Positions 1 to 64,000 of a DNA stretch of 64,000 bases are shown one piece after another. This DNA is from an uncultured Candidatus Micrarchaeota archaeon (lineage in GTDB: Archaea > Micrarchaeota > Micrarchaeia > Micrarchaeales > CABMGC01). The stretch covers positions 6,969 to 70,968 of the forward strand of contig CAVWDL010000005.1 in assembly GCA_963753785.1 (NCBI GenBank). The letters run 5' to 3'. Both the position numbers and the translations under genes were made by a program. Positions within the stretch are counted from its first letter, which is position 1; each line of letters opens with the position of its first letter. Under the pieces are notes generated by a model that was not told the origin of the DNA, did no database searches, and saw nothing but the letters and a program-made list of their open reading frames with translations.

Positions 1-129
1 CTCCCCGCCAAGCTGCTCCCTTATGTTCTTCTCGAGGAGGCGGATGTAGTCGTTCCTGTTCTTCCCCTTCAGCCAGAGCTCGCCGAAGTTGGCTATTATC
101 AGCTGCTCGCGGTTCTTGAACGTCATCAT
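1..129 (-). CDS. thiI: tRNA 4-thiouridine synthase ThiI, N-terminal part (runs off window)
   Basis: Manual translation from ATG at 129: MMTFKNREQLIIANFGELWLKGKNRNDYIRLLEKNIREQL, matching the ThiI N-terminal GE(I/L)xLKGxNR motif. Confidence 0.75.
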   Translation of the reverse strand, partial: MMTFKNREQLIIANFGELWLKGKNRNDYIRLLEKNIREQLGGE

Positions 130-172
130 TGGGAATCATCTCATTAAGGGGATTGGGTACGGGAAGGGACGC

Positions 173-394
173 TCAGAGATATTTCTCCAAGTCCTCCCAT
201 TTAAGACCTGTGTCTTTCAGAATCAACCCTATGATCTTGGGGTACAGCTCAAGATACAGGGGTATCGTCGTTTTGTTGCCTTGCGGGCCTTTGAAATGTG
301 CGTGACTGCCTTTCGTACCTATGTAAACGTAGCTGTAGTATTTCGTCAGTATGCGCGTCAGATCAGAACTCTTTATGGGCCGCAGTTTTCCCAT
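173..394 (-). CDS. hicA: HicA-family toxin (mRNA interferase)
   Basis: 73 aa basic protein with the HicA KGSHxxF motif, adjacent to a HicB-like gene. Confidence 0.8.
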   Translation of the reverse strand: MGKLRPIKSSDLTRILTKYYSYVYIGTKGSHAHFKGPQGNKTTIPLYLELYPKIIGLILKDTGLKWEDLEKYL

Positions 395-397
395 GCA

Positions 398-670
398 CTA
401 CGCCAGGTTCTCGATGACATTCTCCTTTACCTTCTTGACGATGCTCTTGCTGTACTCCGATTCGTGATTCAGCACATCCTCAAAAACAAGAGCCACCGCA
501 TCCTTAAGGTTCTTCTCCAGCTCCCGCAAGGTAGTTGCTTGGGTGTTTGCGTGCAGATCGCTCACTGTGCCAACGTAGTATTTGCCATCCCTGAATACTT
601 TCGCCTTGAATCCATACACCAAAATTCCCATTAGCCGCACCTTGATCGCAGTGATATTATCTGATGCCAC
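398..670 (-). CDS. hicB: HicB-family antitoxin
   Basis: YYVGTVSDLHANTQATTLRELEKNLKDAV fits the HicB partial RNase H fold pattern; lies directly upstream of hicA. Confidence 0.75.
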   Translation of the reverse strand: MASDNITAIKVRLMGILVYGFKAKVFRDGKYYVGTVSDLHANTQATTLRELEKNLKDAVALVFEDVLNHESEYSKSIVKKVKENVIENLA

Positions 671-765
671 ATATTTAAAGGTGTGGAAACCCGCCTTGAC
701 GGCTTGAGAAGAAGGTAATTCCGCACCCTAAGTCACGCAGGATGAATATTTAGAATCAGCTGTCA

Positions 766-945
766 CTACTTCTTCGCTGCGCGCTTCGCGATCTCGGCCT
801 GTTCCTTGGGCCTCTGCTTCTTGCGCTGCACGCTGTCGTACTTGTAGCATCTCTCCGAACAGTAGTACTTCGCGGCTCCGGTCTTCTTGACGTACATGAG
901 CCCGGTGCCCCTTTCTACTTCCCTAGTGCAGTATGAGCATTTCAT
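766..945 (-). CDS. rpl24e: 50S ribosomal protein L24e
   Basis: Not in the ORF track (59 aa). Manual translation MKCSYCTREVEKGTGLMYVKKTGAAKYYCSERCYKY has the CxxC...CSxxC zinc motif; it follows rpl7ae-rps28e in the usual archaeal order. Confidence 0.93.
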   Translation of the reverse strand: MKCSYCTREVERGTGLMYVKKTGAAKYYCSERCYKYDSVQRKKQRPKEQAEIAKRAAKK

Positions 946-949
946 CCAA

Positions 950-1207
950 TCACTTCACGTTTATGGGCTTGTCCTCCCTGCTCGTGTCTCCGAACCGGAG
1001 GATGTCGCCGACCTTGACCCTGCCGCTGAGGTTCCTCCTTATGACCCTCCCCTTGTCCTTGCCCTCGAGTATCTTGCACATTGCCTGGTGGATCGATCCG
1101 AACATTCCAGTCTTCATCGGCTGGACCTCGACAACCTCCGCCATGTAGCCATCGAACGGCGATTTCTGGACAACGGGTGCTGCAGCTTCTTCGGCCATGT
1201 TATTCAA
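950..1207 (-). CDS. rps28e: 30S ribosomal protein S28e
   Basis: AEVVEV...CKILEGKDKGRVIRRNLSGRVKVGDIL motif and synteny. Confidence 0.92.
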   Translation of the reverse strand: MNNMAEEAAAPVVQKSPFDGYMAEVVEVQPMKTGMFGSIHQAMCKILEGKDKGRVIRRNLSGRVKVGDILRFGDTSREDKPINVK

Positions 1208-1213
1208 CTAATA

Positions 1214-1726
1214 TTATTTAGGTGCTTCCTCCGCCTTGTGGTGCTCGTGGTGCTCATCATGATGCGCTTCGTGATGGGCCTCGTGGTGCGCCTCGTGCTT
1301 CTCGGACTTCTCCTCCTTCTCCGCCGCCTTCTCGGACTTCTCCGCCGCCGGCTTCGCGGATGCGATCCTGCCTGCCGACCAGCTCGCCGCCTCCTTCAGC
1401 TGCGCCTGTCCCTCGCCCGCCTTCTCTATGGATGCGGCTGCGCACGGGACGGTGAGCCCTACCGCCTTGCCCAAATCGAGCTTCGCGGGTATGAATACGA
1501 AAGGTATCTTCTTCTGCTCGCAGATCGTCGGTAGGTGCATCACGACTTCCTCGGGCTCAACGTCGCCGGCTATGAGTACCAGCGACGCGAGACCTCTCTC
1601 GACGCTCTTGGTAACCTCGTTCACTCCCTTCTTCACCGAGCCGCTCTGCTTTGCGAGCCTCAGCGCTTCAAGGGCCTTGTCGACTATTTCCTTTGGTACT
1701 TCGAATTTCGCGTATGCGTTTGCCAT
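1214..1726 (-). CDS. rpl7ae: 50S ribosomal protein L7Ae with His/Glu-rich C-terminal extension
   Basis: KKGVNEVTKSVERG...IAGDVEPEEVVMHLP motif, followed by about 50 extra low-complexity residues. Confidence 0.96.
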   Translation of the reverse strand: MANAYAKFEVPKEIVDKALEALRLAKQSGSVKKGVNEVTKSVERGLASLVLIAGDVEPEEVVMHLPTICEQKKIPFVFIPAKLDLGKAVGLTVPCAAASIEKAGEGQAQLKEAASWSAGRIASAKPAAEKSEKAAEKEEKSEKHEAHHEAHHEAHHDEHHEHHKAEEAPK

Positions 1727-1833
1727 ATGGACACCTCATTTCATCGGTGCAGAAATCAGCACCTAAGCGTAATACCGGATAATGTTACAGTAAATGATTA
1801 TTTACCATGAAAGGCTTTTAACTCTTCCCTTCG

Positions 1834-4034
1834 TCAGTCCAGGAAGTCCTGAGGCGTCGGAGGCTCCTCCTTCTGCCCTTTCCTCTTCCTTATCTCCCTG
1901 ACGATCTTGTCCTGGAGTTCCTTGGGCAGCTTCTCGTAGCCCGCGTACTCGAAGTACCATATCGCCCTTCCCATGCGTGGCGCTCCTCATCTCGTTGGAG
2001 AAGCCCTTTATGACCTCTGCCACAGGCATCTTCGCGATGATGGTCGCCTGCTCGCTCTCCTGCTGTATCTCGCGTATCTGGCCCCTCTTTCCCTGAAGGA
2101 ACGTGATTATGTCGGACATGTACTCCTGAGGTATGTTAACCGTGAAGTTCTGCTTTGGCTCGAGAAGGATGCACGCCCGCCAGTGAGCATTCCCGCGTAT
2201 ATCGGCCTTCTCATCGCGGGTATTATCTGCGCCGGGCCCCTGTGCACAGGGTCCTCGTGTATCGTCGCGTCTGTTATGAGCACCTTTATGCCGTAGCACT
2301 TCTCCCTTGCGAGCGGGCCGTCCTTCATCGCCTCGTCGAATGCCTCTATGAGCAGCTCCATGACCTCGTTGAGGTACTGGACTCCGTTTGTTGCGTCTAT
2401 CAGCATGCTGCTGTTCCAAATGTCCACGACGCCCTTCGCCTCGTCCCTTGGCATTCCCGCCTTGACGAACTCCTCTATGTGCTGTCTTTCCCTTCGGCTT
2501 GCCCTCCTTTATCGTGCCGTTGTCGAGCAGCTCGACGACCGCCGGGCTCGAGCGGCGTCACGTTACATAGAACTTGGTGTGCCTGTTCGGGCTCTTTCCC
2601 TCGATGTCCTTCGCCGTGTTCTCGATGGTCTCCTTGTAGACGACTATCGGCTCGCTGGTGATTATCGGTATCTTGAACTCGTCCCTGAGCTTGGTCTCTA
2701 TGATCTCCAGGTGCAGCTCTCCCATTCCGCTGACCAGGTGCTCTCCGGTCTCCTGGTTGATCTCGACGACTATGGTCGGGTCTGCCTTCGAGAGCTCCCT
2801 GAGCGCCTCTATGAGCTTAGTCGTGTCCTTCGTCTCCTTGGCCTCTATCGCCTTTGTGACGACGGGCTTTGAATAGTGCTTTATCTGCTCGAACGGCATC
2901 TATGTTGTTCTCGCTGAGCGTGTCTCCTACGCGACGGGTCCTTCGAGCCCGACGATCGCCGCGATGTTGCCCGCGGATATCTCCTCTATCATGCACCCTG
3001 TCAGGGCCCATGTATAGGCCGACCTGCTGTATCTTCTGGGGTCGTTTTTCCCGACATGTAGACCTCGGTGCCCTTCCTCATCACTCCGGAGAAGACCCTT
3101 CGCAGTTGCGACCTCCCCGCCGTGCGGGTCGTAAGTGTACGCCGAACATCACCATGTTCACCTTCGCCTTCTCGTCGACAGTCATCATCGCCTTGCCGTC
3201 CGCGGCTGTTGAGGTCGCCGTGCCACAGGTGCGGTATCCTGTAGGCCTGCGCCTCCCTGGGGTCGGAAGGTGCTCTATCATCATCGGTAGCGTCGCCTCG
3301 TCTATCGGCGCGACCTCCTGCAGCTTCTCGTCGTTCTTGCCTCAGTCAGGTCGAATATGTCCTTGAACGTGACCTTGTACTTCTCCATTATCCTCTTGGA
3401 GATCGCCCACTTCTTGTACGCGGATCCGAAGCAGACGCTCCCGTCCTCGACGCTGACCTGCCACTTGCCCTGCGAACTCCTCAGGAGCGAAGTCGTTATG
3501 AGCTTGTTCATGTCGTTTATCAGCTTGAGCAGCCTCTCGAAGGTCTGCTCCTGCGTGAGCTTCAGCTCGTTGAGAAGCCTGTCGACCTTGTTTACGAAAA
3601 GGACGGGCTTCGCCTTCTCCTTGAGCGCCTGCCTGACGCACGGTCTCGGTCTGCGGCATTATCCCCTCTACGGGATCGACCACCAGCACCACTCCGTCGA
3701 CGGCCCTCATCGACCTCGTGACGTGTCCTCCGAAGTCGACGTGGCCCGGGGTGTCTATCAGGTTGATTATGTAGTCGTGGTTCTTGTACTCGAACGCGAG
3801 CGAGATGTTCGCCGACTTTATCGTCATCCTCCTGTCCTTCTCTATCGCCTCGTAGTTGGTGTAGAGCGCCTCTCCTGCCACTGACTTCGATATTATTCCT
3901 GCCTTTGCGAGCAGCGAGTCGGTGAGGGTGGTCTTTCCGTGGTGCACGTGCGCGATTATCGCGACGTTCCTTATGTGCTTGACGTCGCTCATTATCTTTG
4001 CGACTTCATCAGCGACGAATTCCTTCCTTACCAT
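1834..4034 (-). CDS. fusA: Translation elongation factor EF-2 (several frameshifts, probably sequencing errors)
   Basis: Consecutive fragments in different frames carry [28 protein letters not shown] and the diphthamide loop [11 protein letters not shown]. Confidence 0.95.
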
Positions 4035-4042
4035 GTCACTCA

Positions 4043-4824
4043 CTACCTTGCGCTCCTTGCTATCCTCTCGAGTTCGACCTTCTTCTTTATCGCGTAGCTG
4101 TTCGAGTCCTTGGCTGCTGCGAGTATGATCTCGTCGGCGAGCGCGTCGGCGAGGCTCTTCTTGTTCTTGAAAGCGCTAATCAGCGAGGCGAGCGCCACGT
4201 TCCTGAGCGCGACGTCGAGCCTGCTCTGCGCGCTTATTCCGACAGCGACGTTGTAGTTTATGCCTCCGTACCTGATCCTTGTGGTGTCCTCTATCGGCGC
4301 GGCGTTCTCGAGCGCGTTCACAAGTACCTGCACCGGATTCTTGCCCGTCTTCTTGTTGATTATCTCGAAAGCGTCCTCGAGTATGTGCATGACCTTGAGC
4401 TTCTTTCCCTGCAGCGCGCCCTTCGTCCTTATGACCTTGCCTCCTATCTTCTGCCCGGTGCCTCCCCTCATCAGCTTGTTGATGAGCCTCTCTACCATGT
4501 TGACGTGGGACGCGTAGTAGACGCGGTTCTTCCTCCTTCCGAAGATGTTCGGGAACGCCTTGGTGTGAGCGTTATGTAGTTCGCGAGGCTCGGGTCGTCG
4601 ACTGCGACGTCCTTCATGCTGTACTTTCCGAAGAGGAGCGGCTCCGTGACTGCGATGTCGTCCTTCTTCGCGCCTTCTTTGACGGCCGCTTTCTTCTCCT
4701 TCTTCTCAGACTTCGACTTCGTCGGTGCACTGCCTGCACTTCTGCCGCAGCCGCGAAATCCGCGGGCTGAGGCACTTCGTCTTTTCCTCCTTGACCTCTA
4801 GTTTGTTCTCTTCTTGCAAGATCA
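4043..4824 (-). CDS. rps7: 30S ribosomal protein S7 with charged N-terminal extension (frameshifted; start approximate)
   Basis: VERLINKLM...[15 protein letters not shown]...LERIARSAR in the tracked ORF; an upstream frame gives [22 protein letters not shown]. Confidence 0.9.
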
Positions 4825-5252
4825 CTACCTCTTTGGCTTCTCGACTTTGCCCTTTACTATCTGGTAAAGGTCAGCGCCGTTAATCGCTATGACTCTGTAC
4901 TTGATTCCAGGAATGCATCCCATCTGTCCTCTCTGGGATCCTCCCAGTCCCTGTATCGTGACCTCGTCGTGCTCCTCTATGAAGTTTATCGATCCGTCTC
5001 CGGGAACGTACGCTCCGACGACTTTCCCGTTCTTTATGAGCTGCACTCCCACGCACTTGATGAGCCCGCAGTGGGGCTGCTTCTGCTGGAGCGGGAACTT
5101 CTGAGGACGAGCGCCTTCGCCATCGGGACGCATCCCACGGCGTCGTACTTCTGCTTGAGCTTGAAGTGCTGCCTCTTCCATGACTTCTTGTGCAGCCTCT
5201 CTCTCTTCCTCTTCTTTATCATCTTAAGTGCTGCGAATTCTCCCTTTGCCAT
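4825..5252 (-). CDS. rps12: 30S ribosomal protein S12 (one frameshift)
   Basis: MAKGEFAA... joined to KQPHCGLIKCVGVQLIKNGK...PGDGSINFIEEHDEV. Confidence 0.93.
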
Positions 5253-5258
5253 ACATCA

Positions 5259-5557
5259 TCAATAATTTTCGTTAAGTATCTTGGATTCTCCCGCCTCTAT
5301 GACGGCGAGGCTGTTCACCGAGAAGGGCTTTCCGCACACTGTGCCGAGCTCTATGGAGCTGCCCTCGAAGTTCATGACCTTCACGCCTGCGACGTTGCAG
5401 AGGTGGACCATGTCGGCGTTGCCGCCGGCTTTCCCTTCGAGCTTATAATCACTATCTTCGCCTTGTTGCCGCTAACAGCACGCTTCGTCTCCTCGGTGCC
5501 GAGGACAACGCTTCCAGTATCAACAGCAAGCCTAAGGTCCTTGTTAAAATCTGCCAT
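5259..5557 (-). CDS. rpl30e: 50S ribosomal protein L30e (one frameshift)
   Basis: Manual translation MADFNKDLRLAVDTGSVVLG...FEGSSIELGTVCGKPFSVNSLAVIEAGESKIL; the 299 nt span implies one missing base. Confidence 0.9.
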
Positions 5558-5737
5558 GCTAACCTCTAAAATAGCGCCTTTCAGTTAAGAAAGAAAACGC
5601 GATAATATATTGCTGTTCTAAAAGTATTTAAAGGTTAAGGAGTCGCGGTGCGGCTATAGGAAATAGAGGAATAGGCGGAAGATAAGGAAGGAACGGATCA
5701 GATTCTGAGTTGGAGACCGCATAACTCAATCCAGACC

Positions 5738-5866
5738 TTATCTTTTCTTAAAACCTACTGCAGAGGCTACATGAATTACTTTCTCTTTTCGCATCTTCTT
5801 TAATTTTCTGAGGTAAGAGGCTTTCAGCCTATGTTCAAAGACAATAACATCATATTGTTCTGCCAT
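5738..5866 (-). pseudogene. Short AT-rich ORF resembling an orphan antitoxin remnant (DUF2683-like C-terminus)
   Basis: MAEQYDVIVFEHRLKASYLRKLKKMRKEKVIHVASAVGFKKR*GLD; loosely similar to the antitoxin at 16481-16723. Family assignment is from recall only. Confidence 0.3.
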
Positions 5867-5869
5867 CGC

Positions 5870-6915
5870 TCATATCGCCTGTGATTTCAAGGAGTGAGAT
5901 CTGTTGCAGCCCGCGGGCGTCGACAGCTGCCCGCTCAGGAGCAGCTTCACGTATCCCACGACGGGTATGTCCGCTATGACGTAGCCGAGCACCTCGCTCT
6001 GGTTCGCGGGATAGTTCGCGAACTCTATGTCGAGGGCCTGGTTGTTGTCGCCCTTTGTCAGGAAGTAGTAGCTGCCGCTGACGTTGAGCACCGCGTAGAG
6101 CCTGTGTATTATGCTACCGCTGAACGCGTCCTTGCCGGTGGTCTGGTACACGACGATCGGGTTGGAGTAGTTCTCCACCAGTGTCGTGTTCAGCACGATA
6201 TGCTTGAGGTGTATAGCTCGTTGTAGGTATTGCCGCCCATCGAGAGCCTGCCCACTGAGTAGTTGTATCTTATCAGGTTCGTGCCCTGGAGCTGCGGAGT
6301 TGACGTAGCACATGTAGCTCTGGCTGGAGAGCCCCAGATAACTGCTTCTCCGAGAGGCACGGCGTGTCGTAGAGTCCAACCGCGTAGTTGCTGTTGTTGT
6401 TTAGCAGGTAAGATATCTCGGTCTTGTTGCCGTTGTAGTATGCGAAGAACGCAAGGAACTCGTCCTGTTGATTCCTGCTCTCCATCCCCTGGAACTCGCC
6501 GCTCGTGACGTTTATCACAGGGACCTGTGTGGCGGAGAGGAAGCTCTTCATGTTTGTTATGCCGTGGAGCACGACGAGGTCGCCCCTGTGGAGCGCAGGC
6601 AGCATGCTGCAGCTCGATACCGCGTCTACGGGAGCCGACGTCTGCAGTAGAAAGACCAGTATGAGCCACACGACGACAGCGGCCCCTATCGCGGTCGCTA
6701 TGTCGATATATGCTCTTCTTCGTCCCCTCGGCCTTCACGCTCGACCTGACCTCGAAGACGAGTATTATGATTATGGTGAGGAGGGCTATCGCGCCTATGA
6801 GCGCGTTGCTCGTCACGGCGTAGAGTATTATGGCGATCGCGAGCAGAGCGTAGAGGATCCACGTCAGTTTCGAATCGTCCTTCTTAACGCTTTTTTGCTT
6901 CAAGAAAACCAACAC
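5870..6915 (-). CDS. Signal peptidase I (S26, Sec11-type) with large insertion (frameshifted)
   Basis: TM segments, catalytic-Ser box SCSMLPALHRGDLVV, and IIHR and TKGDNN motifs spread over three frames. Confidence 0.8.
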
Positions 6916-6917
6916 TA

Positions 6918-9900
6918 CTATTTGCTGCTATTGCTTGATATCTCTATTCCCACCACCTTCGACTGGCCGTCCGTCTTGACCACGCCTATGGCGGCGTCCG
7001 TGTTCACTATCAGCGAGTCGTTGTGGCTCACGACTATGAACTGCGCCTCCTTCGACATCTCCTTTATCAGCTGCGAGAGCCTCTTCGAGTTCTCCTTGTC
7101 AAGGGCGCTGTCTATCTCGTCGAAGAGGTAGAGCGCGGACGGCTTGCACATGTGGATTGAGAATATGAGCACCAGCGATATCAGCGACCTCTCGCCTCCG
7201 GAGAGCGACCCGAGCCTCCTGCGGTTCTTGCCGTCCTCTATCCTTATGTCGAGGCCGCTGTCGAGGGGCGTTGCGGGATTCTCGAGCTCTATGCGCGCGG
7301 TCCCTGGGAAGATGTAATTGTAAAGCTTTCCGAAGTTCTTGTTTACGGTGTCGAAGGTTGTCGTGAACGCGCTCAGCTTCTTCGAGTCTATCTCCTCTAT
7401 CATGGAGAGCACCGCGTGCTTCTCGCCCTCGAGGGTGCTCACCTTCTCGTTTGCCTCCTCGACGCTCTTTGACTTCTCGCCGTATACCTCCGGCGCCTTG
7501 AGGTTCACGTTGCCGAGGGCGGAGACCTTCGCGTTCAGCAGGTTTACCTCCTTCTCCATGTCCTCCACGTCGTAGTCGATCATCTGTATCGCCGCGTCCC
7601 CGTACGTGCTGAGCTCGGCCGCTATGTCGTTGAGCCTTACCTCCATCTGCCCCTTCTTCACCATGACGTCCTGGATCTGCCTCGACACGCTCTCCGAATT
7701 CGAGTTCGATGCGCCCTGCTCCTTGTTCAGGACGTCGAGCTCCGAGTTCACTGACCCGAGCCTCTCGTATGATTCCTTGCTCGACTCTCCCGTCTTCTTG
7801 ACCGCGCTCTCTATCTTCTCCCTCGCCTTGCTAAGTTCCGCCTTCTTCTTGAGGTCGGATGCGACTTCCTTCTGCGTCCTCAGCACCATGTCCTTCTTCT
7901 CCTTTGCGCTCGCCGCAAGGCCCTGCACGGCGCTGCTTCAGCATCGCGTTCTCCTTGTTCGCCTCCGCGACCTTTATCTTGAGGTCGCCGAGCTCGTTTG
8001 CGAGCCTCTTGCTCTCCTCGTACTTCTCCTTGCTCATGCCCTTCCTTGAGACGTCCTGGGACTCCTGCACGGTCTTGTCGTAGACACTCTGCATCTCCTC
8101 CCTCGTCTTCGCGAGCTCGGACGAGTTGTGCTCGGACTCCTTCTTCGCGGCGGCCTCGGCCTCCCTGAGAGTGCGGAGCTCGTTCTCGTTGGCAACGAGG
8201 GCATCCTCCAGCCTCTTCCTCTGCCCGGTGTACTCCTTCAGCCTCTCGCCGGCCTTCGCCGAAGATTCGTTGAGCGAGGATGCCTGCATTCCTAGAAGCG
8301 CCGACCTCCTTCCTCGTCGAGAACAGCAGCTCGTTCGAATCTGTGATCTCCCTTGCGACCTTCGTCTTCGTCTTGTCAAGTTCGGCGAGCTTCTTGTCGA
8401 GCGACGCGAGAGGCATCGTCTTGGACCTCGACCCTCCCGAGAGTATTCCGGACCTCTCGACTGTCTCGCCGGTGATCGGTGACGTACCTGCACCTCCCGA
8501 CGCCTAGCTTCTTCGCCTCCTCGACGTCATTCACCAGGTAGGTGTTGTTGAACAGGTATGTGAAGACCCTCTCGAACTTCGGGTCGTATGTGAGCAGGTC
8601 CTTGACCGCCTGCAGTCCCTTCTCCTTCCTGTCGTCAGAGACGTTCAGCTCCTTCATGCGGTATGAACGTCGTCCTGTCCGAGGCCGTTCTTCTTGAGGT
8701 ACTGTATCATGTCGTTCGCGGTCCCGATCGCGTCCACGACGAGATAGTTGAAGTGTGATCCCGCGGCCGCCTCTATCGCCTCCGCGTACTGGCTCTCGTA
8801 GTTGCAGAGCTCCGCTGCCGTGCCGTAGAATCCGTCCTGCTTAGTGAACGCGTTCCTGAGCCTGTCGTAGGCGAAGCTGTCGCGCCCTCTCGCCATCGCC
8901 CTCTGCTGCCGAAGCTCGATCATCTCTGAGTCTATGCTCCCCTGCGTCTTCACGAGGGAGTCTATCTGCTCCTGCAGTTCCCTCTCGGCCTTGTCCAGGC
9001 TCTCCTTCCTCTCAGACGCGGCTCTGGCCCTGTCTTTCGCCTCCGCGATCGCGCCTGACTCCTCCTCGGCCCTTCCCTTTACCTCCGAGAGCTCCCTCTG
9101 CATGTTGGACCTGCCTGCCTCCAGCTGCGCGCCGCTCTCCCTCATCCTCGAGAGCATGTCCTGGAGCTCGGCCACGTTCTTCTCTATTCCCTGAAGGGCG
9201 AAGCTCAGCTCCTTCATCCTGGCTCCCGAGTTTATCTCGCTGGCCTGCTCCGACGTCTTGCTGGACTTCTCGACCTTCGCCTCGAGCTCCTGAATCTTCT
9301 CCCTGAACTGCGATATCTCCGCCTCGTTGGCGCCTATCTTCTGCTCGTTCCCCTCTATCTCCTTCTGTATGGACTCGACGAGCCTGCCCGCCTCCTCGAT
9401 GGACGCGTTGCCCGTGCCTATCCTGACCTCGAGCGCGTTTATCTCCTCCCCCATGTCGGAGAGCTTCTTGTTCGTACCGCTGAGCTCGTCTGAGCTCTCG
9501 CTGAGAAGCGTCGTTATCTTCTGCCTCTCGGAGCCCAGCTCGATTATCCTCTTCGCAGTTCTAGCGATCTTGTCCTCCAGGGCCTTCTTCTTCTCCTCGA
9601 GCTTTCCGATCTCGGCAGTGAAGCCCTCTATCGTGCCCTGCACGGAGGTCCTCCTCTTTGTGAGTATGCTGTACTTCAGCTCCTTCATCCGCTTCGACAT
9701 CTCTATGTACTTCTCCGCGGCCTCCTTCTCCTTCTCCAGCTCCTTGAGGAATCCCATCCTCCGATCAGCGTAGCCTGCGCGGTGCTTATCTTCGATCCCG
9801 ACCTTCTCGAGCTCTGACATCGCCTCCTTCTTCTTGTACTCGAACTCCTTTATGCCGGCCGCGAGGTCGAGGAGCTCCCTCCTCTCCTTCGCGTTGAGGT

Positions 9901-10331
9901 TGATCAGCCTGTTGATCTCCCCTTGCGCGATGGTGCTGGTCTCGTCAATGTGTATGTTGTACGCCTTCAGTACCTCCAGCACCTCCTGCCTCGTCATCCT
10001 CTTGCCGTTGAGCCTGTAGGCGGTCTTTCCGTCCGCCCTTACGCCCCTGACGAGCACGATCTCCTTGTCCCCGCCGAACTCGAGGCGGACGTACGCCTTT
10101 GACATGCTGCTGACCTTCTTTCCGGTGGTCGTGTTTATCAGCTGGTCGAGCCTGGGGACCCTGAGCCTCCTGAGGGAGCTCTCTCCCAGAGAGAAGAGAA
10201 GCGCGTCACCTATGTTGCTCTTTCCGCTCCCGTTCGGGCCCCACGACGCAGTTGAATCCCTTGCTGAAAAGTAGGCTGGCGTGCTTGAATGACTTGAACT
10301 TGTCCATGCTCATGGACTTCAGGTAGAGCAA
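6918..10331 (-). CDS. smc: Chromosome segregation protein SMC (frameshifted)
   Basis: N-terminal FKSF and Walker A GPxGSGKSN, coiled coils, hinge (AIEAAAG...VVD), C-terminal LSGGE and LFDEIDSALD. Confidence 0.95.
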
Positions 10332-10376
10332 ATATACACCGTGGTCGCGGGGATAATGCATGTTAAAAGGCTTAAA

Positions 10377-11046
10377 TTACTTTTGATGCGCCCTCGGGGG
10401 ATGAAGTGGCCTCCTCTTTAGAAGTATCGACACGATGTCCTCGAAGAAGACGTGCTTCTTCCTTTCCTCAACGAGATCGTATCCGAGCCCCGATGCAGAT
10501 TTCAGGAGTTCGTGAAGGTCCGCGAATGAGCTAGATATTAGTAGGATCCTGCCTCCCTTCGAAAGGTGCGGGACTGCCTGGCTCAGAAAAGCGGTTGCGA
10601 TACCTATTCCGTTCTCCCCTCCGTCCCACGCGGTCTCGTCGGAGCTGAGTCTCGGGGAGTCCTCCCTCGGAAGGTACGGAGTGTTGAACACCATCAGGCC
10701 GAAAACGGACGACTTCGGAATCTCGGAGAAGAGGTCGGTGTGCACGAACGAGCATTTCGCCATCAGCTTCCCGTTCGACTCGCAATTCCTCCTTGCGAGT
10801 GCGACCGCGCTCTCGTTCTTGTCGCAAAACACGACCTTGCCCACTTTCTTGGATTTTGCGGCGATCATTCCGAGAAGCCCCGCCCCGCATCCCATCTCAA
10901 GCACGGACAGCGATTTCTCCCTGTATGATTCGAGAAGCCGGAGAAGGTGCTCCGCGGCGAGGAAGGTGTCCTCTGCGGGTTCGTAGACGTCGGAGGATGT
11001 TTCCAGAACAAGCCCTTTATACTCCGTGGATTCACCCGGACGTCAT
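10377..11046 (-). CDS. HemK/PrmC-like SAM-dependent methyltransferase
   Basis: VYEPAEDTFL, EMGCGAG and FNTPY motifs. The likely ATG at 11046 needs removal of one base in a G run. Confidence 0.8.
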
Positions 11047-12101
11047 GCGCCTTTCGTCCTGTTTACCAGGCGCAGCGAGAGGAACGTCTTAAGGTGCGGA
11101 AGCGTCACGACGCCGGCGAGCTTCCCGTTCCTGGTGACCGCTAGTATCCCCATCTCTCCCGTCTCCATCAGCTGGAGCGCGTCGAATATTCCCGCTCCGT
11201 AGTTCACGCTCGGTATCACTATCGCGATCCCGCGGGCTGAAGCGACTTTCCTCATCTTCTTCCTTTCCATCAGGTTCACGTAGGCGTAGTCGGGTCCTAT
11301 TTTCGTCATAAGCAGGTGCTCCTTCGTCCTCCTAACAACGCCGTACAGGTCGGCGACGCTCTTGTCAGGATCCACGAACACATAGTGGCTGCTGACGACC
11401 TCGCTGAGCTTTATCCCCTTAGACGCTCTCCTTACCTCGTTCATCTCCTGCTCCCCTTCGGCGCCGCCGTACAGGAAGAAGACGATGAGAAGGTCCCAGA
11501 GGAAGACGAACTCCTTGTAGTACATGGGAGATGGGGTGATGGCGAGCCAGACGACGGTGCCCACTATGAAGAGCACCATTATGCACTTGCTCGCCTTGAC
11601 CGTCAGAAGCGTGGCGTCGTACTCGCTGTGGTTCCTCTCAAGGTAGCTCCTGAACACCCTTCCCCCATCGGTCGGGAACGCGGGCAGCAGGTTGAAGACT
11701 CCAAGAAGTATGTTTATCTCGAAGAGGAACTGGAATATCTGGTTTGGCAGCCCCGACGGCGCAAGCACCACGAGCACCCCGAAGACGGCGCCGAGGAAGA
11801 GGCTCATGAGGGGCCCTGCGATCGCAACGTTGAACTCCACGGCGGGGGGGATGCTGATCTGGTCTATTATCGACGCGCCGCCTATAGGAAGCAGCACTAT
11901 CTTCCTCACCCTTATGCCGTTCTTCATCGAGACTATGCAGTGGAGCAGCTCGTGTATGAGGACGCATATGAACAGCAGCGCTATGAGCAGGAATGCGTAT
12001 GGGCTGAGGAGCAGAGTTATCAGCATCAGCGCTATGAACGTCCAGTGCAGCTCGATCTCGATCCCGAGAATCCTGCCCATCTTGTAAGAGAGGTCCGCCA
12101 T
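11043..12101 (-). CDS. Site-2 protease (M50) with CBS domains
   Basis: HELLH zinc motif, AGP, NLLPAFPTDGGR and a C-terminal CBS-like region. Confidence 0.92.
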   Translation of the reverse strand: MADLSYKMGRILGIEIELHWTFIALMLITLLLSPYAFLLIALLFICVLIHELLHCIVSMKNGIRVRKIVLLPIGGASIIDQISIPPAVEFNVAIAGPLMSLFLGAVFGVLVVLAPSGLPNQIFQFLFEINILLGVFNLLPAFPTDGGRVFRSYLERNHSEYDATLLTVKASKCIMVLFIVGTVVWLAITPSPMYYKEFVFLWDLLIVFFLYGGAEGEQEMNEVRRASKGIKLSEVVSSHYVFVDPDKSVADLYGVVRRTKEHLLMTKIGPDYAYVNLMERKKMRKVASARGIAIVIPSVNYGAGIFDALQLMETGEMGILAVTRNGKLAGVVTLPHLKTFLSLRLVNRTKGA

Positions 12102-12160
12102 CGAATACGAGTGCTAATCGGGAGCTAAGGATAATAAACCCGCTTGAGAGAGAATAACCG

Positions 12161-12892
12161 ATGCTGATATCTTTCGTCAAGGGCTATCCCGCGATGCTGA
12201 TAAGGAAGGAGAGTGTCCTCGTGGCGGGGGACCTGCACATAGGCCTCGACCTGAAGTTCAGGCAGTCGGGGATCCACTTCCAGAACGCGACGGAGAGGCT
12301 CGCTGACAAGCTCCTCGAGGCGTACAAGAAGTCGGGGGCGAAGAGCCTCGTCCTGCTCGGCGACATAAAGGAGAGCGTCTCCTCTCCGAAGTTCGGAGAA
12401 TACAGGGAGCTCAAGCTTTTCTTCGAGAGGATAGGGGAAATAAAAACCAAGGTCGTCAAGGGGAACCACGACGGAGACATAGAAAGGGTCTTCAGGAACA
12501 TAGGCGTCGAGATTGAGGTCGGAAAGGAGCTGGTCATAGGGGGCGTGGCTATGGCTCACGGGAACTCATGGCCCTCGGAGGAGGCGATGCGCGCAAGGTA
12601 CCTCGTTCTCGGCCACGGGCATTTCGCTCTCAGGAAGGGATATGGGACTGAGAAGGTCTGGTTCACCTCGAAGATCGCGAAGGGCGCTGCGAAAAGGTAC
12701 GCGAGGTTCAACAGGGACGAGAGGCTCGTGGTGATGCCTCCCTTCAACGAGCTCATAACGGGAAGCGTGCTCGGCGCTGAGACCAAGAATCACCTGCTCG
12801 TGCTCAAGGATGACGTCTTCTCATTCAGGAAGGGGAAAGTCTACGATCTCGAGAGCAAATATCTGGGAACCGCCGCAGAGGTGGCGGAATAG
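12161..12892 (+). CDS. Calcineurin-like metallophosphoesterase
   Basis: DLHIG, LGD, GNHD, HG and GHGH motifs. Confidence 0.9.
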   Translation: MLISFVKGYPAMLIRKESVLVAGDLHIGLDLKFRQSGIHFQNATERLADKLLEAYKKSGAKSLVLLGDIKESVSSPKFGEYRELKLFFERIGEIKTKVVKGNHDGDIERVFRNIGVEIEVGKELVIGGVAMAHGNSWPSEEAMRARYLVLGHGHFALRKGYGTEKVWFTSKIAKGAAKRYARFNRDERLVVMPPFNELITGSVLGAETKNHLLVLKDDVFSFRKGKVYDLESKYLGTAAEVAE

Positions 12893-12920
12893 TCCTCCCT
12901 TCTTTCTTTTGCCCACGCCG

Positions 12921-13646
12921 CTACTGATCTATCGAGAGCGTTGCAACCTGCGAGTAGAAAAAGGTTGTGTTCGAGCCTACCTGGTACATCGCCCACAGCT
13001 CCCCGGATGTCGGAATGGCTATCCTCCCCACGGGAATTGTGACGTTCGTGGTTGCGCCTGACGCCAAGGTGCCCACCATGGGACTTGGGTTTCCGGAACT
13101 GAACAGACCCGGGGCCTCCATTCCCGCCGTAACGGGGCCTGAAAAGTATGCGAGCCTCAAGTGGTTCATGGTTTTACCTGTCGACTGCCCGAAGACCAGC
13201 GAGATTGCGCCTCTGGCGCTCGAGTATGAAAGGCCGAAGCAAAGCAGGTTGGCGGCAGCGATGCATGAGGTGCCGACGCGCGAACCGTTTGCGGATATCG
13301 AGATGGTCGTTGGCGCGGTGGTGGCGATCGTTGTTGAGATGGTCGGAACGGTAGTGGAGCTTGCAGCTCCCGGCGACGGCTTAAGGACGAACGGGAGAGC
13401 GAAGTACAATGCAGCTATGAGGACCACTATCGCGATTATCGGAATTATGAATTTGTTCATGCTCTTCTTCTCCGGAACGGGAGAAGGGGGAGGTATGAGT
13501 GAGGGCGCCGGCGCGGGAGCAGGTGCGGGGGCTGGAGCAGGCGCTGGAACCGGCGCAGGCTCTGGGGCAGGGCTAGGCGGGACGCTATCGTTCTGGGCGG
13601 GTGCGTCTGGCATCGCAATGCTTTGGTCGTTATTATCGGATTCCAT
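12921..13646 (-). CDS. Membrane-anchored protein: Pro/Ala repeat, TM helix, Thr-rich stalk, pilin-like Cys domain
   Basis: PAPAPA tract, hydrophobic helix, then CIAAANLLC...FGQSTG, similar to ORFs 24424, 31353 and 49547. Confidence 0.7.
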   Translation of the reverse strand: MESDNNDQSIAMPDAPAQNDSVPPSPAPEPAPVPAPAPAPAPAPAPAPSLIPPPSPVPEKKSMNKFIIPIIAIVVLIAALYFALPFVLKPSPGAASSTTVPTISTTIATTAPTTISISANGSRVGTSCIAAANLLCFGLSYSSARGAISLVFGQSTGKTMNHLRLAYFSGPVTAGMEAPGLFSSGNPSPMVGTLASGATTNVTIPVGRIAIPTSGELWAMYQVGSNTTFFYSQVATLSIDQ

Positions 13647-13650
13647 GTGC

Positions 13651-15090
13651 TCAGATCGGTTCGACTTGGAACTTCGTCTTTATCTCGTGCATCTCCTTCT
13701 CGACCGCCGCCTTCCATGGCTTGAACTCTCCCATGTTGGCGGGGTACTTCTTGTAGAGCGCAAGCATTGTCTTCATCTTGTTCGCGGTGAAGAGCAGGTT
13801 CTTGAAGGCGTTCATGTTTCCTATGCCGCTTATCATCTTCTGGAACTTGCTCGCCATGCTTATCTCGGGCACCCTTCCATAGGTGAGGTCCACAGCCTCT
13901 TCCTCCGTGAGGAAGTGGCTCATGCCGTAGTTCATCAGGTCGTTGTTGAGCGACTGCAGGTAGACCCTGAAGACCTCGAGCGCCGCCGTCTTGTTTCCGT
14001 ATGCTTCGTTGAACTGCAGGTTGTACTTCCACAGGTAATCCATGCTCGTGTCATTCTCGCTACCGCCTCCGCGGCGACCTTTCCCGCCAGAGTGCCGGTG
14101 ACCATCGCAGGCCCTATGCCTCCCGCGCTCACGGGGTTCGGCATCGCCATGACGTCTCCCGCGCCGAGGTAGTTCTTGTAGACCAGGCAGTCGAACTGCC
14201 TCCTCACGGAGACGGACCAGTATCCCTTCCCGTTCTTGTCAGTGTCGTCTATCTTGAGGTTCTTCACGCACTTGTTCCATTCGACGTAGCCGTCTATGAG
14301 GGAGTGAAGGTGTCCTTCTTCCCGAGCTTCGCGTTCCTCTTGTCGAGGCTCTTCTTCTCTATGCCGACTCCTATGTTGACCCTGCCGCCGCTCTTCGGGA
14401 AGACCCATCCGTAGCCTCCCGGAGCCATGACCTGGTTCATGTGTATAAGCGCGTTCTTGGGATCGTAGTAGGTGAGGTCGTTCCCCTCGAGATCGAAGTT
14501 CGCTATGTACCTTCCTGTGGACTCGATGTCCTCTATCTTCACGTCCCTCTCTATGAAATCGTTGGCGGGAAGCTTCCTCCTGATCGTGCTCGCCATGCCG
14601 AGGCAGTCTATCACTATCTTCGAGTGGAGGTCGAACCTGCTGGGTCTTGGCGTCCTTTCCGAACACGCCGACGAGGTCTCCGTTCTCGATTATTGGCCCC
14701 TCTATCTCGTACTTCGGCCTGTACTCCGCCCCGTTCTTAACGGCTATGCTGACGAGCTTTCTCGCCATCTTCGGCCTGTCGAGGGTGTACCCCTCGCCCT
14801 CGAAAGAGAACTTGTTCTGAAGGTCCGGACTCAGTGGCGTAGACTCGGTCGACCTTGCTGTCGAGCTCGGGGCTTGCGAACTTTATTCCGAGCTCCTTCT
14901 CCACGAAGTCTATGTGCGCCTTCGCGACCGCGTCGCCGCAGACCCATCCCCAGTTTGTCTTCTTTCCGGGCTCGGTCTCGTCGTTCCTGTCAAGGAGAAG
15001 AGTCTTCGCCCCGTTCTTCGCAGCGGAAGCCGCGGCGAGAGAACCCGCAACGCCTGCGCCTGCAACTATGACATCATAATCGTAGTTCAT
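13651..15090 (-). CDS. Geranylgeranyl reductase-family FAD oxidoreductase (frameshifted)
   Basis: DVIVAGAGVAG, CGDAV, PGGYGWVFPK and GDxxxxxNPVSAGGIGPAM across four ORF fragments. Confidence 0.85.
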
Positions 15091-15112
15091 GAGATCAACC
15101 TGTAAAACGCAA

Positions 15113-15295
15113 TTACTTCTGGATCTTGCTCCTTACCACGACTATGGGTATCGCGTCCTCGCTGTACTCGAGCTCCGCGAGCCTTAGAGGGTCCGTGACG
15201 TCGATGGGTACCTTTATCAGAGGTGGTGCCCCGTAAGCAAGCTGCAGCGCCCTTGCGCCAATGATCCTCGCCTTCTCGAATTTTGTGTATTCCAT
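15113..15295 (-). CDS. rpoK: RNA polymerase subunit K (Rpo6)
   Basis: YTKFEKARIIGARALQLAYGAP signature. Confidence 0.95.
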   Translation of the reverse strand: MEYTKFEKARIIGARALQLAYGAPPLIKVPIDVTDPLRLAELEYSEDAIPIVVVRSKIQK

Positions 15296-15398
15296 GATAA
15301 TCCGCTGTTAGAAACGAAACGCCTGGAACTGATGCTTAATAGTCTATGAATAGACCCGAGAAAGCTTATAATGGTTGCTGGGTGGAGGGAAAGCGAGC

Positions 15399-16116
15399 TT
15401 ACCTTATAGGTTCGTATGTCTCCTTCGGCTTCTTGACAAGGCTGTACCTGATTATGTTGCCCATGTGGTAGGTGAAGTAACCGATTATGCCCCACGCCTT
15501 GACCCTCCTTATGCTCGCGTGCACGACCGCGCCGTCAAGGTACCTTATCTCCCCCTGCCTCCTCAGCCTGAGCGAGAGGTCGTAGTCCTCGTAGGTCAGG
15601 AACTTCTCGTTGAAGCCCCCCACGTTCTTGAAGGCGCTCCTCCGAACGGCGAAGTTCGATCCCACCACGGACGGCCTGCCGATCAGTATCGACGCCTTGA
15701 CGAACAGTATGGAGACGAATTTGAACCCAAGGTTCATCCTCCTGCTGGTCTTCTCAAGCGGCAGTATGGGTCCCGTTGCGGCGATCACTCTTGCCCTGCT
15801 CGAAGACGTTGTTGTAGATCTCGAGCAGCCTCTCGTTTGCAGAGGTGTCGGCGTCCAGGAAGACGAGTATCTTTCCCTTCGCGACCCTGGCGCCCGCGTT
15901 CCTGCCCGCGGATATCCCCTTCTTCTTCTCTATGACTATCCTGACCTTCGGGTACTTTTTCGCTATCTCCCTTGTCGAATCCTGGCTTGCGCAGTCGGAT
16001 ATCACGATCTCGAAGTCCTTGAAAGTCTGCTTGCTCAGGCTGCCCAGAAGCCTTCCGAGGTACTTCTCCTCGTTGAGGGTGGGCACCACCACGCTTATTG
16101 CGGGACCATCATTCAT
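15399..16116 (-). CDS. Glycosyltransferase family 2 (one frameshift)
   Basis: ISVVVPTLNEE, FLDAD and GGFNE...EDYDL motifs in two frames. Confidence 0.88.
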
Positions 16117-16196
16117 ACAATAACACTTAATTGGCAAGTTATAAGAAACGACGAGATGTTGCTTCGGGTCGGTGCTCCATCATAACAGATAGCAAT

Positions 16197-16469
16197 TCAA
16201 GTTCTGCTTTTATACGCTTCATCATGGGGTACGAATGAGATAAGAATGAGAGTTTTGGTATCTTCATCGATTCTATATCTCAGCACAAAGGATCCGACGT
16301 GAACTCTGAACGAGCCTTTGAGCACATTGCTAAGCGGTTTTCTGAAATGCGGTTCCGCACAGAGTTCGTCAATTTTCTTTCCCAACCGATTGTAAAGTGC
16401 CCTATCTGATTTCTTCAAAGTTTTGAGAGTCTTCTCGAATTCTTCTGTTGGAGAAATGGAATACGCCAT
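16197..16469 (-). CDS. RelE/ParE-family toxin
   Basis: 90 aa; FEKTLKTL...KPLSNVLKGSFRVHVGSFVLRYRI...HDEAY pattern; AT-rich. Confidence 0.85.
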   Translation of the reverse strand: MAYSISPTEEFEKTLKTLKKSDRALYNRLGKKIDELCAEPHFRKPLSNVLKGSFRVHVGSFVLRYRIDEDTKTLILISFVPHDEAYKSRT

Positions 16470-16480
16470 TTCATGCGCCT

Positions 16481-16723
16481 TCAGGCCATCGAACGTTCAA
16501 GCTCAGCAAAGTTCTTGAAAACACGCAGTTTACCCTTGCCTTGCCTGATCTTGTTATCGAGCTTTGTCTCTTTTCTCACGTAACTAAGCTTAAACCTGCT
16601 TTCTTCAGGATAAACCTCTTCCTCTACTATGTGTGTCAATGCATCAAGACGTTTTATTATCTCATCTAGTTTAGATTCGATGTGTTTTTCCTTTGCGTCC
16701 TGTACCGGGCTTTGCCTCTGCAT
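16481..16723 (-). CDS. Putative antitoxin of the RelE-family toxin
   Basis: 80 aa ORF directly upstream of and co-oriented with the toxin, with the same AT-rich composition. Confidence 0.65.
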   Translation of the reverse strand: MQRQSPVQDAKEKHIESKLDEIIKRLDALTHIVEEEVYPEESRFKLSYVRKETKLDNKIRQGKGKLRVFKNFAELERSMA

Positions 16724-16758
16724 TCAATCAAATTTTTATGAATCCTAAAGTATTATAA

Positions 16759-16844
16759 TGCAGGGGGTGAGATTTGAACTCACGCACCCACAAAGGGAAC
16801 GGGTCCTAAGCCCGTCGCATTTGGCCAAGCTCTGCCACCCCTGC
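16759..16844 (-). tRNA. tRNA-Leu (anticodon TAG)
   Basis: Reverse complement GCAGGGGTGGCAGAGCTTGGCCAAATGCGACGGGCTTAGGACCCGTTCCCTTTGTGGGTGCGTGAGTTCAAATCTCACCCCCTGCA folds as a cloverleaf with a long variable arm; no encoded CCA. Confidence 0.95.
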
Positions 16845-16903
16845 CTAAGGAAATTATGGCACACAGCATTTATATTGTTTCATTGCGACATAAATTCGGT
16901 ATC

Positions 16904-18208
16904 ATGCTGACAACAAAATTCATACGCGACAACATTGACGCGATAAGGAAGTCGCAGGAGAAAAGGCACAGCGACTATCCGCTAGACGAGCTGCTCTCCC
17001 TTGACGAGCAGTCGAGGAAGATAAACAAGGAGCTGCAGGACCTGAGGGCCGAGAGGAACAGGGGCAGCGAGCAGATCTCCGCGATGAAGAAGGAAGGGCA
17101 AGGAGATAGACAAGGAAGTTGTCGCAAAGATGGGCGAGACGAAGAAGAGGATAGACGAGCTCGAGAAGAAGCTTCCGGAGACGGACGCGAGGCTCGAGCA
17201 TCTCATGTGGAACATGCCGAACGTCCTCCACGAGAGCGTGCCATACGGCAAGAGCGACGAGGAGAACGTCGAGATCAGGAAGTGGGGGACGCCTAAGGGC
17301 GGACAAGCCTGCCGGGACACGAGGAGATACTCGAGAAGCTCGGGCTCATAGACCTCAAGCAGGCGGCGGAGGTCGCCGGAGCGAGGTTCTTCTACCTGAA
17401 GGGAGACATTGCACTGCTTGAGCAGTCCCTGATAAGGTTCGGTATAGACGAGCTCATCAAGAAGGGATACACGCTAATAGCGCCACCTCTTCTGATGAGG
17501 AAGCAGTACTATAGGGGAGTCACCGCATTCGGAGACTTCGAGGAGATGCTATACAAGGCCGCTGATCCTAGCGAGGCGCAGGCGAAGAAGGACCTCGAGC
17601 ACACTGACGACGAGCTTTTCATGATCGGAACTTCCGAGCACCCCATCGCAGCGATGCACGCGAACCAGGTGATTCCCGCAAAGGAGCTGCCGAAGAAGTA
17701 CATAGGCATAAGCCCGTGCTTCAGGAGGGAGGCGGGCGCGCACGGCAAGGACCAGAAGGGAATCTTCAGGGTACACCAGTTCTACAAGATAGAGCAGTTC
17801 GTGTTCTCCAAGAAGGAGGACTCCTGGTCGCTGATCGAGGAGCTTATCGGCAATGCCGAGTCGCTATTCCAGAAGATGAACATACCGTACCACGTGGTGA
17901 ACATCTGCACGGGCGACATAGGAACGGTCGCCGCGAAGAAGTACGACATCGAGGCGCACATGCCTTCCCAGGGCAAGTACAGGGAGGTCGTTTCGTGCTC
18001 TAACTGCACGGACTGGCAGTCCAGGAGGCTCGACATAAAGTACGAAGAAGGCAGCGAGAAGGAATACGTGCACACTCTCAACTCCACCGCGATCGCGACG
18101 AACAGGACGATCGTTGCGATAGTGGAGAACTACGCGAACAGCGACGGCACGATAACGGTGCCGGAGGTCCTTGTCCCTTACATGGGCAAGCGCACAATAG
18201 GGAAGTAG
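16904..18208 (+). CDS. serS: Seryl-tRNA synthetase (frameshifted)
   Basis: N-terminal coiled coil, [46 protein letters not shown] and HTLNSTA. Confidence 0.96.
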
Positions 18209-18214
18209 TCTTCC

Positions 18215-18299
18215 GAATGTGTCTACAACTTGCGACATCGCCAACACGAAGGACACCTCGTGCTCGCGGGCTTCCACAGCAAGGATCGAGTCAACAAGT
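18215..18299 (+). repeat. Degenerate copy of part of the AsnC-family gene (40183-40267)
   Basis: gaatgtgtctacaacttgcgacatcgccaacacgaaggacacctcgtgctcgcgggcttccacagcaaggatcgagtcaacaagt aligns by eye with gagtgcgtctacatgtgcgacatcgcgaacccgaagggcacccttgttctcgcgggcttccacaccaaggataaggccaacaagt. Confidence 0.85.
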
Positions 18300-18382
18300 C
18301 GACTGCGACGCAGAGGTATACCGAAGCAGCAAGGGAGGTTTATGATGATGTCGCCAGATAGTAAATAGATGACACGGGAATG

Positions 18383-21300
18383 TCAGCCACTGAAAGAGAC
18401 GGAAGGCATCACTCCATTAGGAGGGAATGTCCTTATCCTTACCCAGTGGATGTTTATCATCCCCCCGTTCGAGCTCCAGGTGATTCCTCCTATGGGATAC
18501 TGGGACGAAGGCAGCCCGGAGGTTATCGTCTCTGCCGTCCCGTAGTCGTAGCCGAACGAGGAGAATGAAGAAGAAGGCCAATAGGTCGAAAAGACATGGT
18601 TTGAGCCGCTCGGGTTTATGTTTCCTTGTGCGCTTCCAGTCATGTCTTCAAGCGTGCTTCCGGAGATGCCCCATCCTGCTGCGGGCCCTCCAGTTTCGAC
18701 GTAACCGAATTCCGTGTTTGTGAAACTCACTCCGGAACCTGTGATATTTCCATAGAAGTCAAGGACTTGCGAACCGTTCAGGCCGTAGTCGGCGTCTGTC
18801 CAGAAACGGTTGTTTGTTCCTGAAGTGAATGCAATAGATAGGCCGTCATTCACGGTGACGCTCCCAGAATGGGCATACCATCCGTCAGGGACGCCGGTTC
18901 CGGCGAAGTTCTGATAGAGAACAGGAAATATTGCGGGTCCGTTGTCGTATTGCCCGTAGGTCGACGATAGCTGCGGAGCCTCGCCCAGCCACACTCCGTC
19001 GTAATCAGCGCCGGATGCAAAGGTGACATTCAGAAGCAGGCTGCCATCGGCATCTATGCCTTGAGAGACGTTGATCCAAAACAACGCGTGAGTCGAAGAG
19101 GAACTGCAGTTGCTCTCACACCACGCATGGAATTCGGAGTTCCCAAAGTAGAATCTCAGGTTGCCGAGATCGCCCGTCGCGTTCTGGAACAGCGCGCTGG
19201 TCGCATCGATCACAATCATCTGCTGGAAATCAGTTCCAGTTCCCGTGCCTTGATTATTAGACAAAGTCATCGTGACGTTCGGGTACGCAGATGAAATGAT
19301 TGTGGTTGAGGAGGTACTCGTTATCGTCGTAGAGGTGGAAGTTGCCTCTATCGATGACGTTGCGGAGGTGGATGTCGTAGAGGTTGAAGTTGAGGTCGAT
19401 AGGGTGGAGGAGGTGGATGTGCTGGTTGATGTCGTCGTGCTTTCGGATTCGGAGTAGGTCATGCGCATATTTGCCCCCGAGTTCTCACCGCAATCGCCCC
19501 TCCAGGTTGGCTTCTGCCATGTCTGGAAGCTCACACTCGTATTGAAACATAGCCAGGTGGAACCTCCCGGACTCCTGTACGTCCTGAACGACCCGTAGTC
19601 GCTTCCCTGCAGGACAAGCCAGTAAACATTGCCCTCGCTTATCGCGACACTCTGCGGTATGTTCAGGTCGTTCCATCCGGTCTGCATCGCATGCGCCGTC
19701 GAGTTTCCAAGCCATGCTCCAGGAGTTCCCGATGAATCAGAGTATATTCCGACCTCAAGATCTGCCGCTGCAGTGGAAACGTTCACTCCGACGCTCTGCA
19801 GTGTCCCGGAGGAGGAAGCGGTAATTGGCCACAGAGCTTCCCAGGAATAGCTGTCGGTTCCGGTTCCCCGCCCGATATAGTCAGTGACTCCCGTACTGAC
19901 TGTGGTTGTTTGGGAGGTGGAGGTCGATGTGGATGTTGATGTCGTTGAGGATATGGTCGATGTAGTCGTGGAAGTTGTAGTTGTCGTCTGCTGTTCACAT
20001 CCGCTTCCATTGAAACAGGCAGACGGCATCACGCCATTAGGAGGTCTTGTCCTCATTCTTACGACGTAAGCATTGAAGCCGTTTCCAGGGGTAGACCAAA
20101 CATAGCCTCCAAGGTGCAAAGATGCCGTAGGAGGATCGGTAAGACTTTCGGCGTTTGAATAATCGTAATAGTAAACAGTAGACCCAGAGGCAGGATAATA
20201 TGTTGTGAAGACATGGTCCGCGTTCAGCGAAGCATACTTGGTTCCTTGGGTCTCCGAGGAGCTATCATCTGCCTGTATGGAGGTATACCCGCTGCCGCTT
20301 CCGCTTGAACCCCATCCCGCCGCATTTCTGTATGTTTCTCCTATGTATCCGAATTCTCCATTCGTGAACTGTCCTGCAGATGTTCCTTGACCTATCCAAT
20401 CCATAATTTGCGAACTATTCAATCCATAAGTCCCAGAGGTGTGGATATAGGTGGTGTCCCCGTTTGAATCAGCGTGGACACCGTTGTCTATCGTCATTGC
20501 CGAAGCGGTTATCGTCCATCCGCCCGGAGTCGAAGTGCCTTGGAAGTTTTGATATTCAAAGGGGAATGCGTTAGCGCCGTTGTCGTATTCTCCGTATGTT
20601 TCGGACAGCAGAGGCGACTCGCCTGCATACACATCATCATACTCGATTCCCTTGTTCAGGAATGTCATGTTTATAGTGAGGTTAGAGTCAGCAGGTATTC
20701 CTTCTGGGAGGCGCACCCAGAAGAGTGATGGGTTTTCCCTCCACGAGTAAAGTCCAGTCTGCCCCGAGAAGAAGCGGACGTTGCCGCCATCGGAAGACAT
20801 ATTTTGGAAGATCACAATATTCGGATCTATCCTGACCATTTGCTGGAAGCCCGCGCCCGTTGAAACGCTCTGGTTATTGTATAGAATGACAGTCACGTTC
20901 GGGTGATATAAGTCTACGCTTGTTGTACTAGATATTGCCCATGCGCCCGCAGAATCCTGCACCGCGTAGCAGAAGTATGTTGTGGAGTTTATCCGAAGGG
21001 AGAACGAGTCAGAAGCATTGGCATCGTAGTTTATGTCCTTCGTCCCTCCGTTTGATGCCCAGTTCCATGGTTCCTGGACATCAGTAGTGCAGTTGCGGTC
21101 TGTTCCGTAGAACCATACATAATGAAGGTAAGGAGAGGTTCCTTCGCTGACGTTTGCATACAAAGTGGCATTGCTTCCCTTTGCGACAACAGTGGCATTT
21201 GCTGTCGGAAGGCCTGCGACCATCTTCTGATTGACAGTGAATAGAGTGTGGTTCGTACCCGAACCCACATAGGAGTTGTCATCTGAATTATTCCACTCGT

Positions 21301-24268
21301 TGAGCGTAATGTTAAGAATATAAGTTCCCGGAGTCAGGTTCACAGAGATTGGAATCGTTACGGAAGACTTATTCCCGTGTTGATAGGCAAGATTTCTTGT
21401 GAGGACCAGCATTCCGTCCGATGCGTATACCGAAGCGTTCAAGTCGTAAGGGCTTGTCGCTTCGCTGCTGTTCACGATCCACGTTGCGGTGCCGCCCTGG
21501 TCCACGGAAGTGAGATTTCCGTATGCCGAGAGCGAGATGGGTACTGTCTTGAAGAGGACAACAGGGGAATAGGAGGAAGCGGCAGTATATGAGGAATTGG
21601 AAGCAGTTACCACAACGTTCACGACTTCAGGGAAGTTTTCGGACTCGTTCGCGTCTAGCGTAATGTTTTGTGTGTACGAAGGGGCATTCGTTGTGACGGT
21701 CACGGTATGAATCACGTCATCTGAGATTTCATTCACTACAGAGTAGGTGTAGGTGTACGGCGGCTTGGCCAGACCGTTGGTGGTGGTGTTTGCTATCACC
21801 ATCAATATCTGGGACCTCAATGCAGGCATTGCCGCTTGGACTTTCAAAGGAATTCCGAACATTACCTTCGGCATCACGGCATTCGGAGGGGTGTTCCTAA
21901 CCCGTATCCAGTGTATCGTGGCGGTGTTATTCAAAAAGGCAGGATAAGAGGTGGTGCAACCCCAACAGTGAGGATCCGAAGCCATGGCAAAGACATCGGT
22001 GCTGTTATGCAGTGATGTCGTATCGTTGAGAGGTGCACCGACTCCATAGGAAGTGTTATAGCCGGAATAGCCGTTCTGCAAGTAGAATCTGCCTCCATAA
22101 AGTGAAAAGCTCAGCGGAGGAAGGAAAGTATAATAGTGGTAGTTTTCGTTTATCGTAGAATCGAACACATGTTGCACTTCCGCGGTGCCGTTAAATGTAT
22201 AGAAGGAGGAAGAGCAACTGCTAATACTGCCAGAACTACAGTAATCAGGTCGCATTGCACCCAAGTCAAAGCCGAAACTTCCGGCACCAACGAATCCCCC
22301 ATGACCAGTAGGCCATGAGTCGGTTTGGTGGCAGTATATGTCATGACATATGCCTTGAGTATTAGGTTCCCATGGAACATCGACCGTCTTGTTTAGGTCA
22401 TGGTAGTTCGTTTGGTTTATTGTGAGATTTGAAAGGTATACCACAGAAGAGATGCCATCTCCGAGCTGCCCGAAGGTCAAGCCGTTGTCAACTCTCCATC
22501 CGGTGTTGTTGCTCCCGCTGCTAACTTGGGAATCAATAATGCCAATTCCGGATCCGGAGAGATTTCCTACGAAATTATCATAGGAATCAAAGACATGATT
22601 TCCGTTGTCGTATTCCGCGTACACAGAACTCAGATTAGGCGCCTCCCCTGTCGGGCCATTTGCGGACATCATGTTGTTTGGCATCACGTCCATGTAGATC
22701 ATGAGATTGCCAGATGCAGGTATGCTCTGGTTCAGCCTAACCCAGACCAGAGTGTGCGTAGAGGAGTTGGTGGCGTTGCTCTCGACCCAGGCCTGCAGGG
22801 GCACGCCAGTGGCGTTGGTGAACTCAACGTTGGTCCAGTTGGAGTTTATCGGATACTCAGTGCTGTTTACCGTGAGCAGCTGCTGGAAGGGAGGAGTGAT
22901 GGAAAAATGCTGGGTGTTGTTCAGAAGAATAGGCACTGAATGAGGAATTGCACGATATGCAGATAAGGTGACATTGGGCGTAGTAAAATTAATTTCATTG
23001 TAATTATAAGCTTCGGGTTCGGGATAGGGTGCACTATTAAGTAATCGGTTCAGGGTGTCATTCAAGGTGTTATTAAGTGAACAACTCAAAGTGCAGTTCA
23101 GTACACGATCCATTGCACAATTTAGCAATTTGGAATATGCAGTATTCAATAAGTGACTAAGTAGGTTCCTTGAGTTGCAATTCAACAAAGGATTAAGTGT
23201 ACGGTTCAATAAGCGATTCAAAGAGCCGCTATCGTCAGTAACGAAAACTGCAAGGATCATGTTGTGAGTGATAGGCAAGGTGATGGTCGAGCTGTAACGC
23301 GGAGAGGTTAGGTTAGTACGTGAGAAATCAAATCCCATCTCAGCCCACTGGTAGAGAAGATTATTAGAAGCAGTTCCACCATTTACCATTGCTTGAAAGG
23401 TGGCATTTTTACCAAAGATCAAAGAATGAGGAATTTTGATTTTAACGACGTTTAAATCTCCATAGGTTACCCAAAAACTAGTACCATCAGGGGTGATCGG
23501 GTCAGGATTTGCCGCATCTCCAGAAGTACCTGTTATGTTACGCCCAATAGAGTATGCAGTCAATATATAGCTATTGTTATAGAAAGCCAGAGATCTTGAA
23601 GAAGAATTGCCGTTGACAGTATATTGTACAGATAAGTTTTCGCTGTGTGTGAAGTCATGACCGAAACTCACATAGCTAAAGCGCGGTAAGGTAGTGTTGG
23701 ATTCAGTAGAACCCCAAAGATAATAGTTAGTCAGTGTAGGTCTTTCTTCTATGAATTCAGCAGTAGTGTTATCTGGAGAGAAAGACACTTCCTTTGGAGG
23801 ATTGCTCCAGTTCTGCGTTATATCTCGTATGTATAGAATCCATCGTCCGCTGGTTTTATTTAATGTTATTCTTGCATTGATGAGATCATTAGCATATACT
23901 GCTCCTGGTATTGGTAACTGTCGTTCTTTTCCACTGCTCGGTTTAGTGCAATTAGGTTCGCCAAAACATTCATACCATGCATTATAGCCCGGAATATCCC
24001 CAGAAGTGCCATAGGCGGTTCCGATTTGGATCAGATTGCTACCTCTACCTCCTATTCCAAGCCATTGTACGGATTGTCCGGTCTGAGAAGAAGAAGGCAC
24101 AATCCATGATGCATTTATTCCAGTTAAGCCTGATTGGGAAAACCCATATCCCGACCATATTGGATTAGGGAGATTGAATGCTGTCGTATCTGTTGTTGCA
24201 CTAATAGAATAACATAATGCAAAAATAGTAAAAATATAGAAAAAAATCGTTGCTTTTAACTTCTGCAT
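18383..24268 (-). CDS. Giant secreted protein A: G1 glutamic-peptidase-like domain, three DUF2341-like units, Ser/Thr linkers
   Basis: 1961 aa intact ORF with a signal peptide; WSGY, SWIVP, WLGIGG, LIQIGT, AWYE and AEFIEERP motifs of G1 peptidases; repeated FQQ...N(V/L)xF...WxE...WV...GEAPxLSxxYxxYDNG...R..PPNxVMP units. Confidence 0.8.
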   Translation of the reverse strand: MQKLKATIFFYIFTIFALCYSISATTDTTAFNLPNPIWSGYGFSQSGLTGINASWIVPSSSQTGQSVQWLGIGGRGSNLIQIGTAYGTSGDIPGYNAWYECFGEPNCTKPSSGKERQLPIPGAVYANDLINARITLNKTSGRWILYIRDITQNWSNPPKEVSFSPDNTTAEFIEERPTLTNYYLWGSTESNTTLPRFSYVSFGHDFTHSENLSVQYTVNGNSSSRSLAFYNNSYILTAYSIGRNITGTSGDAANPDPITPDGTSFWVTYGDLNVVKIKIPHSLIFGKNATFQAMVNGGTASNNLLYQWAEMGFDFSRTNLTSPRYSSTITLPITHNMILAVFVTDDSGSLNRLLNRTLNPLLNCNSRNLLSHLLNTAYSKLLNCAMDRVLNCTLSCSLNNTLNDTLNRLLNSAPYPEPEAYNYNEINFTTPNVTLSAYRAIPHSVPILLNNTQHFSITPPFQQLLTVNSTEYPINSNWTNVEFTNATGVPLQAWVESNATNSSTHTLVWVRLNQSIPASGNLMIYMDVMPNNMMSANGPTGEAPNLSSVYAEYDNGNHVFDSYDNFVGNLSGSGIGIIDSQVSSGSNNTGWRVDNGLTFGQLGDGISSVVYLSNLTINQTNYHDLNKTVDVPWEPNTQGICHDIYCHQTDSWPTGHGGFVGAGSFGFDLGAMRPDYCSSGSISSCSSSFYTFNGTAEVQHVFDSTINENYHYYTFLPPLSFSLYGGRFYLQNGYSGYNTSYGVGAPLNDTTSLHNSTDVFAMASDPHCWGCTTSYPAFLNNTATIHWIRVRNTPPNAVMPKVMFGIPLKVQAAMPALRSQILMVIANTTTNGLAKPPYTYTYSVVNEISDDVIHTVTVTTNAPSYTQNITLDANESENFPEVVNVVVTASNSSYTAASSYSPVVLFKTVPISLSAYGNLTSVDQGGTATWIVNSSEATSPYDLNASVYASDGMLVLTRNLAYQHGNKSSVTIPISVNLTPGTYILNITLNEWNNSDDNSYVGSGTNHTLFTVNQKMVAGLPTANATVVAKGSNATLYANVSEGTSPYLHYVWFYGTDRNCTTDVQEPWNWASNGGTKDINYDANASDSFSLRINSTTYFCYAVQDSAGAWAISSTTSVDLYHPNVTVILYNNQSVSTGAGFQQMVRIDPNIVIFQNMSSDGGNVRFFSGQTGLYSWRENPSLFWVRLPEGIPADSNLTINMTFLNKGIEYDDVYAGESPLLSETYGEYDNGANAFPFEYQNFQGTSTPGGWTITASAMTIDNGVHADSNGDTTYIHTSGTYGLNSSQIMDWIGQGTSAGQFTNGEFGYIGETYRNAAGWGSSGSGSGYTSIQADDSSSETQGTKYASLNADHVFTTYYPASGSTVYYYDYSNAESLTDPPTASLHLGGYVWSTPGNGFNAYVVRMRTRPPNGVMPSACFNGSGCEQQTTTTTSTTTSTISSTTSTSTSTSTSQTTTVSTGVTDYIGRGTGTDSYSWEALWPITASSSGTLQSVGVNVSTAAADLEVGIYSDSSGTPGAWLGNSTAHAMQTGWNDLNIPQSVAISEGNVYWLVLQGSDYGSFRTYRSPGGSTWLCFNTSVSFQTWQKPTWRGDCGENSGANMRMTYSESESTTTSTSTSTSSTLSTSTSTSTTSTSATSSIEATSTSTTITSTSSTTIISSAYPNVTMTLSNNQGTGTGTDFQQMIVIDATSALFQNATGDLGNLRFYFGNSEFHAWCESNCSSSSTHALFWINVSQGIDADGSLLLNVTFASGADYDGVWLGEAPQLSSTYGQYDNGPAIFPVLYQNFAGTGVPDGWYAHSGSVTVNDGLSIAFTSGTNNRFWTDADYGLNGSQVLDFYGNITGSGVSFTNTEFGYVETGGPAAGWGISGSTLEDMTGSAQGNINPSGSNHVFSTYWPSSSFSSFGYDYGTAETITSGLPSSQYPIGGITWSSNGGMINIHWVRIRTFPPNGVMPSVSFSG

Positions 24269-24423
24269 GAACTCATTAAAAAGATGAATATTAAAAAGGT
24301 TCTCATTTTAGAAGAAACTACGACTTTATGTTGCCTCTTTTCCAAGTATATTATCTGAGGATAAATATATCCACGATACGTCTTGAGGAAAGAGTTATTA
24401 ATTTACCTCCCATATTCTGAAAT

Positions 24424-24921
24424 ATGGAGTTTAAGTTTAAGATTGCAGGCATAGTTGTAGTTGTTTTTTTAGTTCTGTTGTTTTTAGGAATATTAGGGGA
24501 AACAACTCAGGGCCCGAATGCCCTTCAACTCCCTATATGTGTTACAGCATACAACTTCACTTGCGTAAACTTAGTTTTCCAGAACGCGACGGCAAATTTG
24601 ACGATGAACGTAGGGCATAAGTCTCAATATTGGTCGAGTTGGGCTTTGGCATACGTGCCACAAGGTGCAAGCAAAATAAACGGAGTGCCTGATGTTCCTT
24701 TCATTCTGCAGAAAGATGGTTTTAATATAGGAGAAAATAGACAGATTCAGCTAAGTTCTTCGATGAGTGCTCCAGTCAAAATAGGAACGTTCATTGCTGG
24801 AGAAATTTGGGTTTGTTATTCAATAAATGAAACGATCAGCAGTACAGGGAAAGGATATTGTCAGGGAAGCAATACCATCAAATATGAAAAGATTGCGACT
24901 ATAGCAGTAAGGGCAAGTTAA
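24424..24921 (+). CDS. Small pilin-like exported protein (module A)
   Basis: N-terminal hydrophobic helix, CVTAYNFTC, WVCY...C...IATI, homologous to ORFs 31353 and 49547. Confidence 0.7.
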   Translation: MEFKFKIAGIVVVVFLVLLFLGILGETTQGPNALQLPICVTAYNFTCVNLVFQNATANLTMNVGHKSQYWSSWALAYVPQGASKINGVPDVPFILQKDGFNIGENRQIQLSSSMSAPVKIGTFIAGEIWVCYSINETISSTGKGYCQGSNTIKYEKIATIAVRAS

Positions 24922-24929
24922 TATCTCTG

Positions 24930-25043
24930 TGTCTGCTCCTTGATGTAGAGCATTAGCTCGGGTTTCTCCTAGGTATCAGGTTCGCTCTTATACTGTAGAC
25001 CGCATTTATTCCATTTCCCGAATGAAGTAGCGCCCCTGTGCAA
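24930..25043 (-). repeat. Decayed copy of the dnaG 3' end plus junction sequence shared with 32394-32417
   Basis: tgtctgctccttgatgtagagcattagctcgggtttctcctaggtatcaggttcgctcttatactgtagaccgcatttattcc matches about 40625-40710; followed by gaatgaagtagcgcccctgtgcaa versus gaacgaagtagcgctcctgtgcaa. Confidence 0.85.
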
Positions 25044-28000
25044 GGCAGATCAGATGCGGCAAACGCTTTTTGTGAGGGTTAGCCGAGCTATAGCAACAGA
25101 GGGGATGAAAATATTATCCACTGAAAGAGAAAGAAGGCATAACCCCGTATGGAGGATATGCCCTTATCCTTACCCAGTGGATGTTTATCGTTCCCCCGTT
25201 CGAACTCCAGGTGATTCCTCCGATTGGATACTTGGAAGAGGGCAGCCCTGTGGTGAGCGTCTCCATCGTCCCGTAGTCGTAATCAAACGAGGAAGATGAC
25301 GAGGACGGCCAATATGTCGAGAATACGTGGTTCAGGCCGCTCGGGTTGACGTTTCCTTGGGTGCCTCCTGTCATGTCTTCAAGCGTGCTTCCCGAGATTC
25401 CCCATCCGGCGGCGGGTTCGCCTGTTTTGACGTAACCGAATTCGGTGTTGGTGAATCCAACTCCCGAACCCGAGATGTTCCCGTAGAAGTCAAGTGCCTG
25501 CGAACCGTTCAGGCCGTAGTCGGCGTCTGTCCAGAAACGGTTGTTTGTCCCTGAAGTGAACGAGATAGCCAACCCGTCATTTACTGCGACGCTTCCGGAA
25601 TAGGCGGTCCATCCTGAAGGAGAATTGGTTCCGGCGAAGTTCTGATAGAGTACGGGAAATACTGCGGGTCCGTTGTCGTATTGCCCGTAGGTCGAGGATA
25701 GCTGCGGAGCCTCACCCAACCACACTCCGTCGTAATCGGCACCGGATGCGAAGGTCACGTTAAGAATCAGGCTGCCATCTGCACCTATGCCCGGAGAGAC
25801 GTTGAGCCAGAACAGCGCGTGAATCGAAGAGGAACTGCAGTTGCTCTCGCACCATGCATGGAGTTCGGAATTTCCTATATAAAACCTCAGGTTGCCGAGG
25901 TCGCCCGTCGCGTTCTGGAATAGTGCGTCGGTCGCATCGATCACGATCATCTGCTGGAAATCGGTTCCGGTTCCCGTGCCTTGGTTATTGGACAGGGTCA
26001 TTGTGACGTTCGGATACACAGATGAAATGATTGTAGTCGAGGAAGTACTCGTTATCGTCGTCGAGGTTGAAGTTGACCCGATCGATGACGTTGCAAAGGT
26101 GGATGTCGTAGAGGTTGAAGTCGAGGTAGATAGAGTGGTGGAGGTCGATGTGCTGGTCGATGTCGTCGTGCTTTCCGATTCGGAGTAGGTCATGCGCAGG
26201 TTAGCTCCGGAGTTCTCGCCGCAATCGCCGCTCCACGTCGGCTTCTGCCACGTCTGGAAGCCAACTCCAGGATTGAAACATAATGAAGCGGAACCTCCAG
26301 GACTCCTGTATGTCCTGAAAGACTCGTAGTCGCTTCCCTGCACGGCAAGCCAGTAAACATCGCCCTCGCTTATCGTGACGCTCTGCGGTATGTTCAGGTC
26401 GTTCCATCCTGTCTGCATCGCATGCGCAGTCGAGTTTCCAAGCCACGTCCCGGGAGTTCCCGATGAATCGGAGTATATTCCGACCTCCATATCTCCCGCT
26501 GAAGTGGAAACGTTCACTCCGACGCTCTGCAGCGTCCCGGAGGAGGAAGCGGTAATTGGCCAGAGGGCCTCCCAGGAGTAGCTGTCTGTTCCGGTTCCAA
26601 GTCCGATATAGTCGGTGATTCCAGTACGGATAGTGGTTGTCTGAGAGGTAGTGGTCGAGGTGGAGGTCGATGTCGTCGATGAGGTGGTTGAAGTGGTCAG
26701 GGTGCCTTCAGAGTTAAAGAAGACCGAAGGCATGACGTCGTTAGGAGAATGGACTCTCAGTCTTACCCAATATATGCGTATAGTGCCTCCGTTCGAACTC
26801 CAGGTGATTCCTCCAATGGGATACTCGGAAGACGGAAGACCTGTGGCAAGAGTTTCTCCGGATCCGTAATCGTAGCTGAACGAGGATGAAGAGGAGGAAG
26901 GCCAGTAGGTCGAGAAGGTGTGGTTTGAACTTCCAGGGTTGGCACTCCCCTGAGTGCTGCTGGTCATATCTTCAAGCGTGCTTCCCGAGATTCCCCATCC
27001 GGCGGCAGGTTCGCCTGTTTTGACGTAGCCGAATTCGGTGTTGGTGAAACCAACTCCCGAACCCGAGATGCTTCCATAAAAATCAAGGATTTGAGAACTG
27101 TTAAGGCCGTAGTCCGAGTCCGTCCAGAACCTGTTGTTAGTTCCTGAAGTGAAGGAAATGGTCAGGCCATTGTCGATGGTGGCGCTTCCCGAATAGGCGA
27201 TCCATCCGGCAGGGGTCCCAGTCCCTGTGAAGTTCTGGTATAGGGCAGGGAACATCATGGCACCGTTGTCGTATCTTCCGTAAGTGCTCGACAGTTGCGG
27301 AGCCTCGCCCGCATAGGCTTCGTCGAACTCCGTGCCTTTAGGCAAGAAAGTCATGTTTACTCCCATAGTGGAGCCGGGTCCAATTTCACCTGGCAGCCTT
27401 ATCCAGAAGAGGGTTGCATTTTCTCTCCAAGAGTAGAGTTCAGTATCCCCCGAGAAGAAGCGGACGTTGCCTCCGTCATAGGACAGGTTCTGGAAGATCG
27501 GGTCTGTTGAGTTTATCCTGACCATTTGCTGGAAGTCCGCAGCAGTGGGAACAGTCTGGTTGTTGTATATGATGAGAGTCACGTTCGGATGGTACAGGTC
27601 CACGCTTGTCGTGTTGGATATCGCCCACGTGCCAGTGGAATCCTGCACTGCATAACAGGCATAGGTCGTGGAATTTATTCGAATAGAGAATGAATCGGAA
27701 GCATTGGCATCGTAGTTTATGTCCTTCGTCCCTCCATTTGTTGTCCAGTTCCACGGTTCCTGAACGTCAGTAGTGCAGTTGCGGTCGCTACCGTAGAACC
27801 ATACATAGTGAAGGTAAGGAGAAGTTCCTCCGCTGACGTTTGCATATAAGGTGACATTGCTTCCTTTAGTGACAACAGTGGCGTTTGCGGTAGGAAGACC
27901 TGCGACCATCTTCGGATTGACGGTGAAAAGGGTGCTGTTCATACCCGAACCCACGTAAGTTTCATCTTCGGAGCTATTCCACTCGTTGAGCGTAACGTTA

Positions 28001-30079
28001 AGAGTATAAGTTCCAGGAGTCATGTTCGCAGGGATGGGAATCGTTACGGAAGACCGGTTTCCGTGCTGATAAGTGAGATTTCTTGTGATTACCAGCATTC
28101 CGTTTGATGCGTATACCGAAGCGTTCAGGTCGTACGGGCTTGTCGTCTCGTTGCTGTTCACTAACCAGGCGGCGGTGCCGCCCTGATCCATTGAAGTGAG
28201 ATTTCCGTATTGCGAAAGCGAAATGAGGACTGTCTTGAAAAGGGCAATCCGAGAGTAAGGTGACGCGGCAGTATGCGAAGCGGAATCCGCAATGACAACA
28301 TTAACAGCAGCAGGAAATTCCGCGAGTTCGCTGCCGTTAAAGGTAAAGTTTTCCGTGTAAGAGGTCGCGTTCGCAGTATATGTTGCGATTTGTATGGAAG
28401 CTTTTGTAAGAGAGTTCACTACAGATATAATGCCTGTGTAAGGAGGCTTTGCGAGATTGTTTACTGTAGTGTTAACTCTGACCATCATAGTTTGACCTTT
28501 CAGTCCAGGAAGTGAATAGATAGAGGGGGTTATGGGAAAGTCGAAGCTCACGTTCGGCATGACTCCGTTCGGCGGAGTGTTTCTTGTCCGTATCCAGGAT
28601 AGCGACACAGGCCTATCACTCCAACCAGTACTGAGAGTGAATCCTTCATCTCCCGTTATCTCAGACGCATTCTCCATCTGAGTAGTGACAAGAGAGTCGA
28701 CACGATTACCAGGGCGTTCGGTTCTGCTTTGTATTAGGACCTTGCCGTCGTATAATGCAAAACTGACAGGGGATGTCAAGATATCAGAGGTATTGGATAC
28801 TGTAGATATGCCGTTAATTGTAGTGAAAAGGATCTCGGAAAAGGTGTTTTCACTGGGTTCTAGAACTCCAACGCCATAAGGGCAGGGAGGCTGCTCCAAT
28901 CCCGACCAGTCATAATATCTGCAAGTAGTATTTCCGCTTAAAAGGGTCCATCCCTCATAGCCTGTAGGATTAAACGATGAACCCTCCCAATAACCCCAAG
29001 GAACATAAGGGGTGTCTACGGTAATGTTTGCATTCTCGTAGGCTGAAGGGGTTATGTTTGCGCTTTGAAATCTTACTCTACCTAAGAAAGTCAATCCGTT
29101 GTCAACTGTCCAGTTAGAATCTGCTAAGCCGAATATCTGTTGGTCTCCCGTCGAGTTATTTCTCAAAAAGTCGTCGTAATGATTGAAAACACGTCTCCCG
29201 TTGTCATACTCCGCATATTCTGGGCTTAGTGTCGGAGATTCTCCGGTGGTGCCGTTTGCAGACATTACATTGTAGGGCAGTACTTTCATGTAAATAGTAG
29301 CCTTACCGTTCGCCGGGATACTTTGGTTTAGTCTCACCCATACTAGCGTGCTCCTCGACGAGTTGGTGGCGTTGTTCTCCACCCATGCAGGTATAAGAGT
29401 GCCTGTGGCGTTGGTGAATTCGACATTCGTCCAGTTGGAGTTGATCGGATATTTAGTGCTGTCTACTATGATCGACTGTTGGAATGGAGGATTGATTTGG
29501 AAAGGTTGGGTGTTGTTCAGGATGATGGGAACAGAGTAAGGGACTGCATGGTAAGCAGATACAGTGACATTAATAGAAGTAAAGTTGATCTCGTTATAAT
29601 TGTAGGCCTCTGGTTTAGGATCAGGCATACCATTATCCGTAACAAATACTGCAAGAATCATATTACGAGTGATGGGCAAGGTAATTGATGAATTATGGCT
29701 CGGAGAGGTTAAATTAGTACGCGAAAAACCGTTTCCTATTTCTGACCATTGATAAATAAGATTTTTCGAATCAGTACCACCGTTTGCATGCATGAAATGT
29801 CGCGTTTTTGCCAAAAACCAACAAAGGAGGGACTCTGATCTTCGAGACGCTCAGATCTCCATAAGTAATCCAAAAGCTTCCATCGGGAGTTATTGGATCA
29901 GGCATCGCGAGCGTTACTCCAGGAATATTGCTGCTCTGGTTAATTTGGATTATACTCGGTATATCGCTTCGCATCAAATACACATATGAAGGGATGGAGC
30001 TATTTTCATAAAGTTGACTAAATGGTTTGAAATTTGAATTACCTTGTTTTGCAGATAAAGAGTAATCAGGATTAGTAAA

Positions 30080-30748
30080 ATGACCTCCTCCCCCGACTAA
30101 AGTCGGGGGTATCCTCCGCGTTTTAGGAGGCAAGCCTCGTCTGTCTATATTGGTCCTGGTTTCTGATGTAATTCTGTATCGTCTCCTCGTTCTGGGGGCC
30201 GACGCTTCCGTTGCTGTACCCCTCACTCCAGAAATGCCCTCGGTGATATCGCAGTCGGTGGTTTGGCATCTCCTTGAAAACCACATACGCGGAGTATCCT
30301 TTCAGCAACTGCACTGCAGTCGCGACAGACATCGTGTTCGGCACGTCGATTTCGAGATGAATATGTTCGAAGTCGTCGCCAACGGCGAATTCTTTCACTC
30401 CTATTCCGTGCCTTAATGCGGAGTCGTAGATCGCGTCGTGTATTATTTCGCAGGTCTTCGGGTTTTTGAACATCATGTATCGGTATTTCGTCACAAAAAC
30501 CATGTGCTGCCAATTATACCTGTGGATGCGCGCCGTCGCACTTTCCTTTATATCCCTTTCATTGTTTACACTACTCACACAAACACTTCGGCGGCAGAAG
30601 CTTCCGGACCTCGAAAAATTTTGGGGTCACCCTGCCGTCGCTAATCCTTCTCAGAATCCGTTAAAATTAGTGCAGGAGCACTCAAAGTGGGGTCAATTCC
30701 TGTCCACGGGCTGAAGCTCGTGGCATACCTTGACCCCACACCCCGTTA
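30080..30748 (-). mobile_element. IS200/IS605-family element, tnpA only, about 669 bp
   Basis: Y1 transposase; subterminal hairpins CCACGGGC-TGAA-GCTCGTGG (30704-30723) and CCCCCGACT-AA-AGTCGGGGG (30090-30109); no target duplication; removal restores the host reading frame (boundary ambiguous by 1 nt). Confidence 0.9.
30123..30578 (-). CDS. tnpA: IS200/IS605 HUH (Y1) transposase TnpA
   Basis: HMVFVTKYR, HIHL (HUH), QLLKGYSA, FWSEGY and IQNYIRNQ motifs. Confidence 0.95.
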   Translation of the reverse strand: MSSVNNERDIKESATARIHRYNWQHMVFVTKYRYMMFKNPKTCEIIHDAIYDSALRHGIGVKEFAVGDDFEHIHLEIDVPNTMSVATAVQLLKGYSAYVVFKEMPNHRLRYHRGHFWSEGYSNGSVGPQNEETIQNYIRNQDQYRQTRLAS

Positions 30749-31352
30749 GTCAGGACCGAATTCAGCATGGCCAAAGTCAGACATCGAGTCACAATCATAT
30801 CTCGCCCCGATTAAAGGGATAGTCACATAACAATGTTGAGGAAACTCCTCGACAAATTCGAAGGATTGATTATTCGGAGTATAATCCACAGTAGTCTCAC
30901 TAGGGTGAGTCCAGGGGTGGGTTAAGTCAGTAATGCTCAAGTTCCACGTGTTTTGACTTATTCTTTTTATCTCTGCTTTCATTTTGTCATTTGCTTCAAC
31001 TACTTGATTCAAAGATTCTGCATTTTGAAAAGGAAGAAAAGTACACTGATACTGTCCAGTACATTCTAACCACGCAGAATAATTAGAGTTGATATAGCGC
31101 GTACCTATCTGAATTAAATTACTTTCCAAATTTCCTCCAATTCCGACCCATTGTGCAGAGGCTCCATTACCTGACTGAGCAGGAACAACCCAAGAAGCAG
31201 TCACGTCAGTCACATTAGGTAAATCTATTTCATAACCTGACCAGAAAGGATGGTAATCGAAAGTAGTCTTCGAGTTTACGGAAATGAAAAGAGAGAATAA
31301 TATTAACAAGGAAATTAAGATTCCGCCATATGAGAGTTTCAATTGCATTGAC

Positions 31353-31880
31353 TTAGCCTGCTTTCGCCGAAAGGGTAGCAATTTCAGTATACTCAACAAT
31401 AGCACTGGAATTTCCTTGCGGAATGCAAATACTATTTCCCCCTAAGATATTCGTCACGCCCTTACTTTTTGTGTAACAAACCCAGAGACCACCGACGGTT
31501 GAGGTTCCTACTATAGTTTCTGGTTGTGATGCGAACAATATGCCTGAAGGTATTTTTATACTATGTCCTGAGTAAAAAGGAGTCGAATTAGGCACGGTAA
31601 CGAAGTTTACAGTAGGCATCCCCACAAGGGCGTAGGTCTCATTTGGAGCATAACCTATTGCCCAACCTGTCCAGGTTTGACCTGTGTTTTGCCTCACTAT
31701 GATGGTGAGATTTCCTGTATGATGAGAATAGAAAAGTTCAGTACAATAGAAGTTTGACTTTGCTGTGCAATTGACTCCTATTGCCCCTGGCACAGAAAAT
31801 AAGTTTATACTAACGAGGGCAAGAAATACCACAATTAGCAATGAAACCATAATCAAGACTATTTTGATGCCTTTCTTCAT
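31353..31880 (-). CDS. Small pilin-like exported protein (module B)
   Basis: TM helix, CTAKSNFYC...TGNLT...QNTGQTW; close paralog of 49547-50080. Confidence 0.75.
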   Translation of the reverse strand: MKKGIKIVLIMVSLLIVVFLALVSINLFSVPGAIGVNCTAKSNFYCTELFYSHHTGNLTIIVRQNTGQTWTGWAIGYAPNETYALVGMPTVNFVTVPNSTPFYSGHSIKIPSGILFASQPETIVGTSTVGGLWVCYTKSKGVTNILGGNSICIPQGNSSAIVEYTEIATLSAKAG

Positions 31881-31969
31881 TCCCTACCTCCGCATTCTGG
31901 TATGAAGCCAAACTTTAAAACCCTTTCTTAGGAGTTGGAGGTTGTTTGATAATTTTCAGTCACCTGTTC

Positions 31970-31992
31970 CGAGCCGCGCTGAAGCACGGCGA
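31970..31992. repeat. 23 bp hairpin motif, identical at 50170-50192
   Basis: cgagccgcgctgaagcacggcga at both sites; imperfect stem around GCTGAAGC. Confidence 0.8.
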
Positions 31993-32280
31993 GGCTATTT
32001 ATTCGATTCATGACGAGCCCTGCGGACAGCGAGCCCACGAGGACAAGAGAAGGTGCCGTGCAATCGTTACAATGCGTTTTCTCCAACTTCCTCTTCGCTG
32101 GGGTCACCCTCTCGGCTACGGCGACGCGTAGCCGACCGAGCTGCTGATGCTTGCTATGCAGTTATTGTTGCTGCTGGTTCTGTCGTAGCTGTTGTTGATT
32201 CTTGTTGTTTATGTTATGACGCTGGCTTTGCTGGACCTGTGCACGCCCAGCTCGCTCATCACACTACCAACCGACAGGGG

Positions 32281-32392
32281 CTGGAGCTTTCACTCCAGCT
32301 TGCCCTGCTCCTTGGTGTAGAGTATCAGCTCGGGATGCCTCCTAGGCATAGGGTTCGCCCTTATGCCGTGGACTGCCTTTATTCCCCTTTCT
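32281..32392 (-). repeat. Copy of the dnaG 3' end (40605-40716)
   Basis: Encodes ERGIKAVHGIRANPMPRRHPELILYTKEQGKLE* versus native EKGIKAVYGIRANPMPRRHPELILYTKEQGKLE*; most differences are synonymous. Confidence 0.95.
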
Positions 32393-32478
32393 CGAACGAA
32401 GTAGCGCTCCTGTGCAATGGTATTAAATCATATACAAGCCCATTACCATAGAATACAATTCGGATAAGGTCGAAACGA

Positions 32479-33672
32479 ATGAAGAGCGAGTACGAGAGGA
32501 TAAAGGAGATAAAGAGGCTCAAGTCGGTCAGGGGGTCGGGGACGCAGCTGATAAGCGTCTACATACCCGCCGGCTACCAGATAAGCGAGGAGGTAGCGAA
32601 GCTCAAGAGCGAGTATAGTACATCAGGCAACATAAAGTCGAGCAGCACGAGGGCGAACGTCCTCAGCGCGATCGACAAGATAATCCAGTACCTCAAGCTC
32701 TACAGGGAGACGCCGCCGAACGGACTCGTGATCTTCTCTGGCAACGTATCGAATGATCCTAGCAAGACGCAGATTGAGCTCTTCTCAATGGAGCCTCCGG
32801 AACCGCTCAAGGTCAACATCTACAGGTGCGACTCGAACTTCCTCCTTGAACCCATCGAGGAGATGATAGACACGAAGGACACCTACGCCCTGGTGGTCAT
32901 GGACGGAAGGGAGGCGACCATAGCGACCCTCAAGGGATCACACATACACATAGTCAAGCGAATTCACTCGATGGCCCACGCCAAGATGAAGAAGGGAGGC
33001 CAGAGCTCGGGAAGGTTCTCAAGGGCTAGGGAGGAGGACATAGCCGCCTACAGGACCCAGATAGGGGACAGCGTCAACGACATATTCATACAGGCCGAGT
33101 TCAAGCTAAAGGGCCTGATAGTAGGGGGGCCGGGGCCCGCGAAGGAGGATTTCGCGAAGGCGGGCAAGCTCAACTACCAGGTCAAGATACTCGGAGTCTT
33201 CGACACCGGCTACACGGACGAGACGGGCCTCAACGAGCTCATGGAGAAGGCGAGCGACCTTCTCAAGGAGCAGGAGGCGGCGCAGGAGAGGAGGGTTCTT
33301 GAGAGGTTCATGAAGGAGATATCCGTTGGCGCACTTGCGGTCTACGGATATGAGAAGACGAGGGTCGCCATGGCCAAGAACCAGGCGAGCACGCTCATAA
33401 TCAACAAGGAGGTGGAGCTCTACTTGGTGAAGTACAAGTGCAGCCTCTGCAACCAGACGATTGAGAGGATAGAGAGGGGGGAGGAGAGGCAGGCCAAGCA
33501 CGAGGACGGGGGCAGCCTGAGCGTGCTTGAGACCAAGGACGCGATAGAGGACCTGATTGACATGGCGGACAGGAACGGGGTCGAGACCATCTTCGTATCG
33601 AGCGAGAGCCCCCTCGGGAAGGAGTTCATAATGGGCTTCCAGGGAATTGCGGCACTCCTCAGGTACAAGTAG
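32479..33672 (+). CDS. prf1: Peptide chain release factor aRF1
   Basis: GTQLISVYIP, NIKS, YRCD and GGQS motifs. Confidence 0.97.
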   Translation: MKSEYERIKEIKRLKSVRGSGTQLISVYIPAGYQISEEVAKLKSEYSTSGNIKSSSTRANVLSAIDKIIQYLKLYRETPPNGLVIFSGNVSNDPSKTQIELFSMEPPEPLKVNIYRCDSNFLLEPIEEMIDTKDTYALVVMDGREATIATLKGSHIHIVKRIHSMAHAKMKKGGQSSGRFSRAREEDIAAYRTQIGDSVNDIFIQAEFKLKGLIVGGPGPAKEDFAKAGKLNYQVKILGVFDTGYTDETGLNELMEKASDLLKEQEAAQERRVLERFMKEISVGALAVYGYEKTRVAMAKNQASTLIINKEVELYLVKYKCSLCNQTIERIERGEERQAKHEDGGSLSVLETKDAIEDLIDMADRNGVETIFVSSESPLGKEFIMGFQGIAALLRYK

Positions 33673-33754
33673 ACTGCCACTACTCAGCACGCTGCGGACC
33701 CTTTTTAAAGCTGATGTTCGAAAGTATGCTGCAGTAAAATTTAGGGGTGCTGAA

Positions 33755-33988
33755 CTGGGGGAACGGGCATTTAGTTTATACGACATAGAACAATTTATCA
33801 GGGAGGCCGGTGCCGAGAGGGTAACTGAGGACGCTGTCCTGGACCTGGAACACGAGCTCGAGAAGCTCGCGGAGACGGTTGGCAACCGCGCGATAAAGTA
33901 CGCGGCTCACGCCGGAAGGCGCAGGCTCATCAACAAGAACGACGTGCTCCTTGCAAGGCCAAGCAAGAGCTACTACAGCAAGAGATAG
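33755..33988 (+). CDS. Archaeal histone (HMf-like fold), start uncertain
   Basis: IEQFIREAGAERVTEDAV...AIKYAAHAGRRRLINKNDVLLA; in-frame CTG at 33755 lies just after a GGGGTG Shine-Dalgarno-like motif. Confidence 0.85.
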   Translation: MGERAFSLYDIEQFIREAGAERVTEDAVLDLEHELEKLAETVGNRAIKYAAHAGRRRLINKNDVLLARPSKSYYSKR

Positions 33989-35013
33989 AACTTCATCGCG
34001 AAGGCAATAAGTACGAAGCCCAGTTCCACGAGGCACAGGATCGCTGTGATCTGCGGCTCGGTGAACCTGCCGGCGTTCATGACCCAGTGGGTCAGGCTGT
34101 AGAGCTTCTTTCCGTAAGGGGCCTTGAACGTTCCATCATTCTGCCTTATTCCTATGTCGGTGGTCTTGAACCTGCCCCTCAGGTGCAGGAAGAACTCGAC
34201 GGTCCAAGGCAGGAAGAGTATGAATCCGAAAGCCTCAGCCTGCCCCATAACCATTATGGCAACGAAAGTGGCACCTATGGCGTAGGTGAAGCTGTCCCCT
34301 GGAATCACCTTTGCCCGGTACATGTTGAACGGAAGGAACGCTATGAGAGAGGCAGCTAGCACCGCGGACAGGAACGCGCCCATGTAGTTTCCGAAGAACA
34401 CTGAGTACACGAGGAAACCGAGGCTTGCTATTAGCGCCATCCCTGGCTGGAGGCCATCGTAGCCCCCGAGGAGGTTGAATGCATTGGAAACGAAAACCAC
34501 CGCGAGCGGGATCACAATGAGGGGATAGAGTATCCCGAAGTCGACCGCGCCCACGAGCGGGAGGTTTATTGTGCTTACGCCTGCGTTTATCGCTATCAGG
34601 GGCAGGGCGCCTAGAACGGTAAGCAGCGGCTTCTGCCACTGCTCGAGACCCTTCTTATGGTCCATAAGGCCTGTGGTCATCACCTTCTTCGACTTCACGT
34701 TTATGTCGTCAAGGAACCCCACTAGTGCGATAAGAAGTATCGAGAGTGCGACAGCGAAGAGGTCGGAGATGCTGAGGACCGGCTTGAAGACGAAGTTCCC
34801 TCCGAATGAATAGACGAGTATTCCTGTTATTATTCCGAAGGCGACGGCGATACCGACGCTGCCCGGAAGACTCACCGGCTTCTCCTTGTTCTTGTCCTCG
34901 ATTATTATGCCTGACGAGTAGAGGTAGCCCATTATGAACCTGGTGCTCACGACTGTGACGAGGAATGTGATCAGCGCGGGTATTATCACAGTCTGGAATG
35001 TCTGGTAGGCCAT
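33973..35013 (-). CDS. UDP-GlcNAc:dolichol-phosphate GlcNAc-1-phosphate transferase (GPT/MraY-like)
   Basis: Multi-TM protein with GFLDD, NAFNLLGGYDGL and PGDSFTY motifs. Confidence 0.88.
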   Translation of the reverse strand: MAYQTFQTVIIPALITFLVTVVSTRFIMGYLYSSGIIIEDKNKEKPVSLPGSVGIAVAFGIITGILVYSFGGNFVFKPVLSISDLFAVALSILLIALVGFLDDINVKSKKVMTTGLMDHKKGLEQWQKPLLTVLGALPLIAINAGVSTINLPLVGAVDFGILYPLIVIPLAVVFVSNAFNLLGGYDGLQPGMALIASLGFLVYSVFFGNYMGAFLSAVLAASLIAFLPFNMYRAKVIPGDSFTYAIGATFVAIMVMGQAEAFGFILFLPWTVEFFLHLRGRFKTTDIGIRQNDGTFKAPYGKKLYSLTHWVMNAGRFTEPQITAILCLVELGFVLIAFAMKFYLLL

Positions 35014-35086
35014 GCTGACGCTTCTCTGCTCACTAATAAAAGCATTGCGCAGGTCGTCAGCGGCCGCGACATCGTTGGAGGGAGGC

Positions 35087-37636
35087 TCAGATCAAACCGT
35101 TGATGCGCATAAGCTCTATGTTCGCGCTTATGGTCTCAAGAGACATCCTAAGCTCGCGCTCCATGTCCTCGGTAATCATGCCCTTCCGCTTGAAGAAGGA
35201 GACTATCTCGCGTTTTGCGCGCTCGTCGGTCTGGGTGTTGAGCAATGAGGCGAATACCCTGCGCATGTGAGTTCCCGAAGGATACCTCTTCTGGAATGTC
35301 TTCCAGTTTCCAAGCGTCCATTGCAGCAGTAGCCTCTTCGCGAAAGGATTCGACGCTGAGACGACAGGTATGCGCGAAGCGTCCTGGTACCTGACGTTTT
35401 TGGAGAGCGTGAATTCCAATGCGGCACGTATCAGCTCTTCGCTGCGGAATGCGCCGAGAGAGCGCAGGAACCTGGTCTTATCCTCGGGATTCTTCTCTGA
35501 GAGGTACAGTTTCTTAAGAGTTTTGAAATCCGACCTGTCCCCGTTCGTCGCGACTGTGTTGAGGATGGCTCCCTTCATATTTGGAGTCATCGCCATCTTC
35601 CCGTTGATGTAGTCCTTGAATGCTTTCCTTGCCTTTTCGATTATCTCCTTGTTTCCTATGCGTCCCATCGTGGCGATCACAGAGCCTCTCAGGACGGCAT
35701 CGGTCGCGGAATCTTCTTTCTTCTCATTGAAGCCTATGCTTCCGAACAGCATGCCGCAGAAGTCATGAAGTATTCCCTTCACCTCTTCGCGAAGGGCCGA
35801 GTCGGGAAGCAGCGCATAGAAGAAGTTGAGGTGGGAAAGCAGGTTGCTGTTTACAGGATATCCGCAGCGCAGGCAGTAATCGGAGACGAATGAAAGATAT
35901 TCCTTGAGCGGGATCTTCCCTGATCTTGCGAATGAGAATAGGTCGTTCTCCACTCCCCACGCGTCCACATCGTCGATCTCGCCCGTTATTATGGCATTAC
36001 CTATTTCGCTGAGGAGACAGCGTTCATACCAAACCCTGTAGAAACCTCTTTGTCCGTAGTTCAGTTTTATGAACCTCTCTTTCTTGAGGTCAAACTCCAG
36101 CTCCTTGGAGGGCGATGAGAAAAGAAGATCGCCTTCCTTTCCGCTTCCGAGGACATAGCTCACGGGAATGAGCCATCTGCCCTTCGGTTCGTCCCTTCCG
36201 CTCATCATGAACCTTTTTTGTGACAGCGCGACTCCTCTTCTTGATTTTCTCACGTGAATCACAGGGTATCCCGCGGTGTTTATCCAGCATTTCGCGAACT
36301 CGCTCACCGTCTTCTCAAGCGACCTGTCTTTTGCCGCGATGTCTATCGACTCCCACAGGTCGTACTTTGTCGCGTTGGAATAGGAGTGCTTCTTGAGATA
36401 TTCATGGAGTCCTTTCCTGAACGCCTCCTTGCCGGCGTAGTCCTCGATCATGGAGAGTATCGCGCCGCCCTTGTCGTAGCTGATAGCATCGAATATGCTG
36501 TCGACCTCTCCGGGGCTGTTAACAACCACGCTTATCGGATGCGTCGCACTGAGCTGGTCCGCCGAAAGCGCGTTCGCCGTGTTCGAGGGGGTGTCGGACA
36601 GCACCTGCTTTTCCATCTCCCATTCAGGGAACAGGTCCGAAAGCGCCTTGTGGCTAAGGTATGTCGCAAAGCTCTCGTTGAGCCAGAGGTCGTCCCACCA
36701 CTTCATGGTAACCAGATCCCCGAACCATTGGTGCGTGATCTCGTGCGCGATCAGCTCCGCGACGTCCTGCTTCACTGCCATGGAAGAGCGCTCATCTGAC
36801 AGAAGCCTTAGCTCCCTTGCGGTTATGGCGCCCCAGTTCTCCATCGCCCCCGCGGCGAAGTCGGGGACCGCGATGAGGTCGAGCTTAGGAAGCGGATACT
36901 TTATTCCGAAGTACTTGTTGTAGAATGCGAGGGACTCCTTCGCATACGTAAGCGGGAGGGAGGTCAGTTTCTTCCTTCCGGGCACGGACATCACGCTTAG
37001 CCTTATGTCGCCGACGCTTCCGCTGGTGCGTTCGAAGTTTCCGACGCCCAAGTACAGCAGGTAGGAGGACATTCTCGGAGTCTCCTGGAAGGACACCTTC
37101 TTTTTCCCGCCGGCCATTTTGAGTTCGCTCTTTATCGGCATGTTTGAGATGCACTCGAGCCCCGAGTCAACAGTCATGGACACCGCGAACGATGCCTTGA
37201 GCTCGGGCTCGTCGAAGCAGGGGAAGCACCTCCTCGCATCCGCGGGCTCGAACTGTGTGGATAGCATGAACTTTTCCTTGGAGCCGTCGAGGTATCCGCT
37301 CCTGTAGAATCCGGCCATCTTGTCGTTGTGGATCCCGGAGAAGGCAATCCTTATCGTCGCATCTCCGAAAACGGGTTCGGGGATGCTCAGGAAGAGCAGC
37401 GACTTTTTCGCGTCGAGGCGGACACGGGCCCTCTGGCTCCTTCCCTTGCTCTCGACGTGCGCCTCGGATATCTCGAGTTCCAAGGCGTTCAGAATTATCT
37501 CTTTCGTCCTCTTCAGCATCTTCACTCGTATCTCTTCGCTTCCGCTGAACCTGAACGTCTTCGGATTGGGCTTGAAGTCCAGGACATATCTAATAGGGAT
37601 GGTTTCCCTCCCCAAAACGCTGCGCTTCTCAATCAT
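35087..37636 (-). CDS. pepN: M1-family aminopeptidase N
   Basis: TQFEPADARRCFPCFDEP, GAMENWG, HEITHQWFG...WLNESFA and YDKG motifs. Confidence 0.95.
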   Translation of the reverse strand: MIEKRSVLGRETIPIRYVLDFKPNPKTFRFSGSEEIRVKMLKRTKEIILNALELEISEAHVESKGRSQRARVRLDAKKSLLFLSIPEPVFGDATIRIAFSGIHNDKMAGFYRSGYLDGSKEKFMLSTQFEPADARRCFPCFDEPELKASFAVSMTVDSGLECISNMPIKSELKMAGGKKKVSFQETPRMSSYLLYLGVGNFERTSGSVGDIRLSVMSVPGRKKLTSLPLTYAKESLAFYNKYFGIKYPLPKLDLIAVPDFAAGAMENWGAITARELRLLSDERSSMAVKQDVAELIAHEITHQWFGDLVTMKWWDDLWLNESFATYLSHKALSDLFPEWEMEKQVLSDTPSNTANALSADQLSATHPISVVVNSPGEVDSIFDAISYDKGGAILSMIEDYAGKEAFRKGLHEYLKKHSYSNATKYDLWESIDIAAKDRSLEKTVSEFAKCWINTAGYPVIHVRKSRRGVALSQKRFMMSGRDEPKGRWLIPVSYVLGSGKEGDLLFSSPSKELEFDLKKERFIKLNYGQRGFYRVWYERCLLSEIGNAIITGEIDDVDAWGVENDLFSFARSGKIPLKEYLSFVSDYCLRCGYPVNSNLLSHLNFFYALLPDSALREEVKGILHDFCGMLFGSIGFNEKKEDSATDAVLRGSVIATMGRIGNKEIIEKARKAFKDYINGKMAMTPNMKGAILNTVATNGDRSDFKTLKKLYLSEKNPEDKTRFLRSLGAFRSEELIRAALEFTLSKNVRYQDASRIPVVSASNPFAKRLLLQWTLGNWKTFQKRYPSGTHMRRVFASLLNTQTDERAKREIVSFFKRKGMITEDMERELRMSLETISANIELMRINGLI

Positions 37637-37672
37637 GTCCGTGACTACTACGTTGAAGTTTAAATATTGCAG

Positions 37673-38248
37673 TCACGCCGAGTTCCAGAGCTTCCAGAAT
37701 TGCTCCTTCAGCTCGGCGATCTTCCTCTCGTCGCGCGTGACGCTGATCTGCTCTATGTTCTTGTGCATCCCGCTGTAGGTGAGGTTCGCGGATCCCTCTA
37801 TCGCGGCAGAGTCGCCGACGTACAGCTTCGCGTGAACGAACTCCTTCGGCGCCTTCAGCTTGATCTTCCTCCTCGAGGATAGCGAGAGAATATAATATGC
37901 GAGCGCGACGGAGAGGGACAGCAGGGCGAAGGTCGATGAGAACTTTCCGAGTATGAGGATGACCAGGTTCATGGATGACGCAGTCCACACGAGCGCGTTC
38001 GCCCCGGGCATGTTGTTGGCGGTGAGCTTCCTCGCTGCGCTCTGCGCTATCGAGGACGAGAGAAGGTAGATCCTCTTCCCGCGAGAGTGCCTAAGAAGGA
38101 ACCTCGCATAGTAATCGTCGATGTAGGGGGAGACTATCAGCAGGTTGCGCTCCGACTTGATGAGCTTGTCCACGTGCACGTAGGAGCTGCTGCCGTAGTA
38201 GGAGACGTTCTCCTTCTTGAACAGGTCCAACAATCCCATGGGGGGCAT
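37673..38248 (-). CDS. Phospholipase D-like domain protein with internal TM hairpin
   Basis: IVSPYI and HAKLYVGD...GSANLT (single HxKxxxxD motif), with two hydrophobic helices between them. Confidence 0.8.
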   Translation of the reverse strand: MPPMGLLDLFKKENVSYYGSSSYVHVDKLIKSERNLLIVSPYIDDYYARFLLRHSRGKRIYLLSSSIAQSAARKLTANNMPGANALVWTASSMNLVILILGKFSSTFALLSLSVALAYYILSLSSRRKIKLKAPKEFVHAKLYVGDSAAIEGSANLTYSGMHKNIEQISVTRDERKIAELKEQFWKLWNSA

Positions 38249-38326
38249 TACCTGCCAAGAAATAAATCAGTGTATGCCCAGCGGGGGCACGTTTAATAAT
38301 CCACTTTGAGAGTATCATCGGAGTAC

Positions 38327-39271
38327 ATGGGCACAAGGGAAGCGATGGAGATCGGATTCCTGAAGGATGAGATACTCGATTCCGAGGTCTACGCGAAGCT
38401 CGCGGATAGCGAGAGCAATTCCGACGTGAAGCGGCTGCTCTATGAACTGTCGGAAACGGAGAAAGGGCACGCCGCCATATGGAGGGGGCTCCTCGGCGAG
38501 CGCGGGAAGAAGGTGGGCGGTCCGGCACTCATGAGGCTTCAGATACTCGAGATGCAGACAATCAGAAGGCTTCTCGGTGTCGCATTCCTAGTCAAGTTCC
38601 TCGAAAGGCATGAGAAGGAGGGGCTGGCGAACTACGAATCCTCCCTCAGCAAGCACACGTTCAGGGGAAATGAGGGGAAGCAGATAGAGAGCATACTCAG
38701 GGACGAGGAGAGCCACGAGACCGCTTTCGCGCTCAAGGCGGAGAAGTACAAGGGAAACCTCGAGTACACCCAGTCGATAATATTCGGCCTAAACGACGGC
38801 CTTGTAGAGATACTCGCCGTTGTCGCGGGGCTGGCCACAGTGGCGACGGGAAGCTTCATAGTAGTCATACTCGGGATGATAGCAGGGATCTCAGGGACTC
38901 TCTCGATGGCTGGAGGCGCATACCTGTCGGCGAAGTCGGAGGGGCTTGTCGAGAGCGGAGTAGGGAAGATGAAGAAGAAGGCGGGGCTCCTACCCGAGAA
39001 GGAGGCCTACAACACGGGCTTGTGGTATTTCGTCGGCGCGCTGCTTGCGGTGATACCGTTCATGGCTGGCATCGGGGGTGTCGCGGGAGTGCTGCTGTCC
39101 ACGCTCTTCGTCTGCGTGGCCCTGACGATAGTCTCCTCGATAATAGCGATCATAAGCGGAACCAGCGTGAAGAGGAGGGTCTTCGAGATGCTCGCCATCT
39201 CCCTTGGGGCGGCGGTCGTGACAGTACTCTTTGGCACTTTCGCCAAAATGTACTTAGGAGTAAGCGTCTAG
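38327..39271 (+). CDS. Ferritin-like/rubrerythrin domain fused to a VIT1/CCC1 iron transporter
   Basis: ExxH motifs (EKGH, EESH) followed by IIFGLNDGLVE...SMAGGAYLSAKSE. Confidence 0.9.
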   Translation: MGTREAMEIGFLKDEILDSEVYAKLADSESNSDVKRLLYELSETEKGHAAIWRGLLGERGKKVGGPALMRLQILEMQTIRRLLGVAFLVKFLERHEKEGLANYESSLSKHTFRGNEGKQIESILRDEESHETAFALKAEKYKGNLEYTQSIIFGLNDGLVEILAVVAGLATVATGSFIVVILGMIAGISGTLSMAGGAYLSAKSEGLVESGVGKMKKKAGLLPEKEAYNTGLWYFVGALLAVIPFMAGIGGVAGVLLSTLFVCVALTIVSSIIAIISGTSVKRRVFEMLAISLGAAVVTVLFGTFAKMYLGVSV

Positions 39272-39336
39272 GCCAGCGAGAAGCAATAAGAATATTCCTT
39301 TCTCATAATATAGATAACAAGCCGGGGGGATTGTTT

Positions 39337-40470
39337 TTGGAAGCGAAGAACAAGCAGGAACAGAAGGACAAAGCGCTAAGGCTGCTGAGCGTAGACGCAA
39401 GGATAAGCATGCAGGAGCTCGCGAACAAGCTCGGCACGACGAAGGCCAACGCCTACGGCGTATTCAACGAGGTCCTCGACGAGTACGGCATGCAGTTCGT
39501 CCCCGAGATAAGCATCGACAAGCTCTGGAAGTGGGAGTTCATAAAGAAGGCCAGGCTCAGGACGAAGAGGGGAATAATAGCGGAGGCGGAGGAGGAACTG
39601 CCTCTCACCGGATTCAGCGAATACATCATACGCATAAAGTTTTTCGGAAAGCAGCCGAGCGACGAGGAGATAACGAAGGCGATAGGCACCTCCTACATAC
39701 CCCAGTTCGCCGCGAGGACGACTGGGGAGTGCGACCTCCTCATATACGCGGTCGCGAGGAGCTACGAGGACGCCCTCATGTTCACGGGATCCATCAACAA
39801 GAGCCTCGGGAAGTACGACATGCTCGCATACACGGACAGGGCGTGGAGCTGCTTCGGGTTCTTCCCTGTCAGCAACAAGCTGATAGAGCAGTTCGACATC
39901 TTCGACACTTACAAGAACCTCCTGTTCGGGCTCAACGGCGCAGGAAGGAACACGTTCACCGAGATAGGCAAGAAGTTCAACCAGGGACCCGCCCAGATGC
40001 TCTACGCCTATGACAGGCTGGCCAAGACGGAGATACTAAAGCGCGTCACATACTTCGAGTCCAAACCCAAGACCGTGATAAACGCGGCCGCGATAATAAG
40101 GGTCAGGAACATCAACGATTACGAGAAGGAGCTGAACGTCTGGTACATGAAGCTCGTCAAGGATTACGAGAAGAGCGAGAACGAGTGCGTCTACATGTGC
40201 GACATCGCGAACCCGAAGGGCACCCTTGTTCTCGCGGGCTTCCACACCAAGGATAAGGCCAACAAGTTCTTCTCAGCGATAAGGTCGAACCTGAAGGGGG
40301 TCGAGGTCAGCAGGATAGACCTCACCAAGGTGGTGATGGGCAACATGGGCATGAGGGACTTCGACATGCGCTACACCTGGCAGTACAAGTGTCTAGAGCG
40401 AAAGAAGCTCGTGCCGTCGATGAGGGAGAGGCTACAGGAGATCCCTGTCGAGAACCCGGACAACTTCTGA
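39337..40470 (+). CDS. Lrp/AsnC-family transcriptional regulator (long, apparently duplicated-domain form)
   Basis: LRLLSVDARISMQELANKLG HTH, TTGECDLLI, and a second HTH-like segment GRNTFTEIGKK; TTG start. Confidence 0.75.
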   Translation: MEAKNKQEQKDKALRLLSVDARISMQELANKLGTTKANAYGVFNEVLDEYGMQFVPEISIDKLWKWEFIKKARLRTKRGIIAEAEEELPLTGFSEYIIRIKFFGKQPSDEEITKAIGTSYIPQFAARTTGECDLLIYAVARSYEDALMFTGSINKSLGKYDMLAYTDRAWSCFGFFPVSNKLIEQFDIFDTYKNLLFGLNGAGRNTFTEIGKKFNQGPAQMLYAYDRLAKTEILKRVTYFESKPKTVINAAAIIRVRNINDYEKELNVWYMKLVKDYEKSENECVYMCDIANPKGTLVLAGFHTKDKANKFFSAIRSNLKGVEVSRIDLTKVVMGNMGMRDFDMRYTWQYKCLERKKLVPSMRERLQEIPVENPDNF

Positions 40471-40564
40471 AGAGCATGACACAGTATTTCTATTCCGTTA
40501 GCTTGCAGGATGAGAAAAGGAATGGTTCGCACAGTATGCCCTGCCCGTGAAGTAAATTTGTTGA

Positions 40565-40594
40565 GGGGGCGGCTCTATAAGAAGAGCCGTCCCC
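40565..40594. terminator. GC-rich hairpin between the convergent AsnC-family gene and dnaG
   Basis: GGGGGCGGCTCT-ATAAGA-AGAGCCGTCCCC, a 12 bp stem with one G-T pair. Confidence 0.5.
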
Positions 40595-40613
40595 TGCATG
40601 CAGACTGGAGCTT

Positions 40614-42126
40614 TCACTCCAGCTTGCCCTGCTCCTTGGTGTAGAGAATCAGCTCGGGGTGCCTCCTGGGCATCGGGTTCGCCCTTATGCCGTAGACCGC
40701 CTTTATCCCCTTCTCTAGGGATATCTCGACCAGCCTCTGGGTTATCACGCCGTCGAGGACTATCGCGTATGCGCCCTTGGTGTCCTGCAGGAAGTTGAGG
40801 AGCTCGCGTATCGCGACCTCCTTTATCACGCTTCCGTCAGGCGCATAGACCCTGCTCCTGAGCGTTCCCGAAAGCTCCACGAGGCCGTTCGCGAGCTGCC
40901 CAAGCAGCGCGCTCTCGAGTATCGGCTTTGTGACCGCTCCCGATTCCCTCGGCGCCTCCCTCTGCAGCGGCACTGACTCGATCCTTCGGATCTCGGTGCG
41001 CTCCTGCTGCTCGCTAGAGTTGCTCCTCAGGTCCTTGATGTAGGGCTTTTCGGACGAATCCTCGAAAGATTCACGTACACCGCTCGTCTGCTGCTGGGGC
41101 GCCTGCTGAGGCTGCGGCTGCTGGTCCCTGTCCCTCTGGTATGGGGAAGGCTGCTGGTCCCTCGGGGACTGATCCCTGGCGAACTGCTGTCCGCCCTGGT
41201 AGGACGGCTGCTGCTCCCTCTGCTGGGAGGAGTTGTTCCTCCTCTCGCTGCGGTCGGTGTGCACGCCTCCCTGGTGGATGTGCCTGTTCTTGTCGAGACC
41301 GAGGTACTGGTCGACTGGGATTCTTGTCCTCAGTCGCCTTGATTACCTCTTTTCTCGTCAGCTCCTCGACCTCCTTTCCGTCGGGCGCCTTCGCCACGAA
41401 GTCGATCTCCGCGACGTTGAGAAGCGACCTTATCACCATGTCTCCGCCCCGATCCCCGTCAACGAAGACGGTGACCTCCTTCTCGTTGGCGAGGTTTATG
41501 ATGCTCTTCGGTATGTTGGAAGTCGCACCCCCAATCGCTATCGCGTTGTTGATGTCGTTCCTTAGAAGGGTTATCACGTCGGCCCTTCCCTCTACCATTA
41601 TGACCTCGTTGCTCTTTCCGACCTCTGGTCCCGCCGGAAGCTGCTCCGGCCCGTAGGTCGAGATCTCGCTTATCTTGACCTCGCTCTGCACTAGCTCCGC
41701 GAGCTCCTTGCTGTCGGGGATCTCCGTCGAGAGCAGCTGGCTGAGCAGCGTCTTCGCCCTGTCGAGTATCTTCCTCCTCTTCTCCGCCCTTGTGTCCTCG
41801 ACCTTCTCGATCTGGAACTGGGCCTCGAAAGGTCCGACCCTGTCGACCGCCTCCACGGCGGCTCCGAGGATGCAGGTCTCGACCCTGTCAAGCGACGCCG
41901 GCAGGAAGAGCTTTCCGAATGTCTTGCTCCCTCCCTGCTGGACCTCTATCTCGATCCTCCCGATCTTTCCGTTCTTCTGCAGTTCACGAAGGTCCAGGTC
42001 GTCCCCCAGAAGCCCCTCGGTCTGCCCGAAGACGGCGCCGATTATGTCCGGCTTGTCCACCAGTCCGTCTATGCTGAACTTCGCCAGCACCATGTACTTC
42101 ACAATGTCCAAATACGTTTTTGCCAT
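40614..42126 (-). CDS. dnaG: Archaeal DnaG-type primase/exosome-associated protein with Gln-rich linker (one frameshift near 41330)
   Basis: VDKPDIIGAVFGQTEGLLG, TOPRIM VEGRADV...DGDRGG, and C-terminal DGVITQRLV. Confidence 0.95.
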
Positions 42127-42127
42127 A

Positions 42128-42505
42128 TCAACCACTCTTCTTTAGGGCCTCGTCTATCGGCCCTTTTATCTGCTCCACGCTGGTCGCGTTGAGCATCTTG
42201 AGAATCCGCCTGCCCAGAACCTCGTCGATGACGTATCCCTCGCCAAACTCGAGTATCCTGGCCTTCAGCTTCTCGCCCTTCTCCGCACCTCCCCTGTCGT
42301 TGTCCATCAGGAGGTACACCTTCCTTTGGCTGCAGCCCAAGGTTTGCTCCGAGACCTTTGAGAAAGGTATCGATTGCACGCCGAAATAGGCGAGCGCACG
42401 CACGTCGTGGGGGCCTTCGACGACCACCGTCCCCTGCCTAAGCTCGTCCAAGATACCTGTTATCGCCCTTCCCCTAGCGCCGTCCTTGCTGTGCTGCAAC
42501 TTCAT
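42128..42505 (-). CDS. Small TOPRIM-domain protein
   Basis: VVVEGPHDVRAL and LLMDNDRGG motifs; upstream of dnaG. Confidence 0.85.
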   Translation of the reverse strand: MKLQHSKDGARGRAITGILDELRQGTVVVEGPHDVRALAYFGVQSIPFSKVSEQTLGCSQRKVYLLMDNDRGGAEKGEKLKARILEFGEGYVIDEVLGRRILKMLNATSVEQIKGPIDEALKKSG

Positions 42506-42726
42506 CCCACGCTGCTGTGGCTAACAAGGCTCGCGCCTGACCGGCGCGTCCACGACGGAAAAACAAGTGTAATTGTCATAGTAAATCCCCAATTAGCTCT
42601 GAGCAGTACATATCATGCTCAGGATAGTATTAAATAGATTATCTACGCCCAAGCGTATCGTACCGAATTGAGGCGGATTGCACGTACAAGGGGGTAATAA
42701 TAGAGGAAAGCCTTGATGACAAGGCG

Positions 42727-43092
42727 GTGATGGATGCAGTCAGGATCATACGCAAAAAAGTGGAGAAGGCGACTAAGGAGCACCATACCCCTTGGGTGAA
42801 GACGTGGACCCTTTGCACGGTCGAGATTCCCGAGAGCAGGGCGGAAGGGATTGCGAGAAAGGTGCGCAGGTCGCTGACATCGAAGCACAATTGGTACGCG
42901 GACTTCAAGAACGGGAGAAAGCACTACATAATCTTCAAGCACAGGATATTCAGGATAAACAGGAACAGCGCGGAGGAATACAGGAAGGCAACGGAGTACG
43001 GCATATCGATAGGGATACCCGCGCAGCAGGTCGACTTCTCGCCCCATGTCAGGAAATGGAAGAGGAAATCTCCTATACGCAGGAAAGCATAG
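42727..43092 (+). CDS. Hypothetical protein (frame is open further upstream, to about 42680)
   Basis: Backbone-like codon usage; upstream in-frame YKGVIIEESLDDK; WYADF and GIPxxQVDF motifs. Confidence 0.6.
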   Translation: MMDAVRIIRKKVEKATKEHHTPWVKTWTLCTVEIPESRAEGIARKVRRSLTSKHNWYADFKNGRKHYIIFKHRIFRINRNSAEEYRKATEYGISIGIPAQQVDFSPHVRKWKRKSPIRRKA

Positions 43093-43162
43093 TCAGTGCC
43101 CTCGTTTCTGAAGAAAGGGTTATAAATTCTCGAACTCTCTATTAGCGCGGGAGGCGACCAGG

Positions 43163-43585
43163 TTGACGGGATACGACAAAGGTGCCAGGAGCGAGAGGGA
43201 GCTGCTCAACATACTCTACGAGAGGGGCTACTCGGTCACCAGGAGCGCCGGATCCGGTGTGAACGCCCTGAGCCCCGACCTTGTCGCGATGAGGAAGAGG
43301 GAGTGCCTTGTGATCGAATGCAAGGCATGGGAGAAGGGGAGCCTCGCGATAGGCCCCGAGCAGTTCGAGAAGATGCTCGAGTGGGAGGAGAAGACCCAGT
43401 TCCCAGTCTTCGTCGCATGGCGCATGAACGGGATGGGCTGGTTCTTCATAAAGCTCGACGAGTTCGATAAGGGAAAGAGCAACCACAACATAACGAGGAA
43501 GAAGGCGCTCGCGCTCAACCGGAAGCTTGACGACGTATGCGGCAAAGCTGCCGTTGCGGTTGCAACCACGGCAGAGCAAAAGTGA
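43163..43585 (+). CDS. hjc: Holliday junction resolvase Hjc
   Basis: KGARSERELL...GYSVTRSAGSG...PDLVA...IECK signature. Confidence 0.93.
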   Translation: MTGYDKGARSERELLNILYERGYSVTRSAGSGVNALSPDLVAMRKRECLVIECKAWEKGSLAIGPEQFEKMLEWEEKTQFPVFVAWRMNGMGWFFIKLDEFDKGKSNHNITRKKALALNRKLDDVCGKAAVAVATTAEQK

Positions 43586-43657
43586 TTGAGAGGGACAATC
43601 GATTCCACTCGTAATCCCTACTATTCGGTCTTGACGCTGCGAATGTGCGCATCCGAG

Positions 43658-43872
43658 ATTGCTCATTATAATGAGCAATAATCCAGTTTTTTGATCAACA
43701 TAATGAGCAAGTCTGAATTACCTAAAGGCTGAGGTTCTGGTTTTATGTCACGGTAATCATCATAGTTGATGACTTGTGTGACATAAATCTCACAAATAGA
43801 ACAAAAGGGATGCGAATGCGCACTTGCATATCTTAATGAGCATACTTTGAAGTTTGCTACATAATAAGCAGT
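43658..43872. repeat. Array of palindromic TTGCTCATTATAATGAGCAA-like motifs plus a long hairpin
   Basis: Perfect 22 bp palindrome at 43658-43679; degenerate copies near 43691, 43824 and 43854; inverted repeat TTATGTCAC...GTGACATAA at about 43743-43786. Confidence 0.75.
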
Positions 43873-43902
43873 TTAGATTCTCATTATCGAATGAACTCAA
43901 CG

Positions 43903-46900
43903 TCATCCACTGAAAGAGAAAGAAGGCATAACCCCGTATGGAGGATATGCCCTTATCCTTACCCAGTGGATGTTCATCGTTCCTCCATTAGAACTCCAAG
44001 TTATTCCTCCGACAGGATACTGGGATGATGGCAGTCCGGTGGTGAGCGTCTCCATCGTCCCGTAGTCGTAATCAAAAGAGGAAGAGGAGGAGGACGGCCA
44101 ATAGGTCGAGAAAATGTGGTTCAGGCCGCTCGGGTTGACGTTTCCTTGGGTGCCTCCTGTCATGTCTTCAAGAGTGCTTCCGGAAATGCCCCATCCGGCG
44201 GCGGGACCTCCGGTTTCGACGTAGCCGAATTCGGTGTTTGTGAAACCCACTCCGGAACCTGTGATGTTCCCGTAGAAGTCAAGTACCTGCGAACCGTTCA
44301 GGCCGTAATCGGCGTCTGTCCAGAAACGGTTGTTTGTCCCTGAAGTGAATGCAATCGATAACCCGTCATTTACGGCGACGCTTCCTGAATAGGCGGTCCA
44401 TCCGGAAGGAGCGTCGGTTCCGGCGAAGTTCTGATATAGGACAGGAAATACTGTAGGCCCGTTATCATGTTGCCCGTAGGTCGAAGATAGCTGCGGAGCC
44501 TCGCCCAGCCACACTCCGTCGTAATCGTCACCGGACGCGAAGGTCACGTTCAGAGGCAGGCTGCCATCTGCACCTATGCCCGGAGAGACGTTGAGCCAGA
44601 ACATCACATGAGTCGAAGAGGAAGTGCAGTTGCTCTCGCACCATGCATGGAGTTCGGAATTTCCTATATAAAACCTCAGGTTGCCGAGGTCGCCCGTCGC
44701 GTTCTGGAACAGGAAATCTGTCGCATTAATCACGACCATCTGCTGGAAATCTGTTCCTGTTCCAGTGCCTTGGTTATTGGACAGAGTTATCGTTACGTTC
44801 GGATACACAGATGAAATGATTGTAGTCGAGGAAGTACTCGTTATCGTCGTCGAGGTTGAAGTTGACCCGATCGATGACGTTGCAAAGGTGGATGTCGTAG
44901 AGGTTGAAGTCGAGGTAGATAGAGTGGTGGAGGTCGATGTGCTGGTCGATGTCGTCGTGCTTTCCGATTCGGAGTAGGTCATGCGCAGGTTAGCTCCGGA
45001 GTTCTCGCCGCAATCGCCGCTCCACGTCGGCTTCTGCCACGTCTGGAAGCCAACTCCAGGATTGAAACATAATGAAGCGGAACCTCCAGGACTCCTGTAT
45101 GTCCTGAAAGACTCGTAGTCGCTTCCCTGCACGGCAAGCCAGTAAACATCGCCCTCGCTTATCGTGACGCTCTGCGGTATGTTCAGGTCGTTCCATCCTG
45201 TCTGCATCGCATGCGCAGTCGAGTTTCCAAGCCACGTCCCGGGAGTTCCAGATGAATCTGAGTATATTCCGACCTCCAGATCTCCCGCCGCGGTGGACAC
45301 GTTCACTCCGACGCTCTGCAGCGTCCCGAAGGAGGAAGCGGTAATTGGCCAGAGGGCCTCCCAGGAGTAGCTGTCTGTTCCGGTTCCAAGTCCGATATAG
45401 TCGGTGATTCCCACACTGACGGTGGTTGTCTGAGAGGTGGAGGTCGAGGTGGAGGTCGATGTCGTCGACGATGTGGTTGAAGTGGTCAGAGTGCCTTCAG
45501 AGTTAAAGAAGACTGAAGGCATGACGCCGTTAGGAGGATGGACTCTCAATCTAACCCAATATATGCGTATTGTGCCTCCGTTCGAGCTCCAGGTTATTCC
45601 TCCGATGGGATACTTGGAAGACGGAAGCCCTGTGTTGAGAGTCTCTCCGGATCCGTAATCGTAGCTGAACGATGATGAAGAAGAGGAAGGCCAGTATGTA
45701 GAGAAGGTATGATTTGAACTTCCGGGGTTGGCACTCCCCTGGGTGCTGCCAGTCATGTCTTCAAGCGTGCTTCCCGAGATTCCCCATCCGGCGGCGGGAC
45801 CTCCGGTTTCGACGTAGCCGAATTCGGTGTTTGTGAAACCAACACCCGGAACCTGTGATGTTCCCGTAGAAGTCAAGTACCTGCGAACTGTTCAGGCCGT
45901 AATCGGCGTCTGTCCAGAAACGGTTGTTTGTCCCTGAAGTGAATGCAATCGATAACCCATCATTTACGGCGACGCTTCCCGAATAGGCGGTCCATCCAGA
46001 GGGTGTGTCTGTTCCTGTGAAGTTCTGGTATAGGGCAGGGAACATCAGTGCACCATTGTCGTATCTTCCGTAAGTGCTCGACAGTTGCGGAGCTTCGCCC
46101 GCATAGGCTCCGTCGAACTCCGTGCCTTTAGGCAAGAAAGTCATGTTCACTTCCATAATGGAGCCAGATCCCATCTCACCCGGCAGCCTTATCCAGAAGA
46201 GGGTTGCATTTTCTCTCCAAGAGTAGAGTTCAGTATCCCCCGAGAAGAAACGGACGTTGCCTCCGTCGTAGGATAGGTTCTGGAAGATAGGATCTGTGGA
46301 GTTTATCCTGACCATTTGCTGGAATTCCGCAGCGGTAGGAACGCTCTGGTTGTTGTATATAGTTAAAGTCACGTTCGGATGGTACACGTCCACGCTTGTC
46401 GTGTTGGATAGGGCCCATGCACCTGTGGAATCCTGCACTGCATAACAGGCATAGGTCGTGGAATTTATTCGAATAGAGAATGAATCTGAAGCGTTGGCAT
46501 CATAGTTAATGTCCTTGGTTCCTCCGTTCGATGTCCAGTTCCACGGCTCCTGAAGGTCGGTAGTGCAGTTGCGGTCTGTCCCGTAGAACCATACATAGTG
46601 AAGGTAAGGAGAGGCTCCTCCGCTGACGTTGGCATACAAGGTGACATTGCTTCCCTTAGTGACAACAGTGGCGTTTGCGTTCGGAAGGCCTGCGACCATC
46701 TTCGGATTGACAGTGAAGAGGGTGCTGTTAGTGCCAGAACCGATGTATGAGCTGTCGATCGCACTCATCCATCCGTTGAGAGTGACGTTCAACTCATATG
46801 TCCCTGGCGTAAGATTTGCAGGGATAGGGATGTTTATGGAAGACTGCGCATGCTGGTAGGTAAGATTTCTCGTTAAGACAAGGAGCCCGTTTGACGAGTA

Positions 46901-49542
46901 TACTGAAGCATTGATGTCATACGGGCCTGTGATTCCAGTGCTGTTTGTCATCCAGGTGCCAATTCCTCCTTGGTCTACTGAATTCGTATTTCCATATGCC
47001 GAAAGTGAGGCGTTTACTGTCTTGAAAAAGAAGAGCGGAGCAGAATATGACGAAGAAGTCGTATCAGGATCTGAATCAGTCACGACCACGTTCACAACCT
47101 CTGGGAAGTTCGCAAGGTCATTAGCACCTATCGTGAAGTTCTGCACACAAGAGGTTGCATTTGTTATTACGGTCGCCGTCTGTATGGTCTCTTTTGACAG
47201 CGAATTGACAACGGAGAAGAAATATGTGTAGGGCGGTACTGCGAAATCAGTGGTAGCAATTCTTGCTGTAACCGCTACAGAATTGGATCTTTCTATAGGC
47301 CCTGAATATGTTTCTGTCGATTTTTCCAAGAAATGACCGAAGGTTGTCACGTTCGGCATGACTCCGTTTGGTGGCGTGTTTCTCGTTCGTATCCAAGAAA
47401 GAGACACAGGAGTAGGATTGTTCCAACGATCCCAACCGCCAGTAAGAGTGAATGCTTCATCTCCTGTTATTTCAGACACATTCTCCATTTGGGTGGTCAC
47501 TAGAGAGTCGACACGGTTACCGGGGTGTTTTGTCCTGCTTTGTATTAGGACTTTGCCATTATATAATGCGAAACTAACTGGAGAGGTCAAGGTATCTGAG
47601 GTGTTGGATACGGTAGACACTCCATTGATTGTAGTGAAAAAATATTCAGGATAGGGACTGTTTTCATCAGCTCTTAGCACTCCAACTCCATAAGTACAGT
47701 TAGGTTGCATCCATCCCATAAACCCGTCGTAGTATCTGCAAGTAGTATTGCCGCTTAAAAGAGTCCATCCCTCGTAACCTGTCGGAGTAAGAACACATAT
47801 TCCCCATGAACAAATCGAATATCCTTCGGGAAGGTAAAACGTATCCACCGCAATATTAGTATTTTCATATGTCGCAGGAGTTAGGTTTGCATTCTGGAAT
47901 CTTACGCTGCCTGTGAAAGTTAGTCCGTTGTCAACAGTCCAGTTTGAACCAGCCAAACCGAATATTTGTTGATCTATAATCGAGTTATTTCTCAAAAAGT
48001 CGTCATAATGGTCGAAGACATATCTCCCATTGTCATACTCCGCATATTCGGGGCTTAGTGTCGGAGCTTCCCCGGTAGGGCCATTGGCGGACATCACATT
48101 ATAAGGCAGTATATTCATGAATATCAGAATGTTGCTGTTTCCGGAGATGGTTTGGTTCAGTTTGACCCATACCACTGTATGCGCTGACGAATTAGTGGCA
48201 TTGCTCTCAACCCATGCCTGAAGAGGCTCTCCTGCTGCATCAGTGAAGTCAACGTTGGTCCAGTTGGAGTTTATCATGGGGAACCTCCTGCTGTTGATAT
48301 CGAGCACCTGCTGGAAACCAATAGGAGTGGCATACTGCTGAGTGTTAGTAAGAGTTATAGGCACGGAATATGGATCTATGCGTTCCATAGTAACAGGTGA
48401 CGGTTCTATCTCATCCTTTTGTCCGCCAGACTTAAGATTAAAGTCACCTACAAGGGTCCAGTTATAGGCTTGCGGTTTGGGATCCGTTGAGGAATTGTCA
48501 GTGACAAATACGGCAAGAATTTTAGGACCTGTAATCATAGTTTTAAATTCTGAATTATTACTTCTTAGTGGAGTTAACACTTGCGATAATGAAAAATCAC
48601 GATTCACGTAGGCCCATTGGTAAAGAAGTTTGTGGTTGGAGTTGCCGGGCACAATCGCTTCAAAGGTTGCGTTTTTGCCAAGAATTTTTGGAGTCAGATT
48701 AGATATGTTTGCAACACGCAAATCTCCATAAGTCACCCAGAAACTCGAGCCATCGGGGGTAATTGGATCAGGGTTTGCAAGAGTTGCACCTGGCACCGAG
48801 AAACCATCACTTCCAGGTATTTGTATTGAAATATTGCTTTGTAGCGTATAAGCATAGGAAGAAACTGAACTATTCTTATAAAATTCTTCGAATGACTTGA
48901 AATCAGAATTGCTTTGTTTCGCAGATAAAACTCTTGAGTTTGTGAAATCAGGACCAAAAGCAGAATATGCAAATTTTGACAGGGAGGCACACTCATAACC
49001 AAAAAGACATGATGCCTTGAGCAATTCATCTATAACTTCAAAAGATTGATTATTCGGGTTGTAACTCACATTAGTTTCATTAACCCAGTGCTGTGTCGTA
49101 TCGTTTATGCTCATTAACCAGATACCTGGGTGTACTGTAGAATTACTCATTAACTTTATCTCTGCTTTTATTATATCATTAGCTCTTACTGTCTGACTCA
49201 AAGCTATTCCACTTTCGGGATAAGGGATAAAGCTACATTGGTATTCTTGAGTACATTCATACCATGCGGAATATTGGGAATTGAGATAGCTCGTACCTAT
49301 CTGAATTAAATTGTGTCCAAGGTCTCCGCCGATTCCTATCCATTGTGCGGAAGTTCCGCTGCCTGACTGAGCAGGAACAATCCAAGAAGCACTCACACCA
49401 ATCAAGTTTGATGAGCTTATTTCATAACCCGACCAGATAGGGTGATAAAAAGACATTTGTTCTGCTTTTAAAGAAATCAGAAACAAGAAAAAACTAATAA
49501 AAAGAGTATTTTTCCACTATTTAAAAGTTTCAATAACATCAT
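43903..49542 (-). CDS. Giant secreted protein C (paralog of A and B), with single-base frameshifts near 49490 and 45846
   Basis: ORFs 45761-49486 and 43903-45876 join by removing one C. ATG at 49542 gives a signal peptide that joins the main ORF by adding one base to the A6 run at 49488-49493. Confidence 0.8.
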
Positions 49543-49546
49543 CAAA

Positions 49547-50080
49547 TTAGCTTGCTTTTGCCTCAAGCGTAGCAATCTCCACGTAATTCATAATAGCACT
49601 CGAATTACCTTGCGGCACACAGACGCCGGTTCCACCTATTATTTTTGTCACTCCCTTACTTTTTGTGTAACAAATCCAAAGACTTCCGAAAGTGAAAGTT
49701 CCTAATGTGGTTCCTGATTTAGATACTGACAATATACCAGAAGGTATTCCTGCCTTCTGTCCTGAGTAAAGGGTTGGTGAGGATGACGCTGCTGAGAATT
49801 TTATCATAGGTGTTCCTGTAGTTGCGTTAGTCACATTCGGAGCGTAACCTATCGCCCAACCCACCCAAGTTTGCCCTGTGTTCTGCCCTATAGTCACAGT
49901 CAAATTTCCCGTATGCTCTGAATAGTTAAGTCCATTACAGTAGAAACCTTGATTTGCAGTACAACTAGTCCCTAGTACTCCTGGCACAGAGAATAAACTA
50001 AGGCTAAAGATAATACACAGCACAATAATTGCTAAAACCGCAATTAAGACTATTTTAATGCCTTTCTTAATTTCTTTCAT
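49547..50080 (-). CDS. Small pilin-like exported protein (module C)
   Basis: TM helix, CTANQGFYC...TGNLTVTIGQNTGQTW; close paralog of 31353-31880. Confidence 0.75.
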   Translation of the reverse strand: MKEIKKGIKIVLIAVLAIIVLCIIFSLSLFSVPGVLGTSCTANQGFYCNGLNYSEHTGNLTVTIGQNTGQTWVGWAIGYAPNVTNATTGTPMIKFSAASSSPTLYSGQKAGIPSGILSVSKSGTTLGTFTFGSLWICYTKSKGVTKIIGGTGVCVPQGNSSAIMNYVEIATLEAKAS

Positions 50081-50224
50081 TCTTATTCTGCTAAGAAGCC
50101 AAACTTTAAATCACTTTCTCCGAATTTCAGATAATTTTTGTTCAGCAGGTCAGTTTTCTGTAATCAGCACGAGCCGCGCTGAAGCACGGCGAACGGAGTG
50201 AGACTGCGATCCGCAGCGAGGTAG

Positions 50225-50300
50225 ATCTGTGCACGCTCGGCTCGCCCATCACAACTACCAACCGACAGGGGCTGGAGTTTTCACTCCAGCTTGCCTCTGC
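50225..50300 (-). repeat. Flank shared with 32235-32310, ending in a short copy of the dnaG stop region
   Basis: ctgtgcacgctcggctcgcccatcacaactaccaaccgacaggggctggagttttcactccagcttgcc versus ctgtgcacgcccagctcgctcatcacactaccaaccgacaggggctggagctttcactccagcttgcc. Confidence 0.9.
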
Positions 50301-50891
50301 TTATGAAAGGTCGACAGAGATAGGGCAGGCTGCCATGTACTGCGAATTGCCGTACACGTACAGCTTGTAGGCGGTCACAAGCGAGCTGTTCGTCTGGCTG
50401 TAATTTAGGAAGACGTTCGGCTCCGCGCTCGCCATGCTTAGGCACTTGCTGGGAGTCGCGTTCGCTATTGAGACCGTGTGCCCGAGCCCCCCGACGGGAT
50501 AGGTGCAAAGCGTCCTGTTGAGTATGTAGTAGTCTATGGTCGTCGCGTTCCTGCTGTGCGCCATGACCTGTATCATCTGGGCCGCACACTGGGACTCCCT
50601 CACGAACTGCGACTGGTTGCCGTAGGTCAGTATGACCGCGACGCGGCTTGCCGAGTTCAGGTTAGACTTGAACGTCGAGAATGGCACTGAGACCTGGCTT
50701 GGGAGGAGCACGAAGAAGAATGCGATCAGGACCACCGCCACGAGGACCAGGACGAGCGCAACGAGCGTGACTACGGATCCGCCCTTCTTCTCCTGCTGCT
50801 TCTTCTCTACGATCTCCGCGGTCTTCCTCTCCGGCTTCCTGCCTTCGCTCGGGGAAGCCTTCCTCTCAGTCTTCTTTGTCTTTTCAGCCAT
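50301..50891 (-). CDS. Hypothetical membrane-anchored protein
   Basis: Charged N-terminus, TM helix, Cys-containing extracellular domain. Confidence 0.7.
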   Translation of the reverse strand: MAEKTKKTERKASPSEGRKPERKTAEIVEKKQQEKKGGSVVTLVALVLVLVAVVLIAFFFVLLPSQVSVPFSTFKSNLNSASRVAVILTYGNQSQFVRESQCAAQMIQVMAHSRNATTIDYYILNRTLCTYPVGGLGHTVSIANATPSKCLSMASAEPNVFLNYSQTNSSLVTAYKLYVYGNSQYMAACPISVDLS

Positions 50892-50895
50892 CAGA

Positions 50896-52964
50896 TCAAC
50901 CTATCAAAAGCGAGATGTAGCACTGGCCAAGGGTCGTGTCGTTGCCGCTGGCGTCAAGGACTGTGCCGTATAGCGAGTAGAGCGAGATCGTGTTCTTCGT
51001 GGTCTCCTCAAGCACGACCACGGGGATGTTCGTCCCTGCATAGAACCCGAGGCAAGAATCCACGGTCCTTGTGCTGTTGTTGGTGGTGCACTGGCCGTTC
51101 GCGAAGCGGACCTGCACGGGCGTCTTGCCGGCAGCGGTCGCCTGAGGACCTATCCTTCCCGCACACGAGAGGGCGCTAGCGGTCGGCGTTCCGTTTATCG
51201 CCACGACCAGGTACTTGGAAGAGGAGTATGCTCCCTTGAATGCGCCGAACGGCGCGGACGATGAGGCGGATGCCAGCAGCAGGTACGTCGCCGCCATCCA
51301 GAGCACAGTGATTATTATGACGATCTTGTAGATGCCGCTCCAGTGGGAGGCGGTCCTCCTGTTCTCCATCAGCTTGTGCCCTGACTTGAGGTAAATTCTC
51401 ACCACCATGAGCAGTATCAGCGCAATCACGCCTATGAGCAGAGGTAGCAGCATGCCGAGGATAGGCGCCATCGAGACCGCCGATGCGTAGCTCAGGCCCA
51501 TGGCGGACGCAACTGCGGTTATGAAAGGCGTGTCGAAGTATCTCGCCAGCTCAACAGGGCTTAACTGATCGGTGGAGTAGCCCGAGAGCTTGGATGAGAT
51601 CGCCGAGAGCTGCATGCTTATGCCGGTCACGTTCGTGACCTTGCCGGACGAGAGCACGCCGTTTAGCGAGAGCTCGGAGAAGGCGAGGCCCAGGAGGTCC
51701 CCTGAGACGCCCTGCTTGGGCACCTGGAGCTCGAGGAGCTTCGCGGTGTTCCCCTTAGATAGCGTCACGATCGACGAGTAGGAGGCGTTGAGGGCGGTGA
51801 ACTCGGAGGAGAGATTCTTGTACTCGGCAGAGAGGGTCACCTTCGCAGTCGTGAGGTTAGTGGTGAAGTAGTTGGAGACCACACCGTTGTAGCTCGCCGA
51901 CATCTTGGCGAGGGCGGAGGAGAGCTTCGCGTCGGTGATGTGGGTCAGGAGGAATGCGCTGTCGTTGACGAGGGCGCCGTAGCCCGGGAGGGTGGAGTTG
52001 ACGAGCGCGTTGAGCGCGGCCATCTTCGACTTCGAGAGGACGGGGTATGCGTAGACCATCTCGGTGTCAATGGCGCTCTGCGCGACCTCCATCACCTGGT
52101 TGTTGGAGAGAGGCAGCGAGCTGAGCTTCGCCATCGAGGCGTTCATGATCGCGAGCTTCGTGTAGTTGTAGTTGAGGTTGAAGCAGTATCCGAGGGATGC
52201 GCAGAACCACGGGGCGGAGTTGAGGGTGTAGTAGTTGCTGCACGTCGAGAGGACGTCGGCGGTTATGTCAGAGGTAGGGGGAAGATCGGATTCTTGTAGA
52301 TATTCTTGGTGACGTTCTCTATGCCCGCGAAGGAGCTGTTCAGCTGCGCAAGGTCGAAGAGGACGTTGTTCCTGCTGATCGTGTTGATAGTGTTGAAGAA
52401 GGTGCCCTCGTCCGCGCTGAGGGTCGAGTATGCGGTCGAGAAGCTCATGACTCCCGTGCCGAATATGCCGGTGACCCCTCCCGTAGCGTCAAGGACCTGC
52501 TTGCAGCTGGGTATCCCCTGGCACGAGGCGCAGTAGTTGCCGACTGTGCAGGTATCCCCCAATCCCAGGCCTGTCTCTTGGAGGCAGTCCCCGAGGGATC
52601 CCGCGGATGTGTTGAGGTATGAGTGCATCAGGGAGGCTATTCCAGTGAAGCTCGCCTGCGAGAATGCCTGGTTCTGCGTGTAGTTCCTTATTATCTGGTA
52701 TGCGAGCGTGTCGTTGAGCACGAAGAAGTACTTGCCGCTGGTGTTTACGAGGAAGTTCAGGGCGTGGCTGCCGTTGTAGAGGCCCACGTAGGTGATCCCG
52801 TTGTAGGTGAAGTTGACAGCCGACAGGCCGCTGATCACGCCGCTTGGGACGCTGTAGCCCGAGAGCAGCGAGTCCACGCCGCCCATCGAGTAGGCGCTGA
52901 CCGCGTACGGAACCGCTGCAAAAACCAGAAAGAACAACATAAGAGTAGCTTGTTCGCATCTCAT
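50896..52964 (-). CDS. Large hypothetical exported/membrane protein (one frameshift near 52270)
   Basis: ORFs 52263-52964 (signal peptide, Cys cluster) and 50896-52146 appear continuous across the shift. Confidence 0.65.
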
Positions 52965-53114
52965 CCCTGACTTGCGAACCTATAATGAAGTCGACACATT
53001 TAAATACGTTTTCGGAGCCCGGCGGATGCTACGACGGGAGATGCAGTACGACGACAAGAGAAGAATGGGATGGAATGGGATGGGCATGGGTGGCGCTTTG
53101 GGCGGATGGACGAT

Positions 53115-53147
53115 AAAAAAAAGAAGGAGGGGCCCGAAGGCCCCTCC
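53115..53147 (-). terminator. Intrinsic terminator-like hairpin after the S-layer gene
   Basis: Minus strand GGAGGGGCC-TTCG-GGCCCCTCC followed by TTCTTTTTTTT. Confidence 0.75.
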
Positions 53148-53181
53148 CGAAATCTGTCTGTATGGTTACTATCCGTACTTC

Positions 53182-56100
53182 CTACGACGCCGCGCTCAGC
53201 AGAGCCTGGATGAACTGGTTCCCTGCCTGCACGGTCTGGTTCGCGTAGTAGCCAGCGACGAGGATGCGGTTGCTTCCGTATGCCTGCACGACCACGGAGC
53301 CCGTGTTGAAGCTCGAGTCGAGGCTCGGGTTCTGGCTGAAGATCTGCGCAGCCACGGTGTTGACGTACTTGCTTCCCACGACGATCAGGGTCGGGATGCA
53401 GCGTTCGCGTTGCTGTCCAGCACTACCAGAGGCGTCGTCGCCGTGTCGAGCTTGACCGGCGTGGTCGCGCTCAGTCACGCTAGGCGTCGCAGTCAGGTTC
53501 GCAGACTCCGCTCACGGTGCATCCGCTTCCGTCCTGTCACTGTGCAAGTCTGCGTTGACGTTCGCTATGGTGACGTTAGGGATGTTCGTCGACTGCCCGA
53601 CTCCATAAGGTCCCTGCCTTGTTCTTCGTTGTGGATGACCGTGGTGTTGCCAGGCCCAACTACCAACTGCAGCTTGTCTACCGCTTCGCCAGGTTCAGGG
53701 CGAGTGTCGTAGGCGATATGCTTGCGACCTTGCTTCCCCTCTCCGAGACGAAGCCCTAGTTCGCGCTCGAGCGCTCCGATGCCGTTGACGCAGTGTACGT
53801 CACGTTGTTCTGCTGGTTCGAGAGCGAGTAGTTCAGCTGGAACAGGCGTCGACTGCCCCACTCCCACTGTCGAGTTCACCATGTCGAATCCGAAGTCGTC
53901 CATCGGACGCGGTGTTCGAGGACACCGGTTCCTCCATACGTTGTAGGTGAAGAAGCTCAACAGGGTGCGTTCCGGATCCTTCAAACCGCAGACTGCTGTA
54001 CGACTTATGCTTGAACGTCGTCGTAGGCTGCCCGTTCTGCTGGTTGTAGATGACGGTCGCTCCAGGTTCCGATGCCGTAGTACACCTTCCCGTCTGGGAG
54101 TATATGACCTCAGGCGGGTGTTTAGGTCAAGCAGTCGCCATCGTCGTTTCCGTTCCCGTCCACTGCGAATCCGATGGTTCCGGAGTTAGCGGCTGTCCAA
54201 CTGTACGGTAATCCAGGCAGTGCCCTGTTCAGCTTTATCGCGGTTATGTTGTAGAAGTTGCCGTCGTGGTCTGCGCATTCGCGTGTTGCCGTTTGCCACC
54301 GTGTTCACTGCTGTGAACAGTAGCGTGGTGCTCGTGAGTCGATCCGCCAGTGTTCGACGGGTATCCGCGTTATGGTCACCAGCAGAGGGTTCGATGCGGT
54401 CATGTAGTTGCCCGCAGTGGAGTCGAGGCCCGACAGGGACTGTCACGCTTATCACTACGTTCACAGGTCCTCCCTGCCTGCCCAGGCGTGTTAGCTCCTA
54501 TGGCGTTCGCTTCTCAGGTCACCGTACGGGGTCAGCAGGTACGTCATCGAGCTGCACGTCTGTCCCCCGTAGCTGAACGCGTTAGGTATCGGGCTCGTCA
54601 CGATCAGCTCCTGCGCAGGCTCAGTCACGTTCGTTATGATCCTGAGTCCGTAGCCCGTGTTGGACGCGGGTTCGCCTAGTTCGCGTATGCAACGCTTCGC
54701 GTACTGCGTCTGGCATCGACATCCCGTCGTAGTTCGCTGTCCCAGAGTGTCTCCAACGAAAGTCACCTTGTACACCTTAGGGCTCTGTATGAAGTTGAAG
54801 CTCTGTCCAGGCACAGCGTCGATACCGGAGTCGTGTTGTAGATGATGATGCTCTGCAGGTCGGTGTACGTTGTCCTCCTGACGTGTTGGTCCACAGCAGG
54901 TTGATGTTCCAGCCAGGGTCCTTCGTCTGGTTGAAGATCTGTCCGTCCGTCACGTTGTACACGTTGGAGTACAGCTGCATCTTCGCCCACTTCTGGTACG
55001 CGTACAATCCTGCGAAGGTCTGGTTGACCTTGACGTAGAGCTGGTGTCCGGTCACGTTGAACTTCACCGTGTTGCCAGGGCAAACCGAAGAGGTGTTCGT
55101 CAGCACTTGTTGTAGTAGACGCGCAACGCAGCAGGGCTTATTCCGCTGCTAGCTGTCCGAGGTCCGAGAGCTGCACTGTGAACGGCCCGCTCGTCAGGTT
55201 TTGCCCGACGTATACGGTCGTCAGAGGAACCAGCGAAGTCGCGAGTCCCAGCTTTCCTCCGTTGATCGTGGTCGTCGATGATCGATGCAGTGCCGCTGAA
55301 GGCAGCGTGTAGCTGACTATGGTCCAGTTCTGTCCGAGCAGGTTGATCGCCGCGTTGTTCACGCTGTTTCCCGTGGAGTTCGCCGAGGGTTCCGTCGCAT
55401 AGTACGGCTCGTGTATCGGCTTGTTGAAGGTTGCCTGGTAGGCGCCTCCCGCGTTCATCAGCGCGAAGTTCTGCACTGAAGGGAGGTCTGCTGGTCGTAG
55501 ACAGGGAATCCCGTCAGCCAGAGAGACTCGGATCTCTCCGTACGCTCCCGCGTTGCTCAGCAGGGAGGGCAGCTGCGCGCTGGTTATCTGAGCAGGTTGT
55601 CGTTCGCAGCTGATGGTGAAGTGGAGAAGCAGACTCCTCCTCCGTTGGTCGATGAAGCAGGATTGGTCGAAGTAGGAACATATCCCGCTGCCGTGTAAGG
55701 GCGAGTCAGCAGGGATTCGTTGTCGTGTAGCCGTGCGCGATACGAGTACTGCTGACGCCGTTCCAGCGAGGAACTTCGTGTTCGTAGGCGAACCGAGAGC
55801 GACTGCCCTGTTGAGCACGGACCCTATCAGGGCCGTGAAGCCGTAGCTTCCGCTCGGAGCAGAGATTCCGCTCTCTCCTAGCCAGACCTGCTGGTTGGAC
55901 ACAGAGCACGTCGCGGTTGTAACAACGCATCTCACTCGCTCGGCGCCGCTGACCGTCGCTGTTACCGGGGTCGAAGTGAAGGCAAGGTTTCCTATCACCG
56001 CCGCGATGTTTGCAGCGACCACTCCGTCAGAAGGCTGAGCGGTCGATCCGACAACAATCTGCACTACAGGCTGTCCAGCGCTGGTTATTATCGGTATATT

Positions 56101-56196
56101 GCTGTAGGTCACCGGTCCTGCCACAGCAAGCCCAAAAAGCAGGCTTGCAGCCAAGACTCCTATTCTCTTTGCGTTTAGTCTATTCATTCTCTCCAC
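53182..56196 (-). CDS. S-layer protein (very heavily frameshifted in this sequence)
   Basis: N-terminal KRIGVLAASLLFG...IVVGSTAQPSDGVVAANIAAVIG and C-terminal LIVVGSKYVNTVA...NRILVAGYYANQTVQA, typical of archaeal S-layer N/C-terminal domains; strong terminator follows. Confidence 0.75.
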
Positions 56197-56530
56197 TTAA
56201 CATTTCGAAAATAATCTAAACTGAAAGGTATTTAAACATTGCGCTAGGGACGTAACAGGTAGTACCGAAACTTCGTCATTTGTTGTAGTACGCTTCTTTC
56301 ATCCACTAAGTCATTCGACGATAGGCAAATCAGCGCCTTTTCTGGCATCCCTTCCCGCCCTGTTCCAGGAGGACCCCTTCCCGAAGGCCCAAAAGGCGCC
56401 GGGATGGCTCTTCGGCCGGATTTCCAGGAGCCGGAGGCGCGCCTCCATGGTCCCGGACCTTCCATCCGGAGCCGGCTGGACATATTCTATATATAGTATA
56501 TCATATGCATGTTTAATCATAGTGGTCAGC

Positions 56531-58328
56531 ATGTGCGGGATTGTCGCTTATATGGGGGAGGGGAAGGGAGCCCCCTCAAAGGTCCTGGCGGGCCTGAAGA
56601 GGCTGGAATACAGGGGCTACGACTCCTGGGGGATAGCCTCCCTGGACAAAAAGGACAGGATCAGGGTCATGAAGAGAGTGGGGAAGATAGGGGGCGTCGA
56701 GGCCTCAAGCGTCTCGAAGGCGCTCGGGGAGGGGAACGGGATCGCGCTCGGGCATACGAGGTGGGCGACCCACGGAGGGATAAGCGAAAGGAACTGTCAC
56801 CCCCATCTTGACTGCGCGGGCAGGGTGGCGGTTGTCCACAACGGCATAGTCGAGAACTACATCGAGCTGAGGAAGCGGCTCTCCGGGAGGAACCACAGGC
56901 TCCTCTCGCAGACGGACACAGAGATAATACCCCACCTCATAGAGGAGAGGATGGGAAAGGGCAGGAGCTTCGCCGCGGCTGTGAGGGAGACCGCCAAGAT
57001 GCTGGAAGGCAGGTCCGCCTTCGTGGCGGCGAGCCTTGAGACGGGGGAGATCGCCGCGGTCAGGTTAGGGGCGCCGCTGATAGTCGGGGTCCTTCCGAAA
57101 GGGAGGGGGTTCTACGTCAGCTCGGACGTCTACGCCTTCCTCGACGACACGAACGAGGTCATGTACATAGACGACGGCCAGATGGCGGTCGTGAAGAGGG
57201 GCGCCAAGCCGGAGTTCCTGAAGGGTCTCCGACGGCAGCAGGGTGCGAAAGAGGCTGGTCAAGGTCGACTGGAAGAGGGGGGAGGCGAGCAAGTCGGGCT
57301 ACGACCACTTCCTGATAAAGGAGATAATGGAGCAGAAGGAGACCATAGCCCAGGCGATAAACCAGGACGACCGGAAGATCCAGGGGATAGCGAGGAGGAT
57401 AAGGGGCGCCTTCGGCGTCTTCCTCGTCGGGAGCGGGACGTCGGGCAAGGTCTGCGGAGTCGCCAGCTACCTCTTCTCCGAGGTCGCGGACAAGCACGTA
57501 AACTCCGTGGTGGCCTCCGAGTTCGGGAGCTACGAGCACTACCTCAAGAAGAACACGCTCATGATCGCAATCTCTCAGAGCGGGGAGACCGCGGACGTCC
57601 TAGAGGCGATGGAGGTCGCGAAGAGGAAGCACGCAAGGATACTGAGCCTGCTCAACGTCTTCGGGTCGACGATGATGCGGGTTAGCGACGACTTCCTCCT
57701 CGTCAACGCGGGCGCGGAGAGGGCGGTCGCAAGCACCAAGGCGACGACGGCGCAGCTCTCGCTCGCGACGCTTCTCGCCTACGCCACCGCCGGAAGGCTG
57801 AAGGAGGGCAAGCTGCTCCTCCTCAACACCGCCTCGGAGGTCAACGACATGCTGAACCCTAGGTACGAGACCAGGATAAAGAAGCTAGCGGCGAGGCTCG
57901 CAGGCAGCAACAGCATATTCATACTCGGCAGGGGCGCGAACTTCCCGATGTCGGAGGAGGCGGCGATAAAGCTGCAGGAGACCTGCTACATACACGCGCA
58001 GGGTTTCGCAGGGGGAGAGCTAAAGCACGGGCCCCTGGCGCTGATAGAGAAGGGGACGCCGTGCATAGTGCTCGTCGCAAACGACGGGAACAGGGGGAGC
58101 ATCCTAAGCAACGCCGTCGAGGTGAAGGCGAGGGGCGGATACGTGATAGGGGTCGCCCCCGAGAACAACGAGGCCTTCGACTACTGGCTTAAGGTGCCAG
58201 ATGCCGGTAACGCCAGCCCGATAGTCAACATAATACCGATACAGATACTCGCATACCACATGGCCCTGGCGAGGGGGATAGACCCCGACTACCCGAGGAA
58301 CCTCGCGAAGTCGGTCACGGTGAAGTGA
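56531..58328 (+). CDS. glmS: Glutamine--fructose-6-phosphate transaminase (one frameshift near 57225)
   Basis: MCGIV start, LEYRGYDS, GHTRWATHG, SQSGETAD, ELKHGP and PRNLAKSVTV motifs. Confidence 0.97.
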
Positions 58329-58389
58329 GCCTGGGCGCCCCCTATAATATACTAATATATGTTGTGTGCTTATTGGAAATGGTGTTTTC

Positions 58390-59319
58390 ATGGAAGATAA
58401 TGTTTACGACCAGGACAGGCTCCGGCTGACCCTTTCGTCGGTGCCGGGGGCCATCAGGTACGTGGGATACCTCGCGAACGCCTATCTCGTGCCCATGATG
58501 CGGGAGACGAACGACTGGTGGAAGGTCATAATGGTTTACGTCGGGGCCAAGGGCGAGGCGGAGGTGCAGCTCGGCAGCGGCGAGATATTCCCCCTCAAGA
58601 AATCCAACATGAGCGAGCTGATAGCGGAGGTGGAGACGAGGAACACCCTTAGGAAGGTGAAGCACACCGTCAGCAACGGCGTTGTTCACATGAAGTTCGG
58701 AAGCATGAGCGTCCTCAGCGACCGCAGCGGCGCAGGATCAGTGGCGGAGGCTTTCATATCCAAGCACTACGGCATGATCGACGTAAGGGGCAAGGACGTC
58801 ATAGACATAGGCGCGTTCGTAGGGGACGGTGCGGTGTACTACATACTCGAAGGCGGAGCAAAGAAAGTCTACGCGGTCGAGCCGGTCATGTCCCTCTACA
58901 AGATAGCCAAGAGGAACGCGAAGCTCAACGGGCTCGAGGGCAAGATAGAGTCCCTCAGGCTCGCGGTCTCGGGCAAGGGGGGAGGCAAGATAACAATAGA
59001 CGACGGTTTCGGCTTCAAAGAGGAAGTCCCGACTGTCTCTCTCGACGAGCTGGCGGAGAGGTGCAAGATAAGGCACGGCGCGCTCAAGGTCGACTGCGAG
59101 GGATGCGAGTACGGGATATTCAGGCACGTCTCGAGCGAAACGCTCAAAAGGTTCGAAACGATAAACGTCGAGTATCACCACGGCTACAGGGACCTGGTGG
59201 AGAGGCTGAAGAAAGAGGGCTTCGCGGTCACCTACACTAAGCCCAGGAGGTCGTTCACCAACCTGTTCAAGACCTCGATAATCTCGGGGGACATAGTCGC
59301 GGTGAGGGAAGGAGAATGA
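58390..59319 (+). CDS. FkbM-family methyltransferase
   Basis: IDIGAFVGD, YAVEP, LKVDCEGCE and VEYH motifs. Confidence 0.88.
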   Translation: MEDNVYDQDRLRLTLSSVPGAIRYVGYLANAYLVPMMRETNDWWKVIMVYVGAKGEAEVQLGSGEIFPLKKSNMSELIAEVETRNTLRKVKHTVSNGVVHMKFGSMSVLSDRSGAGSVAEAFISKHYGMIDVRGKDVIDIGAFVGDGAVYYILEGGAKKVYAVEPVMSLYKIAKRNAKLNGLEGKIESLRLAVSGKGGGKITIDDGFGFKEEVPTVSLDELAERCKIRHGALKVDCEGCEYGIFRHVSSETLKRFETINVEYHHGYRDLVERLKKEGFAVTYTKPRRSFTNLFKTSIISGDIVAVREGE

Positions 59320-60368
59320 AGGCGACGGCTCTAATATTCTCGAAGGACGACACGGACCAGGCAATCGAGCTCGCGAGCGCGATACGCGGAGATTTCGACG
59401 AGACAGTCGTGATGGACGCGAGCGGCAAGCGAGGGAAGGCGTACCTCAAGGAGGGGAAGCGCAGGCTCGGGCTCGACAGGATGAGGATATTCGACGTCAT
59501 TGCCCTCGGCTTCAGGGAGCCCCTGATGATGTACGCGCTGACCAAGTGCAGGAACGAGTGGGTCATCGCGTTCAACACAGACGAGAAGCCTTCGGAGTCC
59601 CTCGTCAGGGACATGCATAAGCTCATTTCGAGAAAGGGGAACGACGCCTATTCCATTCCGATCTACAGCGTCCACGGCCCGAAAAGCAGGACGTTCGTAT
59701 CGTCGCAGATAAGGCTCTTCAAGAAGGGGAAGATCCACTTCAGGGGGATGCTCCACGAGCAGCCGATAGTGCGCGGAACCTTCCTCGAGCTCTCGGACGG
59801 CTACTACATAAACCACATGACCACAGGGAAGTCCCACACGACCAAAGTGGGATACGCGGAGCTGGAGAGGTTCCAGAGATACACCTACAGGGACTACAAC
59901 AAGAACATGCTCGAGATGTACGATAGGGCGAGAAGGCTCTACTCTCTCGACAAGAAGGAAATCGGGCCGGTGAAGAGGCTCATGCTCGCGGGCCTTCGGC
60001 TCTACCAGGCGCTCGGGCTGAAATCACAGGACCAGGAGGTGAGCAGCTTCGATTACTTCATGTCGATGCTCGCAAGGGACGTCGCCCACCAGATAAGGAG
60101 GAGGAGAATCAGGGGTGTGATCGAGGCGTTCCCCGGAGCCGCAAGGTACTCGGAGAAGATGAAGGGGTGGAGGGGCGCAGAGACCGCCGATGAGGACTTC
60201 GAGATAGCGAAGATAATACAGAAGGAGGGGACTGTCGGGTTCCTCGGGCTCGACAGGACGGATGTCGTCGACGGGCTCAACAGGAAGTACATGAACAAGA
60301 AGCAGGGGATAATGCTCCTCATAAGGTTGCTCAGGGAGAAGTACGAGAGGGACGCGGAGTTAGGATAG
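59316..60368 (+). CDS. Glycosyltransferase family 2-like protein
   Basis: VVMDAS, EWVIAFNTDE and RLFKK...FRGMLHEQP pattern; sits in a glycan cluster. Confidence 0.65.
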   Translation: MKATALIFSKDDTDQAIELASAIRGDFDETVVMDASGKRGKAYLKEGKRRLGLDRMRIFDVIALGFREPLMMYALTKCRNEWVIAFNTDEKPSESLVRDMHKLISRKGNDAYSIPIYSVHGPKSRTFVSSQIRLFKKGKIHFRGMLHEQPIVRGTFLELSDGYYINHMTTGKSHTTKVGYAELERFQRYTYRDYNKNMLEMYDRARRLYSLDKKEIGPVKRLMLAGLRLYQALGLKSQDQEVSSFDYFMSMLARDVAHQIRRRRIRGVIEAFPGAARYSEKMKGWRGAETADEDFEIAKIIQKEGTVGFLGLDRTDVVDGLNRKYMNKKQGIMLLIRLLREKYERDAELG

Positions 60369-60372
60369 TGTT

Positions 60373-61950
60373 TTGATGCCTTACGAGAACGAAGCGGAGA
60401 CAATGGAGATAGGGCTCAGCAGCGCGAAGGTCGCGTCGTTCGTCACGATAACCCAGGTCGCATCCATACTGATAAGCGGGATCATGGTGGTTGTCATCGC
60501 CAGGATGCTCGGTCCCGCGAGCTACGGAATATACAGCCTCGCATACAGCGTGGCGGTATTCTTCAGCTCCTTCGGGGTCACGGGGATAGCCCACTACGTG
60601 AACAGGCAGATACCCGGCCTGCAGTCGAGGAAGGAGAAGGATGAGCTCGCCGAGATAGTGGGGGCGAGCATAATGTTCCTGCTGCTCCTGTGCCTCGCAT
60701 TCTTCGTGATCGGAGCAGCGCTCAGCGGATTCATAGCGAGCTACGTCTTCCACAGCCCCGCGTACGTCGGGCTGATAATGCTCTCGCTCTTCAGCATGGC
60801 GTTCATGATGATGATGTTCCTCGAGTACAACATACTCATAGGGTTCAAGGACGGGCTCGGATGCGCGCTCACTTTCATGATAGGCAACACCGCGATAGCG
60901 GTGGTGAGCGTCGCCCTCGTCTACCTGCAGTTCGGGCCCGCGGGCGTCATCTGGGGGACCATAATCGGCTCGCTGATAGGCATGGCGGTCGGAGTGGTCA
61001 TGATAAATCGGCACACGAGGATCAGGATAAGGCTCAGGGGATTCGGGGAGAGGATGGACAAGATAGTGCACATGGTGAAGTTCTCCCTTGTCCTCTCGGC
61101 GGCGGGGATACTATCCACCTCGATAAGCGCCTTCGCCGTGCTCCTGCTTGGGGCGCTCTCGCTTCCCGCGATAGTCGGATCCTTCGGAGTCGCGACAAGG
61201 ATAAGCACTATAATAGGCTCGGTGATGCTGTTCATAGGATCCGTGCTGATACCGATGTTCTCGACGGCGATGGAGAAGGAGAACTCGAAGAAGATGATAG
61301 GGGACCTCTACCACTACTCGATATACTTCGGGGTGCTCATAGCGGCGCCGGCCCTCGCGTATCTCTCGGCGTTCCCGAACGCGCTCGTGAACTCGGTCTT
61401 CCCCACCTACACCAGTGCCCATTACTACATACCGCTTCTAAGCGTCTGCACGCTCCTCGGGATTATCGGCGTGTACGCGACGTCGGTGATGATAAGCTTC
61501 GGGAAGGTGAACAAGCTGTTCAAGTACACCGTAGCCATCTCCATAGCGGAGATAGCGCTGCTCTTCGTCCTCGTGCCCTTCCTCAGCGCTTACGGCGTCA
61601 TAGTGGGGTTCTACCTCTTCGGCGCCCTTGCACTGGACTATCTCGGGATCAGGTACATGAAGAAGGAGCTGGGCATAAGTACTGAGCTAGGAGGGGTCTA
61701 TAGAATAATGGCCGCGAGCGCCATTCTGCTCCTCATGCTGCTCCCGATAAACCTGATTCCGGTCAGCGACACACTGAAGCTCGTGGTGGGAATGATTGCG
61801 GTCGTCGCCTTCTATCCCGCGCTTGTCGGGATCACGGGAGCGCTTCGCAAGAAGGAGTTCGAGATACTCCGCTCCGTCAGCGCGGGAGTTCCCGCGTTCG
61901 GGCCGGTACTCGACGTCGTCTTATCTTACACGGTAAGATTCGTCAGATGA
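60373..61950 (+). CDS. Oligosaccharide flippase (Wzx/MOP family)
   Basis: Many TM helices (roughly 14), ARMLGPASYGIY and VGSFGVA motifs. Confidence 0.88.
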   Translation: MMPYENEAETMEIGLSSAKVASFVTITQVASILISGIMVVVIARMLGPASYGIYSLAYSVAVFFSSFGVTGIAHYVNRQIPGLQSRKEKDELAEIVGASIMFLLLLCLAFFVIGAALSGFIASYVFHSPAYVGLIMLSLFSMAFMMMMFLEYNILIGFKDGLGCALTFMIGNTAIAVVSVALVYLQFGPAGVIWGTIIGSLIGMAVGVVMINRHTRIRIRLRGFGERMDKIVHMVKFSLVLSAAGILSTSISAFAVLLLGALSLPAIVGSFGVATRISTIIGSVMLFIGSVLIPMFSTAMEKENSKKMIGDLYHYSIYFGVLIAAPALAYLSAFPNALVNSVFPTYTSAHYYIPLLSVCTLLGIIGVYATSVMISFGKVNKLFKYTVAISIAEIALLFVLVPFLSAYGVIVGFYLFGALALDYLGIRYMKKELGISTELGGVYRIMAASAILLLMLLPINLIPVSDTLKLVVGMIAVVAFYPALVGITGALRKKEFEILRSVSAGVPAFGPVLDVVLSYTVRFVR

Positions 61951-62001
61951 GGCACAGGGAGTCGTCTGCAGGTGCATTCAGGAGAGAAAAAGAGGGGCAT
62001 T

Positions 62002-62697
62002 CTACCTCCACGCCTGAACATAGCCCACTCGCTTGTAGAATATGCCTTCGTGGTCGTCCATCTGCTTCACGTGGAATCCCCTGTCAGTGAGTAGCTGGTT
62101 CAGTTCGGGAAAGGTGTCGTGGTACTCTATCTGCATCCTGTAGACCCCGTCCAGCGCACCGGGATCGCAGTCGAATATCTCCTTCTCCGCGCCCTCCGCG
62201 TCGCACTTGATTATTATCCGATCGGAGTTTGCCATCTTCACGACGTCCTTGAGCATCAATGATTTCTTCTCGGAAGACGCCGACGCCTTCGCCTGGTATA
62301 TCGAGGAGCTCGGCGCGTCCGAATCAGATGTTCCCCCGCCTTCCTTGGAGACGGAATTGTTTATCAGATGTATCTTCCCGCCAAGTTGGGATTCCTTGAC
62401 TTGTTTTTCAGCCACTATGAAAGCCTGCCTGGAAGGTTCTATCGCAATCACTTTCTTTATCCCGTCGGGCATTGCAAGGTATATCGCAGTCTCCCCTTTG
62501 TAGGCGCCTATGTCTATCGCGGTCGTGCCTGGCTTCAGATCCTCGACGAGCCAGCGGTATGACTGCTGTATGAATATCTCCTTGAGCACCGTCAGGTAGC
62601 TGAGCTCATCCCTTATGTTCAGCAGCCTCTTCGCGATCAGCTTGGGCCTCTTCCCGATGAATTTCAGGTCGTCCCTTAGCCTATTTGTCATTCGCAT
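62002..62697 (-). CDS. FkbM-family methyltransferase
   Basis: IDIGAYKGE, IAIEP, IKCDAEGAE and IEYH motifs. Confidence 0.88.
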   Translation of the reverse strand: MRMTNRLRDDLKFIGKRPKLIAKRLLNIRDELSYLTVLKEIFIQQSYRWLVEDLKPGTTAIDIGAYKGETAIYLAMPDGIKKVIAIEPSRQAFIVAEKQVKESQLGGKIHLINNSVSKEGGGTSDSDAPSSSIYQAKASASSEKKSLMLKDVVKMANSDRIIIKCDAEGAEKEIFDCDPGALDGVYRMQIEYHDTFPELNQLLTDRGFHVKQMDDHEGIFYKRVGYVQAWR

Positions 62698-62755
62698 CCC
62701 TGGAATTTGGTGTGCAGAGTCGGAGATATCTATCCCGCTGAAGCTCTTATAGATA

Positions 62756-63970
62756 TCATTTCTTGAAATGCTTTAGCATCTCGGAATTTGCGGAGAACAC
62801 GTTCTTCTCCTCATTGGGGTCGACCACAAGGTCGTACTCCTCGCTTCCGCTGTGGTGGCTCGACTTGCAGAGGTTGCAGAAGTTGTCCTCGGCGATTATG
62901 AGCTTCCTCGTCTCGGTCCTTACCGCCTTCACCTTGTTTGCGAGAGCGTCGAAGAGGAAGACCTCGCTGTGCACCTTCTTGCCCTCCTTGATGAGTGGCA
63001 TCAGCGATTTGCCGTCAAGCTTCACCGTTTCCTTGTCTCCGAGAAGTTCTATCAGGGTCGGCACTATATCGGTGTTCTGGACCATTTCGCTCGTCTCCTT
63101 TCCCTTGACTCCGGGAATCTTCATTATCATAGGCGCCCGAATGGATCCTTCGAACAGTCCGCAGTGGCTGAAGTATATGCCGTGCTCGTGTATCTGGTCG
63201 CCGTGGTCCCCGAGTATGACAATTATCGTGTTGTCGAGCAGCTTCTGCTCCCCAAGGAAGTCATAGAACCTGCCGACCTCCTTGTCGATTACCCTTATGG
63301 TCTCGTCGTACTTGTCGTTTATGTCCTTGACGGAGTAGAGCTTCGCGGCGTCCATCCTGTTCTTGACGTACGCCCTCTGCTTCTCGTTCTTTATGTCGGC
63401 CAGTATTTTCTCCTCGTCGTTTACGCCGCTGCCCTCGAACTTCGTGTTCGGGAACGGGAAGTGTGTGTCCCAGAGGTGGATGAATGCGAAGAAAGGCTTC
63501 TTCGATTCCTTTATCCTTGAAATTGCAAGATCGATCGTGTATTTTGTCGGAGGGAAAAGGCCCTTTATCTTCTTCTCGCTCTCCTTGTAGTAGTCGAATC
63601 CCTTCGTGAACCAGAATCCGATCCAGTCGAAGGCCATCGTGTCGTATCCCTTCTCCTGAAGGTAGCTCGGAAGCCAGAATCCTATCCTCTCGGCGGAATC
63701 GAACTCCTCGGGCTGAGTGTATGGGAGTTGGTGGTATACTCCGTGGCTGCTGGGCAGCAGACCGGAGAGCATGCTTGTCACGGCGGGCGCCGTGGCGTTG
63801 CATACAGAGAATTGGTTCCTGAAGAGGACGCCATCCTTGGCTATCCTCTTCAGGTTCGCATCGCTCTCCTTTCCGTATCCGAACATGCTGAGATGGTCGG
63901 GCCTGAAGGCATCGATGACAATGATCACCACATTAGGTCTTTCCACACCGACACCCTTTTGCCCTTCCAT
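62756..63970 (-). CDS. Sulfatase-like (alkaline phosphatase superfamily) hydrolase/transferase
   Basis: PNVVIIVIDAFRPDHL, HLWDTHFP and GDHGD motifs; Thr (TAPAVTSMLSG) in place of the CxPxR motif. Confidence 0.85.
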   Translation of the reverse strand: MEGQKGVGVERPNVVIIVIDAFRPDHLSMFGYGKESDANLKRIAKDGVLFRNQFSVCNATAPAVTSMLSGLLPSSHGVYHQLPYTQPEEFDSAERIGFWLPSYLQEKGYDTMAFDWIGFWFTKGFDYYKESEKKIKGLFPPTKYTIDLAISRIKESKKPFFAFIHLWDTHFPFPNTKFEGSGVNDEEKILADIKNEKQRAYVKNRMDAAKLYSVKDINDKYDETIRVIDKEVGRFYDFLGEQKLLDNTIIVILGDHGDQIHEHGIYFSHCGLFEGSIRAPMIMKIPGVKGKETSEMVQNTDIVPTLIELLGDKETVKLDGKSLMPLIKEGKKVHSEVFLFDALANKVKAVRTETRKLIIAEDNFCNLCKSSHHSGSEEYDLVVDPNEEKNVFSANSEMLKHFKK

Positions 63971-64000
63971 CTACACGCCTCTGAAATCAGGTGTAGCCTA

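Follow-up and report, generated by a model that had tools for sequence, protein, structure and literature searches.

Why do three gene modules that encode large secreted proteins each end in a copy of the 3' end of dnaG? The question arises from a stretch of 64,000 nucleotides (the window) in the genome of an uncultured Candidatus Micrarchaeota archaeon. The window carries three paralogous modules, A (18379-25043), B (25044-32417) and C (43899-50301), whose borders had been predicted correctly to within a few bases. Each consists of a pilin-like gene, a giant gene for a protein with a G1-peptidase domain and DUF2341 repeats, and a terminal copy of the dnaG 3' end. The original prediction took the unit to be a site-specific cassette that targets, or once occupied, the dnaG stop region.

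In module A, the giant gene (18383..24268, minus strand) is open as assembled and encodes 1961 aa, with a signal peptide, a G1 peptidase domain and DUF2341 repeats; the pilin-like gene (24424..24921, plus strand, 165 aa) is divergent from it. Module B begins with a 3' flank (25044..25109, minus) weakly shared with a copy on contig C9. Its giant gene (25114..31405, minus) is broken by an insertion sequence (IS) and one further frame change into the pieces 25114-29814, 29771-30286 and 30746-31405, and its pilin-like gene (31353..31880, minus) encodes 175 aa. The giant gene of module C (43903..49486, minus) is split between two frames in the assembly (43903-45876 and 45761-49486); behind 49487 a short-read contig has one extra base, with which the frame would reach a start with a signal peptide. 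The pilin-like gene of this module (49547..50080, minus) encodes 177 aa. The order giant gene, pilin-like gene, remnant, predicted for all three modules, holds in B and C but not in A, where the pilin-like gene is on the opposite strand.

The giant proteins are assigned to peptidase family G1 (Pfam Peptidase_A4) by sequence comparison. The N-terminal piece of giant B matches Peptidase_A4 with 41.2 bits (cut-off 22.3) and a paralogue on contig C9 with 55.2 bits; giants A and C have no direct Pfam match to this family at E 0.01. A profile of eight N-terminal domains of the giant proteins matches aspergillopepsin II (1y43_B, E 0.001). Residues Q81 (LIQIGT) and E175 (FIEE), invariant in the eight sequences, align with ILQTGV and WIVED of 1y43_B, and we take them to be the putative catalytic residues. 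The giant secreted protein is most likely a cell-surface or host-contact protein. The pilin-like proteins of the modules, which start MKKGIKIVLI, lack the QSAMEYLMTYGWAIL motif, presumably a mark of pilins, and with it the hallmark of a class III signal peptide. This motif is present in two paralogues on contig C7 and in 9 of 10 retrieved family members, and the 177-aa protein of module C is 36% identical over its full length (E 5e-23) to a C7 paralogue whose N-terminus is canonical. A search with the family profile yields 936 representatives at E ≤0.001; Pfam scans assign these proteins to no family. We class them, on these matches, as divergent archaeal pilin-like proteins that are homologous in the globular part.

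The modules form a gene family that is lineage-specific and present here in at least seven copies. Four copies beyond A, B and C, on contigs C8 and C9, have no dnaG tail. A search for the G1 domain of giant A gave no match in 12 genomes of the same genus; at the level of the order, 9 of 248 genomes have it, this genome (with 8-9 matches) included. A metagenome scan with the pilin-like pair gave one weak match (30% identity) and no closer strain, and a word-based protein search with the 177-aa protein returned itself, the 175-aa protein of module B and one JGI protein (55%). In two respects, namely that the unit has been copied repeatedly and that its products are variable surface proteins of a DPANN archaeon, the original prediction agrees with these results.

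Native dnaG (40605..42135, minus) has a stem-loop over its stop codon at 40605-40622; the gene itself (40614-42135) contains one extra base near 41319 as assembled. BLASTN recovered the three predicted remnants at their places and in the orientation of native dnaG. Tail B (32281..32399, minus) matches native dnaG up to 32389 (32281-32389 against 40605-40712, 93.6% over 109 nt, E 4e-41); its match to dnaG in relatives runs on to 32399. Tail A (24933-25015) is 82% identical over 84 nt (E 1e-16), and tail C (50272-50301), which comprises the stem-loop part only, 93% over 30 nt (E 2e-5). Tail C and the 47-nt flank next to it (50224-50271; together 50224..50301, minus) match tail B with 91% identity over 78 nt (E 4e-23), and the tail abuts the stop codon of a gene for a 196-aa membrane protein (50301-50891). 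BLASTN against all 12 contigs (1.02 Mb) detected no further copy of the dnaG-tail stretches in the genome.

The tails share their junctions. Tails A and B have the same dnaG breakpoint, each followed by the same copy of the stop of the seryl-tRNA synthetase (SerRS) gene, GAAGTAG, and spacer: in A (24933..25043, minus) this is GAAGTAG plus 15 nt of the aRF1 spacer, and in B (32398..32478, plus) the SerRS stop copy and the aRF1 upstream spacer together represent the old SerRS-aRF1 spacer. With respect to native dnaG, both tails also have in common two 1-nt insertions and a CCT variant. Tail A is devoid of the first 24 nt, the hairpin. Tails B and C have the same start of dnaG homology and a common 47-nt module-side flank (32234..32280, minus, in B), the first half of which is also found in the C9 copy. 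Since A and B share a breakpoint, and B and C a module-side junction, all three tails derive from one junction; the caps are not independent, which speaks against a dnaG-targeting cassette. At the junction between tail B and the SerRS copy the overlap is about 2 nt, which points to illegitimate joining. A GTC codon specific to this genome is present in tails A and B, where ATC or ATA stands in 9 of 9 aligned relatives. The tails and native dnaG also have in common the 9 nt that follow the stop, and none of these relatives has them. The stem-loop after the stop (CTGGAG-N6-CTCCAG) is confined to the native site and tails B and C. The distribution of the codon and the stem-loop indicates that the source of the tails was this lineage.

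A second fossil lies on the other side of module A. Its left flank (18214..18340, plus) is a fragment of an HTH regulator gene, a copy of 40182-40309, with 81.6% identity over 87 nt by BLASTN (18214-18299 against 40182-40267) and a TBLASTN match to HTH residues 387-429 (E 3e-6). Module A is thus placed between both flanks of the native HTH/dnaG junction, collinear with it and about equally diverged (81.6% and 82%), and the proposal that the unit once lay beside the dnaG stop region is borne out by this fragment. Local alignment revealed no module remnant in the present 143-nt HTH-dnaG spacer.

Comparison with other genomes shows that the modules are lineage-specific insertions, A and B between SerRS and aRF1 and C between hjc and the membrane-protein gene. 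The SerRS gene (16856..18208, plus; Pfam Seryl_tRNA_N and tRNA-synt_2b; two frame changes needed as assembled) is the left border of the A and B insertion. In relatives aRF1 directly follows SerRS at 27-60 nt, against 14,270 nt here. The left border of the C insertion is the Holliday junction resolvase gene hjc (43163..43585, plus; Pfam Hjc, E 1e-20), whose distance to the 196-aa gene is -31 to 3842 nt in 34 loci and 6,715 nt here. Between tail B and native dnaG lies a housekeeping block (32479..40470; by Pfam aRF1, GT4, M1 aminopeptidase, PLD-like, VIT1 and the HTH regulator at 39337-40470, plus), whose order is conserved in relatives. No motif common to the two insertion sites was seen. A cluster of ATAATGAGCA-like motifs left of module C is local and, in a genome-wide check, tied to no other module. 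The dnaG end matches only the own dnaG of each of 117 other genomes of the family, and no module was found at dnaG in 11 same-genus loci or in 80 Micrarchaeota loci, 61 of which extend at least 2 kb beyond dnaG. The original prediction had named the lack of a relative with a module at dnaG as an outcome that would speak against it.

The dnaG scraps are probably passive fossils of one junction that were copied along with a duplicated and converting module family. The ancestral module would have lain in the variable spacer that separates HTH from dnaG, two convergent genes, beginning 9 nt after the dnaG stop. A segment with one end in HTH and the other about 110 nt into dnaG, and with the module between them, would have been duplicated and attached to the SerRS stop region through microhomology; most simply, this may have occurred by a tandem duplication from the SerRS end to the dnaG tail, followed by loss of the redundant housekeeping copy. 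A second tandem duplication of that copy would have given A and B, and a B-like copy retaining only the 30-nt stem-loop part of the tail would have reached the hjc/membrane-protein spacer as C. The module at the original site would have been lost, and gene conversion among the copies and entry of an IS200 element into three of them would have come later. The three modules would on this account descend from one ancestral locus, the second of the outcomes named in the original prediction as speaking against it.

Several observations fit the fossil model less well. The ancestral position is deduced from two flank fossils, no examined relative has a module at dnaG, and loss of the module from the native site is required. 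Tail B (93.6%) is nearer to native dnaG than tail A (82%), although both are expected to be equally old; the difference (about 7 versus 15 changes) is not significant and may reflect later gene conversion or chance. Tail C corresponds exactly to the stem-loop, an extent that may reflect a function or a favoured site of breakage as opposed to a random border.

Beyond the tails, the copies show mosaic identity. For instance, a tract of 2257 nt in giant C (45973..48229, minus) is letter-for-letter the same as positions 28500-30756 of contig C8. Another of 992 nt in giant B (26702..27693, minus) is identical to 28828-29474 plus 30144-30488 of contig C9, the counterpart there being split by an IS copy, and a third of 455 nt in giant B (26006..26460, minus) is identical to 44795-45249 of giant C. 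These exact tracts are embedded in module sequence of 70-90% identity and their borders are sharp, the adjacent 100 nt being 76-92% identical, although polishing could have raised the identity of exact tracts in this indel-prone, unverified metagenome assembly. Window identity tables show that the nearest copy changes along the gene. The mosaic copies, newly found here, fit duplication with recent gene conversion. All copies look like complete units, and a single expression site with promoterless donors was not seen among them.

A site-specific mobile cassette, with a recombinase encoded elsewhere that recognises the stem-loop at the dnaG stop and with tails that are copies of the attachment site, would account for the single orientation of the tails, for the identical module-side ends of B and C, for the restriction of CTGGAG-N6-CTCCAG to the native site and tails B and C, and for the recurrence of GAAGTAG, at the end of SerRS and behind tails A and B, in the manner of a target duplication. 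The genome also encodes four tyrosine recombinases, two of them on the same contig; however, they are surrounded by unrelated ORFans at a distance of at least 33 kb from module C. The absence of an integrase noted in the original prediction stands, PF00589 matching only outside the window, but the survey of elements had overlooked the Y1 transposase of an IS200/IS605 element inside module B. PF00239 and PF07282 have no match in the genome, the module ORFs match only DUF2341, Peptidase_A4 and Y1_Tnp in Pfam and thus contribute no recombinase of their own, and the modules lack terminal repeats, one weak inverted repeat being all that was found. Against a cassette, moreover, native dnaG carries no module and is separated from tail B by conserved housekeeping DNA, not by an element, the junction is the same throughout in A and B, including the 15 nt past GAAGTAG, as duplication predicts, tail A has no stem-loop, the insertion sites of A and B and of C have no motif seen in common, the C8 and C9 copies are tail-less and none of the 80 dnaG loci is occupied. 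GAAGTAG was considered as a target site duplication and rejected, the 15 extra nt and the 2-nt dnaG overlap fitting a duplication junction better. We regard a cassette as very improbable. Import of the HTH fragment, module and dnaG tail from a close strain, with illegitimate insertion by SerRS and an own dnaG that never had a module, is unlikely, if slightly less so. In its favour, the flank fossils differ from the native genes by about 18%, a divergence like that from same-genus relatives (78-88%), the 5' part of each module is low in G+C (38-44% versus 55-57% around), and the match of tail B to dnaG in relatives extends 10 nt beyond its match to native dnaG. The GTC codon and the 9 nt after the stop, which link the tails to native dnaG and to none of the 9 aligned relatives, argue against it, as does the lack of the G1-domain gene in the other genus genomes sampled (0/12).

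The tails might instead have been kept as an RNA or DNA signal (terminator, insulator or stability element) formed by the stem-loop, which folds better than all of 200 shuffles in native dnaG and tail B (z -4.5 and -3.9) and is just what tail C retains; flank and tail are also 91% alike between B and C, against about 70-76% in the next kilobase. Such likeness may equally be a recent conversion tract, z is only -2.1 in tail C, the stem-loop is lost from tail A and absent from the C8 and C9 modules, Rfam has no family for it (its sole match being a tRNA-Leu at 16759-16844), and no T run follows it by eye, so that little probability attaches to a retained function. An assembly artefact, in which chimeric or over-polished contigs in the metagenome bin would have given rise to the repeats and exact tracts, is hardly credible. 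The assembly does have indel errors, completeness is only 73%, and polishing could homogenise exact tracts. However, the sequence at the tails and junctions is unique, the modules, at 15-30% divergence, are too far apart to collapse, and each insertion separates two genes that lie next to each other in relatives, which makes the flanks consistent. Parts of the stretch are present, as short, low-depth Logan contigs, in four soil or sediment runs from a single study; in one run 47 of 65 pieces are at least 99% alike, with depth in 30 of 30 bins. These contigs show one homopolymer error, at 49487, and a paralogue contig that departs from the window exactly at 45973, the border of the 2257-nt tract. 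Among the Logan contigs listed, none bridges a tail junction or shows an empty site or a circle; short and of low depth, they have no bearing on the junctions. A further reading goes beyond fossils and is tentative, with the odds against it: the family may be a system of gene-conversion-driven variation of the host-contact surface, in which the copies, intact and broken, in arrays and at dispersed sites, form a reservoir shuffled in kilobase tracts, and hairpin gene ends such as the dnaG stop stem-loop are preferred break and join points when new copies enter convergent-gene spacers.

Surface-protein families shaped by duplication and gene conversion include Neisseria pilE/pilS, the Borrelia vlsE cassettes and Plasmodium merozoite surface antigens. 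As in these families, the copies studied here are both clustered and dispersed, with sharply bounded identical tracts and some disrupted members. Unlike them, each copy is a complete two-gene unit with its own start, and the organism is a DPANN archaeon. The locus offers a clean, datable example of surface-protein repertoire building in a genome-reduced symbiotic archaeon: a family not found in the 12 other genomes sampled from the genus has here expanded to at least seven copies, placed in spacers that vary in relatives as well, and the copies appear still to exchange kilobase tracts. If this exchange is real and frequent, it would provide a route to varied host attachment in DPANN archaea, of which the titles and abstract openings returned by a literature search gave no apparent account. 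Thanks to the flank fossils (dnaG tail, HTH fragment and SerRS stop) the order of rearrangements can be reconstructed, something seldom possible for metagenome-assembled genomes.

No new kind of mobile element emerges from these results. Integrative elements bearing the 3' end of the gene they target are known from tRNA- and gene-end-targeting islands and from archaeal integration of the SSV and pNOB8 types. The modules resemble them in having direct repeats of a gene 3' end, in gene orientation, beside accessory DNA; they differ in that they have no integrase, the native gene has no adjoining module, the repeats bracket housekeeping genes, the junctions are common to copies and no occupied site exists in the relatives examined. 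Segmental duplications are closer, with truncated copies of border genes (HTH, dnaG, SerRS stop), junction microhomology and a tandem A/B pair, but here the original at the source site is gone, and C lies about 11 kb away in the same orientation.

The IS200/IS605-type element in giant B (30077..30752, minus; 676 nt) carries tnpA (30123-30578) with a Y1 transposase (PF01797, E 2.4e-25) and subterminal hairpins at both ends, as expected of that family. A link between this element and the dnaG stem-loop was dropped: the IS hairpins do not resemble it, and IS copies lie at differing places in giant genes. It is a passenger that disrupts modules, interrupting giant gene B. The genome has six near-identical copies (99.4-100% identity over 671-689 nt), three of which are inside giant genes.

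The minus strand of the window carries three collinear modules, as seen in the ORF listing, in self-BLAST and in Pfam searches: module A (18379-25043), module B (25044-32417) and module C (43899-50301). The genome measures 1.02 Mb in 12 contigs, with the window at C5:6969-70968, and the nearest relatives of its dnaG locus are all Candidatus Micrarchaeota MAGs. The modules are a lineage-specific, duplicated and actively recombining family of predicted surface proteins that has left fossils at its junctions. The original prediction was right in proposing repeated copying of a unit and a repertoire of surface proteins, of predicted role, in a DPANN archaeon. Besides the collinear modules of the window, TBLASTN located a tandem set of three on contig C8 and a single module, accompanied by additional pilin-like genes, on contig C9.

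Each module contains two genes, one giant and one small. Giant A encodes 1961 aa, giant B is in pieces, and giant C is, as assembled, split over two frames. The giant proteins carry DUF2341 (Pfam, E 4e-10 to 1e-8) and an N-terminal domain matching Peptidase_A4/G1 (41 bits for the N-terminal piece of giant B and 55 bits for a C9 paralogue). A profile built from eight of these G1-like N-terminal domains matched aspergillopepsin II (E 0.001); their invariant Gln and Glu align with ILQTGV and WIVED of the latter, and we take them to be the putative catalytic pair. The genome has 8-9 G1-domain matches, the best foreign ones reaching at most 37% identity, and a search with the G1 domain of giant A was positive in none of 12 same-genus genomes and in nine of 248 genomes of the order, the source genome included. 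A direct repeat with a period of 1593 nt (about 531 aa), its copies 68-80% alike, lies inside giant B at 25128-27355 and another inside giant C at 43917-46145, so that domain blocks have been duplicated within genes too. The 5' parts of the modules, that is, the pilin-like gene and the G1 domain (18000-25000, 29000-32000 and 47000-50000), have a G+C content of 38-44%, compared with 55-57% for the genes around them; either the composition bias of Asn/Ser/Thr-rich proteins or a foreign origin would account for this.

The small gene product (165-177 aa) shows a single hydrophobic helix, at its N-terminus, and has four cysteines that are conserved. Its homology to two paralogues encoded on contig C7 extends over the entire protein (36% identity, E 5e-23). 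Both of these, as well as 9 of 10 retrieved members of a wider family (936 representatives at E <= 0.001), have an N-terminus ...QSAMEYLMTYGWAIL, presumably that of archaeal pilins. Since the homology to the C7 proteins is clear but the QSAMEYLMTYGWAIL motif is absent from the module copies, the latter appear to be divergent pilins, for which "pilin-like" is a fair label. At three loci of relatives (L049, L062 and L065) a homologue of this protein is encoded just upstream of a conserved cluster for membrane proteins of 233, 416 and 196 aa, and the same cluster adjoins module C, which hints at a surface-structure locus.

All three modules are capped by a copy of the dnaG 3' end. Whole-genome BLASTN returned exactly three extra copies, all within the window and all oriented as dnaG, confirming the remnants first noticed from the sequence alone. 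In comparison with native dnaG, tail B (32281-32389) is 93.6% identical over 109 nt, tail A (24933-25015) 82% over 84 nt and tail C (50272-50301) 93% over 30 nt. Tails A and B end at the same dnaG position, have in common two 1-nt insertions and a CCT variant relative to the native gene, and run on into one foreign sequence, composed of the 7 nt that end the SerRS gene (GAAGTAG) and 15-16 nt of the spacer preceding aRF1. Tail B can be aligned with the dnaG of relatives as far as 32399, so about 2 nt belong both to its dnaG-derived and to its SerRS-derived part. On the module side, tails B and C have a 47-nt flank in common, after which dnaG homology begins exactly 9 nt past the stop codon; flank and tail together are 91% alike over 78 nt. 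Tail A lacks its first 24 nt, and tail C, 30 nt long, ends at the neighbouring gene's stop codon (50301). As one junction is shared by A and B and the other by B and C, the alignments indicate that all three tails trace to a single junction of a module with the dnaG end.

The dnaG stop codon lies in the loop of a stem-loop, GCUGGAGU GAAA GCUCCAGC, present at 40605-40622 in the native gene, at 32281-32298 in tail B and at 50272-50289 in tail C (it folds well, with z of -4.5, -3.9 and -2.1, respectively). None of the nine aligned relatives has its 3' arm, and the stem-loop is the only portion of the tail retained in module C. This structure may be a preferred break point or functional.

That the HTH/dnaG spacer was the source site is supported by a second fossil. 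The immediate left neighbour of module A, 5 nt past the SerRS stop, is a piece of the HTH regulator gene (18214-18299, 81.6% nucleotide identity to 40182-40267; as protein, residues 387-429, E 3e-6), whose native copy converges on dnaG. This piece is as diverged as tail A is. With that tail on the right, module A is thus flanked by the two sides of the native HTH/dnaG junction, as copies that keep the original order and orientation. Two features are common to the tails and native dnaG: a GTC codon, which is ATC or ATA in all nine relatives aligned, and the 9 nt past the stop, which occur in no aligned relative. It follows that the tails originated in this very lineage.

The original prediction regarded the modules as cassettes that once sat at the dnaG stop or were aimed at it. 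A source beside dnaG is borne out by the tails and the HTH fragment; targeting of dnaG is not supported, since the tails are not independent, the DNA between native dnaG and tail B is a conserved housekeeping block, and Pfam reveals no recombinase among the module genes. Only one weak inverted repeat was found for the modules. The four tyrosine recombinases of the genome lie elsewhere, two of them on the contig of the window (C5) among ORFans and at least 33 kb from module C; neither a serine recombinase nor TnpB was found in the genome. The two recombinases on C5 belong to an ORFan-rich stretch outside the window (C5:84000-100000, or L131, with recombinase genes at L131:6082-6684 and 10620-11501) that also holds an IS200 copy and may be an integrated element; no link between it and the modules was seen. 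The sole transposase of the window is that of a 676-nt IS200/IS605 element interrupting giant B (30077-30752), which carries only a Y1 transposase and has subterminal hairpins bearing no resemblance to the dnaG stem-loop. Six near-identical copies exist in the genome, three of them within giant genes; besides the one in the window, they are at C5:85884-86559, C6:55685-56361, C8:31813-32490, C8:108733-109410 and C9:29473-30148.

Relatives place the modules as insertions into a conserved gene order. In 11 same-genus loci this order is SerRS, aRF1, GT4, (M1 peptidase), PLD, (VIT1) and HTH, followed on the opposite strand by dnaG, a small Toprim gene, hjc and three membrane-protein genes. The SerRS-aRF1 gap measures 27-60 nt in relatives versus 14,270 nt here, where it holds A and B, and the gap between hjc and the 196-aa gene -31 to 3842 nt (34 loci) versus 6,715 nt, where it holds C. 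No relative examined has a module just downstream of intact dnaG: neither a pilin-like nor a G1-domain gene was found there in 80 Micrarchaeota dnaG loci, 61 of which extend at least 2 kb beyond the gene, and two show an unrelated DUF2341 protein at 3.7 and 7.3 kb. Likewise, in 117 other genomes of the family, including an unpublished one (G054), a tail-B probe matched only each genome's own dnaG end, never the module flank. The HTH/dnaG spacer varies from 13 to 6488 nt among relatives (20 loci), and the hjc spacer is variable too. Their contents include PIN/MazE-like pairs and HD-domain, HTH, AbiEii, rotamase and Fic/DOC genes (for instance L015 16039-16727, L017 3095-4965, L024 14856-16411 and L035 3339-5958), and these convergent spacers are hot spots where accessory DNA settles. 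In the window, a 178-aa minus-strand ORF (43142-43678) proved to be an antisense frame of hjc, which lies on the plus strand (43163-43585; Pfam Hjc, E 1e-20). Between hjc and giant C, the spacer (43586-43898) contains four or five ATAATGAGCA-like motifs, one of which forms a perfect palindrome, as well as another long palindrome; no enrichment of the motif was seen close to the other modules.

In the most likely of the proposed histories, a module would have sat between HTH and dnaG. A duplication with end points in dnaG and at the SerRS stop would have created the tail-GAAGTAG junction, and the redundant housekeeping copy would then have been deleted down to the HTH fragment. Alternatively, these two steps could be replaced by insertion of a segment containing partial HTH, module and partial dnaG, with a short target duplication. 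Whether by duplication and deletion or by such an insertion, tandem duplication of module, tail and 22 nt of spacer would next have produced A and B, a B-like copy would have been pasted between hjc and the 196-aa gene to give C, and the module beside dnaG would have been lost, with conversions and IS hits afterwards.

The C8 and C9 modules have no dnaG tail. Along the module genes the nearest paralogue switches, and module A is a chimera: the 5' third is most like the third module on C8 (the pilin-like proteins are 48% identical and the G1 regions 51-54%), and the 3' part is like those of B, C and C9. Letter-perfect tracts link 45973-48229 (2257 nt) to C8:28500-30756, 26702-27693 (992 nt) to C9, where an IS copy splits it, and 26006-26460 (455 nt) to 44795-45249. 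The adjoining 100 nt are just 76-92% alike, the hallmark of gene conversion that took place recently, inside the contig as well as across loci, although polishing may have inflated the "exact" identity. Public runs gave only short, low-depth contigs on the window, and no read bridging a junction was seen. In one of them (X1), with depth in all 30 bins and 47 of 65 pieces at least 99% alike, a contig diverges from the window exactly at 45973, the border of the 2257-nt tract.

The assembly looks indel-prone. There is an extra base in dnaG near 41319 (41300-41340), a gene that in 28 of 30 relatives has an uninterrupted frame of 422-563 aa (the remaining frames, of 335 and 287 aa, are at a contig end or from a partial match); SerRS (16856-18208) requires two frame changes as assembled; and an X1 short-read contig has, within a homopolymer behind 49487, one more A, and with it giant C regains a signal peptide. 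The frameshift "pseudogenes" in giant C (about 45860; 45850-45870) and giant B (about 29800; 29771-29814) are therefore not trustworthy and may be assembly errors, unlike the IS insertion in giant B, which is structural. Contig ends C3:2-585 and C4:10112-10695 overlap (99.3% over 585 nt), so these two contigs can probably be joined.
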